A DNA stretch of 51,696 nucleotides from IMG/VR virus record IMGVR_UViG_3300035670_000297, positions 1-51,696 of that record. One strand, written 5' to 3'. This stretch comes from a virus (lineage: Duplodnaviria; Caudoviricetes). The position numbers and the translations under genes were made by a program. Below, piece by piece: positions 1 through 51,696 of the stretch (its first letter is position 1; every line of letters starts with the position of its first letter). The notes below the pieces were generated by a model. It had not been told where the DNA came from. It was given only the letters and a program-made list of their open reading frames with translations, and searched no databases.

Positions 1-127
1 ACTCGCAACCACCTCAACCAGAAGGACGGTGGCCCCTCCGTCATTGCCACGTCCGACCTGTCAGACATCCGCAACTACCTCGACAACGCGAAGCGCAAGC
101 CATGATCGCCTTCGCATTCGGCTTCCT
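1..127. repeat. Terminal direct repeat of 127 bp (copy at 51570-51696), indicating a circular assembly
   Basis: Bases 1-127 are identical to 51570-51696 and the repeat cuts through ORFs; 127 is a common assembler k-mer length. Confidence 0.95.
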
Positions 128-203
128 CGTCTTCAGCCTCGCGTTCTGGCTCAACTGCGCCATGATCTCATGGTTCTTCAGACCACCCCGATCACGCAGA
201 TGA
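102..203 (+). CDS. Small hydrophobic (membrane) protein, 33 aa
   Basis: MIAFAFGFLVFSLAFWLNCAMISWFFRPPRSRR; ATGA overlap with the stop of ORF 51336-51674 across the circular junction; not in the ORF track. Confidence 0.6.
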   Translation: MIAFAFGFLVFSLAFWLNCAMISWFFRPPRSRR

Positions 204-224
204 GCAGACCCGCAGACACTTCAG

Positions 225-294
225 TCCTCGGGGCATGGATGGCCCCCGCCGGTGGCGGGGCCATCCAGCCCCTTGAGGAGCGCGTTGCTCCTCA
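225..294 (+). promoter_or_regulatory. Two overlapping, mutually exclusive intergenic hairpins
   Basis: Long stem 225-279 (TGGATGGCCCC..GGGGCCATCCA) shares GAGGA with the hairpin TGAGGAGCG-CGT-TGCTCCTCA at 274-294. Confidence 0.6.
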
Positions 295-342
295 GACTTG
301 TTTCGTTTCTTACTTCCATCAGATCTTCGAAAGGATCTAGAT

Positions 343-798
343 ATGCCTACCCCCAAGTTGTTCAGCACTGTCGTCAAGGCCAACAGCATCGTGACCGCCT
401 CGTGGCTCAAGGAGCCGGGCACCTACCTCATGACTCTCCAGTCCGTGAAGGAGACCACGACCGCCACGAGCGGCACGCCCTGCTTGCGCGTCACCTACCT
501 CACCTCCGACAAGAAGCAGATGGTGACCGACTCGGTCCTCTTCACGGACAACGGCATCATCGGCATCGAGAAGTACCTGCAGTCCGCCGGCATCGACCTC
601 AACGAACTCGGAGACGCCGAGGTCGAACTCTTCGATGTGGTCAACGACCTCAAGGGTCGCGAGTTCCAGGTCGTGACCGAGCGCATCGACGACGGACGCA
701 TCGTCGTGCGTGGCCTGCGTCAGCCTCAGGCTCGCAACCTCAAGGCGGTGGTCCGCACCAACGCCATCCAGCCCAGCGACGCGAAGAACGCTGGCTGA
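343..798 (+). CDS. DUF669-like / OB-fold ssDNA-binding-like protein
   Basis: RBS GAAAGGA; pattern EPGTY..V.E..T.SG.P.L.V.Y..DLKGR.F.V.T resembles phage DUF669 proteins; strongly biased codon usage. Confidence 0.6.
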   Translation: MPTPKLFSTVVKANSIVTASWLKEPGTYLMTLQSVKETTTATSGTPCLRVTYLTSDKKQMVTDSVLFTDNGIIGIEKYLQSAGIDLNELGDAEVELFDVVNDLKGREFQVVTERIDDGRIVVRGLRQPQARNLKAVVRTNAIQPSDAKNAG

Positions 799-820
799 TC
801 CACTCACTACCACGGCCTCT

Positions 821-858
821 GTCCCCCCACGTCCATCGCTCGATCGGCGTGGGGGGAC
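821..858 (+). terminator. GC-rich hairpin after stop codon (terminator or processing stem)
   Basis: GTCCCCCCACG...CGTGGGGGGAC perfect 11-bp arms; no U-tract. Confidence 0.45.
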
Positions 859-892
859 ATGCCTCTACTACCCCATACACACGGAGACACAC

Positions 893-1429
893 ATGCCACT
901 CTGCATTCCATACATCGACGATGAGATACGCCTCGTTCGCCAATCACGCGTCTCGCCCGCAGACCTTCGTCGCCTAGCCGGCGACCTAGGCATCGGCTCG
1001 AACGTGCCATGGGAAGTTGACATGCGAGACCACGCATTCACCGACCCATCGCCCGTCGCACGGGTAGACCGTGACTCAGTGGACACCCCCAACCTAGGCC
1101 GTCGCATCTGCGACGACGAGCGTTTGCTCCACCTCCGCCGGTACAACCGGATGCTTCGAGCATGGGCCGATAAGATCCTGCTCGACGCAGGCGAGGCAGA
1201 CCTCATCGCCTGGTCCACCGGTACCATCGCCGACTCGTTCCTCGTGCTCGGCCTCAGCCGTGCAGACGCACGTCGTATCATCCGACGCGAGCACAAGCGC
1301 AGCGAGATCGACGACTTGCCCGCACGATGCAAGGCCATGCGAGGCAAGCGATGGTCCAAGACCACACGTGATCGTGACTCCCGTTGGTTCACCCCGCACA
1401 ACTTCAGGAGGACACCCCGTGCCAAGTGA
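893..1429 (+). CDS. Hypothetical protein, 178 aa
   Basis: RBS GGAG then ATG at 893 within ORF 710-1429. Confidence 0.7.
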   Translation: MPLCIPYIDDEIRLVRQSRVSPADLRRLAGDLGIGSNVPWEVDMRDHAFTDPSPVARVDRDSVDTPNLGRRICDDERLLHLRRYNRMLRAWADKILLDAGEADLIAWSTGTIADSFLVLGLSRADARRIIRREHKRSEIDDLPARCKAMRGKRWSKTTRDRDSRWFTPHNFRRTPRAK

Positions 1430-1718
1430 GGCAGCACTCTCCGTCGTCTCTCTCCACCTGATCCCAGGCCAAGAACTTGTTCGGTCCTTGGACTCAAGCC
1501 ACCTTGCCTGCGTCAGCGATGGCAAGTGGAAGACCGGCTATCATCCAACCCAACAACTGATAGACGGCATCCTCAAGTGGAGACTTGAACGTGCCCTGAT
1601 CCAAGACGCACTCCCATTCCTCTCGTCCGACGAGCGAGAGTTCCTGATGACCGGGATCACACCAGCCCAGTGGAAAGCCCTGTTCCCTGAGCCAGCCACG
1701 CCGGCTGATCCCTACTGA
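1419..1718 (+). CDS. Conserved-type phage hypothetical protein
   Basis: AGGAGG then GTG; C-terminal LIQDALPFLSSDEREFLMTGITP..W motif that I recall from other phage hypotheticals. Confidence 0.7.
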   Translation: MPSEAALSVVSLHLIPGQELVRSLDSSHLACVSDGKWKTGYHPTQQLIDGILKWRLERALIQDALPFLSSDEREFLMTGITPAQWKALFPEPATPADPY

Positions 1719-1733
1719 TCCGTGTCTCTATGG

Positions 1734-1769
1734 CCCCTGGCTCCGCTTCCGTGGAGTCAGGGGTTTTTT
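1734..1769 (+). terminator. Rho-independent terminator
   Basis: CCCCTGGCTCC-loop-GGAGTCAGGGG followed by TTTTTT. Confidence 0.85.
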
Positions 1770-1817
1770 ATTCCACCGTCCCCCCATAGTTCCATCGGAG
1801 CTACCCCACAAACCAAC

Positions 1818-2285
1818 ATGCCCACGACCAAGACCCAGGCTTGCGGTGATTACACCGTTATTCACCGCATCCCCCACACCCACCCAGACAACAAGACGAG
1901 TAGCGTTTCATGTCGCCTGCGCCCGGCGCGCCTGCGGCGGCGCCGGTCTCCGGCTCTCACTCACCTCTTACCAGAAAGGAGCAACGATGCAGCTACCCAG
2001 CATCTACATCCCATGCTCAGCAAGCAGCATGAACGTTCGTTCCGCACCTTCCTCCGTGCGGCACGCATGCGTGGTCAGCCTTGGATCACACTCGTCGATG
2101 CCACCACACCGGATGGCACATCATCCCCAGTCATCTGCATCCTAGGAGAAGACAATGCGGAGTCCATCCTCGTACCTTACGCGATGGTTGTATCGCCTAT
2201 CACCCGTCCGCTCCTCTCCTCCCTCGTCTACCCCGCCCACATCCAGCCCCTCATCTTCACCGGCAAACCCCCCGACAATCAATGA
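1818..2285 (+). CDS. Hypothetical protein (start uncertain, may be 2013)
   Basis: Open frame; the C-terminal half is protein-like. Confidence 0.5.
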   Translation: MPTTKTQACGDYTVIHRIPHTHPDNKTSSVSCRLRPARLRRRRSPALTHLLPERSNDAATQHLHPMLSKQHERSFRTFLRAARMRGQPWITLVDATTPDGTSSPVICILGEDNAESILVPYAMVVSPITRPLLSSLVYPAHIQPLIFTGKPPDNQ

Positions 2286-2404
2286 CGCGACCGGCGACTT
2301 CGTCTGCCCGTTCCTCATGCCCCAGTCCGAGGAGATGACCCCGCCCTACTACCTCGACGAAGATCCATCCGCCCCACTCACCGATCACTTCATCGACCAC
2401 CGCC

Positions 2405-3097
2405 ATGACTAAGACTCCACTTCCTATCCTCCTCCCCGCACACCCGTCGTGCACCGAATGCGAGTTGCATTCAGGAGCCAGGAACCCAGGAGTCCCATCG
2501 GTCCACCTCCCTGAATCCCTGCCTTTCAGCAGAACCACACCCGTCGTTGCCGTTCTCGGCATGAATCCGGGGCTTCAGGAGGACAGGACCAATGCCCCAT
2601 TCGTCGGCCCATCCGGCCGCCTACTGCGTGACGTGTACCTGCGTGACATCACACCCAACGCTTGCGTCTTCCTGCTCAACACCGCACGCTGCTATACCCA
2701 CTCATCCTCCCCGCCCAAGCCCCGCCACTTTCGCGCCTGCTTTACCACCCACTCCTCACTCGACCTGACCTCCATCGCCGGCGACCTAGCCCACGACACA
2801 CCACGCATCCTGCTCTGCGCCGGCGCCCATGCCCTCTCCACCACCACCAAGTTCTGCGCCTCAAAGCCCTGGTCCTTGACCTCCGCCTTCACCCGGCAAG
2901 GTACACCCACCAACTTGTGGGGGGACTGGCAACTCTTCACCACCTTCCACCCAGCCGCAGTGCTCCGTGATCCCAACCTCCTTCACCCCGTTGCCGATCA
3001 CATGACACTCGTGCACGCAGCACTCACGGGGCAGATGCCTGTAGCATCCAGCCCTCTGCTCGTCCCTCCCTACCTACCACCGGAGGATCCATCATGA
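2405..3097 (+). CDS. udg: Uracil-DNA glycosylase, family 4-like (Fe-S type)
   Basis: CTECELH, GMNPG, PFVGPSGRLL, NTARC, RAC and TFHPAAVLR motifs. Confidence 0.9.
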   Translation: MTKTPLPILLPAHPSCTECELHSGARNPGVPSVHLPESLPFSRTTPVVAVLGMNPGLQEDRTNAPFVGPSGRLLRDVYLRDITPNACVFLLNTARCYTHSSSPPKPRHFRACFTTHSSLDLTSIAGDLAHDTPRILLCAGAHALSTTTKFCASKPWSLTSAFTRQGTPTNLWGDWQLFTTFHPAAVLRDPNLLHPVADHMTLVHAALTGQMPVASSPLLVPPYLPPEDPS

Positions 3098-3480
3098 GTT
3101 CGTTCTCTCTCCCCGCTTCCTCGCTCGCCACATACGCCAGCTCGAAGAAGATCCCCACGTGGATCATCGCCATCACTCGGGTGCTCGAGGTGTTCAGCCA
3201 CGCTGAAGATCCATACGACATCAAGATCAACGGCTCATGCGACATCGCAACCCGGCCCCCCACCTACGTCCCATACGGTGACACCTCCGTGATGCTTCAC
3301 GATTCCTACGACGAGATCACGGACGTGGAGATCACGCTCATCTCTTGGTCAGGCGACTCGCACTCCGAGGTGGTCGCCCTACGCACCATCGAACCCGACA
3401 TCCTCAAGGCACTCAACCAGCTCGTCTCTTCCTACCTCGACAAGTATCCAGACGAGGTATCCGACGAGGACTACGAATAA
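3094..3480 (+). CDS. Hypothetical acidic protein, 128 aa
   Basis: GGAGG RBS, ATGA overlap. Confidence 0.8.
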   Translation: MSSFSLPASSLATYASSKKIPTWIIAITRVLEVFSHAEDPYDIKINGSCDIATRPPTYVPYGDTSVMLHDSYDEITDVEITLISWSGDSHSEVVALRTIEPDILKALNQLVSSYLDKYPDEVSDEDYE

Positions 3481-3489
3481 GGAGAACCC

Positions 3490-3774
3490 ATGACCAAAGA
3501 ACCATCAAACCTTGACCTCGCACGTGAGGCAGCCACCCTACTGTCCAACATCAAGAGGGAGCATGCCCTCGTCATCAGTGCAGCAGAGGAGTCCAATGAC
3601 TTGTGGACTGCCAATGCAATCTCCAACTTGAAGGACGCGACTCACCGTCTCTCGGAGATTCTCTCCACCCTGATCTCCCGATCTGCAGGTGAGTGGGCCA
3701 CCGACCTGCTTCAGCACCAGATGTCCAAGGAGTTTCCCAACTGGCCACACCCAGGTGCCCACCCCTACCGCTAA
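3490..3774 (+). CDS. Hypothetical protein, 94 aa
   Basis: AAGGAG RBS; helical composition. Confidence 0.8.
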   Translation: MTKEPSNLDLAREAATLLSNIKREHALVISAAEESNDLWTANAISNLKDATHRLSEILSTLISRSAGEWATDLLQHQMSKEFPNWPHPGAHPYR

Positions 3775-3785
3775 CCTCCCCCGGT

Positions 3786-4001
3786 ATGAAGATCATTCCG
3801 AAGTCCCACCTTCGACCCATCTCCGACGGCTACTCACGACGCCAGACACCTGTCAACCCAACCGCCCCACTCCGCACCCAGCGTGAGGTGGCGACGATCC
3901 TCGGTCTCACCCCCGCCCAAGTCGCACACGCAGAGAGGCTCGCACTCCTGAAGATCCGCGCAGCCCTCTCGGCCTACGGCTACAACAAGGACACCACATG
4001 A
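3786..4001 (+). CDS. Stand-alone sigma70 region-4-like HTH protein
   Basis: TQREVATILGLTPAQVAHAERLALLKIR fits the sigma region 4.2 pattern TxxEIaxxLGxTxxrVxqiExxALxKLR. Confidence 0.7.
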   Translation: MKIIPKSHLRPISDGYSRRQTPVNPTAPLRTQREVATILGLTPAQVAHAERLALLKIRAALSAYGYNKDTT

Positions 4002-4285
4002 CCATCGAAGAGCTAAAGGAACTTGTACGCACAACTATTCTTGAACGTGATGCGGCTCGCGAGAGGATCGCCCGCATTATGGAAGGGCTCGAAGGCTGCT
4101 GCATGACCTGCGGGCCAGTCGGCTGGCGCAACCAGCAGATGGAACATGAGATTGCCACGCTCAAGGCCGAGCGGGACGAGGCCAGGCGGTGGTTCTGCCA
4201 GCATGTGGAACTGCCGCATGGAGGCGACGGAACAGGTTATGCAAAGGTACATGGATGGGACTGCTTCAAGGAGAACACCCCATGA
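3998..4285 (+). CDS. Hypothetical coiled-coil protein with CCxxC
   Basis: ATGA overlap, AAGGA RBS, repeated ERDxAR motif. Confidence 0.75.
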   Translation: MTIEELKELVRTTILERDAARERIARIMEGLEGCCMTCGPVGWRNQQMEHEIATLKAERDEARRWFCQHVELPHGGDGTGYAKVHGWDCFKENTP

Positions 4286-4494
4286 CCCGCATTGCCGACT
4301 GCATTGACATCCTCACCAAAGCCGGATGGATCTACGAAGGCAGCACCAAGATCGAGGGCATCCGCTGCTACATCATGCGCAGGCGCAGCGATGGTGACCC
4401 TGCCGTCCAACAAGGCGTCATCTACTTCACTACCTACGGACTGCGACGTGAAGCAGAGAAGGAACTCAGCAAGCATGAAACTCATTTCGCTTGA
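4282..4494 (+). CDS. Hypothetical protein, 70 aa
   Basis: AAGGAG RBS, ATGA overlap. Confidence 0.75.
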   Translation: MTRIADCIDILTKAGWIYEGSTKIEGIRCYIMRRRSDGDPAVQQGVIYFTTYGLRREAEKELSKHETHFA

Positions 4495-6826
4495 CATCGA
4501 GACCTACGGTGCATGCACCCATACCCACGATGGACGACCGCTCCCCACCCAGACGGTCTTCCATCCAGCGCGCGCCCTCCATACGGACGCGGTGTCCCCC
4601 CAGGACATGGTGCTCTCAGTCAGCGTGACCACCGAAGCAGGCAGTTGCCCATGTGGCAAGCGGCGTGGTCAACCTGAGTTCTCCCCATGCTGCACAATGG
4701 TCATGTACCCCCACTCACACATGATCCACATCCGCAAGTGGATTGAGTGGGCGACCGACATCCTCGGCATGAACCTGCCCTTCGACCTGCAGTTCCTCCG
4801 CCACTACTCACCCGGCCTGCGCCTCGCCCTCCATGGCAGGCACACCCTGCACGATCTCTCGATCCTCAACTACTTGCACTCCGAGCTGCGCCCCGAGCGT
4901 TCGCTCAAGTCCCTCGGCCCCGTGCTCGGCACCCACGCCTACGACCGCACCATCAAGGATGGGAAGTTCAAGTCCCCCCACGATCCGCAGTTCATTGCAT
5001 ACGCAGCACAGGACACACACAACACCATGCTTGCTGCGCGTGAACTGAGGCGACGCATCTACGCCGACTGGCCCGACTCCGGGAAGCTGAGCCCAGAGGC
5101 GGTCAGGCATTACTCCTCCCTCATCTGGACCGTGGTCACCATGGCCGAGGCCGGCATCCCCATGTCCCGCCCCATGCTCGAGACCCGACAAGCCCTGCTG
5201 CAGAGGAAGGCCGACCTCGCCATCGCCCAAGCCGGGCGCCTTGGCCTGCTGCTCGAGGGCACCGGCTCCTCGAAAAGCAAGGAGGCTTTCCTAGATGTGA
5301 CAATAAGTAAACTCGCAGCTCTAGGTGTTGACATTTTATCACACCCCCTTACCCAGTTCACGGAGAAGACGCGTCGTCTCTCCTGGTCAGATGGCAACCG
5401 CCAACTCATTGCTGCTCACCTACCCGCTGACTCGCCCGAGGCTCGTGGCCTTTGGCTGGCCGGCATTCACTCACGCGCCCAGAAGCAGCTCTCCTCTTAC
5501 CTCTACCCCCTACTCCACGGCAGGCGCAACAAGCCGGAGGACAAGGGAGATACGGTAATCCCATGGACGAACACGAAGAACCCAAGTTCCACATCAACGT
5601 CACCTTTGAAACCCAGTTGGACAAAGAGTCCTACCGGGTCACACTCCCCCTCGACGACCTCGCAGAAAGAGTCGTCTCTCTCCACCGACCCTACCTGCTT
5701 GACAAGAACCTGCTCATGCAGGCGATTGCATTCACGGTCATCAGCATGCTCCAGCAAAACGAAGACGACTACATCAGGGAGCGAACGGGCGCCGTCGTGC
5801 TGCGAGCAGAAACCCTGCGACTCGCCAAGCACATGCAGATCATCGTTGACTCCTTCGCAGATGGAATCGAGATCAAGCACACCAGCAAGCTCATCGAGAT
5901 CTCGGACGAAGAAGAGAACGAGGACGACGGAGCCTAAGGCAACGGGCGCCGCCTACCCCGTGTGGTTCATCGTGCCCTCCGCATCCAAGGATGCATCGGG
6001 TGACGAGGGTGGCACCATCCAAGCTCGCATCACCTGCAAGCGTCCTTCGGCCCAGACCTTCCCCCCTGAGATCAAGCAGTGCATCCAATCCAGGTGGGTG
6101 GGGGGACGCATCATCTCGATGGATCTCTCGCAGATCGAGCTTCGGATGGCAGCCCTCTGCTCTGGTGACCCCAGCCTGCTGGCCGCCTTCAACACAGGGC
6201 TGGACCTCCACACCCACCGGGCAGTCCAGCTGTTCGGCCAAGACTCCATCACTCGACCCACCTTCAAGAAGCGTGAGCGGCAGGTGGGCAAGACCATGAA
6301 CTTCGCCGACCTCTTCCTGGCTTCCCCCCAGCGAATGAGGATGTCGGTGCACGAGATGACTGGTGAGCTGATGCCCCTATCCTTCTTCGAGGAAGTGGCC
6401 CGTTCGCGCCCGGATGCGCGTCCCGGTCTCCACAGGTGGCAGCAGTCTCTCATCAGTCGGGTAGCCACGGACGGCTACCTCCTTTTGCCTATCCTTGGTC
6501 AGTCCCGCACATTCGTGGGGGGACCATCAGCCCACCTCAATGAGGTGGTCAACTTCCCCATCCAAACCCAGGCCAGCAACACCCTGATCCAGATCCAGAG
6601 CCGGCTGCTCGAGTACCTGCCCAAGCTCTACACCCAGGGACCCAGGCCCCTGATGTTCCTGCAGGTATACGACGCCATCTACTTCGATGTCCCCCCACAG
6701 TACGAAGACTCCTTGAAGGCTGCGGTCCAGCAGGCGGTGTTGGATGTCGCCTCTCCCTCCGGATACTGGGGCAGGCTGCAGGAGTATTACGGAAACCAGG
6801 TTCCCTTGGAGTACGAGATCGACTAG
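4475..6826 (+). CDS. polA: Family A DNA polymerase with 3'-5' exonuclease and a ~125-codon insertion
   Basis: ExoI LDIETYG, ExoII NLPFDL, ExoIII YAAQD; motif A DLSQIELR; motif B RQVGKTMNF; NFPIQ; motif C QVYD. Confidence 0.92.
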   Translation: MKLISLDIETYGACTHTHDGRPLPTQTVFHPARALHTDAVSPQDMVLSVSVTTEAGSCPCGKRRGQPEFSPCCTMVMYPHSHMIHIRKWIEWATDILGMNLPFDLQFLRHYSPGLRLALHGRHTLHDLSILNYLHSELRPERSLKSLGPVLGTHAYDRTIKDGKFKSPHDPQFIAYAAQDTHNTMLAARELRRRIYADWPDSGKLSPEAVRHYSSLIWTVVTMAEAGIPMSRPMLETRQALLQRKADLAIAQAGRLGLLLEGTGSSKSKEAFLDVTISKLAALGVDILSHPLTQFTEKTRRLSWSDGNRQLIAAHLPADSPEARGLWLAGIHSRAQKQLSSYLYPLLHGRRNKPEDKGDTVIPWTNTKNPSSTSTSPLKPSWTKSPTGSHSPSTTSQKESSLSTDPTCLTRTCSCRRLHSRSSACSSKTKTTTSGSERAPSCCEQKPCDSPSTCRSSLTPSQMESRSSTPASSSRSRTKKRTRTTEPKATGAAYPVWFIVPSASKDASGDEGGTIQARITCKRPSAQTFPPEIKQCIQSRWVGGRIISMDLSQIELRMAALCSGDPSLLAAFNTGLDLHTHRAVQLFGQDSITRPTFKKRERQVGKTMNFADLFLASPQRMRMSVHEMTGELMPLSFFEEVARSRPDARPGLHRWQQSLISRVATDGYLLLPILGQSRTFVGGPSAHLNEVVNFPIQTQASNTLIQIQSRLLEYLPKLYTQGPRPLMFLQVYDAIYFDVPPQYEDSLKAAVQQAVLDVASPSGYWGRLQEYYGNQVPLEYEID
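5296..5343. promoter_or_regulatory. AT-rich imperfect inverted repeat with TTGACA inside polA
   Basis: TGTGACAATAAGTAAAC-N14-GTTGACATTTTATCACA (13/17 match) over a run of rare codons. Confidence 0.4.
5563..5937 (+). CDS. Nested out-of-frame gene inside polA, acidic 124-aa protein
   Basis: AGGGAGA RBS, ATG and TAA; C/G-ending codons; protein-like sequence while the polA frame here is S/T/P/R-rich low-complexity sequence. Confidence 0.8.
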   Translation: MDEHEEPKFHINVTFETQLDKESYRVTLPLDDLAERVVSLHRPYLLDKNLLMQAIAFTVISMLQQNEDDYIRERTGAVVLRAETLRLAKHMQIIVDSFADGIEIKHTSKLIEISDEEENEDDGA

Positions 6827-6835
6827 GCTGGTGGT

Positions 6836-7468
6836 GTGCGCCGCGAGTACACCATCCTCACCGATACGAGGGAGCAGACACCGCTCTCCTTCCCAAGCCA
6901 CCTACCCCTGCTCGATCCCAACCGGCAGCCCCAGTCCCGCACCTCCCTAACCGTCAAGCTGGGGGGACGCACCCAGAAGCTGGACGCAGGAGACTACGCC
7001 CTCGAGGGATACGAGCGGGTCTGTCTCGTCGAGCGCAAGGGCAGCATCAGGGAGCTGGCCAAGAACTGCCTGACCGCAGACCGCACCCGATTCATTGCGG
7101 CCCTCGACCGACTGCGTGCAGCCTGCCTCCATCCCTACGTCCTAGTGGAGGGCACCCTCACGGACATGGCCCAAGACCCCAACGTCCCGGACTGGTGGAC
7201 TGCACTCGACTCACTCCAGAGGCTGCTGCTTGAAAGAAACATTGGCCTCATCTTCTTACCAAACAAGGGCGCCATTCAGCGCCGGATGATTGGGGAGTGG
7301 GTGGCTCGCCTCTTGGTGAACTCCTCGCTTTCCCCTATACTTCCCGCTATCACCCCTGAGGAACCCCAATGTCCGACCACGTCACACTTGTCACCCAGCG
7401 CCGACCCCTCCGCCTCGCCCGAGAGGACGCCAACACAACCGTCATCGCAGCAGGCACTGACATCGTAG
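6836..7468 (+). CDS. ERCC4 (XPF/Mus81-like) nuclease, probable branch resolvase
   Basis: TDTREQ, GDY, VERK, RF..LVEG motifs. Confidence 0.88.
   Translation: MRREYTILTDTREQTPLSFPSHLPLLDPNRQPQSRTSLTVKLGGRTQKLDAGDYALEGYERVCLVERKGSIRELAKNCLTADRTRFIAALDRLRAACLHPYVLVEGTLTDMAQDPNVPDWWTALDSLQRLLLERNIGLIFLPNKGAIQRRMIGEWVARLLVNSSLSPILPAITPEEPQCPTTSHLSPSADPSASPERTPTQPSSQQALTS
7313..7341 (+). promoter_or_regulatory. Possible sigma70-type promoter
   Basis: TTGGTG-N17-TATACT just upstream of the ORF at 7369. Confidence 0.3.
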
Positions 7469-7872
7469 CCAGCACAACTACCCAGCCTGCAAACGCAACT
7501 GGCCGCATCGTTGTTCCGGGTGTGCTCAACTACCTGTGCGTGTGCCCCCTCATGGCGACGGGCACCACGACGCCGGGCGTGCGTGTGATCGGATGGTCCC
7601 GCCTGCCCACGGGCCTCTGGGTGCCACGGTTCCTTGCCAAGGTGAGCCTCACCCTGAACAGCACGGCGGTGGGTTCGTTCTTCGGTGCCTCCCTGCTGGC
7701 GCCCTACAACCTGGGCCTCACGAAGGGCGACGCCAAGTTGCTGTTTGAGGACGTGTCCAACGATTCGAACGGTTGGCTCATCGTGGACACGGTGGGCTCC
7801 GAGCTGGTGGAGATCATTTTCGAAGCTGCTTCTGGCACCCCTGCCTGCAACGCACTCATCAGCGAGGTCTGA
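7369..7872 (+). CDS. Hypothetical beta-rich protein, 167 aa
   Basis: GAGGA RBS; overlaps the ERCC4 3' end by 100 nt. Confidence 0.75.
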   Translation: MSDHVTLVTQRRPLRLAREDANTTVIAAGTDIVASTTTQPANATGRIVVPGVLNYLCVCPLMATGTTTPGVRVIGWSRLPTGLWVPRFLAKVSLTLNSTAVGSFFGASLLAPYNLGLTKGDAKLLFEDVSNDSNGWLIVDTVGSELVEIIFEAASGTPACNALISEV

Positions 7873-7875
7873 GCC

Positions 7876-8964
7876 ATGATGACGAGGTTCCGCACCAGAA
7901 GGTTGGCTGTGGACAGCGTCAGGTTTCGAAGCGCCTGCCGACGATGCGCCTACATCCAAGATTTGTTTGTTGACCCAACCCGCAAGACCCTGATCTTCCA
8001 AGCAGAAGTTCTGATGGTCGGAGGCGGCGCCGGTGGAGGCTCCACCAGCCTCGCAGCTCCTTATGCTGGTGGAGGTGGAGGTGGAGGTGGTGTTGTGTCT
8101 GGTCTTGTCGATTTCGACTGGGACCAAGACACTGGTTCAGGTACCGAGCCTTGGGTTTACTTCTCTGATATCGGAGCCGGAGGAGCAGGATCTAGTGGCC
8201 TTCAAACGACTGCACCCTATGGAGGATCTGCTGGTTCCCCAACAGTCTTGTACACCTACGACACAAACCTCTCTTGTTTAGTTGGAGGAGGAGCAGGCGG
8301 CGGTAATGCCTCAAGAGTAGGCCTTTCGGGTGCGACCTATGGAGGCTCTTCAGGAGGTGGAGCTGGTGGTGGAACAGGCACCAGAAACGGAGGTCTTGCA
8401 GGACTTACCAACTACAAGTTCGACTACAACTACTTCGACAACTACTACGCCCTCGCTGGTGCAGCCAATGTTTCCGATGGTCTGGGTACTTTTACGATTC
8501 CGGGTGGCGGTGGAGGTGCTGGGTCTAGTGGGTCACAAGGAACTGCCAGCCCTATAAAGGGTGGAGATGGCGGCACATCTCAGACTGACTTCCCAGGATT
8601 TCCCTTGGGACCAGGTGGTGGTGGTGGCGCCCCTGCAGGCGGTACTCCCGGGAGTGGCCATGAGGGTGTCGGTGATGGTGGTGCGGTTGATAATGCCGGG
8701 AGGAATGGCTTCGCAAACTCCGGTGGCGGAGGCGGTGGTAGCGGTGAGGATACGGCTGGGGGTGTGGCTTTGGGCGGAGGTAATGGGGGTAGCGGACTCA
8801 TTGTTATTCGATACCCCGGAACTCCAGTCGCGCCGTCGTCCTTGGATAGACTAGACTCCCCGGTTCCAGCGGGGGCAGCGGGCATTTCCTACCGCTCGGG
8901 CGGCTATACCTACCACGTGTTCAGTAGCAGCAACCACTACTTCGACTTGAGAAAGCTTCTCTGA
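7876..8964 (+). CDS. Glycine-rich tail-fibre/receptor-binding-like protein
   Basis: VLMVGGGAGGG, GGGGGGG, ANSGGGGGG and GGNGGSGLIVIRY motifs typical of phage Gly-rich domains. Confidence 0.8.
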   Translation: MMTRFRTRRLAVDSVRFRSACRRCAYIQDLFVDPTRKTLIFQAEVLMVGGGAGGGSTSLAAPYAGGGGGGGGVVSGLVDFDWDQDTGSGTEPWVYFSDIGAGGAGSSGLQTTAPYGGSAGSPTVLYTYDTNLSCLVGGGAGGGNASRVGLSGATYGGSSGGGAGGGTGTRNGGLAGLTNYKFDYNYFDNYYALAGAANVSDGLGTFTIPGGGGGAGSSGSQGTASPIKGGDGGTSQTDFPGFPLGPGGGGGAPAGGTPGSGHEGVGDGGAVDNAGRNGFANSGGGGGGSGEDTAGGVALGGGNGGSGLIVIRYPGTPVAPSSLDRLDSPVPAGAAGISYRSGGYTYHVFSSSNHYFDLRKLL

Positions 8965-8966
8965 CC

Positions 8967-9209
8967 ATGCCACACTTTGCCAAGATCAACGAGGAGAACA
9001 TCGTGACCAAGGTCATCTATGTCTCTGACGCCCTTGAGGCATTGGGCGAGGAGGCCTTCTCCCAGATGAGAGGTGGCACTTGGTTGCACACCTCATACAC
9101 GGGAAGAATTCGTGGGAAGTACGCGGCTCTTGGTGACCGCTACGACCCGGTTTCGGATACGTTTGTTTACGTGCCATCACCAGATCAAGAGCCCGAAGAA
9201 GAAGAGTAG
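8967..9209 (+). CDS. Small partner of Gly-rich fibre proteins (possible assembly chaperone)
   Basis: MPHFAKINEENIV..W.HTSY.G..RGKYA..G..YD...D.F pattern, which I recall commonly lying next to Gly-rich genes. Confidence 0.75.
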   Translation: MPHFAKINEENIVTKVIYVSDALEALGEEAFSQMRGGTWLHTSYTGRIRGKYAALGDRYDPVSDTFVYVPSPDQEPEEEE

Positions 9210-9223
9210 GGCAGGAGAACAAC

Positions 9224-10489
9224 ATGCCACCAGAGTTCCGGGCGCTCTCACAAGAGGACGCCATCGAGTTTCTCGAGGCCCACGGCATCGTCGCCACCAA
9301 GCCTCCCATTCGCTCGTCTGACTTTCGTCTTGTCACTGACTCGCCATTCCACTACCTGCTGTGCCGAAGGTTCGGCATGGTTCCGGAGATCTCATGGAGT
9401 GAAGCACTGAATAGGGGAACCTGGTTTCACCAGAGGTTCGCCATGCTTCACATGCCTGAGGCAGAAGCTGACCTCGCATACAACCAGCTGCTGCGCGACC
9501 GGGTCGAGGAACTGATGGAGGTGTGCAAGCGCCACGGCATCGACGGCGAGAAGAAGCGAGCCATCATCTCGACTGAGGAGCAAGACCACGCAACATCCCT
9601 TGCTTGGTACAAGACCTGCAACAAGGTGCAGATCAGCTCGGAGGTTGGGACGCTGAGCCAGTTTCTTACGGCCCCCCACTACAGGCCGATCTGTGCGGAG
9701 TGCCTGCTGGGGGCGTCGATGCGGGATGTGACGAAGGATGGGTGGATGGCGCCGTGCGTGGCGCAGCCCGACTTGGTGCTGTACCACACGAAGCAGAACT
9801 CGGTGTGGATCGTGGACTACAAGACCACATCCCTGTCCCCCCTCGAACGCGCTCTGTCCTGCACGATCGAGCCGCAGACCCAGCACTACCTGCACATCCT
9901 TGAGGCCAACCTCAAGCAGGAGAAGTTCAGGGAAGAGCACGCGCTGCCTCCCGACGTGAGGGTGGGGGGGATGATGCACGCCATCGTGCAGAAGCCAACG
10001 ATCGAGTTTGGCATGAAGGACCGGGACTACACGTTGGACAACACGCCCTTCAAGAGCGGACCTCGGAAGGGCGAGCCCCGCAATGAGCGGGTGTATCAGG
10101 GTGAGCCCCGGCTGGAGAACTACATCAAGCGGTGCCAAGAGTGGTACACCGGGACGGGGGAGTACACCCACCTTGCGTCCGATAGGCAGGCGTCTCCAGT
10201 TGTCAACATTTCATTCACAAGCGGCGAGGCCCTGTTGGACAAGATGTGGCGCCGGCAGTATCTTGCGAGGGTTGCGATGGTCAACAAGTGGCGGATGCTC
10301 CGCCCCGACCCAGGGTTGTTCCCTTGGCCGGCAGGTGTTTCGGGAAAGACAGGCAGGAAGGATCCTTACTCTGACTTCGTGCTCAGGCCCTACACCGAGT
10401 GGCCCGAGATCATGAGGCAGAACGGGGTAGCCATCGTCCGACGAGATGCTGTCCTGCCTGACAGCGATGAGGAGATCAGTGATGGGTGA
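9224..10489 (+). CDS. PD-(D/E)XK exonuclease (RecB/AddB-like)
   Basis: ALNRGTWFH, QPDLV, IVDYKT and QTQHY motifs. Confidence 0.85.
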   Translation: MPPEFRALSQEDAIEFLEAHGIVATKPPIRSSDFRLVTDSPFHYLLCRRFGMVPEISWSEALNRGTWFHQRFAMLHMPEAEADLAYNQLLRDRVEELMEVCKRHGIDGEKKRAIISTEEQDHATSLAWYKTCNKVQISSEVGTLSQFLTAPHYRPICAECLLGASMRDVTKDGWMAPCVAQPDLVLYHTKQNSVWIVDYKTTSLSPLERALSCTIEPQTQHYLHILEANLKQEKFREEHALPPDVRVGGMMHAIVQKPTIEFGMKDRDYTLDNTPFKSGPRKGEPRNERVYQGEPRLENYIKRCQEWYTGTGEYTHLASDRQASPVVNISFTSGEALLDKMWRRQYLARVAMVNKWRMLRPDPGLFPWPAGVSGKTGRKDPYSDFVLRPYTEWPEIMRQNGVAIVRRDAVLPDSDEEISDG

Positions 10490-10907
10490 CTATCCAGACA
10501 AGCAGAATGTGAGGGACACCATGAAGAACCAGTTCAAGGAGTTCACTGCAGACATCATCAACACGATCGTGAAGCCCAAGCTTCAGGCGGTGTTCGCGAA
10601 GTATCGGGATCGCATCAACTCGAGGGGGGACTTCCTCGCTTTCTTCAATGAGGAGTTCGGGTACTCCATCTCGATGAGTGTGTTTCAGGGATGGATGGAT
10701 CAACTGGGTGTGCGCTTTGAGCGGACAGTCAGGATCATTGGTCTCGAGCTGCCTGCGCCGGGCGGCCTTGCGGCCCGCCCGGCTCCGGCATCTGCCGGGG
10801 ACCAGGAAGAGTTTCAGGTAAGGTTTGCCAACGAATCACCCACCGACTTCGCCGGCGCTCGTGGCTACGGTGATGCCTTCGGTGAGCTACACAAGGACTT
10901 CAACTGA
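10482..10907 (+). CDS. Hypothetical protein, 141 aa
   Basis: GAGGAG RBS; coupled to both neighbours. Confidence 0.75.
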   Translation: MGDYPDKQNVRDTMKNQFKEFTADIINTIVKPKLQAVFAKYRDRINSRGDFLAFFNEEFGYSISMSVFQGWMDQLGVRFERTVRIIGLELPAPGGLAARPAPASAGDQEEFQVRFANESPTDFAGARGYGDAFGELHKDFN

Positions 10908-11806
10908 TGAGCACGTTCCAGACAATGGCTACGGGTGCCTCGCCCTCCAAGGGCTTCCCCGGCTTGGGGTTCACCCAGCCCTCTCACTACAGCCTCAAGA
11001 ACATGTGGGGCATGGTGGTAGGCGAGCAGAACAGCGGCAAGTCCTATCTGTTTCAGGGTTGCTCTGACGCATTCATCCTGAATCTGGATCTCACGGCGAC
11101 GGTGTCCCCCCACGCCAATGCGACGGTGTGGCCCGGCATCGGCAAGGATGGCCGGCCCATTGATGTAGGTGGCAAGCCGATCACGCTGACGTGGGATCTG
11201 GTAGAGGCGAAGATCAAGCAGTTGTGTGAGCTGGCGGACAAGGGAATGGATCGCCCATCGATGGTGGTGATCGACACGCTGGCTCCGGCAATCCGAATGT
11301 TGAAGGGCCACGTCGCGCGGCTCATGGGCAAGGAGACGTTCGAGCAGGCCCATGGCCCAGCGGCTTGGGAGAAGTTGTATGACTCGGTGATCGACATTGC
11401 GCACCGACTCAGGCAACATGGGTATGGCGTGTGGATGATCGCGCACCTCAGCCGTGAGTGGGTGGAGATCTCGGAGCACAGCAAGGTGGAGGATCACTAC
11501 CTCAGCCTGCCCCCCGGACTGAAGGAGCGGTTGTCCAAGAGCGTGGAGATCATCGCGCCCATGCGGTGCGAGACCACGGAGAGCACCACCACCGAGCCGG
11601 TGACCGTGACGATTGGTGGCAAGCAGATCACCCAGCAGAAGGTGGTCGTGAAGCGGGAGAACCGCAGGATCCTGGCGTTCGCTGATCCTCGGTACATGCG
11701 GCTGGTGCGCACCCGCACCCTCAAGCCGCTGCCCGACATCGACATCACCAACTCGCCGACTGCATGGCAGGACTTTGAGAAGGCGTTCAACGACGCCACC
11801 TCATGA
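10907..11806 (+). CDS. P-loop ATPase, Sak4/AAA_24-like recombinase
   Basis: Walker A GEQNSGKS, Walker B VVIDT, IAH; lies between an exonuclease and an SSB-like gene. Confidence 0.78.
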   Translation: MSTFQTMATGASPSKGFPGLGFTQPSHYSLKNMWGMVVGEQNSGKSYLFQGCSDAFILNLDLTATVSPHANATVWPGIGKDGRPIDVGGKPITLTWDLVEAKIKQLCELADKGMDRPSMVVIDTLAPAIRMLKGHVARLMGKETFEQAHGPAAWEKLYDSVIDIAHRLRQHGYGVWMIAHLSREWVEISEHSKVEDHYLSLPPGLKERLSKSVEIIAPMRCETTESTTTEPVTVTIGGKQITQQKVVVKRENRRILAFADPRYMRLVRTRTLKPLPDIDITNSPTAWQDFEKAFNDATS

Positions 11807-11815
11807 CCGTGTTTT

Positions 11816-11993
11816 ACTGTGCACGTCAGGGACTAGCCAATGGTAGTAACAAGCATGGGATGGATGCACAGCCGCCCTCGCTAACATGCCCGATGACGGG
11901 TGATGGGAGTACCCAGTCTCCCTTGGCTCCCTGACGACGATCCCCCGGAAGGGCTGGGGGTGGGCCCTCGACGGTGTCCCACCCCTGCCTTCC
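11816..11993 (+). ncRNA. Candidate structured RNA / leader element
   Basis: 14-bp closing stem 11824-40/11923-36 with internal hairpins, a 7-bp pseudoknot option, then a second long hairpin at 11947-11993. Confidence 0.45.
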
Positions 11994-11999
11994 AGTTTG

Positions 12000-12016
12000 T
12001 GGAAGTTAAACTTCCA
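12000..12016. promoter_or_regulatory. Perfect palindrome, operator-like
   Basis: TGGAAGTT-A-AACTTCCA. Confidence 0.4.
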
Positions 12017-12071
12017 GTTCTTTGTTCCGTGTCTCGTTTCTTCTTACCCCCTATTTCAAGGAGTTTGCATC

Positions 12072-12590
12072 GTGTCGATCAAGTCAAGCATGTTCAATGC
12101 GTTCAGTGAGATCTACCAGTCGGCTGAGGCCAACACCGAGGGCTCGGCTGCTGGCTGGCGCCCCGAGGCTGGCGACCACGCCGTCATGGTGACGGGCATC
12201 GTGGCCGACAACGGCGAGTTCAAGCAGAAGGATGGCCAGGTGTTCCCGTCCAACCTGATCTACTTCACCTACCAGATGATTGATGACCCGGGTAGCCCCA
12301 GCGATCCCCGGTCGTTCAAGGGCAAGGCCTTCAACCTGCCGAGCAATCCGTCTCAGTTGACGGACGATGGTGCCAAGACCCGCATGCGCATCGACCTCGA
12401 GCGCCTGAAGGGCCACCTGCGCACCATCCTCGGCAGCAGCACCAACAACCTCGCCGCCGACATGGAGGCTGTGAGCAAGAAGTTGGGCAACGGCGTGCCG
12501 ACTGGCGTGAAGCTCCGGGCCAAGTACGACGCAAGTCGGGACGGCAAGACCCTGTACTTCACCGAGTTCCTCACTGGCCAGCTGCTCTGA
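12072..12590 (+). CDS. Putative ssDNA-binding protein (DUF669-like)
   Basis: AAGGAG RBS and GTG start; WRPEAGDHAVMV pattern; position after the Sak4-like gene; highly biased codons. Confidence 0.6.
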   Translation: MSIKSSMFNAFSEIYQSAEANTEGSAAGWRPEAGDHAVMVTGIVADNGEFKQKDGQVFPSNLIYFTYQMIDDPGSPSDPRSFKGKAFNLPSNPSQLTDDGAKTRMRIDLERLKGHLRTILGSSTNNLAADMEAVSKKLGNGVPTGVKLRAKYDASRDGKTLYFTEFLTGQLL

Positions 12591-12598
12591 GTGACGGG

Positions 12599-12626
12599 TT
12601 GACATGGGGACACCCGGCACTAGCAT
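12599..12626 (+). promoter_or_regulatory. Possible sigma70-type promoter
   Basis: TTGACA-N16-TAGCAT. Confidence 0.35.
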
Positions 12627-13203
12627 GGACCAAACGTCCCCCCACGACAGCCCCGGAGGTAACCTGCCCGGTTCCTCCGGGGCATTCTCTTTACAGGGGC
12701 CGGTCGCATCCGGTTGGGCTCACCTCAAGCCCCTCCGGCCTGACCGGCCCCTAGCGTCACGGGCTATCCGACTGTGGATGGCAACTCCCGGGTGGGACAG
12801 GCAGGTGCCTGAAGTCGAGGTCTCCCCCAGGAGAGGTCTACTCCGAGGTAGGGTAGGCCTCGGTTTGTGGATGCGCCCCTGCGCGGGAGGCCTCGACTAC
12901 TGGCTCCTGCTTGGCTGGTCGCCCAAGGGCCCGCCCGTGCCCCCAGATCGACAGACCCGTTGGCTAAGGGCTACGGAGGCTCCCCCCTGGGACTTCCTGC
13001 CCCTGGGCGACGTAGACGTTTCAGGGAGCCTGCATGCCGGCCAGCTGCGGTACCTGGCTTTCCAGATCAGAACCGACATTCGAAACCAGATGGACGCCCT
13101 CCTAGGCCGGCCACTGGTTGACCGCCTTCTCCTGCCCCGGCGTGTGCCGTGGGCCGTCCGTGTCATTGCCCCCCAGACCTATCAGTTCTGGGTGGGCCTG
13201 TAA
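12625..13203 (+). CDS. Possible hypothetical protein (start uncertain)
   Basis: Fills a 600-bp gap, but codon usage is atypical and there is no clear RBS. Confidence 0.4.
   Translation: MDQTSPHDSPGGNLPGSSGAFSLQGPVASGWAHLKPLRPDRPLASRAIRLWMATPGWDRQVPEVEVSPRRGLLRGRVGLGLWMRPCAGGLDYWLLLGWSPKGPPVPPDRQTRWLRATEAPPWDFLPLGDVDVSGSLHAGQLRYLAFQIRTDIRNQMDALLGRPLVDRLLLPRRVPWAVRVIAPQTYQFWVGL
12650..12692 (+). terminator. Terminator-like hairpin
   Basis: GCCCCGGAGG...CCTCCGGGGC followed by ATTCTCTTT. Confidence 0.55.
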
Positions 13204-13226
13204 CCCCTACCCCCGGAGCACTACCC

Positions 13227-14150
13227 ATGGCTACCTACATCGCACAGTTCAAGCCCGTCGTCTCACCCCCCACCCCCAAGGAGATCCCAGTGGACCTCTT
13301 TACTGCCCCGACCCAGGCCCCCGAGCCGGTTGACATGTCCCTCAGCCCCCGCCTGAAGCAGATCGTGGGGGGAATCGCACAGTCCCGGATGACGGAGAAC
13401 CTCCGAGTCACCGGCCCCAGCGGCTGCGGCAAGACCAGCCTCGGCCAGTGGATCGCCCAAGAGACCAAGCGCCCGCTGCTCATCATGGATTGCGCCGTCG
13501 TCCGTGAGCCCCGCGACTGGTTCGGCTTCCGCACCGTCAAGGATGGCGCCGTCCTGTGGCAGGACACCGAGTTCGTCAGGGCCATCGAGGCTGGCAACTA
13601 CGTCGTGGTCCTCGACGAGTTGAACCGTGCATCGTCCTCCGTCCTCAACGGCCTGTTCCCCCTGCTCGACCACCGCCGGCGTGCGTGGATCGAGGAGCGT
13701 CAGCGTGCAGTGACGGTCGGCGCGAACACCATGTTCATCGCCACCACCAACACCGGTTCCCGCTACGTCGGCGCCGGCCCACTGGATGCTGCGTTGGACG
13801 AGCGCTTCACGCGCGTCATCGAGATGTCCTACCTCAACCGGCAGGACGAGTTGGCTCTCCTCACCCGACGCGTGCCCACGCTGGACGCCAAGTGGGCAGA
13901 GGCGTTGTGCGAGATCGCGGCCAAGACCAGACAGTCCACGTCCAACGTTCGACCCCTCAGCACCAGGCGTGTACTGGCTGCGGCTCAGGACCTGGCGCAG
14001 TATGGTCAGGAGTCTCTGGAGTACACCATCCTCAACTCCAGCTCAGATCCCGTCGAGCGTTCAGCCCTCGCTGCTCTGCTAATCGGCAAGTTCCCCAACA
14101 TCCTGGAAGGCTACAGCGTGCAGACCCCCAACACCACGTCGCCCTTCTGA
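13227..14150 (+). CDS. MoxR/CbbQ/CobS-like AAA+ ATPase
   Basis: GPSGCGKT, VVLDELNR, ATTN, LDAALDERF. Confidence 0.9.
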   Translation: MATYIAQFKPVVSPPTPKEIPVDLFTAPTQAPEPVDMSLSPRLKQIVGGIAQSRMTENLRVTGPSGCGKTSLGQWIAQETKRPLLIMDCAVVREPRDWFGFRTVKDGAVLWQDTEFVRAIEAGNYVVVLDELNRASSSVLNGLFPLLDHRRRAWIEERQRAVTVGANTMFIATTNTGSRYVGAGPLDAALDERFTRVIEMSYLNRQDELALLTRRVPTLDAKWAEALCEIAAKTRQSTSNVRPLSTRRVLAAAQDLAQYGQESLEYTILNSSSDPVERSALAALLIGKFPNILEGYSVQTPNTTSPF

Positions 14151-14171
14151 TCCCCCCACGGAGCTACCCCC

Positions 14172-16208
14172 ATGTTCAACAAGATCTATGACTGGTTCGA
14201 CAACACGTTTGACTACGGGTTCCACAGGGACAACACCAAGACCAAGCGTGTAGATCCGGACTCCGCGCTGTTCGTTCTGGAGCAGGCAGGTGAGGTTTGG
14301 GACCTCTGGGTCCGGAACCCAGTGTCCTTCCGACTCTCAACCTCCTACAACCAATCTGGTTATGGCAGTGCGCCTTTCTACTTCCGCACCGCAATCGAAC
14401 AGGCTCGACGCATCTACCTCAGCTCCGACGAGCAGAAGAAGGAGATGCTCAAGAAGCCAGACACCAAGTTGTGTGCGGAGTACATCGAGGCTCGGAGGCT
14501 TGAACTCCAAGAACATCCGGACTCTGCGGAGATGGTTGCCATCCCGTACTCCGTCATGGCTGCAGCTCCTGACTTCGCATCCGCAGTCGATGCGGTGACT
14601 GCCATCGGCCTAGACGCGCTCGAGTTCAACAACAACACGCTTCTGGAGTTGGACTACACGTGCGTCCAAGCCTTGGTGGACAACGCCACTTCGAACAGTG
14701 GGAACAGGGATGTGCGTTCTTGGGGCTACTCTGAAGCCCAGAACCTTGGCATGGTGTCGCTCAACATCCAGAACGAAGCCAAGTACCGGTTGCACTGCGA
14801 CATGTTCCTCAAGACCTGGTCTGCTCTCTGCTCCCTCAAGCACCGCCAAGTAATCCTGGATAAGTGGCCGGGGTGGTCAGAGTTGTACGAGTCCTACGAG
14901 TCAACGATCTTGGACAGCAAGGCTTCGGTCCAGAAGTTCCTGGATGGCAAGGCGTTCGGCAACAGTGAGTACGAGCGGTTCTTCACTGCGTTGGCCTACA
15001 ACACCAACATCAGCGGACACCGAGTCAAGCTGCCCAAGCTACCGCAGTTCGACATGGCAGCGAGTGTGGTCAAGCGCTATTGGCCCGACCTGCTGACCGC
15101 AGACCCCAACACTCAGATCATCGAGCTTGGCAAGATGATGACTGAGGTGCGTGGCATCTTGTCCCTCGACCCCAACGGAAATGGCAAAGCCCCCCGGAAG
15201 GGCAAGCTCATGGTGGGCATCAATCCCGCAGAGGACCAGGAGTCGCGGGGTGGGAAAGACACAACCATCGAGTGTTCCCCCAGCGACGGTCAGAAGGCCA
15301 CCGAAGACTCGGCCACTAACCAAGTCATGGTGCCTGCAGACTTTGGATTTGTTCGGGACTACCTCCGCAAAGAAGAGGCCAAGAGGCCTAGCTTTATCTC
15401 CCCCCACAAGCTGAACATGTACACCCCCAACAAGCAGTTGACCGACGAGGTAGCGTCTGCGGTGTGGCAAGTTGCTCTCCCACCAGCCAGCGACCACGGG
15501 CAGTTGGATGGAGTGCTAGACGAAGGCGCCCTCTACAAGCTAGCCGGGTGGGGGGACGCACATGTCTTTGACCGACCCCCCGAAGCCGGCGCCGGAAGTG
15601 TGGTACTGGGCATCATGGTTGACGTGAGCGGCAGCATGCTCAACCTGATCGATAACGCCTTGGCCTTCCTCCACGCAGTCATCGAGGGTTCCAAGAACCA
15701 CAAGAACGTGAAGCTCATCCCCGTCTGCTTCTCAGCAACTGACAACCACGTCCTGAACAACAAGGCCGCAATCTGCAGCGTTGTCGAGTTTCAGAGTGTG
15801 GAGGAGCTGGCTCACATTCACCAGTATGGGGGCACGCCCTCCACTGTTGCGCTTTACCACATGATTCAACGACTGGACATGGAAGACGCCCACGCCAGCA
15901 AGGGGATCATCATGGTCACGGACGGCAAGCCTTGCGGCATGTGTTTCGACCCAACGTTGGACTTTGACAACTACGTCAAGACACCCCAAGACAAGACCCT
16001 TTTTGAGTGTGGGTATCTAGACTCGCCCAAGACCCTTAACTGGCTTAGCCGCAAGTCACCCTACCCCGTCGTTGGCGTCGGCATAGGACCGGGGATCGAC
16101 CGTGTGACCATGATCGAAGGCTTTGGTGCATCCAACAGCTTCAATGTCCCAGATGCCACAAAGGTGGTTCCCATCGTCTGCGACATCCTGAAGTCCGCTA
16201 CCATCTAG
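14172..16208 (+). CDS. vWA-domain (CobT/CbbO-like) partner of the AAA ATPase
   Basis: GVLDEGAL, MIDAS DVSGSM, GGTP, VTDG, VVGVGIG. Confidence 0.85.
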   Translation: MFNKIYDWFDNTFDYGFHRDNTKTKRVDPDSALFVLEQAGEVWDLWVRNPVSFRLSTSYNQSGYGSAPFYFRTAIEQARRIYLSSDEQKKEMLKKPDTKLCAEYIEARRLELQEHPDSAEMVAIPYSVMAAAPDFASAVDAVTAIGLDALEFNNNTLLELDYTCVQALVDNATSNSGNRDVRSWGYSEAQNLGMVSLNIQNEAKYRLHCDMFLKTWSALCSLKHRQVILDKWPGWSELYESYESTILDSKASVQKFLDGKAFGNSEYERFFTALAYNTNISGHRVKLPKLPQFDMAASVVKRYWPDLLTADPNTQIIELGKMMTEVRGILSLDPNGNGKAPRKGKLMVGINPAEDQESRGGKDTTIECSPSDGQKATEDSATNQVMVPADFGFVRDYLRKEEAKRPSFISPHKLNMYTPNKQLTDEVASAVWQVALPPASDHGQLDGVLDEGALYKLAGWGDAHVFDRPPEAGAGSVVLGIMVDVSGSMLNLIDNALAFLHAVIEGSKNHKNVKLIPVCFSATDNHVLNNKAAICSVVEFQSVEELAHIHQYGGTPSTVALYHMIQRLDMEDAHASKGIIMVTDGKPCGMCFDPTLDFDNYVKTPQDKTLFECGYLDSPKTLNWLSRKSPYPVVGVGIGPGIDRVTMIEGFGASNSFNVPDATKVVPIVCDILKSATI

Positions 16209-16232
16209 GCGTCCTCGCCAAGGAGCCTAGCC

Positions 16233-16598
16233 ATGCCACGACTGGAACGACGAGTAACTACCAACTCAGATGAGGACCTCCGAAGACGGCTCGTTCAATC
16301 CGAAGCCATGGTTGCCAGGTTTGCGGAGCGCATTCGCGCCTTCCAAGCCGTGCACACCATGAGGGTCGAGGAGACCGGCATCTTCATCGGGTTCCTAGGT
16401 GTTCTGTATCGCGAGTGGTTAGATCGCGAGAAGCAAGACGGACCCGCTCGAGTGTTTGTCCGATGGGTTGAGAGTCAGACAGCTGAGTCTCTTGTGGCCT
16501 TATTGGTTGGCCAAGACCCCAGCTCTTACTGCCCCAACCCCCCCAAGTCCGATGGGGGGACAAGCCCAGACGAGAATGGCGACAGCTGCGACGAGTAG
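16233..16598 (+). CDS. Hypothetical protein, 121 aa
   Basis: AAGGAG RBS; convergent 73-nt overlap with the 1287-aa gene. Confidence 0.7.
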   Translation: MPRLERRVTTNSDEDLRRRLVQSEAMVARFAERIRAFQAVHTMRVEETGIFIGFLGVLYREWLDREKQDGPARVFVRWVESQTAESLVALLVGQDPSSYCPNPPKSDGGTSPDENGDSCDE

Positions 16599-19500
16599 CC
16601 CGGTGCAATCACTCCCCGGTACTGCTGCTCGAACGCGTTGGGTAGCCGTTCAATCTGCCGTGCCAGCAGTGATTGCTCTCGGGCCTCGATCGCTCTGTCC
16701 CATTCTTGTTTCTGCACATTCATGGGCATGCCAAATGCTTTCTTGAACTCGGCCTCAATCGCCTTTGCTTTCGAGAAAGAGTTGGCAAGGATGGCATTCT
16801 TGTACTCCGACTTCATCTGGACCATCCGGTCTCGATTGCGGATCAAGAAAGCCACGGCCTCTCGGTCGTCCTTGAACCTGCCCATGTCTGCGCCAATGCC
16901 ACGGAGGATGGTGCCGATTCCCCCTCTGAACTCCATCAACGTTCCATCGGAGCGATAGATGGGAACGGTGCCATCCTCCCGCATGGAGCCCCAGTCTGCG
17001 TACTCCCTCTGGATCTCCACACCCGGAAGGTCGGGAAGCTTCGGCAACATGTAGCTCAACCGCTGAAGCGCCACGCCCGATGGCACCAAACGGGCCACCG
17101 TGTTGCCCAGCTTCTCATCGTCAAACTGCAGGATGCCAGCCACCGTATCCAACGGAATGTCGACGATGGGTGGCAGCAGATCGCCGACCTTCCCACTCAG
17201 GATCTTCTGCGGGTAGTCCGTAACCGCCTGACCACCCAGCTGCTGCGAGAGGTCAGCGCCCAGCATGTTCTTGCCGACCTCGTAGATCACGGCACCCGTG
17301 CCCATGATCCGCATGAAGTCGCCCACTGTCGCGTTGATCTCCCACGACGGTCCACCAAACCTGCCCAATCCAAACTCCCGTTTCCCCCCACCGAGAATCG
17401 GAGACACCGTCATGGGATACAGCATGCTGCGCAGGGGGAACGTGACGAACTGCCGAATGGGTGCGCTCGCCAGGTTGATGATTCCAAACAGCGGGTTGGA
17501 CGGCGAGGCCAGAGCCATTGGCGTGTTGAGCGGAGTGGCTCCGTAGTTCACGAAGCCCACCATCTGCTCAATCTGATCCATCTCATTTACGGCGCCCCCC
17601 ACCACGCCGCGTCGGTAGCCCATGATGCCACCTGCCCCTGGCTTCATCGTTGCCCGTCGCATGGCGAACTGCGTCGCCTCGCCGGTAACGATGCGATTGA
17701 ACACCTCGGCCTTCTCGAAGAACTTCATGGGCGCCTCAAGCAGCGCCCACTCCAGCATCCCCGGCCGACGCTGCGCCTGCAACCGGCTCTTGATAATGCT
17801 CCCATCAATCGAGTCAAGCAGGTCGTCCGTGATCGCAAGCAGGTCGCGGCCATCGACGTTCGAGAGCGGGATGTGTTTCTGCAATAGCGCCCGACGCTCG
17901 GCCTGCGAGATGTTCGGGGCAAGGGTTGTACGCTCCTTCGCATACGCGTTGAGTTGCTGTCCCGCCTTCTTCACTCCGTGCCACCATGCGTCAGCACCCA
18001 ACGTGGGCAACAAGAAGGATGGCGTCTGAAGCATCTGACCCAGCACGCTGAACATGTTGAGCGAGAGGTGGGTCTTATACAGGTAGCTTGCGATTCCACC
18101 GCTCATTGCCCTAGCTGATGCAAGCGAAGCAGGCGAAGCCGCAAAGGACTCCATGCTCGCCTTCGCCCTACCAAACAGCGTGTTCGGATCGGTGGCCCAG
18201 TTGAACATCGGAGACTTTGCCAGCCACTCCGCTGTGGACTTCGCCGACTGAAGCGCCCGATACGACATCATGTTCTTCATGGTCGCGCCAGGTTGGCCAG
18301 TCAACCTGGGGATCATGAACTCCCGCATGAACTGAATAGTCTCAGGCGCCTCTCTGCCCGGACGCATCCCAGCCTCCAGCAGGTCGTTGATGTTGAATCC
18401 CCCCACGGGTTCACCACCCCGCCCTCGTCCCCCCATGATGTCGTCATACATCGACTTGGCAGTTTGCCCAACGCTCAGGGGTTCTCGGTAGAGCTCCTTC
18501 GTACCCACCGTCTCCTTCAGCCGGCCCCTCGCGTCCAGTAGACCGGCCTGCTTGTTGAGCCTGCGGGTCTCCTCATTGAAGATTGCCATCACGTCCTTCG
18601 GCACCTGGTCGATGTAGAGAACGTAGTTACCAGCTGACTCACGGGCGTAACGACCCGCCTGTCTTGCGGTGTTCATCGTTAGGAAGGTGGGTTCGTCCTT
18701 CGCGGCTGTGGCGTAATCGCGACTTGCTCTGATCTCTCTGCGCAACCCACGGCTCGTACCAAACTGAGACTCAAGAATCTCCAAGTCCTCTGGGTCGTAG
18801 TGCTGTGCGTTGGGCGTCTTCTTCGCCATCGCACTCCCCATTGTGCGGTTCTTTGGATCCCGCATGCTGGCGACCCGAGCAGCCATTGCCTCCTCTGACT
18901 GAGGATCAATGCGCTTCCCATTGCGGATCTCGACGAAGTCGTTGCGTGGTGCGTAGCGGTTGGTGCTGTTCATCTCCACCACTTGACGCACGTACCCCTT
19001 GAACTCCGTCTCGCTGACCCGGCCCTTACGAACCAGGTCCACCAAGTCGGGGTCCAGCAACCCGAATGCGGTGTCATCCTTCAGCTTCGAGATGTGCTGG
19101 TAGAGCTTCAGCACCTTGTCCTCATCCACCACAAACCGATTGCCGGCCAACGCCTGCGCCTCGTTTGCTGGAGAGTCCTTGCCGGTCAGCATGTACCAAC
19201 GACGGCGGTACAGGTCCCGTACCCCGTTTGCATACTCCAGCCCAGCCCCACCCGCGTAGCCCTGAAGCCACTGCTTGTAGGTTCCCTTCGCATGCCACTG
19301 CCTCTGCTGCTCCTCCCGCCCGACCACCTGCCGCACGGGAATCGAAGGTGGTATCGCCTCAGGCGTGGGCAGCTGGAACGCGCTAGGGGAGTCCGCAATC
19401 TGATGCTGAAGGGTGCGTGGGCCAACGCCCCTCACCCGCACAGTCTCCGTGACATCGAACTGTGGGGGGACTCGATACTCCTTCCCCTTGTACGTGAACG

Positions 19501-20389
19501 TACCAGCCCCGATCTCTCGAGCCCGCAGGTAGGACTCATGCATTCCCTTGAGGTCTACCGTGGGGTCAGCAAACTTGACCCGGGCAGCCCTTGTGCTAAT
19601 CCCCCCACGTCGATTGCGGAGAACCTGCTCGAGGTCCGTGTGGATGTTGCCCTCTTGTCCCAGGTTCCACTTCTCAGTGCCATCCCGCATGACCACCTTC
19701 ATCGAGGGACGAAGACCTGCAGAGGATCTGCGGATGAAGTTCGGAACATCCCGACCTTCGTGGTAGGCCCGCACCGTAGCACCCAGCAACTTCAACTCAT
19801 CCCGGAGCGCCCCGGGCGCGTAGTCCATGGGATCGAGAGAGGTAACCGAGGTCTTGTACTTCTGCTCGAGGTACTGCGTGATCCTGTGTCCGTGCGTGTG
19901 GACAAGATCAGCCTCTTGGCTAACGAGGTCGCCGAATCTCTTCTGCGCCCTCTGCAGCACCGACAGGATGCCACGGTTGTTGACCGAGTTGGTCAGACCC
20001 AGCAGGTTGGCAGACCTCGCAATGTCAATGGCCTTCTTCCCAAACCCACCCTGCGGAATGGAGCTAATCAGCCGGCCCCCGTTCCTCATGATCTGCTTCG
20101 CAGTGATCGGACTGGTCAGCGCCAACAGCAGCACGAATGGGTTGGTCACCAGATCGACGATCGTGTCGGTCACCGGATTCCGGCCGATAGCCTCCTTCAC
20201 CCGGCCAGAGATCCCCTGCCTCTCGAGGGGGGACAAACTAGGAGAGTCAGCCAGCGTCCGGATGGCCAAAGCCGCCGACCCCCGGCCAGACAGGATTTGA
20301 TCCAAGATGACGCCAGGGGCGTCGTACATGCGGATTGGCTCAAACTGGGCCAACCCCTCTTCATCGAATGGAGGCTGTTGAGGTGCCAT
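16526..20389 (-). CDS. Large internal virion / DNA-ejection-like protein, 1287 aa
   Basis: Last and largest gene of the structural operon; helical with amphipathic segments; call rests on podovirus synteny. Confidence 0.6.
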   Translation of the reverse strand: MAPQQPPFDEEGLAQFEPIRMYDAPGVILDQILSGRGSAALAIRTLADSPSLSPLERQGISGRVKEAIGRNPVTDTIVDLVTNPFVLLLALTSPITAKQIMRNGGRLISSIPQGGFGKKAIDIARSANLLGLTNSVNNRGILSVLQRAQKRFGDLVSQEADLVHTHGHRITQYLEQKYKTSVTSLDPMDYAPGALRDELKLLGATVRAYHEGRDVPNFIRRSSAGLRPSMKVVMRDGTEKWNLGQEGNIHTDLEQVLRNRRGGISTRAARVKFADPTVDLKGMHESYLRAREIGAGTFTYKGKEYRVPPQFDVTETVRVRGVGPRTLQHQIADSPSAFQLPTPEAIPPSIPVRQVVGREEQQRQWHAKGTYKQWLQGYAGGAGLEYANGVRDLYRRRWYMLTGKDSPANEAQALAGNRFVVDEDKVLKLYQHISKLKDDTAFGLLDPDLVDLVRKGRVSETEFKGYVRQVVEMNSTNRYAPRNDFVEIRNGKRIDPQSEEAMAARVASMRDPKNRTMGSAMAKKTPNAQHYDPEDLEILESQFGTSRGLRREIRASRDYATAAKDEPTFLTMNTARQAGRYARESAGNYVLYIDQVPKDVMAIFNEETRRLNKQAGLLDARGRLKETVGTKELYREPLSVGQTAKSMYDDIMGGRGRGGEPVGGFNINDLLEAGMRPGREAPETIQFMREFMIPRLTGQPGATMKNMMSYRALQSAKSTAEWLAKSPMFNWATDPNTLFGRAKASMESFAASPASLASARAMSGGIASYLYKTHLSLNMFSVLGQMLQTPSFLLPTLGADAWWHGVKKAGQQLNAYAKERTTLAPNISQAERRALLQKHIPLSNVDGRDLLAITDDLLDSIDGSIIKSRLQAQRRPGMLEWALLEAPMKFFEKAEVFNRIVTGEATQFAMRRATMKPGAGGIMGYRRGVVGGAVNEMDQIEQMVGFVNYGATPLNTPMALASPSNPLFGIINLASAPIRQFVTFPLRSMLYPMTVSPILGGGKREFGLGRFGGPSWEINATVGDFMRIMGTGAVIYEVGKNMLGADLSQQLGGQAVTDYPQKILSGKVGDLLPPIVDIPLDTVAGILQFDDEKLGNTVARLVPSGVALQRLSYMLPKLPDLPGVEIQREYADWGSMREDGTVPIYRSDGTLMEFRGGIGTILRGIGADMGRFKDDREAVAFLIRNRDRMVQMKSEYKNAILANSFSKAKAIEAEFKKAFGMPMNVQKQEWDRAIEAREQSLLARQIERLPNAFEQQYRGVIAPGYSSQLSPFSSGLVPPSDLGGLGQ

Positions 20390-20404
20390 ATGGGTGCTGT
20401 CAGT

Positions 20405-20440
20405 AAAAGGCCCCGGAGAGCTTTCGCGTCATCCGGGGCC
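20405..20440 (-). terminator. Rho-independent terminator
   Basis: GGCCCCGGA-loop-TCCGGGGCC followed by TTTT on the minus strand. Confidence 0.7.
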
Positions 20441-20452
20441 CGTTCCGGGGGA

Positions 20453-20647
20453 TCAGATCTTCTTGGGCATGTAGTCCCAACGGTCGCTTGGGTTCAGCCT
20501 TTGGCCTGCTCCCATTCGACTGGGCTGCTCTTCACCAGTTACGGTCGCTCCGGCTGAGCCAGGCCCCTTCTTCTTCTTGTTCTTCGACTTGAGCAAGTCA
20601 GAGAGTTGACTCAAGTAACCAGACTTTTGTGAGCTCCCCATGTTCAT
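20453..20647 (-). CDS. Small basic hypothetical protein
   Basis: AAGGA RBS; in operon. Confidence 0.65.
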   Translation of the reverse strand: MNMGSSQKSGYLSQLSDLLKSKNKKKKGPGSAGATVTGEEQPSRMGAGQRLNPSDRWDYMPKKI

Positions 20648-20659
20648 CTCTGTGGTTCC

Positions 20660-21085
20660 TTATGCAATTCGGGATCTGATTCGTGCCTGGATCGTGCCTT
20701 TGAAGTTCGTAACGTTACCAGTGTACTCAAATCCCAACCAACTTCCAGCAGGCACGATGTTCTCAAACGGGCACATGTTCAACTGGAACGTCCCCGCCGC
20801 CCCCAATGGGGCGCTGTTCGTGCAGATGTAAACCCCATCGCTTGCGAAGTTGGCGGTAGTTGGGACCGCAGGCACGGCCAACGTACCCACCAACTTCTGG
20901 AACTTCACGATCGACCCAGCCTGCCCGGCCTCATGGACCCCTACCCAAATAGAGTCCACGACAAAGTCCCTATCCGCAAAGAACCACGAAGTACCACTTG
21001 CAGCCTTCCCGGCGTCAACCTCAAACAGCATCACCTGAAAGTCATCAGGGTAATGCTGAGTTACAAGTGGTCTTTGCCCGGCCAC
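20660..21085 (-). CDS. Beta-rich virion-like protein, paralog B
   Basis: PLVTQHYPDDFQV..ADRD..DSI shared with the adjacent gene. Confidence 0.75.
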   Translation of the reverse strand: MAGQRPLVTQHYPDDFQVMLFEVDAGKAASGTSWFFADRDFVVDSIWVGVHEAGQAGSIVKFQKLVGTLAVPAVPTTANFASDGVYICTNSAPLGAAGTFQLNMCPFENIVPAGSWLGFEYTGNVTNFKGTIQARIRSRIA

Positions 21086-21520
21086 TTAGGCCACGCGGCT
21101 TCGGAACCGCACCTGAATGATTCCGTCAGGCGTACCAATGGTTCCAGCCACGATTACGCCAACGAAGTTGCCAGCCTTCACAAGATTTGTGTCGCTGGAC
21201 GGCGTAGCCAAAGAAACAACCGTGGTAGCCGGGACCGTAGCACTACTACCCATCGCAAAAGCCGTGCCGTGAAGAGCAGTACCACCAGTGATGTGGGCTG
21301 CTGCCCCCGTTGAAGGGGTTGCAACAGTGCCGACGGTGCTCTTCGCCAACTGCAGTGTAGCGCCAGCACCACCAGCGGTTTGAATGCTGAAAGTAATGCT
21401 GTCAATCACAATGTCTCGATCGGCGTAGAACAGAAGATCGCCAGACGAAAACGCACGAATCTGAAAAGTCAGAACCTGGAAGTCGTCGGGGTAGTGCTGG
21501 GTAACGAGGGGGACGGGCAT
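21086..21520 (-). CDS. Beta-rich virion-like protein, paralog A
   Basis: PLVTQHYPDDFQV..ADRD..DSI; Ala/Thr/Gly-rich. Confidence 0.75.
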   Translation of the reverse strand: MPVPLVTQHYPDDFQVLTFQIRAFSSGDLLFYADRDIVIDSITFSIQTAGGAGATLQLAKSTVGTVATPSTGAAAHITGGTALHGTAFAMGSSATVPATTVVSLATPSSDTNLVKAGNFVGVIVAGTIGTPDGIIQVRFRSRVA

Positions 21521-21526
21521 GGGGGT

Positions 21527-22291
21527 TTATCCAATCAGTTCGGACAGCGGGTCTGGTTGCTGGAATGCGCCGCTGTCCATTGCACGCGCCAGCTCCATCA
21601 GAAGATCTTGCCGAGGCTGACCGCCCAACACCACTGCCCCTCGGGGCAACCGGCGACCAGCTGAGACTTGATTGTAGAGGGCAGGATTGTTCTGTGCAAC
21701 CCGCGCCAAGTTCTCCTGGATCGACTGCTGCAGTCGAGCATTCTCCATGATGCTCGCGATCTGTCGACCACGGAACTTGTCATTCTGCCTTCGAAGAACG
21801 TCTCCAGCTGCGAGTCGAGCCTGCTCTTGTGTTCGTCCCCCCGGACCAAGCAGGTCGGTTTCCTCGGTTAGGTAGTTGATAAGGGGAGAAGCACCAAGGT
21901 AGGCCAAGCCGCCAAGCCCACCCAAGCCGGCGAGTCCCCTCAGCATTCCCACTCTACGCCCAGCCAGACCTAAGCCTCGACCAAAGGCAGCCCTAGAACC
22001 CAGGCTCGTGCCAAGTTCAATGGCTTGACCGATGCGGCCAGCCCGCCGCTTGGCCATCTTCAACCGGCCACTCAGCTTGTTGAAGTAGCGGCCACGCTTT
22101 GGCCTAGCCCTCTGACTGAAAGTAGCAGAGCCGGGACGTTGTCTTTGTAGTTCCTCAAGAGCAGCCAATTCCTCTGGGGAGACTGCAGGAACAGGACCAA
22201 TAATAGGATCAGGACCAATCGGAGCATCGTATGCATCTGCTCCTTCGGGACCCCGACTCGGACCACGCCGGCGACGACGGCGACGAGCCAT
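21527..22291 (-). CDS. Hypothetical (internal virion-like) protein with Arg-rich N-terminus
   Basis: TAATG coupling; Gly-rich hydrophobic segment. Confidence 0.7.
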   Translation of the reverse strand: MARRRRRRRGPSRGPEGADAYDAPIGPDPIIGPVPAVSPEELAALEELQRQRPGSATFSQRARPKRGRYFNKLSGRLKMAKRRAGRIGQAIELGTSLGSRAAFGRGLGLAGRRVGMLRGLAGLGGLGGLAYLGASPLINYLTEETDLLGPGGRTQEQARLAAGDVLRRQNDKFRGRQIASIMENARLQQSIQENLARVAQNNPALYNQVSAGRRLPRGAVVLGGQPRQDLLMELARAMDSGAFQQPDPLSELIG

Positions 22292-22725
22292 TAGTAGTAA
22301 CCTCGCTCAGCCATGAGCTGAGCAAACCCTCGAGGAGTCTGCTGGGACATACCTGCAATCTGATCCCGGTATGCGTCAGTCAGGGTCATCAACTCGGGGC
22401 TAATCATTCGATTTGGCATGTTGAAAGAGCTGCCATACGCAGCACCCTGCGAGCCAACAAGCTGGTCTTGAAGCCCGCGCTTCTGCAGCATTCCTTCTAT
22501 AGCAGAGGTGCCCATGCCCGACGACCCACCCTGCTGCCGCATCAAAGCATCCAGAATGTCGGGGGGCAGTCCTCCCTCCCCACCACCATCCCCTTCCTCT
22601 GGAGAGCCCTGAACCATTCGGTCGAGCGACGGACCCAGAAGGCTAAACAACAACATGGCAGCAACATTGGCGCCCAAGAAGCCGCCAGCCTTACCAAGCA
22701 TCGAACCGATTCGTCCTCTAGCCAT
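22291..22725 (-). CDS. Hypothetical protein with N-terminal hydrophobic helix
   Basis: AGGAG RBS; in operon. Confidence 0.7.
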   Translation of the reverse strand: MARGRIGSMLGKAGGFLGANVAAMLLFSLLGPSLDRMVQGSPEEGDGGGEGGLPPDILDALMRQQGGSSGMGTSAIEGMLQKRGLQDQLVGSQGAAYGSSFNMPNRMISPELMTLTDAYRDQIAGMSQQTPRGFAQLMAERGYY

Positions 22726-23122
22726 GTTGCATCATCTCCTGCTGCGCTCGAAGCCGCTCGATGCGCTCGGCGACATCATAACGCGTAAACGCCGCAATGC
22801 CGAATACCGACTCCTGACTGTCGGCGTCCCACAGGTGCCACACGACCGACCGATTGAGTCGATGGGGGGACAAAGCACGAGTATCTCGAAGATCCCAGAG
22901 CCACCTGCGAAGCACCTTCTGCGTGACTTCCCGGCCCCCCACGACCAGGTCCTCGCTCCCGACATCTACCAGCGAAGCGGGATGTCCCCCCACGTTGAGG
23001 TCGGGGACCGTCTCCTGGGTCCACCCCTGCAGGGGGAAGACATAGCCGTACTCCTCCTTGCGGTGGTTCTCCACAAGGTGGGTAGTTACGGCCTTCCAGT
23101 CTGGCGAGTCTGGGGCTTTCAT
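22718..23122 (-). CDS. Hypothetical protein, 134 aa
   Basis: ATGA overlap with the upstream gene. Confidence 0.7.
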   Translation of the reverse strand: MKAPDSPDWKAVTTHLVENHRKEEYGYVFPLQGWTQETVPDLNVGGHPASLVDVGSEDLVVGGREVTQKVLRRWLWDLRDTRALSPHRLNRSVVWHLWDADSQESVFGIAAFTRYDVAERIERLRAQQEMMQHG

Positions 23123-24861
23123 CGGTACTCAGTGGGCCTCTCAAGGGGGCCGGGTGTTTGTCCCCTGCCCCTCCGCTTCTTCGCTTGCTCCTCCAGCAGC
23201 CTCGCGCGTTCCTGGCTTCCAGCTTCCGCAACCATCTGGTCGAGAACGTCGAGGTTAAGGCCCTGGGCATTAGCGGGATCTGCCAAGAACTCAGCCATCG
23301 CCTTCTTGAGGTCCTTCGTAATGACGTTTTGACCGGTGATGTCAGCCATCGTTCCAAGCAACTCCCGAATGGCCTTGACTTGATCTGGCTGAGCAATTCC
23401 AAACTGACCACGGCGCACGTCAGCTCCCGGCCCAAGTGTGGCGTCGAGAAGCTGAGTAAGCTGCCGCTCGTCCATGGTGATCTCGCCACCAGGGCCGCTT
23501 GGAGTAAACGCCTTGTTGATCGCCTGAATGACTCGCTCGTAATCGGAGGCTCTTTGAATCTGACCCGAGCCAAACACTGAACCAAGGGTCGTTGCGATAG
23601 AGTCAAGCTCATCTGACAGCCCTCGACCCAGCGCATTGATGAGATCCTGCTCAGTGCCCTCTCCCGTCACGTCGCCAAACCGGGGCGTAGCAACGCCACC
23701 CTCGCCGGCAGGACCCTGCTGGATGGCCTTAGCCGCTGCCTTGAAGAACTCCACAAAGCCTTCTTGGCCAAGACCGCTTTGACCACCAAGGTCAGTAATC
23801 CGATCCTGCAATCGGCTCTTCACCATGTTGATGCGGTCAGGATCTCCTGACTGAGTGGCAATCCTCAACATGTCAACGTCGGCCATCAAGCCCCCGATGT
23901 CGTCACTGGAAAGACCAAGCTTGCTGGCAAGATCGCCACCAAGCATCTGCGTAACGGCTCGAGACTTACTGCCACTTACAGAAGCCGCAGCTCGGCCGGC
24001 CTCGATGCTACCTGCAATACCTGCCCTACGTTGAAAGAGACCAGGCTCATCATAAAACCCTGCTCGTCCAATCGCCCCGAGGATGCCGCCTTCTGGCGCT
24101 GAGGCCGCCCAGTTCTTCAAGGTCTCCTCGGGAACAAGTGCAGCAAGGGCGGCAGCAAAGCCTTCATCCTGAATAGCAAAGTGAAGATCGGAATACGCTG
24201 CCACTCCGGGGATTCCACCTCCGGAGACGAGTCCGCCGGTTGCCTTGCTACGGGCGCCTTGAACCACGTTTCGCAGAGCACCAGTGAAGTCAATGGCTCC
24301 GCCTTCAGCAATGGCCTTATCTCTCTGGGCCATGAGCGCGTCTCGCTGGGTTTGGAACCCATTGACCAGTTGCTCCCGCTGCGTACTGCTCAGTTGCGTC
24401 AAGCCAGCGGCCGAAGCTTCAGACTCCGCAATCGAAGTCTTCATCTCTTCGCTCCTCTGCATCAACTCGAAACGGCGATGTCGAAGCTCTTCCCGCTTTG
24501 CTCCAGTGGCGACTGAGATCTGCGCCTCGAGCTGATCCTGCTCTTGCTCAAGCTCAAGCTGCTGTCCCATGAGGCGCTCTCGAGCCTGCTGCTCGAGAGC
24601 CATTCGGTCTTGGTTCAGCTTGGACTGCATCTGACCCTGAGCACCCAGCATCTCCATCTGTCGTGCAAAACCCCGCTCTTCGCTTTCCTTCTGACGCCCG
24701 TAGGCTCGAGCCTCGGCATCCCTAGTCTCGGCCATCATGCGCATGAACTGCTCGCGGCTGCCCATGTCTCCTGGGTCACGACCGCCGCCGCCACCCCCAC
24801 GACCCTGCAGGGCCATGAGCTGCGCGTTCACATCAGATCCAAATGGAGACTGAAGACTCAT
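23119..24861 (-). CDS. Coiled-coil internal virion/ejection-like protein
   Basis: TAATG coupling at 24861; Q/E/A-rich heptads. Confidence 0.65.
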   Translation of the reverse strand: MSLQSPFGSDVNAQLMALQGRGGGGGGRDPGDMGSREQFMRMMAETRDAEARAYGRQKESEERGFARQMEMLGAQGQMQSKLNQDRMALEQQARERLMGQQLELEQEQDQLEAQISVATGAKREELRHRRFELMQRSEEMKTSIAESEASAAGLTQLSSTQREQLVNGFQTQRDALMAQRDKAIAEGGAIDFTGALRNVVQGARSKATGGLVSGGGIPGVAAYSDLHFAIQDEGFAAALAALVPEETLKNWAASAPEGGILGAIGRAGFYDEPGLFQRRAGIAGSIEAGRAAASVSGSKSRAVTQMLGGDLASKLGLSSDDIGGLMADVDMLRIATQSGDPDRINMVKSRLQDRITDLGGQSGLGQEGFVEFFKAAAKAIQQGPAGEGGVATPRFGDVTGEGTEQDLINALGRGLSDELDSIATTLGSVFGSGQIQRASDYERVIQAINKAFTPSGPGGEITMDERQLTQLLDATLGPGADVRRGQFGIAQPDQVKAIRELLGTMADITGQNVITKDLKKAMAEFLADPANAQGLNLDVLDQMVAEAGSQERARLLEEQAKKRRGRGQTPGPLERPTEYR

Positions 24862-26183
24862 TAGATGATTCCCCTTCGACGACCTTCTTGGTATGCCTCG
24901 GTGCCCCAATCAGGACCAAGGCCAAGTCGCTTTGCTGCCTCAGGACTCATAAGCCCACTTTCCGTAGTTCGAAGTGGTGGAAGTTGCGAAGCTGCTGGAG
25001 CACTCGAAGCCATGGGCTGCCGTACCCCTCTGCGAGAGGTCTCCACAATGTTTCCGCCGAAGTTCATCGGGGTGGCTTGTGCTCCCCCCACGAGTCCGAA
25101 CTGGTTGCGTGGGATGAGGTTCTGGGCGTTCATCGCAGTAATCATGGTCTGCAGCATCGACACCGGGCTGAAGGGCCGAGCCATAATCAACTGGGCAGAG
25201 TTGCTGAGACCCTGCAGTCGCAGGCTCTCAGCCGCCTGAGCCGCCTGTGCTTGCTGCTGGGCAGAGGCCTGATAGAGACCAGCAGCCAACTGACGAGCCT
25301 GCTGCTGACCCATACGAGCGCCATACTGCAGCTGGGCACCAGCCTGCCCCAAGCCGGCGCCGAACTCCGCACTCCGCTGCTGCATCCCAGCAAGCGTCTG
25401 CTGCAAGCCGGCAGTTGTTCGCTCTTTCTCGGCGGCAAGATCAGTGACAGTCTTGAACTTCAACTGGTCTGCCTGCTGACGGATCTGACGAGACGCCTCC
25501 TGGAACTGACCCTGCGTTCCGGGGATCGCGCCTCCCATGGCAGCGGCCGCCTCGTCCGTTCGAGCGGCCTCTGACTGCGCAATGGCAGAAGCAGCGGCAC
25601 TCTGCTGCTGGGCAATCGACTCACCGTAGTCACGGATGGCCTTCTGCTGATCGGCCCTCGCCTGGCCGTATTCCCTAGCGTACTTCTTCTCGACATCCGC
25701 AAACTGCCTCTGCATGTCTTCAAAAGCAGTGTCAGCAATGTTGATGGCCTGTTCGCCCATCTGACGCATACGCGCCAGGTCTCCAACACCGGCCGTCCTG
25801 ATTGCAGAGGCCCCAGCCTCGGCGCCACTTCGAATGTCACGAGCGGCGTTCATGACGTTGCCGTAGTTCATCGCCTCAGCTTGACGTGCTGCAAGATCGT
25901 CAAGAGCCACAGCGCCCAGCATGTGGTGGCCGCCAATGCGACCAGCAGACCCGGCCTGCATCAACTGCTGAGGGCTTGTGTGAAAGCCGGACATGATGTC
26001 CATGAGGGCCTGACGATGGGCCTGGTCCATCCTTTGCGCCTCTCCAAGCGCAAACGATTGGCCAGCTTGCTGGTGCATCATCCCGGGCGTCATCGAGCCA
26101 GGACCACCCTGTGCATAGCTGCGCGGAGCTGGAGAATTAGCGGCTCCGAATGGAACGTTGAATGGGTTTTGGAAGGAGCTCAT
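24861..26183 (-). CDS. Ala/Gln-rich internal virion/pilot-like protein
   Basis: Long A/Q-rich helix typical of podovirus ejection proteins. Confidence 0.65.
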   Translation of the reverse strand: MSSFQNPFNVPFGAANSPAPRSYAQGGPGSMTPGMMHQQAGQSFALGEAQRMDQAHRQALMDIMSGFHTSPQQLMQAGSAGRIGGHHMLGAVALDDLAARQAEAMNYGNVMNAARDIRSGAEAGASAIRTAGVGDLARMRQMGEQAINIADTAFEDMQRQFADVEKKYAREYGQARADQQKAIRDYGESIAQQQSAAASAIAQSEAARTDEAAAAMGGAIPGTQGQFQEASRQIRQQADQLKFKTVTDLAAEKERTTAGLQQTLAGMQQRSAEFGAGLGQAGAQLQYGARMGQQQARQLAAGLYQASAQQQAQAAQAAESLRLQGLSNSAQLIMARPFSPVSMLQTMITAMNAQNLIPRNQFGLVGGAQATPMNFGGNIVETSRRGVRQPMASSAPAASQLPPLRTTESGLMSPEAAKRLGLGPDWGTEAYQEGRRRGII

Positions 26184-26198
26184 CTTCTTTGCAGCCTA

Positions 26199-26651
26199 CT
26201 AAAAGCGGTAGCCTCGATCTTCGTACTGCTGTCTCAGTTGGTTGTACCGATCAAGGTAGGGAAGCATGTCTTGCATATACCGAGACGATGGATTTGCGCC
26301 GATGATTCCAAGATCAGCAGCCATACGAGGGGAGTAGCCCCCAAATGCTGCACCTGCGTAATCCTTCATTGACTTCGGATTTGCATAGTTCCTGTCTTGG
26401 CGGTTTGCCCCTAAGAGTTGCCTGCTAACTCGTTGGGCTTCCTGCCTTAGACGATTGAAGTCCGACTCGTAGTCCGACCCAAGCTGGGAATAGCCAGACG
26501 CTTGACGCTGCATTTGAGAACTAGCGGCAGGGTTCTCTCTACGCATCTGCTGAAAGACTTGATAGGGATTGAGAGCTGACTGGGCCGAAGCTCCAGACCT
26601 AGCCATAAGGGATTGGAGGTCCCCCAACGAGATTCCCATTGGGCCATTCAT
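26199..26651 (-). CDS. Hypothetical Gln-rich protein, 150 aa
   Basis: TAATG coupling. Confidence 0.7.
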   Translation of the reverse strand: MNGPMGISLGDLQSLMARSGASAQSALNPYQVFQQMRRENPAASSQMQRQASGYSQLGSDYESDFNRLRQEAQRVSRQLLGANRQDRNYANPKSMKDYAGAAFGGYSPRMAADLGIIGANPSSRYMQDMLPYLDRYNQLRQQYEDRGYRF

Positions 26652-29155
26652 TAGACGTATCTCCTGTCACTGTCAAGTATCCTGCCTTTTAGCGTCAAAG
26701 CAAGCAGGGTAATGTCAGCTCCTGGCCAGAAGCAGACCCACGAGGGGGAGAGCGTTGAAGAGACAACGCCATGCTTTCCAAAGGAGGCGTTTGGCACATC
26801 CTCCGGATCCGTGATCGAGGTGCCAAAACACACCGCTGGGACCTGTCCTCCCCCCACGGACGTGAGCGGGGTAAGCGGCACAGCAGGGCCAGCCAGCGGC
26901 TGGTTTGCCACCAAACCAGGGGCAAGAGGCCCTATAGGACGGGAGCCTCGGTAGACCTCCGCCATCCAGAAGGGGTTGGCCGACGCCGACTCACCGGGAT
27001 CCGCCGTGGGGGGATTAGACGAGGAGTTGTACTCCACATAGGCCGCCATTGAAGAAACCTGCTTGTTCCGGAAGAAGTCCTTGAACTCCCCCGCTCCCGG
27101 TTGGAACTCGGTTCCCACATTCGACCCGGTCCACCGCATAAATACCGGGGCACAGGAGATAAGCCCACGTGAGTCGGGAGACCCCATGCTCGACAAAAGC
27201 ACCCTCTGCCCAAGCGTAAAGGGGGCCACAACGGTGCTGTCTCCTTGGACCACGTATCCAGCGCACCCGTAGTAGTTGGCCTCAGACGGGGTGGAGCCCG
27301 AGGGATCAAACGTAGTTCCCCCCCACGACCCGGTATCCCAGTACCTAATAATGGCGGAGTCCCCCAGCAAACTCTTGTTTCGGGTCACCTCATCCGTGCC
27401 TGTTGCCGGGACAAAGACACCCCAGTTCTGCGTGCCAGACAAGGGTCCTTGGGGCTTGAAGAACAGGGCCCGACGCTCCAGAGCCCCGGTGCTGGAGACC
27501 CAGTTACCAGCCCTCAAGAACTTGAAGGGCAGGTCCACCAACTCGGTCATGCGGCTGGTTGAGAACCACATGAGCGCCGCATGGCCTGTAGCCCCAGTCT
27601 CCGTTTGGGTGGGCCGGTAGGTATAGAGGCACATGGTGTTGGCGTCATAAGCCAGCTGGACTGAGCTGATCGTGGAGATCCAGGTGTTCTGTAGCAGGTT
27701 GTTCAAGCCAAGCACGTCGTCTACCTGACCCTCGGCACTAACCGCCTTCAAGCCACGGTTACTTACGAAGTAGATGAGATTGCCTACCGACTCGATACCC
27801 CACCTAGCTGCCAACCCAAAGCCTGGGTGCATCTCCTCAATCCGAGCAAATGCCCCCTGCCGGCGGATGTGGTAGAGCCTGTCCTGAGAAAAGCCCAGCA
27901 TCATCGATCCAACTTTGCGAAGTCCGATGATCTCGTTTGAGGGGGTTTGTGGAACCCACCGACTAAACGGGCTAAAGTTCTCCGGCAGGATTTCCAGAAG
28001 CGAAGACCACCTCAGCTCCCCCAATCCAGCCGGGGGGGACAGGGGAGTCGTGCCAGTTGGGAGTGTGGGAGCGCCCGAGATGCGGCTAACAAACAGAGTG
28101 CCTTCAAGGAACTGAGCAATGCCTCCCTTGGGCATCGTCGCCTCGAGGTTGCCTCGCTCGACATACACATCCTTGTATACGAGCACCCGGTCTTGGTTTG
28201 ACGCAAAGCCCTCGTAAGTGGTAGTGTTATTCAACCCGTCAATCGTGACCGTGACCTCCAGGTGCATCGGCGCCCCAGAAGCCCCACCGCCAGTTGAACC
28301 CTGATTGACGGTTCGGTAAACGAGTGCCCGGTCATACCCCGTCTTATTGCGGACTGAGTATTGCAACATGCCTCGAGCAGAGTCGAGGTTTAGTGTTGAA
28401 GTCTCGTGAATAAAAACTTCTCCGTTCTCGCTGATGGGGGTCTTACGGCCTGTGGTTGTGTTGATGTACTGAATCGCAAAACCATACCGCCCACGAGTCA
28501 GCCTGTTTGCGTCCGTAGTCCCTGTGGGGTTTGGGCTTGGGCTTGTGGTGCTGCCTGCGTTGTAGGCCCGAACAACAAGATCCGCTGTCTGCGGAGTTGC
28601 AAACGCTGGCGTAACGTTGCCACCTAACAACGAGGAAGACGCTGCGATAGCAAGAACGGTTGGTCGCGCCCCCGGGCCAGCGGGCTCTGCGTCAACGTCC
28701 AAGCTAAACGCGCCACTCGCATTCAAGATGTGAAGCGAAGGGTCATACCCCCTAGCAAACACAAAGATGTACCGACCCAGAACCTGAACGTCTACCTCCA
28801 AACCTACAGCCCCGGTAATCGTTCGAAGGCTAATCTCTGCAATCGAAGACCCGTTCCAACCTCGGAATAGAAACTCGGTGTTGCCTCCGTTCTCGATTAC
28901 AAGAACGTAGCCATACGAAAACGCCGTGGCGCTGCGGAGTGGGTTGACTGGAAAGCAGTTGACCAGCGTCCCGGTTACCGAGAAAGAATCAACGCGAACA
29001 AACCCCGGATGTGGGCGAAGTCCCCCCACGTGGTTGCCGTCAAAGCCGATCAGATCCCAAGCAGTTTCCTTGGGAAGAGACGGACGAGACTGGGCTTTCG
29101 AGGAGCTTACGAGCCCCGCAAAGTTCCAAGTCCAGTTTGTTTCAACGTCAGCCAC
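26651..29155 (-). CDS. Tail nozzle / packaged-DNA stabilisation-like protein, 834 aa
   Basis: G.LRPHPGF start, LRWS...PENF, GLAARWGI..V.N.IYFVS.RG beta-propeller-like pattern as in P22 gp10 / T7 gp12-type proteins. Confidence 0.7.
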   Translation of the reverse strand: MADVETNWTWNFAGLVSSSKAQSRPSLPKETAWDLIGFDGNHVGGLRPHPGFVRVDSFSVTGTLVNCFPVNPLRSATAFSYGYVLVIENGGNTEFLFRGWNGSSIAEISLRTITGAVGLEVDVQVLGRYIFVFARGYDPSLHILNASGAFSLDVDAEPAGPGARPTVLAIAASSSLLGGNVTPAFATPQTADLVVRAYNAGSTTSPSPNPTGTTDANRLTRGRYGFAIQYINTTTGRKTPISENGEVFIHETSTLNLDSARGMLQYSVRNKTGYDRALVYRTVNQGSTGGGASGAPMHLEVTVTIDGLNNTTTYEGFASNQDRVLVYKDVYVERGNLEATMPKGGIAQFLEGTLFVSRISGAPTLPTGTTPLSPPAGLGELRWSSLLEILPENFSPFSRWVPQTPSNEIIGLRKVGSMMLGFSQDRLYHIRRQGAFARIEEMHPGFGLAARWGIESVGNLIYFVSNRGLKAVSAEGQVDDVLGLNNLLQNTWISTISSVQLAYDANTMCLYTYRPTQTETGATGHAALMWFSTSRMTELVDLPFKFLRAGNWVSSTGALERRALFFKPQGPLSGTQNWGVFVPATGTDEVTRNKSLLGDSAIIRYWDTGSWGGTTFDPSGSTPSEANYYGCAGYVVQGDSTVVAPFTLGQRVLLSSMGSPDSRGLISCAPVFMRWTGSNVGTEFQPGAGEFKDFFRNKQVSSMAAYVEYNSSSNPPTADPGESASANPFWMAEVYRGSRPIGPLAPGLVANQPLAGPAVPLTPLTSVGGGQVPAVCFGTSITDPEDVPNASFGKHGVVSSTLSPSWVCFWPGADITLLALTLKGRILDSDRRYV

Positions 29156-29438
29156 CCCTTGCCTCCAGACGATCCAGCCTGAGCCGGAGGTCTGTCAGGT
29201 CCCGATCATGAACCCTATCTGTGCCCGTGAGGTTGATGGTGGTCTTCACCAAGTCGCTTACCACGGCCTTCAGCTCCGTCACGCTTTCCTGCTGGTTCGT
29301 CAAGATCTGGTCCCTCCGACCGATCTCAACGGGAAGCATGATGATGCCAGTCAGGATGCTGAGGAAGGTGCCAGTCTTGGTGATCTGGTCCCAAATCTGG
29401 GGGAACGTGTACTTATGGTTTGGGTTGTAGGGGGGCAT
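29148..29438 (-). CDS. Membrane-anchored coiled-coil protein (holin/XhlA-like)
   Basis: One hydrophobic segment followed by heptads ending LRLRLDRLE. Confidence 0.55.
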   Translation of the reverse strand: MPPYNPNHKYTFPQIWDQITKTGTFLSILTGIIMLPVEIGRRDQILTNQQESVTELKAVVSDLVKTTINLTGTDRVHDRDLTDLRLRLDRLEARGG

Positions 29439-29760
29439 TGGTGGACTTCTTTCGTTCTTCCAGAATAACAGCGGACTTGAGCAGCACCAAGTAGTTGATG
29501 GCGTCCACGATGGTGTCCTGCACGCTCTCGTTGACCTGCAGCTTTCCCTTGCTGATGAAGGTCGCCAACCGGCTCACCTTGTCCAAGAACCGAATGAAGA
29601 TCCCCCCACTAATGGTGCCTACCCCCAAGTGGGGGCCAAGCTCGAAGTTGCGGAACGGGTTGTCCACCCCGTTGGTGTAGTCGGCCTGCTTGATCTTCAT
29701 GATGGACTGGGCCAACTGGCACAGGTCTTCGTGAATCTCCAACACCTCGTCCGTGGTCAT
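29413..29760 (-). CDS. DUF1599/Nmad1-like all-alpha domain (nucleotide-modification associated)
   Basis: K.ADY..PFRNF..IR..DKVSRL..ESVQDT.VD.INY motif; AGGAG RBS. Confidence 0.75.
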   Translation of the reverse strand: MTTDEVLEIHEDLCQLAQSIMKIKQADYTNGVDNPFRNFELGPHLGVGTISGGIFIRFLDKVSRLATFISKGKLQVNESVQDTIVDAINYLVLLKSAVILEERKKSTNAPLQPKP

Positions 29761-30281
29761 GGGGTCTCCTTGTTGGCCTTGCGCCATGCGGCGTCGAACT
29801 CCTTGTCCGATGCCCGCTTCATGGCAATCCATTCCCGGAGGGTTTCTGGCTTGTCTTGGGCCAGCGTTGCGGCGGCCATGTGGGCCTCGTCCACCTTCCT
29901 CCGGGGGAGCCACCCAATGGCTACCCGGATGGCGGAGAATGCCCCGGACGCCGTACCCACCCACACAAGGGCGGCACCGGCGGCTGCAATCAGGGCCCAC
30001 TGCAGGAGGGTGGCCCACCATGGCACCACATCCTTGACCCCCGGAAGGGCCTTGTGGATTCCCCCCACGGATTTGGTGATTGCGGAGGCTTCGGCCTGGA
30101 TCTCGGTGGCGGATCGAATCGACTCCACTTCTTGGGAAGTGTGGCGGATTTGCTCCGCCAGCCGGTGGATCTGGTGGGCGTGGCCGGAAATGGCGTTGGC
30201 CTCCTCAGCGATGTGCTGGGAGGCCGAACACCCAAGAACAAGTGTGCAGAGAAAGATCAGCCCAGCTTGTCGGAGATCCAC
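29757..30281 (-). CDS. Lipoprotein with downstream transmembrane helix (spanin-like)
   Basis: Signal peptide with lipobox VLGC, coiled coil, then WWATLLQWALIAAAGAALVWVG; start uncertain. Confidence 0.65.
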   Translation of the reverse strand: MDLRQAGLIFLCTLVLGCSASQHIAEEANAISGHAHQIHRLAEQIRHTSQEVESIRSATEIQAEASAITKSVGGIHKALPGVKDVVPWWATLLQWALIAAAGAALVWVGTASGAFSAIRVAIGWLPRRKVDEAHMAAATLAQDKPETLREWIAMKRASDKEFDAAWRKANKETP

Positions 30282-30376
30282 GACCCGAGCTTCCCGAGCG
30301 GCAGGACGTTGCCACCGATGTAGCCAAAGGCGAAGAGCATGACACCAAACCAGACGCTGCCAATGAACGATTCCAT
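30257..30376 (-). CDS. Small membrane protein, 39 aa (holin candidate)
   Basis: TAGGAG RBS; MESFIGSVWFGVMLFAFGYIGGNVLPLGKLGSWISDKLG; not in the ORF track. Confidence 0.7.
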   Translation of the reverse strand: MESFIGSVWFGVMLFAFGYIGGNVLPLGKLGSWISDKLG

Positions 30377-30420
30377 GGGTTTCTCCTAACCCCCCGACGT
30401 GGGGGGACCGGGCCAGTATA

Positions 30421-30945
30421 TCACCATTTTCCAATGGGGCACTTCTCTTCGGGGATCCTGACCTTCAGGTTCACGAAGCACCCGCACACCTTGCAGCTCT
30501 TCCCCGTCCACTGGTCACACCCCTTGCACACCTCCAACCGCGCCTTCGACTCCTCCGTTTCCGGCTTCGTCAACGCCTTGGCCGCCTTAACCGCCCCCTT
30601 CGCATAATGCATAATGCCTTGACTCTCGGGGGAAGTTGTATGGGGGTTAGGCTGGATGCTAGAGGTGGCGGGTGTTTTAGCAGCCTTGAAAGATTTGACT
30701 CGGCACGACAACATAAGAGCGCGATTCAAAGCCGCTAGGACTCCAACGCACCTCCCATAGAAGTCCTCATCAGATTCCTCTTCTCCTTTTTGAATGGGCA
30801 TCTGACCCCCCGCTTGTTCGTAGAGTTTAAGAATATTGGGGGCTGCATTTGTCAACACCGGGACCAAAGCAGTATTGACATCTTCAATAAGTTGCATAAG
30901 GAGTTTTTTCTCCTCAGCTCCGCCTTCGATTTTTATTGAGTTCAT
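30421..30945 (-). CDS. Protein with C-terminal Cys cluster (DUF6171-like)
   Basis: RLEVCKGC..CKVCGCFV..K....E.CP.GKW; ATGA overlap. Confidence 0.75.
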   Translation of the reverse strand: MNSIKIEGGAEEKKLLMQLIEDVNTALVPVLTNAAPNILKLYEQAGGQMPIQKGEEESDEDFYGRCVGVLAALNRALMLSCRVKSFKAAKTPATSSIQPNPHTTSPESQGIMHYAKGAVKAAKALTKPETEESKARLEVCKGCDQWTGKSCKVCGCFVNLKVRIPEEKCPIGKW

Positions 30946-31973
30946 GGGCATCCACAGAATCCAGTGCAATCAAATGTTACGGGGTTTGTAATTTCAGTAC
31001 CACTAGCACTACCGCTACAAGGACCCTGACAAGTTATGTATGCAATTTCCGTATCAGTAGCGGAAGGGTCTGTACAGTTTGGAGAGTTGCAAGCCCTAGT
31101 AGCTCCTACGATGGCACCACTAAAGATCTGAGTAATATCTGGGTTGCAAAACGCATCTGTAAAGTTGAACGTGGTAAGTGTAAATGGGTTAATAAGGGCT
31201 TTACAACTTGCCCAAGTTGTCAAAGAATTAGTAACCAACACATCAACATACACACATTGAACACCAGGCTGGTTGCACGATCGAGTTGTACCGTTACCTC
31301 CGCACGCTACATCCTGTTGTTGGCACGTGCACGTCATTGGATTTGGGCAGGCAACGGGAGCAAACAACGAATCTGCAATAACCCCAGTCACATTTGAGCA
31401 ATCAGATCCCCCTGAGTTGCAATCAGATGTAGTTGTGCATTGAGCGTATCCATTCCAAGTTTGAATGTTTACCTGAACCCACCGACAAATTACACAATCA
31501 TCGTCATTGAGGGGGGGTGTGCGGTCTGAACAGATCCTTGAAGAACAGGGGTCAGTTGAGAAGTTGCCAGCTACTGCGTTGCAGTCGCACTCTGTAACCC
31601 CGTCAAAACAGTCACCATCAACAAGACAGCACGAACCTGATAACTCGCTGTCACAACACTCTGTAACGCCAGTTACAACCGTACCCCCTGATTGAATACA
31701 AAGGCATTCATCAATGCTGATGGGGGCTCCTATTCCAAAACAACAGTCCACAGTAAGTTCTGGGTTACAGGGACAAGAATCTGGATCACAGTTTGTACCT
31801 ACCCCCAAAAACGTGCCGGAAAACAAATCACACTCGTCGGAAGAAAAGCCAGGAAGACACCCGTACAAGTGGTGACAGCACGCTCCACCCTCTCCTTCAC
31901 AACAGCAGCTGAGGTTGGCAGCCAGGGATCCCCCCACTTGGAACAGCTGGCCGTTGTAGGTGTAGAGCGGCAC
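30942..31973 (-). CDS. Very Cys-rich protein with GACC-type repeats
   Basis: GACC, DCC and GSCC repeat units with EC.C...G spacing; lower GC. Confidence 0.75.
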   Translation of the reverse strand: MPLYTYNGQLFQVGGSLAANLSCCCEGEGGACCHHLYGCLPGFSSDECDLFSGTFLGVGTNCDPDSCPCNPELTVDCCFGIGAPISIDECLCIQSGGTVVTGVTECCDSELSGSCCLVDGDCFDGVTECDCNAVAGNFSTDPCSSRICSDRTPPLNDDDCVICRWVQVNIQTWNGYAQCTTTSDCNSGGSDCSNVTGVIADSLFAPVACPNPMTCTCQQQDVACGGNGTTRSCNQPGVQCVYVDVLVTNSLTTWASCKALINPFTLTTFNFTDAFCNPDITQIFSGAIVGATRACNSPNCTDPSATDTEIAYITCQGPCSGSASGTEITNPVTFDCTGFCGCP

Positions 31974-31985
31974 GACCGGACTGTA

Positions 31986-32828
31986 TCAGACAATCTCACG
32001 ATAGACCACGAAGGATCCGGCCTTGCAGGTGATGGCAGAGCTTGCAACCTCTGAGGCAAACCGGGCGATCAAGACCGCATCAGCATCGGCCAAGATCATG
32101 CCTCTCATCCTAGCCAAGTTTCTGGTTGTACTTCCACTACTGGTGTTAGCAGTAGCTGGAGAATCAAAAGCAAGTACGTTTGCGTTTCTCGTGGTTGTTG
32201 TGGCGCCTGCGCTATATTCGCTGCTCATTACAAGACCACCAGCGGTTCCTGCACTGGCGTTGACTGCCCATCGGGAGCCAGTAGCACCAGAGGCCGATGC
32301 GTAATAGCAAAAGAATTCAAATTGGTACAACTTGCCGCTGGTGATTGCAAACGACAAGCCCGTCACGTCTGCAATCGTGTTGGCCACAGCGTTGTTGTTG
32401 ACCACATCTGAGTTGAGAACAACGATGTTGAAGCCAAGATCTGCAGGACCCGCAATCTGGTTGATTGAACTCTTGACCGTACCCGCTGCGGAGATCACCA
32501 CAAACCCACCACTGTCAGTCCACTGCAGGTTCTCGTCCGGGGCCAGGTTCACTCTGTAAAGCAGCCGAGCGCCCACACTGATTGATACATAAGCCGACGA
32601 GCTGTCGTCGTTGTGGATGGTGATGAAGTCGATGCCCCGCATGTATCCCACGGCTGGGGCAGCGACCAAGTTCACGGGGGTTGTGTCGTTCGTGTCGGTG
32701 GAGGTGAACCCCGGAGTCAACTCACCAACCTGCGTGTCACGCCACGAGGCGTAGCAAGTTAGCTGGTTGCTGGCTACGGCGGTGTCGAGCACCACTTCCA
32801 GATTTGTGCTTGAGTTGAGGTAGATCAT
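31986..32828 (-). CDS. Beta-rich tail fibre/spike-like protein, 280 aa
   Basis: DVTGLSFAI..G..Y.FEF and ARFASEV..SAIT.KAGS patterns. Confidence 0.65.
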   Translation of the reverse strand: MIYLNSSTNLEVVLDTAVASNQLTCYASWRDTQVGELTPGFTSTDTNDTTPVNLVAAPAVGYMRGIDFITIHNDDSSSAYVSISVGARLLYRVNLAPDENLQWTDSGGFVVISAAGTVKSSINQIAGPADLGFNIVVLNSDVVNNNAVANTIADVTGLSFAITSGKLYQFEFFCYYASASGATGSRWAVNASAGTAGGLVMSSEYSAGATTTTRNANVLAFDSPATANTSSGSTTRNLARMRGMILADADAVLIARFASEVASSAITCKAGSFVVYREIV

Positions 32829-32830
32829 CG

Positions 32831-33499
32831 TCAGGTTCCAATCGACTCGATTCGCATGACCTCGTCAAACTCCACACCACCCGGGGTAGGCAGCCCTTCG
32901 GGGCAGGTGTTGACCGGCTCAAGGCCATTAGCCGTAGTACCGGCACAGGCGGTACTGGAGTCTGCAGACCCATCAAACGAGGTGATAAGGCCGTCCTTGA
33001 TACGCAGCCTAAACCTCATCTTCAGGATGTTGTTGGCATCAACAGCCGGGTCGTAATACCAATCCTCCAACACCGGAATGTCGGTAGTGCCCGAGCATGC
33101 GGTGTCTCCCGTGGCCTTCCACGATTCAAGGTCGGCGACCCGCTGGCACAACTCTGAGATATCGCACGGGGCAAAGCCCGACACAAAGTTAGTCACGTTC
33201 TGCATGAAGGACTGCAAGTCATACGAGTTCTGCAGTGCGACATTCAAGGGGTTTCCGTAGTTCGACGACATGTCGATGTACGGAGAGTTGTATGTTGGGT
33301 TGCTGTTTACGCTGAGGGAGATGGGTGGAATCTCCGGCATCCGGATCCCCGCAGCCTGCACCGTGATGTTTGACTCTCTTTGAGAGTCGGAAGACGGCTG
33401 AACCGTCATGGGCGGTGGCCCAGGAAAGGAGAAGCTTTGCCCCCAGCCAGAGGACATACGACTCTGCAAGCCAGAGCTGAAGCTTGGGCGAGTGAGCAT
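32831..33499 (-). CDS. Hypothetical structural-region protein, 222 aa
   Basis: TAATG coupling. Confidence 0.7.
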   Translation of the reverse strand: MLTRPSFSSGLQSRMSSGWGQSFSFPGPPPMTVQPSSDSQRESNITVQAAGIRMPEIPPISLSVNSNPTYNSPYIDMSSNYGNPLNVALQNSYDLQSFMQNVTNFVSGFAPCDISELCQRVADLESWKATGDTACSGTTDIPVLEDWYYDPAVDANNILKMRFRLRIKDGLITSFDGSADSSTACAGTTANGLEPVNTCPEGLPTPGGVEFDEVMRIESIGT

Positions 33500-34407
33500 T
33501 ACGGCTTCCAGTCAGGGTTGTCTGGCGTGTACTTCTGCCAACTCTTGCCTGTCCGTGCCTGCATGTTCGACAGGTTGTCGGTAATGGTCTTGAGCGCCAT
33601 GCGGTACTGCTCAACAAGCAACGCATGCTGGGACTGCGAAACCTTTCGCCACGTTCCCAACTTGATTGCAGAAGCCAGCGTTACCGCCTCCGTCATTGAC
33701 TGGAAGTTAGGCGGAGCAACCTCATAGCTGTAGTTTGACACCGACAAAGTAAACGGCCTACCCACCGTAGCAACTCTCGTTGAGGTGTTGTATGCCGTGA
33801 TGATGCGCTCCTCGTGCACGTTCGCGCCATACAGCCTCAGGGTCTGTCCCGCATAAGCGTTGGGACGCTTATCAAGGAGGCCCAGCGTTGGAACACCTGC
33901 AAGGGTGAACGTGGTGGTTGTGGTCAAGTATCCGTTAGCCGGATCGCCCGGACCACTGTGAGAGTAGTAGTGGGGACGCATGTCCCCGTTGGACAGGTAG
34001 AGAACAGTGATGTCTTCCGCCACATCTGGGAATGGGCGGAAACAGATCATGTTGCCCTCCAAGATCCAGCCTGGTCCCCCCACGGCAAACATTCCTCGGG
34101 GCGTCCACTCGCGCTCGTGCAGACCGTTGTCGTCAGAGCCGCTGGAGAACTTGACTACTCGAAGCACCTCGCCCACGCACGGTGGCAGGGTGTAGCACTC
34201 TTGGTCCTTGACCAGCGAGATGTTGAACTTGAGGAGGACCGGGTTCTCCGCGTTCAGGGACAACCGGGCCTGCACATCGACGATCGAGGGCATCACGATG
34301 TGCTGAAGCAGGTACTGATCGTTGTACTTCGCCTCAAAGTCCGCGTCATCCAAGTAGCCGCGAAGCCGCTCGAGGACCGTCTTCAGAAATGATTCGCTGC
34401 TATCCAT
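33499..34407 (-). CDS. Head-tail adaptor-like protein, 302 aa
   Basis: N-terminal helix LERLRGYLDD, DQECYTLP and F.PFPD..Y motifs as in podovirus adaptors. Confidence 0.6.
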   Translation of the reverse strand: MDSSESFLKTVLERLRGYLDDADFEAKYNDQYLLQHIVMPSIVDVQARLSLNAENPVLLKFNISLVKDQECYTLPPCVGEVLRVVKFSSGSDDNGLHEREWTPRGMFAVGGPGWILEGNMICFRPFPDVAEDITVLYLSNGDMRPHYYSHSGPGDPANGYLTTTTTFTLAGVPTLGLLDKRPNAYAGQTLRLYGANVHEERIITAYNTSTRVATVGRPFTLSVSNYSYEVAPPNFQSMTEAVTLASAIKLGTWRKVSQSQHALLVEQYRMALKTITDNLSNMQARTGKSWQKYTPDNPDWKP

Positions 34408-34410
34408 GGG

Positions 34411-34683
34411 CTACTCCGAGGTGCTCCAGTCCATAAACTCGTCAATCGAACAGCGATTCAAGAATAACGGGGTTCCCTCGCCCTTCCAATCACTTTCTAC
34501 CCGGTACTGAAGGTACTCATCCGCCTGCTCCTCCGTCAGGCCGGCGGCAGTCATCAGGATCTTCTGAGCCTTCTTGCGGTCGTAGATTGCCAGTGGGGGG
34601 CGGTGAAGGCACCAAGCGTAGCCAAGGAAGGCATCTTCAAAGCCCTCCGCGACCAGGGTTTGGTTGGGGTACTCCTCAGCCAT
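34411..34683 (-). CDS. Conserved-type phage hypothetical protein, 90 aa
   Basis: EGFEDAFLG..IYD..A.EY....GEGTP.F pattern. Confidence 0.75.
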   Translation of the reverse strand: MAEEYPNQTLVAEGFEDAFLGYAWCLHRPPLAIYDRKKAQKILMTAAGLTEEQADEYLQYRVESDWKGEGTPLFLNRCSIDEFMDWSTSE

Positions 34684-35230
34684 GTGAGTAGACGCGACCG
34701 GCCTGCAGCCTGTTCAGGTCCTCACGAACCTGCCCAAAGCCGTCCGGGTCTTCCATCTCGGACTGAACCGGGGTCATTCCCATTTCCATCTGAAGCGCCT
34801 GGTACTCCATCCCCAGCTTCCGGAGTCTGGATGCCGCGCTCTTTCTGGTGTCTTCTCGAGCCTCGGCAAGCTGCTTCTTGAGAGACGCCATGCGCCTCAA
34901 GTTTGACTTGGCCCGATCGACGACCGCTTGAGCAGTGACCATCCGAGCATCAAAGTATTCCCGGGTGGGTCTGTTGTCGGGGGCGTAGGACTCAAGCTCT
35001 TGGGCGTATAAGGGGGGATAGATCCAGTCAGCAAGCACGAGGTTCCCTGTTTCGAGGTGCTCGTACTCAAACAAGGAAGGACGCTGATAGTGTCGTCGCA
35101 TCCAGAGGATGAAGTCACCATCGGGCAGGATCCGATGACGCGAGCCATCCATCTGCAGTCCATTTGCACAGGCCTCCCAAATCGGGTCATAAACGACCTG
35201 AATGTCAACAGTAGGGCTACTTGACTCCAT
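34676..35230 (-). CDS. Hypothetical protein, 184 aa
   Basis: Open frame coupled to neighbours. Confidence 0.7.
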   Translation of the reverse strand: MESSSPTVDIQVVYDPIWEACANGLQMDGSRHRILPDGDFILWMRRHYQRPSLFEYEHLETGNLVLADWIYPPLYAQELESYAPDNRPTREYFDARMVTAQAVVDRAKSNLRRMASLKKQLAEAREDTRKSAASRLRKLGMEYQALQMEMGMTPVQSEMEDPDGFGQVREDLNRLQAGRVYSHG

Positions 35231-35477
35231 AGGGCTTTGCTTTCTTCACGAGGCGGGGCATTCGTTTTGAGAAGGGCTTGGCCGACTTCGACCCTGCTTT
35301 CAAGACACGTTGAAGCGTAGCATAGTGGAGTGGGTGCAGGTTCTTCGTTCGCCTGCTTGGAAGCTCTGGATTGATCTGACGCGACCTGCCCGCAAGTGGT
35401 CGAGCCTTCAGGGCCCCACGCTTTAGCCTCGCACTGACCCGAGACCACACCGACTTGATTGCCTTCTTCTTAGCCAT
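35217..35477 (-). CDS. Small basic protein, 86 aa
   Basis: K/R-rich; overlapping start and stop. Confidence 0.65.
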   Translation of the reverse strand: MAKKKAIKSVWSRVSARLKRGALKARPLAGRSRQINPELPSRRTKNLHPLHYATLQRVLKAGSKSAKPFSKRMPRLVKKAKPYGVK

Positions 35478-35847
35478 TCTTCAACCTCTTGGCCATTCTA
35501 CGGATGGGGCTGACCTTCTTGCCAAACGCACCCTGCATTCCAACACGCGACTTCTCCGCCTTCTTGGCCGCGAGCTGAGACCCACTCATCTCCCCCCGCG
35601 TCACGGGGGTCTTGCTGCTCACCCGTCGAGACGGTCGGCAATACTCATTGCTGCCCCCCGCTCCGCACGCCTTGCCGGTGCGGGTGTCCACCCACTTCTC
35701 GGCGGTCCACCGCTTGAGGTTCGCGCCGGCCTGCGTCTTCCGCACATTGCCACTGGCCTTGCGGCACTTGGCCGTGGCCTGAGCCGCACGGGCTGACCAC
35801 TTCCCGTAGGACGCCATCACCTTCCGATAGCACGCGTCCTTGGCCAC
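35470..35847 (-). CDS. Basic protein, DUF5872-like
   Basis: DACY.KV..WSARAAQ, LKRWT.EKW, G..CG, YCRP..RVS.KTP. Confidence 0.7.
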   Translation of the reverse strand: MAKDACYRKVMASYGKWSARAAQATAKCRKASGNVRKTQAGANLKRWTAEKWVDTRTGKACGAGGSNEYCRPSRRVSSKTPVTRGEMSGSQLAAKKAEKSRVGMQGAFGKKVSPIRRMAKRLKNG

Positions 35848-35848
35848 A

Positions 35849-36100
35849 CTAGCAGTTCCAGGCCCTGAGGGACTTGTTGATTCGGGAGTTGGGATCCCGC
35901 GAGGTCTTGGCGCTCGTAAGCTTCTTCTTCATGCCTCGCATGCGGGCACAGAAGGAGTTGCGTCGCTTGCCACCCTCAGGCTGGGGTCGCTTCAAGTTCC
36001 CGCCCGTAGCCTTGTTGTAGGCACGGCGGCCAAGCTCAGAGAGTCCCCCCAGCGGATTCTTGTGCTTCGCCTTGAACTTGAACTTGGGTCGTTTAGCCAC
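35849..36100 (-). CDS. Basic protein, DUF6321-like
   Basis: KNP.GGL...GR..YN..TG.NLK.P, RR.SFCARM.G, DPNSRINKSLR.W.C. Confidence 0.75.
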   Translation of the reverse strand: MAKRPKFKFKAKHKNPLGGLSELGRRAYNKATGGNLKRPQPEGGKRRNSFCARMRGMKKKLTSAKTSRDPNSRINKSLRAWNC

Positions 36101-36101
36101 G

Positions 36102-36263
36102 TTAGCCCTTCTTCTTGGCCATGCGCTTGAAGGTCTTGGCTAGGTTGTAGCGACGAGAACCGGGCTTGCAGGTTGGGCCCCCGAACTTGGGGCCGGTACA
36201 CACGCCCTTAGTGCCACGACGCTTGATGCCGGCCGCAACCTTCTGGATCCACTTCTCAGCCAC
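36102..36263 (-). CDS. Small basic protein, 53 aa
   Basis: MAEKWIQKVAAGIKRRGTKGVCTGPKFGGPTCKPGSRRYNLAKTFKRMAKKKG fills the gap exactly; not in the ORF track. Confidence 0.7.
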   Translation of the reverse strand: MAEKWIQKVAAGIKRRGTKGVCTGPKFGGPTCKPGSRRYNLAKTFKRMAKKKG

Positions 36264-36266
36264 GGC

Positions 36267-36638
36267 TTAGTCCTTGGCCATGTAGTAGCCAGCCGCGCCG
36301 GCCGCGCCGTACTTCGCAATCTTCTTGCCAAGCTTGCGCATCTTCTTGGGGTCGCGAGCAACCTTGCCCAGGCTGGACATCAGCTTGTTCGGCGGGGTCC
36401 GCATCACCTTACGACCAGCCCGTCGCGCCGACTTGCCCATGCCCATCACGCCTTCGCCCATGCCACGGGCAATGTTCATACCGGCAGAGCCAGCACGACG
36501 AGCCTTCTTCACGGTCTTGGAGCCCTTCACTGCGGCAATCCCCTTCTTGCCGTAGCTGATGCCACCGCTGACGGCCTTCTTGCCCATACCCACGCCCTTC
36601 TTACCGTAACCCATTGCCTTGCCGAACATGCCCTTCAT
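36267..36638 (-). CDS. Lys/Gly/Met-rich basic protein, 123 aa
   Basis: AGGAG RBS, ATGA overlap, GKK repeats. Confidence 0.75.
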   Translation of the reverse strand: MKGMFGKAMGYGKKGVGMGKKAVSGGISYGKKGIAAVKGSKTVKKARRAGSAGMNIARGMGEGVMGMGKSARRAGRKVMRTPPNKLMSSLGKVARDPKKMRKLGKKIAKYGAAGAAGYYMAKD

Positions 36639-36934
36639 GACTGTTTCTCCTGGGGCCTGTAGCCCAATTTCCAGAGGACTCGAGCAATCGCGGTAGCGCT
36701 GTCCTCAACCACGCTCTCGTCGAGCTCTGGATGCAACGCATGCAGCAGCTCGTGCACAATCGTATCCAAGCGAAGGCGACCTTCAAGAGTCTCCTTCACA
36801 CGCACCACGTAGCGACGACGGGAACGCCCCGCGTCGCAGTCGCCCAAGGTCGAGCGTGAGAGTTCGCTTGCTGAGACAAAGCGAAGATCCACGATTCGAC
36901 CGCAGCTTTGGATGACTACTCTGTCAGAAGACAT
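36635..36934 (-). CDS. HExxH metallopeptidase-like small protein
   Basis: LG.C..DTIVHELLHA..E..VE. Confidence 0.7.
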   Translation of the reverse strand: MSSDRVVIQSCGRIVDLRFVSASELSRSTLGDCDAGRSRRRYVVRVKETLEGRLRLDTIVHELLHALHPELDESVVEDSATAIARVLWKLGYRPQEKQS

Positions 36935-37766
36935 CGGGCATCCTCAGCAACTGGGCATCCCAGTCCTTCAAGTTGAAGGGTGGGACAGCCCGCATGTTAC
37001 ACCGGATTAGCCCCAATGCAGCCCCCCACTGTGAGGTGTCCTTACGTCTCATCCACGTCGGCTGAAGCGGACCACACGTGCCCACGTTCATGTACCACCA
37101 CGGAAGCGGAATCGCAGCCGTGCGCCTGCACTGCGTAGGTGGCACGGGGCGGTGAGTGTGACCGCGCACCACTAAGCGATTCGAGTGCCCCCCACAGAAG
37201 TTCGAGAACTGGATCGCCTCCAGCTCGTCACTCGAGCGGCCCGCGTCAAAGCCGTGGGTCAGGATCACCGGTCCAATCTCCAGACAGCCTGATCGGTCCT
37301 TTCGGTACTCCGTCCACTTCCAGTGCTTGGCCTCACTGGCAAAGGGTTCCACATGCAGGAAGTTGCTCACACCGCGCAGAGCGGCCGGAATGCGGCGGGG
37401 GTCCGCAGCCTGCAGGTTGTCGTCATGGTTGCCCATAATCGCATGACAAACTGTCCTCCTAGGAAGGACAGATCTCAGGCTTGCCATGAATGCGGCCGCA
37501 TGCTTGTATTCGTCCAGCAGGTCGTGCTGCGACTCGTCGGGATGGACGCTCGCCGCCGACGCCTCAAAGATGTCCCCCAGATGCACGAGATGGGTCAGGC
37601 CCTCCAGAGATCCCAAGGTGTCAAGCAGCCACCGATGGACCGTGGGGGGCGTAAACGGAGAATGCGTACAGGAGAGGACGGCAATGACCGCCTCTCCTGC
37701 ACGACTTCTCGTAGGTGGGGCTGCAGGCCCTCGCCTGACCTGCAGCCCCTTGCGCTTTCGGGCCAC
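36924..37766 (-). CDS. Calcineurin-like metallophosphoesterase
   Basis: SCTH, LGDIFE, GNHD, THG, GHTH. Confidence 0.85.
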   Translation of the reverse strand: MARKRKGLQVRRGPAAPPTRSRAGEAVIAVLSCTHSPFTPPTVHRWLLDTLGSLEGLTHLVHLGDIFEASAASVHPDESQHDLLDEYKHAAAFMASLRSVLPRRTVCHAIMGNHDDNLQAADPRRIPAALRGVSNFLHVEPFASEAKHWKWTEYRKDRSGCLEIGPVILTHGFDAGRSSDELEAIQFSNFCGGHSNRLVVRGHTHRPVPPTQCRRTAAIPLPWWYMNVGTCGPLQPTWMRRKDTSQWGAALGLIRCNMRAVPPFNLKDWDAQLLRMPDVF

Positions 37767-37802
37767 TTATGTGGACCCTCCAGGAAGATCGCTACTCAGC
37801 GA

Positions 37803-39425
37803 TCAACTCGAGTACACCTTGTCGTAGCTGCAACCCGTCAGCTTCAGACCAGCAGGCTGGTCAGGCACCAGCTGCATCCGGATCATTCCGGGCATCTGGA
37901 CAGCCTCGGTGATGCTGGCGCCGTTGTTGGCAAGGATCGGCCACTTGGTGGTCGACATGCCGGTCAGGGCGGGCATCACGAAGTTGAACGGGATGAACGA
38001 CTCGGCCTCAGCGAACGACTGCACGCCCTGCGGGGCGGGCGGGACGTACCGCTTCCAGTTGGCGCCACCCTTCTTCAGGCCGTAGACCACGCCGTCCTCG
38101 ATGTAGGTCGAGGTGTAGCCGTTGTAGGTCTTGCCTTCGAAGGTGAACTTGAAGCCGTCCTCGCTGCCCTCGTTGTTGAGGGACGAGAGACGACCCGTGC
38201 GCTCCAGAGTGTACTGACCGATCTTCTGGGCCTCGTAGGCCATCCACACGCCGTCAGCGGCGATGAGGCAGTCGATCGTCTGGCCGTACTTGTTCTTCGC
38301 AGCATGGAAGCGGCGGATGTACTGGCGGAGCTTGTGCTCAGTCAGTGCACCGACGCTGGTCTGCCGGAAGCTCTTGAACTCCGGGTGAGAGGTCACATCA
38401 ATCTGGTTGCTCGAGTCAGCCTCGGCACCCAGCAGGATGTTGTCGTTACCACCGCTACCGAACTTCATCCAGCTGTTGATACCGGCGATACCGGTAAAAC
38501 CAGCTGCGGTCGTGCTCGCGTTCACTCGGCTGTTGGCGTAAGTGATCCAAATCTTGGTGGTCGCAGACGTACCACCAGTCGTGCACGTGATGCTGGCAGT
38601 ACCGTTGCCGAACTCACCAGTTGCGGCAGACAGAACCACCTTACCGGTGAGCTCGTCCACAGCAGCCACGAACACCTTCTTACGGGTGGTCAGGTTCTGG
38701 TTTGCAGCGGCATTCGCGGTGTCGTTGATTCGAATTGCGGGACCGCTGCTGTCGGTGTAGACATCGACTCGCTGACCCACGTAGAAACGATCCACGGCAC
38801 CATTGCCCACAACCAGGGTGACTCGATCTTCGCCCGTGGGTGCACCGTTCGTACCGTCGCCCTGAAGGCCGACGTAACTTTCGGTGTACGCAAGAGCGTA
38901 GCTGTCGCTCTGGCTGACGTACCAGTAGTTGCACAGCGTGTGGGCCATGTTCTGAGCAAAGCCCTTCAGCTTCGGGGCAATCACATCACCGATGAAAGCC
39001 GGGGTGGCCTCAGCGGTCATCTCGCCCAGAGTCACTGCAAGGTTGGTCAGCATGGCGCGCATGCCGATGCCCAGACGGTACGGCTTCTGAACCGGACCCT
39101 CAAGAGCGCTCGGCCACACCTCGGTCGCGCTCTGCGTGTACAGCTTGTCACCACGACCAAGACTGGTCGTAGCATCACCGTACAGCACAAAGTCGTTACG
39201 AGGACGAGCCTGCTCGATCACGCCGGTCAGACCGCCGCGATACACCTTCAGAATCTTCAGGTCACGACCGATCGCACTGGCCGGGCCCACGCCCTGCGAG
39301 GTCACGACGGTGTCGCGCCAAGCCGGATCGAGGGTGGGGAGGATCGTGTCGACGTTCTTGTTGATGATCTCTTCGATCTGGTTTGCATGAGTATCGAAGA
39401 GAGTTCCAGTCACTCCAAAAGGCAT
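37803..39425 (-). CDS. Major capsid protein (putative), 540 aa
   Basis: Follows portal and scaffold; strong AAGGA RBS; highly biased codons. Confidence 0.72.
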   Translation of the reverse strand: MPFGVTGTLFDTHANQIEEIINKNVDTILPTLDPAWRDTVVTSQGVGPASAIGRDLKILKVYRGGLTGVIEQARPRNDFVLYGDATTSLGRGDKLYTQSATEVWPSALEGPVQKPYRLGIGMRAMLTNLAVTLGEMTAEATPAFIGDVIAPKLKGFAQNMAHTLCNYWYVSQSDSYALAYTESYVGLQGDGTNGAPTGEDRVTLVVGNGAVDRFYVGQRVDVYTDSSGPAIRINDTANAAANQNLTTRKKVFVAAVDELTGKVVLSAATGEFGNGTASITCTTGGTSATTKIWITYANSRVNASTTAAGFTGIAGINSWMKFGSGGNDNILLGAEADSSNQIDVTSHPEFKSFRQTSVGALTEHKLRQYIRRFHAAKNKYGQTIDCLIAADGVWMAYEAQKIGQYTLERTGRLSSLNNEGSEDGFKFTFEGKTYNGYTSTYIEDGVVYGLKKGGANWKRYVPPAPQGVQSFAEAESFIPFNFVMPALTGMSTTKWPILANNGASITEAVQMPGMIRMQLVPDQPAGLKLTGCSYDKVYSS

Positions 39426-39452
39426 TGTTGTTGTTCCTTCGGTAAGGGGAAA

Positions 39453-40412
39453 TCAGACGCGGTCAGTTCCCTTATCGAGGCCAGCAGCCAGACGACTCAG
39501 AACGTCTGAGTTGTATGCGTTCAGCTGCGTCTCGATGTCACCGGTCTTCATTCCGGGCTTCCACTTGGGAGCCGGCACCGGCTTGCGGGAAACGAAGTAA
39601 TCCGAACCGCTTGCTGTTTCCGGCGCCCGACCAAGACGGTTGGGGTCGCCGATTACCGAGCGATACTTGGCAACCACAGACTCCGTAGCCCGCTTTGCCT
39701 CTTCCGCTACCCAGGCTTCGTTGAAGGTGCCAGACGCGTCTCGGCGCTGCCTCAGGAAATCCAGTGTCGTTTGACGGATGTCCCGTTCGATGGCAGCCCG
39801 TGCGTTCTTGGCGGCCTCGTCGCCGTTCAGTTCGCGGAGCTTGCCCAACAGTGTACGGGCATCCTGAACTCCGTCAAGAGACCCATTGATCTGCTGGTCC
39901 ATGTGCTGGCCAAGGCGCTCCGCCTTGATCCGCCTGACTTCCTCCTCAGCGACCTGGGCGCGGCGCTGAGCGTCAAGGATGGACTGGGCCACAAACTCGG
40001 TGTCCTGGTCGTCCTCCTCGTCCTCTTCGGGGTCCTGTCCCTCCACTTCCGGGTCTTCGTTTTCGTCAACCATTTCGTACTCCTCGTCTTCCTGGCCACC
40101 TTGGGCCCAAGCGCCAACCTGCCGGTCGATCTCCTGCTCGGGGAAGCCGGCATCCCGAAGCAGCTGGCGAGCAGCTTCAGTCTTCATGTCGGCAGGAACG
40201 TCCTGCCGCATCACCGTAAGAGCGGCCTCCCGAAACTTCGAGAGACTTTCCATCTCCTCGCGAGCCTTCTCGAGTTCCTCGCGCGCAGCGGCGAGCTCGC
40301 GAACCGGAATCTCGCGGCCCCCCACGCGGACGCTGGTATCAAGGTCCATGATGTTGGGGGTGGTCTCATCAGTCTCGTTGTCAATCTCCGGCGTGGTCTC
40401 GTCAGTAGCCAT
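39453..40412 (-). CDS. Scaffolding protein (putative)
   Basis: Acidic coiled coil with V.VGGREIPV.EL motif, between portal and capsid. Confidence 0.7.
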   Translation of the reverse strand: MATDETTPEIDNETDETTPNIMDLDTSVRVGGREIPVRELAAAREELEKAREEMESLSKFREAALTVMRQDVPADMKTEAARQLLRDAGFPEQEIDRQVGAWAQGGQEDEEYEMVDENEDPEVEGQDPEEDEEDDQDTEFVAQSILDAQRRAQVAEEEVRRIKAERLGQHMDQQINGSLDGVQDARTLLGKLRELNGDEAAKNARAAIERDIRQTTLDFLRQRRDASGTFNEAWVAEEAKRATESVVAKYRSVIGDPNRLGRAPETASGSDYFVSRKPVPAPKWKPGMKTGDIETQLNAYNSDVLSRLAAGLDKGTDRV

Positions 40413-40418
40413 TTGGTA

Positions 40419-42419
40419 TTACCTCTGCATGGGGGGCATGCCCGGCATACCCATTCCTGGGGGCGCGTTTTGAGGTCCCATGGCCATGGCGGCCATCTCG
40501 GGCGAGGGGACCTGCGGGGGCAAAGTTGCCCCCATGAACTGGAGCATCGACTGCTTGTAGTCAGAGAAGGCGTTCTGGACCTCTGGTGAAGCAACCGACA
40601 TGACGGGGCTGGACATGAAGGAGGACAGCAGGCGCATCTGGATGTCAGGCCTGGAGCTGTCTGGGGTCAACACCACCTGCCCCGGATCGTTACCGTTGCC
40701 GTAGAGAACCAGAATGTTCTGGACTCCCATCTCGTAGGCTGATCGTTCCTCCTCAATCCACATCGCGAAGTCGAGACCCTCCTTCAGGGTAAACAGCTTG
40801 AAGGAGTCGGGATCCATGAGGCCGGCTCGAAGGAGTGCCATCGCCTCTTCCTTGCGGGCCACTTCGCTGCGTGGGTTGACCTGACGAACGCCGAAGGTGA
40901 GGTGTCCCACGTGCGGAATCGGGTTCTTGTCAAAGGACACGCTGCCATTCTCAAGGTCGATGACTGCCCCTGCGAGGTCGAGCGTAAGGTTGCTCACCGG
41001 CACTGGCTTGGGGAACTTCACGAGATCCGCAACTGCGCTGCTTACGATTGAGCGGTACATATCCCCGAACGCCCTCTGAATTCCGATTGAGGGGTTGGTC
41101 ATCGCACGGGTGATCTGCTCATCAAGGAACTGCAGACCGGTCGCGCTGTCCACCCGACCCTTCTCCTGAATGAGGTCTTGGATCGGGCTGATGGCGTGCA
41201 TCACCTCGCGGGCAAACTGGGCCACCTTTCCGGGGACATCTCCGGCGTTGGCTGGGCTGATGTTGATGGGGTTGAACTTCTCGTTCAACGGATCAGGCTG
41301 GTAGGCCATGACACGCAGGCCCTTGCCAACCTCTCGAAGCGTGGTTCGCTCGTTGAACGCACCGGCTGGAAGCACCAGAACTCCGTAGCGGTCCACATCC
41401 CGGATGTTGTTGAACAGGCTCTTCATCATCTTCTCCGCCTCGCGAGAGATGCCGAAGAGCAGGTCAAACATGCCGGCTCCATAGAAGGTGCCGGTGTCCA
41501 TGAAACGGGCCCAGCCCAGCGGGCAGTAGACCACACGGTCGGAGTAGTCCTCATCCGACAGCACCACCTCGCCACACGTCACCACGTATCGGGCGCAGGT
41601 ACCGCGAGGGCCATCGAGCCAAAGCTCGCGCACTCGAGCCACCTTTGTGCTCAGGAGGTTGGAGCCAGAGGAGATACCGGTTGAGATTGCACGGCCGTCA
41701 AAGGGATTACGAACAGCGTCGCCGGGCTCATCCAATCCGGCATCCTGAATGGTGTCGCCCGGGTCGGTTGCCCAGTATTCCATCCGGTCCAGGTTCTTCT
41801 GAATGAACGACTTGCCAAAGCGCTCCTCCAAGAACTCCACCGGAACAACGCGCTGGCGCAGCATCCCCTGCTTCTTGGCGTGGTCCTGATGCAGCGCGGG
41901 GAAGGGATAGACCTCACGCGGGTGCACAACCTCAAGGTCTGCCGTCAAGCCGACCGTGGGAACATCAACCAGGTGGCCCTGAATGCCGCAGCATCCCAGC
42001 GTCACGAAGTTGTGTGCAAAGTCGCTGACCACCTGCGACAGGTGATTCTCAGCAACCAAGGAATCTGCAACCACCTGCGCGGCAGCACGCTCCCGGATCA
42101 TCCGCAGGGATGTGCCCTGCCGCATGATTCGGGGCCGAAGATCCATGCTCGCGATCCGGGCCACCGTGCGGTCGATCATCGACAGAAGTTCCTGGCTTTG
42201 GAACTCGACGTTCCCCTCCTTGTCGAGGTAGTGGGGGGACACTCGACCGTTGTACGGGTCAAAGACATCGAACCGCCGGGCACCGTTCAGGTAGTGCCAA
42301 GCCAGCATCCACACCGCACGCCGGTAGGAGTACCTAGCCCTCTCCCGCTCTGCGTGCATACGCAGAAGCTTTGCAATCTCGGTAGGGTCCTTAGGAAGGC
42401 TGATTGTCTGGGCGGGCAC
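40419..42419 (-). CDS. Portal protein (putative), 666 aa
   Basis: Follows TerL; size; VVHPREVYP, GRVDSATG and an M/P/G-rich C-terminal tail. Confidence 0.78.
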   Translation of the reverse strand: MPAQTISLPKDPTEIAKLLRMHAERERARYSYRRAVWMLAWHYLNGARRFDVFDPYNGRVSPHYLDKEGNVEFQSQELLSMIDRTVARIASMDLRPRIMRQGTSLRMIRERAAAQVVADSLVAENHLSQVVSDFAHNFVTLGCCGIQGHLVDVPTVGLTADLEVVHPREVYPFPALHQDHAKKQGMLRQRVVPVEFLEERFGKSFIQKNLDRMEYWATDPGDTIQDAGLDEPGDAVRNPFDGRAISTGISSGSNLLSTKVARVRELWLDGPRGTCARYVVTCGEVVLSDEDYSDRVVYCPLGWARFMDTGTFYGAGMFDLLFGISREAEKMMKSLFNNIRDVDRYGVLVLPAGAFNERTTLREVGKGLRVMAYQPDPLNEKFNPINISPANAGDVPGKVAQFAREVMHAISPIQDLIQEKGRVDSATGLQFLDEQITRAMTNPSIGIQRAFGDMYRSIVSSAVADLVKFPKPVPVSNLTLDLAGAVIDLENGSVSFDKNPIPHVGHLTFGVRQVNPRSEVARKEEAMALLRAGLMDPDSFKLFTLKEGLDFAMWIEEERSAYEMGVQNILVLYGNGNDPGQVVLTPDSSRPDIQMRLLSSFMSSPVMSVASPEVQNAFSDYKQSMLQFMGATLPPQVPSPEMAAMAMGPQNAPPGMGMPGMPPMQR

Positions 42420-42660
42420 TTGCGATTCTCCTTGCTACGCCAAGTGGGGTCCACTCAGCCGGGATCTCATCATCAGACACCTCAAACATCCCGGTGAATT
42501 CAGTGCGGGGCTCCTCAGAAGCCACTGGACGAACCGGCGGCAGACCGAAGTCACCGGAGCCCCGCGTGTAGTACACCCTGGCCATCGCCTCGTACAGGAA
42601 GTACGGGATGGTGACGTACAAGCTCTTTTCGTTCGTTTCGTTAGACTTTGGAGCTTCCAT
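42391..42660 (-). CDS. Hypothetical protein, 89 aa
   Basis: AAGGA RBS; overlaps both neighbours. Confidence 0.65.
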   Translation of the reverse strand: MEAPKSNETNEKSLYVTIPYFLYEAMARVYYTRGSGDFGLPPVRPVASEEPRTEFTGMFEVSDDEIPAEWTPLGVARRIASARPDNQPS

Positions 42661-44572
42661 CAGATTCCTTGGCGATAAGGAGGTGGTTCACATCATCGGG
42701 GCTAAGTCGGTTGAAATCAAGGGTAGCAAGAACCGGTATCCCATTGTCATCAAGTAGAGTTCCGGTCCTCAAAAGATCCAAACCCACCGCCTTGGGGGCG
42801 TCAGGTCCCCCCACGCTCGGGATGCGGAACCGCATGATGATGGTGCTCATCGAGACGGTGTCGAGGTGGTCGTCATGGCCCAAACCGCCGTTCTTGGCCT
42901 CGGGGTTGAACTGCTCGATCTGGTCGAAGAGTTCCCGCCAAGGCTTCTCCATCTTGAGCCACAAGGGCAACTTGATGAGTCCGTGCTCGAACCGGAACAT
43001 CAGGGTGCTGATCTTGCCCTCTTTCTGCATCATGCCCACCCGCAGGGGGACGACTCGGGGGAGGTGGGTCGTGCCGGTCATCTCGGTAGCCCGCTGGCGG
43101 ACCAGGCTTTCGAGCTGTTGGTACAGGGAGGCGGACTCCCGAACCACCTCGGGGTGGATGGTGGGCACCCTCCACTTGTCGGCCAGCCGGAAGACGTTGC
43201 GGACCAGCTCCACCTCGGGAGCCTTGCCAGCCCACATGTCCAGCACGAATAGGCAGTTCTCAGGGGTGGCGGCCATGACGGTTGCCACCTTGTAATCCGA
43301 GTCGGTGCCGTGTGTAAAGGAGGTGTCAATGGCCATGAACAGGCGGCACTGCTGCAGGAACTCCCCGATGGGTCGGCTTCTGGTCTGCTCCTTGTCCCCC
43401 CAGCAAATGAGGGCCTTGGAGTTGTAGGGCTGGAGGGTGAACTCGAGGTCGGGGTTCTCAAGCCACCAGCCGTGGGACTCTCGGGTCAGGACTGGGAAGT
43501 AGTTCTCCCCGCTCTCCCCCGGCCGGCCCCGGTACTCGGCGAGGTAGACCGATGGGCCCAGACGCTCCTTGATCTCCTCGAGGGAGATGCGGTTCTTGAG
43601 CTTGGGGTTGCCCCGCTTGGCATCGCGGGTAAGCGGCCACATCTCGGGCCAGCAGGAGTGGGTGATGCCGTCCTTGTCATACTCCGAATCCAGGAGCATG
43701 CGGGACCAGAACTCAAAGCGGGGGTCTTGGGCACGCGGTCCTTGGGGAGTCTGCTCGGTCTGCATGGCGTGCCATGCGTAGTGACGGCGGGAGACGAAAG
43801 TGGCCAGCCAGCGCACCGAGGTGTCGGGACGCATGAGCATCGGCAGGATGATCTTGAAGAGCAGGGTCTCCACGTAGTCACGCAGGACGCTCATAGAGGT
43901 CGCGGCCTTCGCGTCATACTCCGGGTCATCCAGGACGTAACAGCGGGGGCGGCCACCACGCTGCTTGCTGGAAGCGGAGATGGCGCGGAGCCACGAGCCG
44001 TTCTTCAGGTACATCATCTCCAACCCGAACGAGGCTTCGCCACGGCGGGGGGTGATGCGGTTGTCTGGGAAGTCGGGTGAGAAGTCGTCGAAGATCCGCT
44101 TGTTGTCAGTCAGCTGGCTCTTGACGATTTGGGCTGTTTGCTGCGCGTTGTCGTGCGAGCTGGTGGCGTAGATAAAAGAGAAGGCCGGACGAGTCAGCAT
44201 CTGCAGCAGCATCGACTTGCGGATGCAACTGCTCTTCGCGAATCCGCGAGGTGCAATCACTAGTGAGGACTTGCTGCTCGCCCACTCCTTGTAGATCGAG
44301 TAGTGCCCAAGTGGGGTCGCCACCGGAAGGTCGTCGAAGAACAATGGATTGAAGTCCGCCTCTTCGTCCGGCCAGAGATAATACTTCTCGAAGAAGTTGA
44401 GGGCTGAAATGAAGTCGATCGAGCGCTGCTTCAGGTCGTCGGTTGGAAGTAGCCATTGGCGAGCTGCATTCAAACGAGCAAGTCGCTGCCCTTCCTCGGT
44501 AAGGTCAGCGTAGTCTGCTGGAAGTGGGTGCAGCGGGTTAGCCGGCCTGCCCTCAATCCGCTTTAGATCCAT
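42641..44572 (-). CDS. terL: Terminase large subunit
   Basis: APRGFAKS Walker A, RGGRP..VLDDPE Walker B, AIDTSF..DY and HDDHLD nuclease motifs. Confidence 0.92.
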   Translation of the reverse strand: MDLKRIEGRPANPLHPLPADYADLTEEGQRLARLNAARQWLLPTDDLKQRSIDFISALNFFEKYYLWPDEEADFNPLFFDDLPVATPLGHYSIYKEWASSKSSLVIAPRGFAKSSCIRKSMLLQMLTRPAFSFIYATSSHDNAQQTAQIVKSQLTDNKRIFDDFSPDFPDNRITPRRGEASFGLEMMYLKNGSWLRAISASSKQRGGRPRCYVLDDPEYDAKAATSMSVLRDYVETLLFKIILPMLMRPDTSVRWLATFVSRRHYAWHAMQTEQTPQGPRAQDPRFEFWSRMLLDSEYDKDGITHSCWPEMWPLTRDAKRGNPKLKNRISLEEIKERLGPSVYLAEYRGRPGESGENYFPVLTRESHGWWLENPDLEFTLQPYNSKALICWGDKEQTRSRPIGEFLQQCRLFMAIDTSFTHGTDSDYKVATVMAATPENCLFVLDMWAGKAPEVELVRNVFRLADKWRVPTIHPEVVRESASLYQQLESLVRQRATEMTGTTHLPRVVPLRVGMMQKEGKISTLMFRFEHGLIKLPLWLKMEKPWRELFDQIEQFNPEAKNGGLGHDDHLDTVSMSTIIMRFRIPSVGGPDAPKAVGLDLLRTGTLLDDNGIPVLATLDFNRLSPDDVNHLLIAKESDGSSKV

Positions 44573-44945
44573 TGGCGAATCGTCCCCCCAGCAGAAGGTC
44601 GAGGGTTGCAATGCGGCAGAGGACCGTGATGGTCAAGGCTGGGTCTCGGCTCACAAGGCTGTTGTTGAGGATTACGCGAAGGGCGTTCGTGGCCCAGGGG
44701 CTGAGCTCTTTGTTGGGGAGAAGGCGAGACTCCAGCTCGTAGCCCAGTTGTTCGGGTGAGCCCACCAGTTCGATTGGGTCCTTGAACGCAAGATCAAACA
44801 GGATCTGTCCGCCCGCTCGAGCCATCCCCAGCTGGCCCATCGACCGAAGTTGATCCCGGTGTGGAATCAAGGCTTCCTCGGTCTCCTGAGTCACCGGAGG
44901 GGAGGTACGTGCTTGCGTGACTGGGGCGATCTTCTGACGTGACAT
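44553..44945 (-). CDS. Hypothetical protein, 130 aa
   Basis: GAGGA RBS; first 152 nt overlap the upstream gene. Confidence 0.65.
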   Translation of the reverse strand: MSRQKIAPVTQARTSPPVTQETEEALIPHRDQLRSMGQLGMARAGGQILFDLAFKDPIELVGSPEQLGYELESRLLPNKELSPWATNALRVILNNSLVSRDPALTITVLCRIATLDLLLGGRFANGSKAD

Positions 44946-45279
44946 CGGGGATTTCCTCTTGAATGCGAGAGACGATGCGCGAAGCGGTTAGCGAGACCTC
45001 AAGCTTGCGCCCGTCAGCTTCCTGGGTGCCTCGAATTTCCTGCATCGCGAGAAGGCCCGAGGCCATGGCTGTCTCGCGGAGTACAGCGCGAAGTCTAGCA
45101 TGTGCACGCAGGGAGACGCTGGCGTCTGGGTCCCTAAAGTGCCGAATGAGTGTAGCGATTTCTTCCTCAACCGTGAACTGAGCACGGTCAAGAGCCCGAG
45201 CCACACTATCTGCTCGATAGAAGGTGGGTACCCCCTGGGGGACAATCGGGGCGAGGGATGTGTTGGGGATCTTCTTCAT
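44794..45279 (-). CDS. Hypothetical protein, terminase small subunit candidate
   Basis: TGATG coupling; helical; upstream of terL. Confidence 0.5.
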   Translation of the reverse strand: MKKIPNTSLAPIVPQGVPTFYRADSVARALDRAQFTVEEEIATLIRHFRDPDASVSLRAHARLRAVLRETAMASGLLAMQEIRGTQEADGRKLEVSLTASRIVSRIQEEIPDVTSEDRPSHASTYLPSGDSGDRGSLDSTPGSTSVDGPAGDGSSGRTDPV

Positions 45280-47789
45280 CAACGACCGCGACTCCTCCGC
45301 ATCCTAGGCTTTCTCGGCTTGGTTTTGCGGAGTAGTGGGCTCTCTCGCAGGTCACTCCTGATAAACTCGGACTCCAACTCGCGACGAAGATGGGGTGCAA
45401 CGGAGGTGGGACCAGCAGCAATCGGTTCCACGTTTGATAGGGCTTCCAGCTCGGCCACGCTGAACTGACGTGGCGGCTGGAAAGTTCGAAGAGGCTGTAC
45501 CCGAGAACCAGTCTCAAGGTTCTGTACTCGAATACCGCCTCGGGCTGGAATTGGAAGGCGGGCTGGGGTAAGTCCCCCCACCTCGGGGCCCATTTGGGTC
45601 AGGACCTGGCCTCGGGGGTCCACTCGAGCCCCGATGATGCTGGTGCGTGGGAGTCCGTCGTTCTCCACGATACGAGAGGCGGTGCCTCTGGGTGCGGGGG
45701 ATGCAGGGCGTCCCGTGACTCGGGACAGCCCGGTGCGTGCGGACTGGGTCAACTCACCCTCAGTCAGAATGGGCTCAGGTCCGCCGGATCGGAGAGACGT
45801 AACATCCTTCTTGCGCAGTAGTTCGGTGTCCTCAAGGTCTGGAACAGTCCTGGGCTCCTTACCCGGCATGCGCCGGAGGTCCTCGTGATGTGCCACCAGC
45901 GCTTGAACAGCTCGATTGGCTACGTCTCGTCGGTAGATGGACAGAGCCTTGGACCGTAGGGTTGCTCGATCGGAGCTGATTGGCACCCCCAGACGCTTCT
46001 CCAGGTTGCGAATCTCCCTCTCTGCCCGTGCAGCAGTACTTCGATTGCCGTCACTCGCCTGCATGCGGAGCTGCTCAACGTCCGCCATGAAGGATTTGAT
46101 GAAGTTGGACTGTGCAACCTGAGCGTCTTCAAGTGTGCCAAATCTTCCAACACTACGTGCAAGCTTGATTGCAGCCATTTCATCGGCAGGCGTGACTTGG
46201 GCGCTTCGGATGTTCTGACGTGCCTTGTTAGACACCTTTGAGAGTCCGCCGCTTAGTTCGCCTTCTCCGGGACCCCCAGCAAGTTTGCTTAGGACCTTTT
46301 CAATCTCGAGGAGTTCTCCTTCTTCTCGAGTGCGGGTGGCCTTTCTTTGCACCTTCTGGGCCGTCTCAGTTGTGCGTTGGGCAGCGGCTCGTCCCAGGTT
46401 CACCTGGCCGGCCTGCTCCATGGTGACGGTGGCTGGAAGTCTGCGACGCAGCACCTCAGCAGTAACGTCTGGCGTGGCAGAGGCGGGGAGCTGGGGCAGC
46501 ATACGAGTGATCTTGGAGTAGGGGCCCTGCCTCAGCTGCCTCTTCCGAGCCGGAGGGGGTGTTAGTGACAAAATCTCTCTAACGTCCATAGCCGGCTGGA
46601 TGTATCGGCTGGCGTCTTGCTTGCTTAGGAAGCCGGCGGTCTCGAGCGGTTTGAGGAACTCGGGCTCCACCCCACTACCGCGCATAACTTGGATGGTCCC
46701 CCCACGGACTTCTCTGGGGATGTCACGCTTGAGACGTTCGCGTAGCCGAGACTTGAGCTGCGATTCTGCGGGTGTGTCCTCTGGTGAAGGCTTGAGTTGC
46801 TTGGCGACTTCAGCAAGTTGTGAAAACAGAAGGTCCCGCTGCTTCTTGCTGGCAGACTTCTTGCCTCGGAAGGAGGGGCGGTCGTCTCCTCGCTGCTTGG
46901 CAAACCGGCGCTCCTCGAAAGCGCGTTCGCGGTTGAGGGGTTGGATGCCCTCTGGTGGTTCTGGGGGCAGGTCGGGGCTAGCCGTCAGCTCTTCAAGCTT
47001 CTTGGTGGAAACTCTTCGGAGGGGGCGAGCCTTTGCTCCCAGCTTCTTGGAGCGGGCTTTCTGAGTGCCCTGGGCCTCCTTGAGGATGTCTATTGTTTCC
47101 TCAAGACTTGTGGCCGCCATCGCGCGCTTTGCGGTGCCGGAGTCAAGAGAGTGGGCGGCCTGGATGGCTCGAGCTTTTCCAGGCGGAATGGGGATGAGTT
47201 TATCCCCCTTCTTTGTAATTCGATAAACCTTGCCCCGCTTCGTATTGACAGACTGAACAACTTCCAAGTTCTCTGCAATCGCAAGAGTTGATGAGGAGGG
47301 GCTTTGCGCTCGGCCTGTGGGATACAGCTCCTCAATGAGGATTCCGGCTCCCCGAAGTACGCGAGACCAGTTATCGCGGAATCGGTTGGAGACCTCGGTG
47401 CGGCCTGCCCTTTTGGAGGCTTTGGAGAGCTGGTCAAAGATGTTTGCGCCGTTGGCGAGGGCTTCAGCGTTCCCGGGAACGGGCAGGACGAAGAGCTGAC
47501 CTAAAGCGTCGCCGTAAGAGGCGACTGGAACAAGAACCTTTGGGAGTTGGTAGGCGTTGTAGCCCTTGGGTCGATAACCCAGAAGCCACATTGGTCGGTT
47601 GCCACGAGGGGGAGTGTCGTAGACAAACGTGAGATCGGATGCAGAGACGAATCGGGGAGCCTTGGGACCACCAGAGGGAATGCGAATCTTCACGTCTCGG
47701 CCGAGCTGCTGAAACTCCTTCTCCATCGCGACGAGGGAGACTGGTTTCTCGGGGACGTTGGACTTGGGATTGTCTGGTGATTCTGCCAT
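45279..47789 (-). CDS. Large basic hypothetical protein, ~836 aa
   Basis: Long ORF, R/K/P-rich, no recognised motif. Confidence 0.7.
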   Translation of the reverse strand: MAESPDNPKSNVPEKPVSLVAMEKEFQQLGRDVKIRIPSGGPKAPRFVSASDLTFVYDTPPRGNRPMWLLGYRPKGYNAYQLPKVLVPVASYGDALGQLFVLPVPGNAEALANGANIFDQLSKASKRAGRTEVSNRFRDNWSRVLRGAGILIEELYPTGRAQSPSSSTLAIAENLEVVQSVNTKRGKVYRITKKGDKLIPIPPGKARAIQAAHSLDSGTAKRAMAATSLEETIDILKEAQGTQKARSKKLGAKARPLRRVSTKKLEELTASPDLPPEPPEGIQPLNRERAFEERRFAKQRGDDRPSFRGKKSASKKQRDLLFSQLAEVAKQLKPSPEDTPAESQLKSRLRERLKRDIPREVRGGTIQVMRGSGVEPEFLKPLETAGFLSKQDASRYIQPAMDVREILSLTPPPARKRQLRQGPYSKITRMLPQLPASATPDVTAEVLRRRLPATVTMEQAGQVNLGRAAAQRTTETAQKVQRKATRTREEGELLEIEKVLSKLAGGPGEGELSGGLSKVSNKARQNIRSAQVTPADEMAAIKLARSVGRFGTLEDAQVAQSNFIKSFMADVEQLRMQASDGNRSTAARAEREIRNLEKRLGVPISSDRATLRSKALSIYRRDVANRAVQALVAHHEDLRRMPGKEPRTVPDLEDTELLRKKDVTSLRSGGPEPILTEGELTQSARTGLSRVTGRPASPAPRGTASRIVENDGLPRTSIIGARVDPRGQVLTQMGPEVGGLTPARLPIPARGGIRVQNLETGSRVQPLRTFQPPRQFSVAELEALSNVEPIAAGPTSVAPHLRRELESEFIRSDLRESPLLRKTKPRKPRMRRSRGR

Positions 47790-47794
47790 TTTGC

Positions 47795-47822
47795 TTGACA
47801 ATAAGAGGTGCTGAGCTAGAGT
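47795..47822 (+). promoter_or_regulatory. Possible sigma70-type promoter for the helicase gene
   Basis: TTGACA-N16-TAGAGT in the divergent intergenic region. Confidence 0.45.
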
Positions 47823-47919
47823 GCGGATCCCCGGCGCCTAGCCCCAGCTCCTGCATGCAAATGCCAGTCGAGCCGGGAAGAGTTGCTGTAGATCAAGAAC
47901 ACAATCAGGAGGATACGCG

Positions 47920-49314
47920 ATGAAAGCGTTGACGCAACGGAACCCGTTGGGTAGTGCAGAGCCGATGCACGTAGCAAGAAGCGTGCTCAAGGCGGGATGG
48001 ACTACTCCTTTGGGGCACAAGGGTTTGCTTGAGTGGCGTGGAGAGCCGTGGGAGTGGTACGGCGGAACCTGGGTGCGCAGGGATACCAAGTGGTTGGATG
48101 AAGCGCTCTGGGTTGCCTTGGAGGATGCGCATATCGCCGTGCGTACTGCCACGGGGATGAACCTCCGCAGGCTGGCTCCGACCATGGAGACCGTGCGGAA
48201 TGTGGGTCAGGCACTGAGAGCGATTACGCGAATGCGGCATGAAGTGGCGCCGGCGTGGTTGGGCGCTGGTGAGGGCCCAGATGCCCAGTGGATCGTGAGC
48301 TTTCAGGATGTGATGGTGGACGCCCGCACGTTGGAAACGTCCCCCCGCAGTGAGTTGTGGTTTGAGCCCCATGTTTTGTCGGTCTTGTGGGAGCCCGAGG
48401 CTACGTGTCCCACGTGGGAGGGCTGTGTAGCGGAGTGGAGCGAGGGCGATCCTGCGTGGCAGGAGCTGCTCGCTAGGGCGATGGGCTACATGATGCTGCC
48501 TGATAGGGCGTTCCAGCGCTGGTTGTTGATGCACGGGAAGGTGAGGGGTGGCAAGGGCACGATCATGGGCGTCGTAAAGCAGTTGCTGGGGACGGCGGTG
48601 AAGAGCGCAAGCGTGGCCCAGTTGGCCCAGAACTTCGGGTTGTGGGGGCTGGAAAGTTCAAGAATCTTGAATGTTGCGGAGTTTGGGGCGGTGAACAGCA
48701 GGGAAGGTGAGTTGGCGGCTGCAACCCTGAAGAACATCGTGGGCGGAGATCCAGTGACGATTGACCGGAAGTACATGGAGCCGCTGCGGGATGTGCAGAT
48801 TGCGGCGTTCCCTGTAGTCCAGAGCAATGAGATCCCCAAGCTTCCGAACAGGGGTCAGGGTCTAGCGAGCAAGATGCTGGTGTTGCCGTTCACCAAGAGC
48901 TTCTTAGGCAAGGAGGACCTGGGTCTGGCGGCCAAGTTGGAGGCTGAGTTGCCTGGGATCGCGGTGTGGGCACTGAGGGGTGCGCAGAGGCTGCTGTGTG
49001 AGCAGGATTCGGCGGCTAGGTGGCCACGGCCTAGGGCGGCTGAGGACGCGTTTGAACGGTTCAGTGTGCTGAATGCCCCGATGCAGGAGTTCCTCGAGGC
49101 CAACTTCGAGGAGTGCGAGGGCGGGTTTGTCTCTACGAGCGTGATCTGGGCTAGGTGGCAGGAGTGGAAGAAGACCAACGGCCTGCGGGAGGAGCTGACT
49201 CAGGCCAAGCTGCTGCACCGGATCGTCGAGGAGAGCAGCTGGATGCTGGGAAGGGCCCGGTTGGGTAGCGAACGGATCAGGGGTTTGAAGGGCCTGAAGC
49301 TAGGCTCGGAGTAA
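47920..49314 (+). CDS. SF3 helicase, P4 alpha / D5-like C-terminal domain
   Basis: AGGAGG RBS; ATCPTW, GKVRGGKGT, NVAE, LKNIVGGD...DRKY, QSNEIP; no primase domain. Confidence 0.88.
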   Translation: MKALTQRNPLGSAEPMHVARSVLKAGWTTPLGHKGLLEWRGEPWEWYGGTWVRRDTKWLDEALWVALEDAHIAVRTATGMNLRRLAPTMETVRNVGQALRAITRMRHEVAPAWLGAGEGPDAQWIVSFQDVMVDARTLETSPRSELWFEPHVLSVLWEPEATCPTWEGCVAEWSEGDPAWQELLARAMGYMMLPDRAFQRWLLMHGKVRGGKGTIMGVVKQLLGTAVKSASVAQLAQNFGLWGLESSRILNVAEFGAVNSREGELAAATLKNIVGGDPVTIDRKYMEPLRDVQIAAFPVVQSNEIPKLPNRGQGLASKMLVLPFTKSFLGKEDLGLAAKLEAELPGIAVWALRGAQRLLCEQDSAARWPRPRAAEDAFERFSVLNAPMQEFLEANFEECEGGFVSTSVIWARWQEWKKTNGLREELTQAKLLHRIVEESSWMLGRARLGSERIRGLKGLKLGSE

Positions 49315-49315
49315 G

Positions 49316-49362
49316 GGCATATAATTCAGAGATGTCGAGTTCTGGATTTGAAGTTATATGCC
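49316..49362. repeat. AT-rich inverted repeat
   Basis: GGCATATAA(T)TCA...TGAAGTTATATGCC. Confidence 0.7.
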
Positions 49363-49413
49363 TCAACTTTATCGGGCGGTGGCGATATTGGGCTGGAAAC
49401 GGGGGTGGTTTCA

Positions 49414-49688
49414 GGGGGGTGACCACCTGTGACCACCTCCGTCCACAACTGGTGGTCTAGGTCCCACCCAATGTTATCATTGACGGTTTGGGGGGGTGAC
49501 CACTATGACCACCTGTATAGAAAAAGTCTTTATGGCTATAGTGTTCCTAGAAGGACTTTGTTGCTGGGAGGTGGTCAGCCTGGTCACCCTGGTCGGCCAG
49601 CTCCTAAAACACTTATGGCGGCCCAAAAACGCGTATTCCTGGGTGTGGGGGGCGACCACGTGTGGTGGTCAGGTGGTGGTCAGGTGGA
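49414..49688. repeat. Iteron array, putative replication origin
   Basis: TGACCAC(CT) at 49420, 49430, 49497, 49506; inverted GGTGGTC(A) at 49451, 49570, 49664, 49675 plus partial copies; AT-rich core 49516-49560. Confidence 0.7.
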
Positions 49689-50002
49689 CGCCGGCCAGAA
49701 ATTTCCAGAGCGGTGGGGCCTTTGTAAGCCCACGGCTCGCTCAGTTTGGGGGCCGGCCGCCGTTGGCGTACGCGTGCGTCAGACCGGCAGACGCTGCCCT
49801 TCGGCCATCGAGGCCTGCGGTCAGCACACAGCCGGCGGCTAGCCGGCCCTCACGTTTCACTCAATCCTGAAATCCTCTTGCTTCGGCGAAATGCGGGTTG
49901 CCCCCCGCGTGCGGTGTCGGGGTTGCAGATACAGCGTGCACTGTGCACGTCTGCTGACGACCCCGCGACTACCTCCTTTGCGTCTCAGACGCGAGGTTCA
50001 CA

Positions 50003-50368
50003 ATGCGTAACTCGTTCGCCACTATCGTCGCCGCTCAGGCTCGCGCCGCCCTCCCCGTGCTCTCCGAGATCGCGGACGCGGCGCTCCGGAAGCCCCTCGC
50101 CTTCACGGTGACGGGCTGCTCGGAGACCGCCAAGGGCGAGACCGTGCTCAACGGCACCGTCACCCACGGCAAGGTCACGTACCGTGCCGCGATCTTCGGG
50201 ATGTCCGACATCCTCGAGGCTCTCGACGGTGCGGAGCCGAAGGTCGACCTCGTGCTCAAGCTCCGGTTCGAGCGGAACGCCCGTTCGAAGGGCGTGTTCT
50301 TCGCTCGCAACCGCAGCGAGTCGGTGACGCCTGCTGAGGCGGTCGACGTGATCGACACGATCGACTGA
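50003..50368 (+). CDS. Early hypothetical protein, 121 aa
   Basis: GAGGT RBS; very biased codon usage. Confidence 0.8.
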   Translation: MRNSFATIVAAQARAALPVLSEIADAALRKPLAFTVTGCSETAKGETVLNGTVTHGKVTYRAAIFGMSDILEALDGAEPKVDLVLKLRFERNARSKGVFFARNRSESVTPAEAVDVIDTID

Positions 50369-50382
50369 CCCACACGGGAGAG

Positions 50383-50415
50383 GGGGTAGACCAGGCTCGT
50401 AGCTTGGTCTACCCC
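50383..50415 (+). promoter_or_regulatory. Intergenic hairpin with CGT loop
   Basis: GGGGTAGACCAGGCT-CGT-AGCTTGGTCTACCCC. Confidence 0.65.
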
Positions 50416-50441
50416 AATCCCATTTCTACGAAAGGAACGCT

Positions 50442-50597
50442 ATGTCAGCCATTGAGATTGCACTCGCGTCTGTCCTCATCACTACGCTCCTCGGCCTCGG
50501 CTTCGCGCTCGCGGCCATACGTACCCCCGCCTCCCGCAAGGAGATGGGCATTCGCCTCCAGGACGACGACTTCGACTGGACAGACTCTCGAGACTGA
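50442..50597 (+). CDS. Small membrane protein, 51 aa
   Basis: GAAAGGA RBS; MSAIEIALASVLITTLLGLGFALAAIR...; not in the ORF track. Confidence 0.7.
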   Translation: MSAIEIALASVLITTLLGLGFALAAIRTPASRKEMGIRLQDDDFDWTDSRD

Positions 50598-50610
50598 CCA
50601 ACGGCCAGGG

Positions 50611-50671
50611 AAATGCTGGTCGTACCCCCGGCGTCGGGCAGGGTGAGCGCGTTGCTCGTCCTGCCCACGCC
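50611..50671 (+). promoter_or_regulatory. Repeated intergenic element, copy 1
   Basis: AAATGCTGGT..ACCCCCGG plus hairpin with apex GAGCGCGTTGCTC. Confidence 0.65.
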
Positions 50672-50699
50672 ACTCATCTCTCACATAGGAGACACACAC

Positions 50700-50861
50700 G
50701 TGCTTAACTTTGGTAATCCGATTCGGCAGTGCACAGAGACTGGACAATGGTTCTTCTGGTTCGAGTGCGAGACGCAACACTCTCAGCTCTATCCGACTAA
50801 GGAGAGTTGCGAAGAGGCACTCGCTGCGTACTGCGAAGACTTGGATAGTCTCACTCTCTAA
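50700..50861 (+). CDS. Small hypothetical protein, 53 aa
   Basis: TAGGAG RBS then GTG. Confidence 0.7.
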   Translation: MLNFGNPIRQCTETGQWFFWFECETQHSQLYPTKESCEEALAAYCEDLDSLTL

Positions 50862-50880
50862 CCTCTGAAAGGAGATACAC

Positions 50881-51231
50881 ATGCGCAATACCACTTGTCC
50901 TCACTGCGGCGGATGCATGATGGGAGACGGAGTCACCACTCCCATTCATTGCGAACGCGTCATACTGATCTTCGACCATTACGAGGAACCCGACTGCGAC
51001 CCCATCACCTGCGCTCATGAGCCGATCGAGGAAGACCCGGGCGACCATCCAGACTGGTACCCCGCCTCACCCTCATCGACTCCCCGTAACCCACTCTATG
51101 GGGACACACTCACCGAGCAGGAGATGGCGAACGGCTGGCACTACTGCCCCGCCTTCGACTACCTCCTCACCCAGGGTGAGAACCGTACCGGGGACCGCTG
51201 CTACTGCGGCCACCCCAATCACTCCGTCTAA
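50881..51231 (+). CDS. Cys/His-rich (zinc-finger-like) protein, 116 aa
   Basis: AAAGGAG RBS; CPHCG, HCE, WHYC, CYCG. Confidence 0.75.
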   Translation: MRNTTCPHCGGCMMGDGVTTPIHCERVILIFDHYEEPDCDPITCAHEPIEEDPGDHPDWYPASPSSTPRNPLYGDTLTEQEMANGWHYCPAFDYLLTQGENRTGDRCYCGHPNHSV

Positions 51232-51249
51232 CCCAGCAGACTGCTAGGC

Positions 51250-51311
51250 AAATGCTGGTTGACCCCCGGTGGGCAGGCGGGGTGCAGCGCGTGCTGTGCC
51301 CCGCCCCCACC
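51250..51311 (+). promoter_or_regulatory. Repeated intergenic element, copy 2
   Basis: AAATGCTGGT..ACCCCCGG plus hairpin with apex CAGCGCGTGCTG. Confidence 0.65.
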
Positions 51312-51335
51312 TCCACATCTACACAGGAGAGACAC

Positions 51336-51674
51336 GTGCCACAATCTACAGCTACCCCCATCACTGACTCCGCCTTCGCCGGCGTCCTCAAGCACGCCTC
51401 GAAGGCGCTCTTCCGTCAGACCCGAGTCTTCGAAGAGGTCCTCTTCACCGATGACTACGGGTTCCTCAACCCACTCATCGACAAGGAAGAGATCACGGTC
51501 GCCGAGTTGGAGGCCATGCTCACCGCATGCGAACGGCTCACCGCCATCGCACGCATGGTCCACCTCGCCACTCGCAACCACCTCAACCAGAAGGACGGTG
51601 GCCCCTCCGTCATTGCCACGTCCGACCTGTCAGACATCCGCAACTACCTCGACAACGCGAAGCGCAAGCCATGA
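51336..51674 (+). CDS. Hypothetical protein, 112 aa
   Basis: AGGAG RBS then GTG. Confidence 0.75.
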   Translation: MPQSTATPITDSAFAGVLKHASKALFRQTRVFEEVLFTDDYGFLNPLIDKEEITVAELEAMLTACERLTAIARMVHLATRNHLNQKDGGPSVIATSDLSDIRNYLDNAKRKP

Positions 51675-51696
51675 TCGCCTTCGCATTCGGCTTCCT

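What the first reader, a model, noticed from the sequence alone, without database searches (positions are those of the whole stretch)
821..46706. Genome-wide iterated non-palindromic motif (G)TCCCCCCAC(G)
Seen, by manual count: 30 exact copies of the 9-mer TCCCCCCAC or its complement, most extended to GTCCCCCCAC and/or TCCCCCCACG. C-form near 821, 4972, 6689, 11104, 12636, 14151, 15399, 17383, 18398, 19600, 22984, 25083, 26849, 29020, 30060, 31929, 34074, 42805, 45572, 46696. G-form near 848, 2917, 6098, 6514, 13364, 15548, 19462, 27005, 30398, 42231. There are also many one-off variants. A rough base-composition estimate predicts about one copy. It occurs in intergenic DNA and in different reading frames (SPH, VPP, VGG, WGD, RGG), forcing otherwise uncommon GGG/GGA codons, so it is a nucleic-acid-level signal. 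The origin iterons are preceded by related G6 runs. Inference: a dispersed binding site analogous to Chi, uptake sequences or HIP1, possibly for priming, recombination, genome organisation or packaging, or a host self-mark.
Basis: partly seen in the sequence, partly recalled or inferred. Interest (0 to 1): 0.85.

Follow-up and report, generated by a model that had tools for sequence, protein, structure and literature searches.

The report
Strand-polar C-run word in phage family
A short DNA word, (G)TCCCCCCAC(G), is written about thirty times more often than chance into this complete phage genome and its uncultured relatives, mostly on one strand and evenly spaced, and it probably serves the phage's own DNA replication.

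Summary
TCCCCCCAC occurs 31 times in the window against about 1 expected. Synonymous-codon shuffles leave about 1.4 of the 25 genic copies. C6 runs carry fixed flanks; C4 and C5 runs do not.

The window is a complete 51.7-kb phage of an uncultured family. Relatives with GC 0.45-0.68 carry the same word. Deeper clades carry variants: TC7AC, ACCCCCACTG and CACCCCTCCCATC.

In seven genomes the C-form lies on the helicase-coding strand 167:63. This holds along the whole genome and does not depend on gene direction. Majority-strand sites are spaced more evenly than random. They are conserved above background in close relatives but turn over in distant ones.

One clade-matched copy in the opposite orientation sits beside the iteron origin. 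Two candidate host bins are not enriched.

Best reading, about 0.35: a phage-read replication signal that marks strand-specific initiation. No primase domain was found. Rivals are T5/tf-type nick sites and a Chi-like signal.

The parts
822..830 (+). exact TCCCCCCAC; left arm of hairpin pair 821-858, non-genic
849..857 (-). exact copy; right arm of the hairpin pair
2917..2925 (-). exact copy in the UDG-like gene
4973..4981 (+). exact copy in the DNA polymerase gene; conserved in 5 of 5 clade-A genomes
6098..6106 (-). exact copy
6515..6523 (-). exact copy; conserved in 5 of 5 clade-A genomes
6690..6698 (+). exact copy
11105..11113 (+). exact copy in the Sak4-like gene; conserved in 5 of 5 clade-A genomes
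12637..12645 (+). exact copy
13365..13373 (-). exact copy
14151..14159 (+). exact copy, non-genic
15399..15407 (+). exact copy
15548..15556 (-). exact copy
17383..17391 (+). exact copy
18398..18406 (+). exact copy
19462..19470 (-). exact copy
19600..19608 (+). exact copy
22985..22993 (+). exact copy
25083..25091 (+). exact copy
26849..26857 (+). exact copy
27006..27014 (-). exact copy
29021..29029 (+). exact copy
30060..30068 (+). exact copy
30399..30407 (-). exact copy
31929..31937 (+). exact copy
34075..34083 (+). exact copy
42231..42239 (-). exact copy in the 666-aa gene next to the terminase gene (portal role assumed from position, not tested); partly conserved
42806..42814 (+). exact copy in the terminase large-subunit gene
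45573..45581 (+). exact copy
46697..46705 (+). exact copy
1779..1786 (+). core-only copy TCCCCCCA. Other core-only copies on + start at 4595, 6323, 18428, 36044, 43395 and 44583; on - at 6960, 16553 and 22863
49320..49700 (.). origin-like region: AT-rich stretch plus GACCAC / GTGGTC iterons, directly after the helicase gene
49414..49419 (+). G6 run abutting an iteron (GGGGGG-TGACCAC)
49490..49496 (+). G7 run abutting an iteron
49645..49653 (+). near-copy in G-orientation on the helicase strand (GTGGGGGG then C in place of A), beside the iterons; exact in relatives
47920..49314 (+). D5-like SF3 helicase gene without a primase domain; reference for the polarity
4292..6826 (+). family A DNA polymerase gene

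Best explanation
General part (my confidence about 0.85). (G)TCCCCCCAC(G) is a real, selected, strand-polar signal of an uncultured phage family. It is read by a factor that evolves with the phage, not by a mark of the host genome. Specific mechanism (inferred; the confidence figure below applies to this part). The word is a replication signal read on single-stranded template. Replication starts at the iteron origin just downstream of the D5-like helicase gene and runs in one direction, as unidirectional theta or rolling circle. One copy beside the iterons, in G-orientation on the helicase strand, starts the continuous strand. The 20-28 dispersed copies in the opposite orientation, about one per 2 kb, start or restart discontinuous synthesis on the other template. 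The phage's family A polymerase extends these starts. Shown: enrichment, specificity, polarity, even spacing, purifying selection, family-wide variants, and the reversed clade-matched origin copy.
For: 1. The core is sharply specific. The 11-mer GTCCCCCCACG occurs 58 times against 0.37 expected in six genomes. Positions T-C6-A hardly tolerate substitution, and the outer three positions do. 2. Polarity. The C-form lies on the helicase strand 167:63 in seven genomes, with no flip along the map. The ratio is the same in genes on the helicase strand (56:22), genes on the other strand (94:32) and non-genic DNA (17:9). Clade D has the same polarity, 52:25, as does contig G012:C464 (9:0 after orienting on its polymerase). 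3. Origin. In 30 loci, the 650 nt after the helicase gene hold G>=5 versus C>=5 runs at 100:35, against 467:513 elsewhere. A clade-matched G-form 8-mer is present there in 12 of 29 loci (G:C 12:1, against 69:184 elsewhere), mostly 192-216 nt after the helicase gene and right of the iterons. It is G6 in clade A, G7 in the C7-type genomes and CAGTGGGGGG in clade D. A site on the opposite strand at the origin is what a priming model of one-way replication predicts. 4. Majority-strand sites are spaced more evenly than random: CV 0.53-0.84 against 0.93-0.96, with 4 of 7 genomes at p<=0.014. 5. Sites are kept above background, for example 6 of 6 against 0.44 for random 8-mers in L010 and 5 of 8 against 0.19 in L013. 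6. The G-form begins with GTGG. This is the template word reported for the NrS-1 primase-polymerase (passages of PMC8718748). Such primases usually accompany D5-like helicases (recalled, not tested here). 7. At four-fold sites the helicase strand is slightly C-rich once the two gene sets are averaged.
Against: No Prim-Pol or Toprim domain was found in the window or in five family genomes of four clades. Pfam and PHROG scans of about 60 ORFs gave no primase domain; the only 'DNA primase' PHROG matches cover the helicase half of those profiles. Known primases read 3-5 nt (passages); an 8-11-nt site has no precedent. A quarter of the copies lie on the other strand, and these too are far above chance. 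Only 12 of 29 origin windows hold an exact G-form 8-mer, and the loci are not independent. The skew signal is small and confounded by codon usage. There are no physical data: only contigs, not reads, were available.
Confidence: 0.35

Rival explanations
1. Recognition sites of a phage-encoded nicking enzyme, giving localized single-strand interruptions in virion DNA as in T5, phiKMV-like phages and Pseudomonas phage tf.
For: The published pattern is very similar. Phage tf has 14 copies of the 9-mer TACT/RTGMC, all nicked and all on the top strand. They span two convergent transcription units. Relatives carry a one-base variant, and the authors propose that nickase and sites co-evolve (abstract and passages of PMC3517423). 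Here too the word is a non-palindromic 8-11-mer, lineage-specific with variants and strand-biased regardless of transcription. The phage encodes a family A polymerase and two conserved nucleases of the restriction-enzyme fold class, ERCC4-like and PD-(D/E)XK. As a weak hint, 6 of 31 contig ends in two low-coverage assemblies lie within 25 nt of a site, against about 6% expected (my hand count).
Against: tf, T5 and phiKMV sites are all on one strand. Here 27% are on the other strand, and these are themselves enriched. Opposite-strand pairs 22-33 nt apart are not avoided: 7 observed against 3.1 expected. Nicking both members of such a pair would risk a double-strand break. Spacing is even, whereas tf nicks cluster in one half of the genome. 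A reversed copy at the origin has no role in this model. No nickase was identified.
Confidence: 0.2
2. A Chi-like signal that switches an end-processing helicase-nuclease (host RecBCD or AddAB, or a phage exonuclease) from degradation to recombination. It would protect rolling-circle tails and feed the phage's Sak4/SSB recombination module.
For: The word is G-rich on one strand, dispersed and evenly spaced, with about 73% polarity. That figure resembles what I recall for Chi on leading strands in E. coli (recalled, not from a call). A paper reporting over-representation of Chi in some phage genomes was seen as a listing and abstract only (PMC3784561). The phage carries an exonuclease, a Sak4-like protein, a probable SSB and an ERCC4-like nuclease.
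Against: A host Chi should follow the host. Here the word follows the phage clade across GC 0.45-0.68, with variants. The two bins that hold relatives are not enriched outside the phage contigs. None of 201 genomes of one bin's phylum is enriched. The density (1 per 1.2-1.7 kb) and the enrichment (30-150 fold) are far above what I recall for Chi. The reversed origin copy is left unexplained.
Confidence: 0.12
3. A polar guide or docking word for a DNA translocase or a condensing protein, such as the packaging motor or the very conserved basic proteins encoded at 35470-36100. This would resemble KOPS for FtsK.
For: Polarity is uniform along the whole genome and spacing is even. The G-form lies on the strand that encodes the terminase and the late genes. 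Two adjacent, very basic proteins are more conserved than the terminase (69-92% identity against 71-72% in the clade-A genomes that have them).
Against: I know of no phage packaging motor that reads dispersed words (recalled). Nothing links the basic proteins to the word. The origin copy and its co-variation with the dispersed word point to replication.
Confidence: 0.08
4. A word inherited from the host genome (self-mark, uptake sequence, HIP1-like repeat), or a by-product of composition, codon usage or assembly.
For: Only the general resemblance to over-represented bacterial words.
Against: Codon and dinucleotide shuffles and Markov models all fail to produce it. It recurs in more than 80 independently assembled contigs. 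It is not enriched in the candidate bins, in 201 genomes of one phylum, or in E. coli K-12, which has 7 copies. It is strand-polar, unlike uptake sequences.
Confidence: 0.03

Closest known systems
Nick (sci) consensus sites of phages tf, phiKMV-like phages and T5
   Same: A short non-palindromic word that is specific to a phage lineage, far above chance, strand-biased regardless of transcription direction, and shows one-base variants between relatives (PMC3517423).
   Different: Those sites lie on one strand only, number 4-14 per genome, are unevenly placed and are positionally conserved among relatives. Here 27% lie on the other strand, there are 28-41 per genome, spacing is even, positions turn over, and a reversed copy sits at the origin. 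Nicks were not tested here.
Primase template-recognition sites (T7 gp4 GTC; AEP primases with helix-bundle domain: pRN1 GTG, NrS-1 GTGG/GTGA; plant Twinkle (G/C)GGA)
   Same: A strand-specific word read on single-stranded template. The G-form starts with GTGG and ends with GGGA. The helicase is of the D5-like kind that usually accompanies such primases (the T7 and pRN1 words are partly recalled).
   Different: Known sites are 3-5 nt long and, as far as I know, are not reported as genome-wide enriched or polar words (recalled). No primase domain is detectable in this family.
Chi sites and other polar architecture words of bacteria (KOPS)
   Same: Over-represented, G-rich on one strand, statistically polar, dispersed.
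   Different: Those belong to host chromosomes and switch polarity at ori and ter. This word belongs to a phage lineage, does not switch, has a different sequence and is much denser.
Stoperators of cluster A mycobacteriophages (recalled, not tested)
   Same: Tens of copies of an asymmetric 13-14-bp site spread over a phage genome and read by a phage protein.
   Different: Stoperators are oriented with transcription and lie mostly between genes. This word ignores transcription direction and lies mostly inside genes.

Membership tests
Localized-nick (sci) sites of T5/tf/phiKMV type | A physical nick at the site in virion DNA | not testable with these tools
   Only assembled contigs of public runs were available.
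Localized-nick (sci) sites of T5/tf/phiKMV type | All sites on one DNA strand | tested here: not met
   167:63 in seven genomes. tf has 14 of 14 on one strand.
Localized-nick (sci) sites of T5/tf/phiKMV type | Lineage-specific consensus shared by relatives, with small variants | tested here: met
   TC6AC, TC7AC and AC5ACTG in different clades.
Primase recognition sites | Primer synthesis starts at or next to the word | not testable with these tools
   Needs biochemistry or nascent-strand mapping.
Primase recognition sites | A primase is encoded or recruited | tested here: not met
   No PF09250, PF13155 or PF13662 match in the window or in five family genomes. No primase domain among about 60 ORFs scanned. 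A novel or host primase is not excluded.
Primase recognition sites | Sites lie on the lagging-strand template; the leading-strand start lies on the other strand at the origin | tested here: inconclusive
   Uniform polarity and a reversed origin copy fit. Fork direction is inferred only from a weak skew.
Chi | Over-represented and leading-strand-skewed in the host chromosome | tested here: inconclusive
   Not enriched in the two bins that hold relatives or in 201 genomes of one phylum. The true hosts are unknown.
Chi | Changes the activity of RecBCD or AddAB | not testable with these tools
   Needs an enzyme assay.
KOPS / FtsK-orienting words | Consensus GGGNAGGG (recalled) and a polarity switch at ori and dif | tested here: not met
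   Different word. No switch along the genome.
DNA uptake sequences / HIP1-type host repeats | Genome-wide word of the host, without strand polarity | tested here: not met
   29 of 36 copies in bin G011 lie on phage contigs. The word is polar.

The most novel reading that the evidence does not exclude
This phage family has no recognisable primase. It may replicate with a genome-wide 'initiation code': an 8-11-nt word that co-evolves with an unknown reader, set once at the origin for one strand and about every 2 kb in the opposite sense for the other strand. More boldly, it could be a G-rich RNA made from the origin copy that pairs with the dispersed C-runs on displaced single strands and is then extended by the family A polymerase, much as ColE1 RNA II is extended by Pol I (the ColE1 comparison is recalled). 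The substitution pattern, with a strict centre and tolerant ends, would suit base pairing as well as a protein reader.
Probability: 0.3. Interest if true: 0.9.

Novelty: new variant of a known kind. Interest (0 to 1): 0.8.

Why it matters
Dispersed polar words such as Chi and KOPS are textbook features of bacterial chromosomes. Nick consensus sites are a fifty-year-old puzzle in a few cultured phages. Here one word, with clade-specific variants, marks a whole uncultured and widespread phage family found in freshwater, subsurface and marine-labelled samples. Its polarity, spacing, conservation and origin-linked counterpart are clear enough to design experiments from sequence alone. If it directs strand initiation, it would show how a polymerase-A phage without a primase starts its lagging strand. 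It would also be the first long, genome-wide selected initiation signal. If it marks nicks, it extends that phenomenon to a new family and offers a much richer data set on how sites and enzyme co-evolve. Either way, the word is a simple sequence signature for recognising members of this family in metagenomes.

Tried and rejected
**No cultured relative.** Megablast of half the window found nothing, and tblastn of the terminase, polymerase and 666-aa gene products found only weak hits of 23-29% identity or none.

**Literature.**
- A search for the motif strings returned only unrelated primers and human or HIV sequences (347 papers, 20 listed).
- Searches on primase sites, Chi in phages and nicks found no description of this word or this family.

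**Transcription signal rejected.** Polarity ignores gene direction and most sites are intragenic.

**Protein-motif origin rejected.** The word is read in several frames, and synonymous shuffles remove it.

**Mobile mini-element rejected.** Nothing is conserved beyond 11 nt.

**Bidirectional replication with a polarity flip rejected.** No flip appears in any of the seven genomes.

**Scan for the same word in other phage families.**
- A scan of viral contigs for hairpin pairs of the word gave 59 loci.
- 58 hold only 2-4 copies of the core in the stretch fetched.
- The one dense case (L114/G213) is a repeated intergenic element, not a dispersed word.
- This scan cannot see dispersed single copies, so other families are not excluded.

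**Reader protein not found.** Atlas look-ups suggest that 11997-12590 is SSB-like (DUF669 in 11% of one cluster) and say nothing about 12604-13203. The product of 10446-10907 has a small conserved domain and an acidic tail. No structure prediction was run.

**Other nulls.**
- Rfam found no family in the window.
- No tRNA genes were found.
- No methyltransferase was seen among the ORFs scanned. A weak sub-threshold DUF1599 hit exists.

**Public runs.**
- All 20 runs found are kept as contigs.
- Laying four of them cannot show molecule ends.
- Its variant table was cut (40 rows shown, 951 not shown), so conservation at sites could not be counted from it.

**Host range.** A class-level scan centred on E. 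coli was not possible, so Proteobacteria were not sampled.

Full report
**1. The observation**

TCCCCCCAC occurs 31 times in the window, 21 on the + strand and 10 on the - strand. Dinucleotide shuffles give 0.97. One copy, at 29601, was missed. Under a third-order Markov model the motif words are the most enriched 9- and 10-mers of the genome.

C-run lengths fall about threefold per step and then bulge at exactly six. The 75 C6/G6 runs have fixed flanks (G-T-C6-A-C-G), while C4 and C5 runs do not. Nothing is conserved beyond about 11 nt. Synonymous-codon shuffles leave about 1.4 of the 25 genic copies, and whole-codon shuffles leave about 0.7. The word is read in at least six different peptide contexts. 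It is therefore a signal at the DNA level.

**2. What the window is**

The window is a whole IMG/VR virus record of 51,696 bp. Its 127-bp terminal repeat is probably an assembly overlap of a circular or permuted genome. The genes fall into three blocks.

- 1-16.2 kb on the + strand holds a UDG-like protein, a family A DNA polymerase, an ERCC4-like nuclease, a PD-(D/E)XK exonuclease, a Sak4-like ATPase, a probable SSB and an AAA/VWA pair.
- 16.5-47.8 kb on the - strand holds the structural genes and the large terminase.
- From 47.9 kb on the + strand lies a D5-like SF3 helicase. It is followed by an AT-rich stretch and GACCAC/GTGGTC iterons, which look like an origin.

These assignments rest. 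No cultured relative exists in the phage collection. Public runs that hold the sequence are labelled subsurface, soil, pond, freshwater, marine and estuary.

**3. Family-wide conservation and variants**

The terminase finds 49 related viral contigs. Nearly all carry the word at about 3-9 copies per 10 kb. This includes relatives with GC 0.45-0.46 and 0.68.

Whole genomes at 72% terminase identity hold 21-25 exact copies each, against 0-2 for the reversed-word control. A further, 87% complete record holds 27.

Deeper clades carry variants of the word.

- A clade at 56% terminase identity (G007 and kin) carries TC7AC: CCCCCCCAC 32 against 0.95 expected.
- A clade at 41-43% helicase identity carries ACCCCCACTG.
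- One fragment at 44% terminase identity carries CACCCCTCCCATC, 13 copies of the core CCCCTCCC in 12 kb.

Across six genomes the 11-mer GTCCCCCCACG occurs 58 times against 0.37 expected. The eight core positions hardly tolerate any change, and the three outer positions do.

**4. Not a host word, as far as can be tested**

In the 3.6-Mb bin that holds a relative, 29 of 36 copies lie on three small contigs. These contigs encode the phage's helicase, terminase, tail protein, polymerase and exonuclease. In a second bin, 6 of 14 copies lie on one phage contig.

None of 201 genomes of the first bin's phylum approaches phage density. The highest holds 290 copies in 6.9 Mb, with a control count of 236. 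E. coli K-12 has 7 copies.

The true hosts are unknown, and Proteobacteria could not be sampled. Even so, a word that follows the phage tree across such different base compositions points to a reader that evolves with the phage.

**5. Polarity**

I oriented seven genomes on the helicase gene. The C-form of the core then lies on the helicase strand 28:13, 21:7, 20:8, 23:8, 26:11, 21:8 and 28:8, which sums to 167:63. There is no flip anywhere along the map.

The ratio is the same in genes on the helicase strand (56:22), genes on the other strand (94:32) and non-genic DNA (17:9). Density is also the same in the three classes, about 0.63-0.73 per kb. Transcription-linked functions are therefore excluded.

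The minority orientation is itself far above chance. The three contigs of bin G011 show weaker polarity in the same direction, 23:13 after orienting (my sum).

**6. Selection on sites**

Majority-strand sites are spaced more evenly than random in all seven genomes. The CV is 0.53-0.84 against 0.93-0.96 for random placement. Four genomes reach p<=0.014, but these four are related to each other.

In close relatives the cores are conserved above random 8-mers. Examples are 8 of 8 against 0.80, 6 of 6 against 0.44, 5 of 5 against 0.43 and 5 of 8 against 0.19. The loci overlap, so these are not independent tests.

At 72% protein identity only 3-6 of 15-18 alignable sites remain, and at 56% only 1 of 10. 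The six non-genic sites were not tested. Individual sites are thus protected in the short term, while density and polarity are maintained in the long term.

**7. The origin**

In all clades the region just after the helicase gene holds iterons, whose sequence differs by clade, and an AT-rich stretch.

Of the 50 helicase loci, 30 had at least 500 nt downstream of the helicase gene. In those 30, that 650-nt window holds G>=5 versus C>=5 runs at 100:35 on the helicase strand, against 467:513 in the rest.

A clade-matched G-form 8-mer is present in 12 of 29 windows. The G:C ratio there is 12:1, against 69:184 elsewhere. From the background density I estimate about 3 G-form and 8 C-form copies would be expected. 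In most cases the copy lies 192-216 nt after the helicase gene, right of the iterons. It is G6 in clade A, G7 in the C7-type genomes and CAGTGGGGGG in clade D. In the window itself this copy carries one mismatch (49645-49653).

The loci are not independent, and 17 of 29 lack an exact copy. Still, the reversal and the co-variation tie the word to replication.

**8. Mechanism**

A signal with the following properties fits strand-specific initiation in one-way replication best:

- it is read in one sense over the whole genome;
- it is evenly spaced at roughly the length of an Okazaki fragment;
- it has a single counterpart of opposite sense at the origin.

The origin copy would start the continuous strand, and the dispersed copies would start the discontinuous one. 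Two further points agree with this. The G-form begins with GTGG, the template word of the NrS-1 primase-polymerase (passages of PMC8718748). It ends with GGGA, the template word of plant Twinkle (abstract of PMC5737085).

Several points count against this reading.

- No primase domain is detectable in the window or in five family genomes.
- No known primase needs 8-11 nt.
- Fork direction rests only on a small residual skew.

I put this mechanism at about 0.35.

**9. Rivals**

The nearest published pattern is the nick consensus of phage tf. It has 14 of 14 copies on one strand across convergent transcription units, with a variant in relatives (PMC3517423). Against that reading here:

- 27% of copies lie on the other strand;
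- close opposite-strand pairs are not avoided, 7 observed against 3.1 expected, and all are hairpin-forming;
- spacing is even;
- the origin copy has no role in that model.

A Chi-like role fits the polarity and the recombination genes, but not the phage-lineage specificity. A guide for packaging or condensation is possible but has no precedent that I know of. An origin from the host genome or an artefact is largely excluded.

**10. Verdict**

It is a family-wide, strand-polar, origin-linked word with clade-specific variants, found in an uncultured phage family that lacks a recognisable primase. Its kind, a dispersed polar recognition word, is known. This instance and its link to the origin are, by the searches named above, not described. 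The mechanism is inferred and needs physical mapping of nicks and of nascent-strand ends.

Noticed in passing
whole window; G003, G007, G214-G216: No Prim-Pol or Toprim domain was found in the window or in five family genomes of four clades. The D5-like helicase aligns only with the helicase half of PHROG 'DNA primase' profiles. The family therefore seems to lack a recognisable primase.
   Followed up: partly
window 35470-36263 (-): Two adjacent, very basic small proteins (one matches DUF5872) and a 53-aa neighbour are more conserved than the terminase: 69-92% identity in the clade-A genomes that have them, and 79% even on the distant contig G012:C464. Their function is unknown. They may bind DNA.
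   Followed up: partly
window 45279-47801 (-): An 840-aa ORF between the terminase region and the helicase gene has no Pfam or PHROG match and no homologue in any of the seven relatives compared. It looks like a strain-specific cargo gene at the divergent junction.
   Followed up: partly
L077 (12 kb; contig of bin G012): A distant relative (44% terminase identity, GC 0.66) lacks TC6AC. It carries 13 copies of the core CCCCTCCC (consensus CACCCCTCCCATC), in both orientations (7:6).
   Followed up: partly
G012:C464 (53 kb; L082-L083): The same Bacteroidota-labelled bin holds a second family member, with TCCCCCCA 9:0 on the polymerase-coding strand. Two family members sit in one bin. Whether this reflects a host link or a binning artefact is open.
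   Followed up: no
window 29413-30021 (-): A weak, sub-threshold match to DUF1599 ('nucleotide modification associated domain 1', E 0.0011), in an ORF that overlaps another call (29757-30434). It could hint at DNA modification.
   Followed up: no
window 14001-34000, runs X2 and X3: Among the contig pieces shown (32 of 141), 6 of 31 internal contig ends of the two low-coverage assemblies lie within 25 nt of a motif site, against about 6% expected. This is a hand count. It may reflect a loss of coverage at G/C runs, or nicked template.
   Followed up: no
window 20456-21476 and 30543-33966: Contigs of other samples skip or replace 182-1373 bp here. These are variable cassettes in the tail region of otherwise 95-99% similar strains.
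   Followed up: no
G213 (L114), 40-46 kb: An unrelated 81-kb, GC 0.72 viral contig carries a repeated intergenic element. It consists of two direct TCCCCCCA copies and one inverted copy about 20 nt apart, and it recurs every 1.7-1.8 kb.
   Followed up: partly
window 12604-13203 (+): This ORF translates to a P/G/R/W-rich sequence that looks off-frame, yet it aligns at 27-35% identity with the same region in all relatives. The true gene may lie in another frame.
   Followed up: no
window 13149-16208 (+): An AAA_5 ATPase (CobS/MoxR-like) followed by a 678-aa protein with a weak VWA match. The ATPase is found in three and the VWA-like protein in four of the four clade-A genomes compared (G001, G003-G005). 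Neither was found in G007, the G011 contigs or G012:C464.
   Followed up: no

What the first reader, a model, noticed from the sequence alone, without database searches (positions are those of the whole stretch)
5541..5960. A complete gene nested out-of-frame inside the DNA polymerase gene
Seen: between the thumb end (KQLSSYLYPLL) and the palm start (GAAYPVWF..GGTIQARIT), PolA carries about 125 extra codons of S/T/P/R low-complexity sequence. These coincide almost exactly with a -1 frame ORF (5563-5937) that has an AGGGAGA RBS, ATG, TAA, the phage's normal C/G-ending codons and a plausible helical protein with an acidic tail (DEEENEDDGA). The polA frame has no stop across it: none of the ten NTG codons of the inner gene is followed by A. 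Known: this linker is normally short in family A polymerases, and usual insertions are inteins or introns; neither signature is present. Inference: either an intact gene inserted into polA and is tolerated as a disordered loop (dual coding), or the insert is skipped by ribosomal bypass or RNA processing (matching in-frame ACG codons at 5552 and 5942 would give KGDT-GAAYP). The acidic product might be a polymerase cofactor or DNA mimic.
Basis: partly seen in the sequence, partly recalled or inferred. Interest (0 to 1): 0.9.

Follow-up and report, generated by a model that had tools for sequence, protein, structure and literature searches.

The report
Gene nested out-of-frame inside phage polA
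A complete aquatic phage genome carries a 124-codon gene of unknown function inside its DNA polymerase gene, in a different reading frame, and the sequence appears to be kept readable in both frames, so the polymerase gains a floppy 125-residue loop.

Summary
polA (4475-6826, 783 aa) has about 125 extra codons (5564-5938) that its 665-aa relatives lack. An ATG..TAA ORF (5563-5937) fills them in the +2 (-1) frame.

Comparative data favour dual coding.
- The polA frame has no stop across the insert in any of the 9 carrier loci with DNA, nor in two contigs from other studies, which also show no indels there.
- Given the inner protein and polA-core codon usage, an open polA frame is unlikely: P=0.006 here, 0.016 in a relative.
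- Stop-prone Leu/Val/Ile codons are depleted in nested ORFs (18/174 vs 331/964).
- The inner frame has genome-like codon usage and the better-conserved protein. Recent substitutions fall mostly on its third codon position.
- AlphaFold2 models the polA-frame insert as disordered (pLDDT about 25).

There is no intron or intein signature, and the evidence does not support bypass.

All detectable homologues of the inner protein are themselves nested in this polA clade. Its function is unknown.

Unrelated nested ORFs sit at other polA loop sites in related phages. The closest published analogue is the out-of-frame HNH "ShiLan domain" in actinophage methylases. Translation of either frame is untested.

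The parts
4475..6826 (+). polA: family A DNA polymerase with an N-terminal 3'-5' exonuclease-like domain, 783 aa, read through the insert without a stop
   Evidence: Pfam PF00476 E=2e-21 on residues 514-755. PHROG 17 E=8e-46. PDB profile hits to Taq and Klenow from residue about 484 onward. AF2 pTM 0.73.
5564..5938 (+). Insert as read in the polA frame: PolA residues about 364-488, an S/T/P/R-rich, poorly conserved loop predicted to be disordered, lying between the thumb end and the first palm strand
   Evidence: Alignment A1. Insert detection. pLDDT below 50 for residues 366-488, block means 23-28. STPR fraction 0.64. Off-frame-like codon usage, mean ln RSCU -0.10.
5563..5937 (+). Nested ORF, 124 aa plus TAA, frame +2 (-1) relative to polA. 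Predicted beta-hairpin plus three helices plus a disordered acidic tail. No known family.
   Evidence: Codon usage ln RSCU 0.196, against 0.177 for polA's own frame. Homologues P0122-P0130, all nested. AF2 pLDDT 68.8. No Pfam, PHROG or Foldseek match.
5544..5550 (+). Shine-Dalgarno-like AGGGAGA, 12-13 nt upstream of the inner ATG, formed by polA codons for D-K-G-D
   Evidence: Sequence. AAAGGAGA in L001 and the weaker AAGGGCGA in L078 at the same place. No notable RNA structure around the start, z=0.13.
5561..5566 (+). CCATGG: Pro-Trp in the polA frame and the inner ATG in the +2 frame. The Trp occurs only in insert-bearing polymerases.
   Evidence: IPW in P0002-P0008, P0033 and L002, against LPLPH / IPSGF / IP-VTGT in insert-less relatives.

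Best explanation
This is a dual-coding segment. One stretch of DNA (5563-5938) is read in two frames from the polA mRNA.

Ribosomes that start at 4475 read straight through and make a full-length 783-aa family A polymerase. Residues about 364-488 are then an unstructured S/T/P/R-rich surface loop at the thumb-palm junction, a site that also accepts 41-52-aa in-frame inserts in other clades.

Ribosomes that start at the internal ATG 5563 make a separate 124-aa protein: a beta-hairpin, three helices and an acidic tail.

The inner frame carries the protein-level constraint. The polA frame is constrained only to stay open and hydrophilic. This is achieved by biased synonymous codon choice in the inner gene: C-ending codons turn NTC into Ser, NAC into Thr and NCC into Pro in the polA frame, and NTA and NTG-A are avoided.

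The arrangement is inherited vertically within one clade of aquatic phages, and the nested protein evolves much faster than the polymerase core.

Shown here: sequence anatomy, conservation, codon statistics and the structure predictions.

Inferred: translation of both products, tolerance of the loop by the enzyme, and internal initiation.

Unknown: the function of the nested protein. My guess is a fast-evolving accessory factor expressed together with the replication genes.
For: (1) The polA frame stays open.
- All 9 site-D carrier loci with DNA (window, L001, L002, L003, L078, L079, L080, L082, L083) have no polA-frame stop in the insert.
- Of the 138 loci that hold the downstream anchor, none has polA interrupted by a stop. 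All truncations are contig ends.
- The retrieval was by tblastn, so it did not depend on ORF calls.

(2) Resampling synonymous codons of the inner protein from polA-core usage leaves the polA frame open in 0.006 of samples (window), 0.016 (L001) and 0.32 (L002), and in 0.02-0.05 at site B. The third frame is closed in every case.

(3) Leu/Val/Ile codons ending in A or G number 18 of 174 in 7 nested ORFs, against 331 of 964 in the polA cores. Fisher p=1.5e-11.

(4) Inner-frame coding signals.
- Mean ln RSCU is 0.196 in the inner frame and -0.10 in the polA frame of the insert. polA's own frame elsewhere scores 0.177.
- BLASTP between inner proteins gives 8e-9, 3e-6 and 2e-19. The same DNA read in the polA frame gives 9.5, 0.045 and 0.58.
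- BLOSUM z-scores are higher for the inner frame in 3 of 3 site-D pairs, even when the alignment is built on the polA-frame peptides (6.4 vs 4.9 on average; 8.1-12.6 vs 2.6-6.2 when aligned on the inner frame).
- Segregating changes among close relatives by inner codon position 1/2/3 are 11/8/25, chi-square p=0.0036 (sites D and B pooled, site D alone 3/2/8).
- The 12 variant places listed inside the ORF in contigs of other studies fall 4/2/6 (that table was truncated).

(5) The ATG sits at the first codon of the insert and the stop within its last codons in the window clade, L002 and site B.

(6) Independent assemblies. X3 has an identical 515-nt contig covering 5472-5986. X5 and X8, from other studies, each have a single contig across the whole insert with substitutions only and no indel between 5340 and 6300.

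(7) AF2. The PolA flanks have pLDDT 85-93 and residues 366-488 about 25. The inner protein core has pLDDT 70-85.

(8) The polymerase core is under strong purifying selection: 96% identity between the window and P0003 over the kept columns.
Against: There is no expression data of any kind. No RNA run was listed for this stretch.

An S/T/P/A-rich host frame has C at codon position 2, and this by itself keeps the +2 frame free of stops. Part of the 'ORF' signal could therefore be a by-product of a Ser/Thr-rich linker.

Raw amino-acid identity is about equal in the two frames (0.20-0.36 inner vs 0.23-0.37 polA frame). At high divergence inner position 1 varies as much as position 3.

The SD-like motif is 12-13 nt from the ATG and is encoded by conserved polA residues.

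The polymorphism counts for site D alone are small (3/2/8 and 4/2/6).

The inner protein has no homologue outside this nested position and no recognisable fold. Its AF2 model is only moderate (pLDDT 68.8, 7 sequences), and the ESM Atlas single-sequence model is poor (pLDDT 0.42).

At the analogous site C in relatives the alternative frame is not better conserved than the polA frame (5 of 15 pairs). Not every such ORF need be a gene.
Confidence: 0.68

Rival explanations
1. By-product ORF. The insert is simply a Ser/Thr/Pro-rich flexible linker that expanded inside polA. The +2 frame is open only because codons with C at position 2 cannot form stops in that frame. No 124-aa protein is made.
For: The mechanical link between S/T/P/A codons and an open, C3-rich +2 frame follows from the genetic code. 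Amino-acid identity is equal in both frames. There is no homologue outside the nested position. No family or fold match was found. SD spacing is poor. At site C of relatives, a TM-like +2 ORF is not better conserved than the Ser-rich polA frame.
Against: The polA frame of the insert has off-frame-like codon usage and GC3 of 0.62, while the inner frame has gene-like usage and GC3 of 0.77. Recent substitutions concentrate on inner position 3, which is polA position 2 and always non-synonymous in polA. Composition-corrected conservation is higher in the inner frame in 3 of 3 pairs under either alignment. The ATG (CCATGG, with a Trp found only in carriers) and the stop coincide with the insert borders in three separate lineages. 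48% of the inner codons do not end in C.
Confidence: 0.17
2. Selfish insertion element of the ShiLan type. The nested ORF is, or was, a mobile gene, for example a new kind of homing endonuclease or DNA-binding protein. It invaded a conserved site of an essential gene and persists because its off-frame reading is harmless.
For: There is a published precedent with the same anatomy: third frame, no host-frame stop, stop in the last bases, and a poorly predicted structure for the in-frame reading (PMC11855218; abstract, Introduction, Results 3.5-3.6 and Discussion read). The insert lies between two highly conserved polA motifs. Site D was occupied at least three times on the polA tree, and unrelated nested ORFs occupy two or three other polA sites.
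Against: No nuclease or DNA-binding family or fold matches any of 11 nested proteins tested. Carriers of the window's family form one clade with support 100, and the inner proteins diverge in step with polA, which indicates vertical inheritance rather than a disjunct distribution. No flanking direct repeats exceed chance. No free-standing copy was found anywhere.
Confidence: 0.1
3. The insert is removed from the polymerase, by translational bypass between the ACG codons at 5552 and 5942, by RNA splicing or by protein splicing, giving a PolA of about 655 aa.
For: Matching in-frame Thr codons flank the insert in the window (ACG/ACG) and L078 (ACG/ACG), and synonymous ones in L001 (ACT/ACC).
Against: No group I or II intron or other Rfam family reaches E<=1 in 5000-6500; the two hits below E=10 are weak matches to unrelated families on the opposite strand. 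Pfam finds only DNA_pol_A on PolA, no Hint or intein. There is no stop after the putative take-off codon, and the gap of 387 nt compares with 50 nt in T4 gene 60 (recalled). P0033 (SVLIPW) and L002 (SSIIPW) lack the take-off Thr. Selection for an open frame, indels only in multiples of three (3, 9) and depletion of stop-prone codons would be unnecessary if the segment were skipped. There is no special RNA structure at the junction.
Confidence: 0.03
4. Assembly artefact (compensating indels) or a decaying polA pseudogene.
For: None found.
Against: The same frame relation is seen in contigs of four runs from four studies, without indels in the insert, and in 8 further loci from other metagenomes. 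The polA core is highly conserved.
Confidence: 0.01

Closest known systems
[quoted passage not shown]
   Same: The insertion is absent from close homologues of the host gene. The host frame runs through it without a stop. The hidden ORF is in the third frame, begins near the 5' border and ends with a stop in the last bases. The in-frame reading has no family assignment and a poorly predicted structure. No intron or intein signature was found. Translation is untested in both cases.
   Different: The host gene here is the replicative polymerase, whereas the authors say that methylase is dispensable. The nested protein is not an HNH or any recognisable nuclease and has no free-standing relatives. 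The distribution is clade-wide and vertical rather than disjunct. The start codon is ATG rather than GTG. Here there is also quantitative evidence of synonymous-site constraint that keeps the host frame open.
Classical nested or overprinted phage genes (lambda Rz/Rz1; phiX174 A/B and D/E), recalled; reviewed in PMC8227390 (search listing only)
   Same: A complete gene lies in an alternative frame inside another gene on the same strand, with both frames constrained.
   Different: In those pairs, as I recall them, the outer gene's overlapped part is an ordinary functional part of the protein. Here the overlapped part of the outer gene is an extra, dispensable-looking low-complexity loop that exists only where the nested gene exists, and the nested frame looks like the dominant coding frame.
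Inteins and intron-borne homing endonucleases in phage polymerase genes (general knowledge, recalled)
   Same: Extra DNA at a conserved site of a replication gene, absent from near relatives.
   Different: There are no splicing blocks, no Hint domain and no intron RNA family. The extra residues are most likely retained in the protein.
Thioredoxin-binding loop of T7 DNA polymerase (recalled)
   Same: A lineage-specific flexible insertion in the thumb region of a phage family A polymerase that the enzyme tolerates.
   Different: The T7 loop is an in-frame functional segment with no nested gene. Any partner-binding role of the loop here is pure speculation.

Membership tests
Family A DNA polymerase (host gene) | Match to the Pfam DNA_pol_A model above its cutoff, and homology to solved Pol I structures over palm and fingers | tested here: met
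   PF00476 scores 76.8 bits against a cutoff of 34.3. Taq and Klenow match at E about 1e-17 over profile positions 484-729.
ShiLan-type out-of-frame insertion element | Insert absent from close homologues of the host gene, and host frame free of stops across it | tested here: met
   The 665-666-aa relatives lack it. No stop occurs in any of the 9 carrier loci.
ShiLan-type out-of-frame insertion element | Hidden ORF in the third frame, starting near the 5' border, with its stop in the last bases of the insert | tested here: met
   Frame +2. The ATG overlaps the first insert codon (CCATGG). The TAA lies 1 nt from the 3' border.
ShiLan-type out-of-frame insertion element | Hidden ORF encodes an HNH or other homing endonuclease | tested here: not met
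   No Pfam or PHROG family at E<=0.01. No Foldseek hit with E<0.06 in PDB or BFVD.
ShiLan-type out-of-frame insertion element | Disjunct, homing-like distribution among closely related host genes | tested here: not met
   The 8 carriers of the window's family form one clade with support 100. The label needs 3 changes on the whole tree, but these involve distant lineages whose inner ORFs are unrelated or unavailable.
Intein | In-frame Hint/splicing blocks, with a nucleophile at both junctions | tested here: not met
   Pfam finds only DNA_pol_A on the 783-aa protein. The polA-frame insert is a low-complexity S/T/P/R sequence.
Group I / group II intron | Match to an intron RNA family or a conserved catalytic-core structure | tested here: not met
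   The Rfam E-value scan of 5000-6500 gave only two weak hits to unrelated families (E=3 and 5.3) on the opposite strand.
Programmed translational bypass (T4 gene 60 type) | Matched take-off and landing codons, a stop right after take-off, and a short unconstrained coding gap | tested here: not met
   Matched ACG codons exist here and in L078, but not in P0033 or L002. There is no stop after take-off. The gap is 387 nt and is under frame-preserving constraint.
Dual-coding (overprinted) gene pair | Evolutionary constraint detectable in both frames of the same DNA | tested here: met
   polA frame: stop avoidance. Inner frame: codon usage, excess of third-position substitutions and composition-corrected conservation.
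Dual-coding (overprinted) gene pair | Both products actually translated | not testable with these tools
   No RNA run was listed. No proteomics is available.

The most novel reading that the evidence does not exclude
This family of aquatic-phage DNA polymerases is a recurrent host for nested genes. At up to four loop sites, in different clades, unrelated small ORFan genes are encoded in the -1 frame of polA, and the polymerase carries their off-frame translations as disordered S/T-rich loops. If so, an essential replication enzyme serves as a place where new phage genes arise or are kept. The nested genes are expressed with replication and cannot be lost without disrupting polA. The nested proteins, which evolve far faster than the polymerase, would be accessory or host-interaction factors.
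Probability: 0.3. Interest if true: 0.85.

Novelty: new variant of a known kind. Interest (0 to 1): 0.68.

Why it matters
If both frames are translated, an essential replicative polymerase tolerates 90-125-residue off-frame loops so that a second gene can sit inside it.

The genetic code makes this cheap. C-ending codons of the inner gene automatically give Ser, Thr or Pro in the host frame.

Routine annotation hides such genes, because callers keep only the long ORF. Here the inner ORF was called mainly on short contigs (longest 905-2671 nt for 8 of the 9 hits).

It extends the recently described 'hidden out-of-frame insertion' phenomenon from a dispensable methylase with an HNH passenger to an essential enzyme with ORFan passengers at several sites.

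It also offers a tractable system for studying how overlapping genes originate and are maintained, and how much disordered insertion a polymerase can bear.

Tried and rejected
Homologue searches that found nothing outside the nested family.
- Close DNA or protein relatives among 50,697 deposited phages: blastn of polA gave no match. tblastn of the inner protein gave no match at E<=1. tblastn of PolA gave only 24-29% identity over the C-terminal third.
- Pattern scans for the inner protein and its relatives P0123 and P0124 in viral contigs and genome contigs found nothing.
- ESM Atlas gave no informative neighbour: scores 0.79, TM<=0.44.
- Foldseek against PDB and BFVD gave no hit with E<0.06.

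Complex prediction, with PolA 1-362 plus PolA 488-783 plus the inner protein as partner, returned 'no answer' (score 0.00, controls not run). This is no evidence either way.

The look-up of sequencing runs listed no RNA holder. This is no evidence on expression.

Flanking target-site duplication. A 13-nt imperfect repeat (5537-5549 / 5920-5932, 85%) flanks the insert. An equal or better 12-mer match arose in 29 of 200 shuffles, and nothing comparable is present in L001, L078 or L002. I rejected it as evidence of transposition.

A -1 frameshift fusion of the PolA N-part to the inner protein was considered. The +2 frame is open upstream to 5452 in the window, but L001, L079, L080 and L082 have a stop 8 codons before the ATG. 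Rejected.

Split polA was considered. No locus shows a stop that separates N and C parts.

Raw identity per frame did not discriminate between the frames. Only composition-corrected measures did.

Supplementary files of papers were not consulted; those of PMC11855218 and its GitHub material might list further out-of-frame insertions, possibly in polymerases.

Literature. Three searches were run: 5 terms on overlapping, out-of-frame and nested genes with DNA polymerase and bacteriophage; 'ShiLan domain', 2 papers; embedded gene, DNA polymerase I, phage, alternative reading frame, overprinting. Judged from the listed titles and abstract openings, none describes a gene nested in a phage polA.
Full report
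WHAT IS THERE. The window is a complete 51,696-bp virus record with direct terminal repeats. On the + strand one frame is open from 4292 to 6826; from ATG 4475 it encodes a 783-aa protein. Pfam recognises family A DNA polymerase on residues 514-755 (E=2e-21), and PHROG 17 'DNA polymerase' matches at 8e-46. A profile of the family matches Taq and Klenow from about residue 484 to 729. Inside this gene, in frame +2 (-1), lies an ORF from ATG 5563 to TAA 5935-5937 (124 aa).

There are ten NTG codons in the inner ORF, none followed by A, and no NTA codon. The inner protein ends in an acidic tail. In-frame ACG codons stand at 5552 and 5942. The 'RBS' AGGGAGA is real but sits 12-13 nt from the ATG and is built from polA's conserved D-K-G-D codons, so I give it little weight.

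THE INSERT IS LINEAGE-SPECIFIC. A search of 5.8 billion proteins returned 248 relatives, of which 120 were listed. In an alignment of 14 of them, the query, P0003-P0008 (68-88% overall identity) and the distant P0033 carry about 90-135 extra residues between '..RRNKPEDKGDTVIP' and 'ATGAAYPVW..'. The 665-688-aa relatives have a short linker there. In the carriers the polA-frame insert is S/T/P-rich and barely alignable, while both flanks are nearly invariant. My mapping of this site to the turn before the first palm strand of Taq or Klenow rests plus recalled Pol I sequence, and is an inference.

DNA OF RELATIVES. tblastn-confirmed scans gave 77 viral and 78 metagenome loci. Nine of them carry a site-D insert with DNA: the window, L001, L002, L003, L078, L079, L080, L082 and L083. 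In all nine the polA frame has no stop in the insert. In the eight that reach the insert's 5' border, an ORF in the same +2 frame begins with an ATG embedded in CCATGG (Pro-Trp in polA). It ends with a stop at or within a few bases of the 3' border of the insert, or at the contig end in L079. L083 starts inside the insert.

The Trp is found only in insert-bearing polymerases. None of the 138 loci that hold the downstream polA anchor has the gene interrupted by a stop; every truncation is a contig end. The 'always open' result is therefore not produced by my filters or by gene callers.

IS IT AN ASSEMBLY ERROR? No. Contigs from four runs of four studies were laid on 5200-6300. X3 has an identical 515-nt contig over 5472-5986. 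X5 and X8 each have one contig across the entire insert with substitutions only. All listed indels lie at 5296-5339, upstream of the insert.

IS THE polA FRAME OPEN BY CHANCE? I kept the inner protein sequence and redrew its codons from the codon usage of the same phage's polA core. The polA frame then stays open in 0.006 of 5,000 samples for the window, 0.016 for L001 and 0.32 for L002. The third frame is closed in every observed case.

The mechanism is visible in codon choice. Leu/Val/Ile codons ending in A or G, the only ones that can create TAA, TAG or TGA in the polA frame, number 18 of 174 in seven nested ORFs and 331 of 964 in the polA cores (Fisher p=1.5e-11). Indels between close relatives are multiples of three (3 and 9 nt). 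These constraints make sense only if ribosomes read the polA frame through the insert. That is the main argument against bypass or splicing.

IS THE INNER FRAME A GENE OR A BY-PRODUCT? This needed care. A host frame rich in Ser, Thr, Pro and Ala has C at codon position 2, which automatically keeps the +2 frame free of stops and rich in C-ending codons. Raw amino-acid identity is about the same in both frames. Several independent measures nevertheless favour the inner frame.

(a) Codon usage. Mean ln RSCU relative to the genome's genes is 0.196 for the inner frame and -0.10 for the polA frame inside the insert. polA's own frame elsewhere gives 0.177, and its shifted frames give -0.04 and -0.10. 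GC3 is 0.77 in the inner frame and 0.62 in the polA frame.

(b) Among 18 nested same-strand ORFs of 70 aa or more in 17 large genes of this genome, only this one outscores its host frame.

(c) Composition-corrected similarity. BLASTP between inner proteins gives 8e-9, 3e-6 and 2e-19, while the same DNA read in the polA frame gives 9.5, 0.045 and 0.58. BLOSUM z-scores against shuffled columns are 8.1-12.6 for the inner frame and 2.6-6.2 for the polA frame. They remain higher in 3 of 3 pairs when the alignment is built on the polA-frame peptides instead.

(d) Among close relatives, where sites are unsaturated, segregating changes by inner codon position are 11/8/25 (p=0.0036). This pools site D (3/2/8) and site B. 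The 12 variant places listed within the ORF fall 4/2/6 by my count; that table omitted 33 places of the whole stretch. Inner position 3 is polA position 2, where every change alters the polA-frame residue.

(e) The ATG and the stop coincide with the insert borders.

I conclude that the inner frame carries protein-level constraint and the polA frame carries only 'stay open, stay hydrophilic' constraint. This is not proof of translation.

STRUCTURE. AlphaFold2 on alignment A1 gives a confident polymerase (pTM 0.73; flanks pLDDT 85-93). Residues 366-488 have pLDDT of about 25 and no secondary structure. On a 7-sequence alignment the inner protein is modelled at pLDDT 68.8. It has strands at 12-19 and 22-29, helices at 30-40, 48-63 and 69-99, and a disordered tail at 105-124. 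Neither PDB nor BFVD holds a similar fold; the best E-values are 0.2 and 0.06.

RELATIVES OF THE INNER PROTEIN. phmmer over 1.84 billion representatives found three. A profile search found nine, all 121-131 aa, and eight of the nine have a longest contig of 905-2671 nt. A codon-compatibility test checks whether one DNA can encode both a given inner protein in frame +2 and a given polymerase insert in frame 0. It shows that P0123 is nested in P0003 (126 of 126 steps), P0124 in P0005 (130 of 130) and P0129 in P0007 (123 of 123). P0126 and P0127 match close variants of P0006 and P0005 over 67 and 51 steps. No free-standing homologue was found, so 'a pre-existing gene was inserted' is not demonstrated.

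EVOLUTION. On a FastTree tree of 105 polymerases with insert columns removed, the eight carriers of this family form one clade (support 100). P0033 and L002 are separate, so the carrier label needs three changes. Inner-protein identity to the window's falls in step with polA distance: 48% for P0003's passenger, 33% for P0005's, about 20% for L001 and L078. This indicates vertical inheritance. However, the window and P0003 are 96% identical over the polymerase core columns while their nested proteins are about 48% identical, so the passenger evolves far faster than its host.

OTHER SITES. The same polA family shows further inserts.
- Site B (about residue 200): 8 loci with a 90-96-aa +2 ORF that fills the insert exactly. 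It is well conserved (BLASTP 1e-22 to 1e-32; z 11-16).
- Site A (about residue 63, inside a CxC..CC loop): 17 loci with +2 ORFs of 86-122 aa that run on into conserved polA. Support is equivocal (6 of 10 pairs).
- Site C (about residue 281): 10 loci with a TM-like +2 ORF under a Ser-rich linker. Here the alternative frame is not better conserved (5 of 15 pairs), so this one may be a by-product.

Another clade has ordinary in-frame 41-52-aa inserts at site D, with stops in both other frames. None of the ten nested proteins scanned matches Pfam (E<=0.01) or PHROGs.

COMPARISON WITH WHAT IS KNOWN. The nearest published case is the 'ShiLan domain' (PMC11855218; I read the abstract, Introduction, Results 3.5-3.6 and Discussion). 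[quoted passage not shown] No intron or intein features were found, and the in-frame reading has a poor-confidence predicted structure. Its authors infer homing from a disjunct distribution and note that the methylase is dispensable.

The present case shares the anatomy but fails two defining features, an endonuclease passenger and a disjunct distribution, and the host gene is the replicative polymerase. Classical nested phage genes (Rz/Rz1, phiX174; recalled) differ in that the overlapped part of the outer gene is a normal part of that protein. Three literature searches listed no description of a gene nested in a phage polA, judged from titles and abstract openings.

VERDICT. Dual coding is the best reading (about 0.68). 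A by-product ORF is the main rival (about 0.17). A selfish ShiLan-like element is possible (about 0.1). Bypass or splicing is unlikely (about 0.03). An artefact is excluded for practical purposes. The function of the nested protein is unknown; the cofactor and DNA-mimic ideas have no support yet.

Noticed in passing
L021:1292-1561, L031:3732-4019, L103:3244-3522, L100:3229-3507 (also L035, L142, L143, L153): A second, unrelated nested gene lies at a different polA loop (about residue 200 in window numbering). It is a 90-96-aa ORF in frame +2 that fills an 88-93-residue S/T-rich insert exactly. It is conserved at 39-53% identity across clades (BLASTP 1e-22 to 1e-32), and the polA frame is open (P 0.02-0.05 by resampling).
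   Followed up: partly
L115:2671-2964, L042:3171-3428, L047:3177-3497, L061:3156-3521, L031:3174-3443, L103:2674-2955 and others (17 loci): A third insertion site (about residue 63) lies inside a CxC...CC loop of the exonuclease domain. It carries +2-frame ORFs of 86-122 aa that start in the insert and run about 150 nt into conserved polA, ending at a stop within the codons for the PFD motif. Evidence that they are coding is equivocal (inner frame better conserved in 6 of 10 pairs).
   Followed up: partly
L115:3490-3693 and the same site in L043, L044, L047, L114, L116, L129, L135, L042, L125: A fourth site (about residue 281) has a Ser-rich 35-39-residue linker whose +2 frame reads as a small transmembrane-like protein. 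Here the alternative frame is not better conserved than the polA frame (5 of 15 pairs). It may simply be the NTC/TCN mirror image of a poly-Ser linker, which is a warning against over-reading such ORFs.
   Followed up: partly
L004, L058-L062, L066, L075, L076, L081, L120, L127-L138 (site D): A distant polA clade has ordinary in-frame inserts of 41-52 residues at the same thumb-palm site, with a conserved P-[AS]-[DE]-R-[VI]-D-A motif and stops in both other frames. The site tolerates insertions generally.
   Followed up: no
window 5563-5937 versus P0123 (nested in P0003): The polymerase core is 96% identical between the window and P0003, but their nested proteins are only about 48% identical. 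The passenger evolves far faster than its host gene, through weak constraint, diversifying selection or allele exchange.
   Followed up: partly
window 5296-5339: Contigs from other studies (X5, X10) show a cluster of small compensating indels and substitutions in the polA thumb region upstream of the insert. This is a hypervariable patch in an otherwise conserved gene.
   Followed up: no
window 6665-6680 (PolA residues 732-734) and residues about 606-615: By eye, in the alignment to Taq, the family has Y-D-A where Pol I has H-D-E in motif C. It also has Phe where Taq has the motif B Tyr (KTMNFADLF). Both are invariant or nearly so across 14 relatives, so this is a divergent polymerase lineage.
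   Followed up: no
window 5537-5549 and 5920-5932: An imperfect 13-nt direct repeat (85%) brackets the insert. The left copy reads E-D-K-G in the polA frame and the right copy reads E-D-D-G in the inner frame. It is not significant against shuffles (29 of 200) and is absent from relatives.
   Followed up: yes
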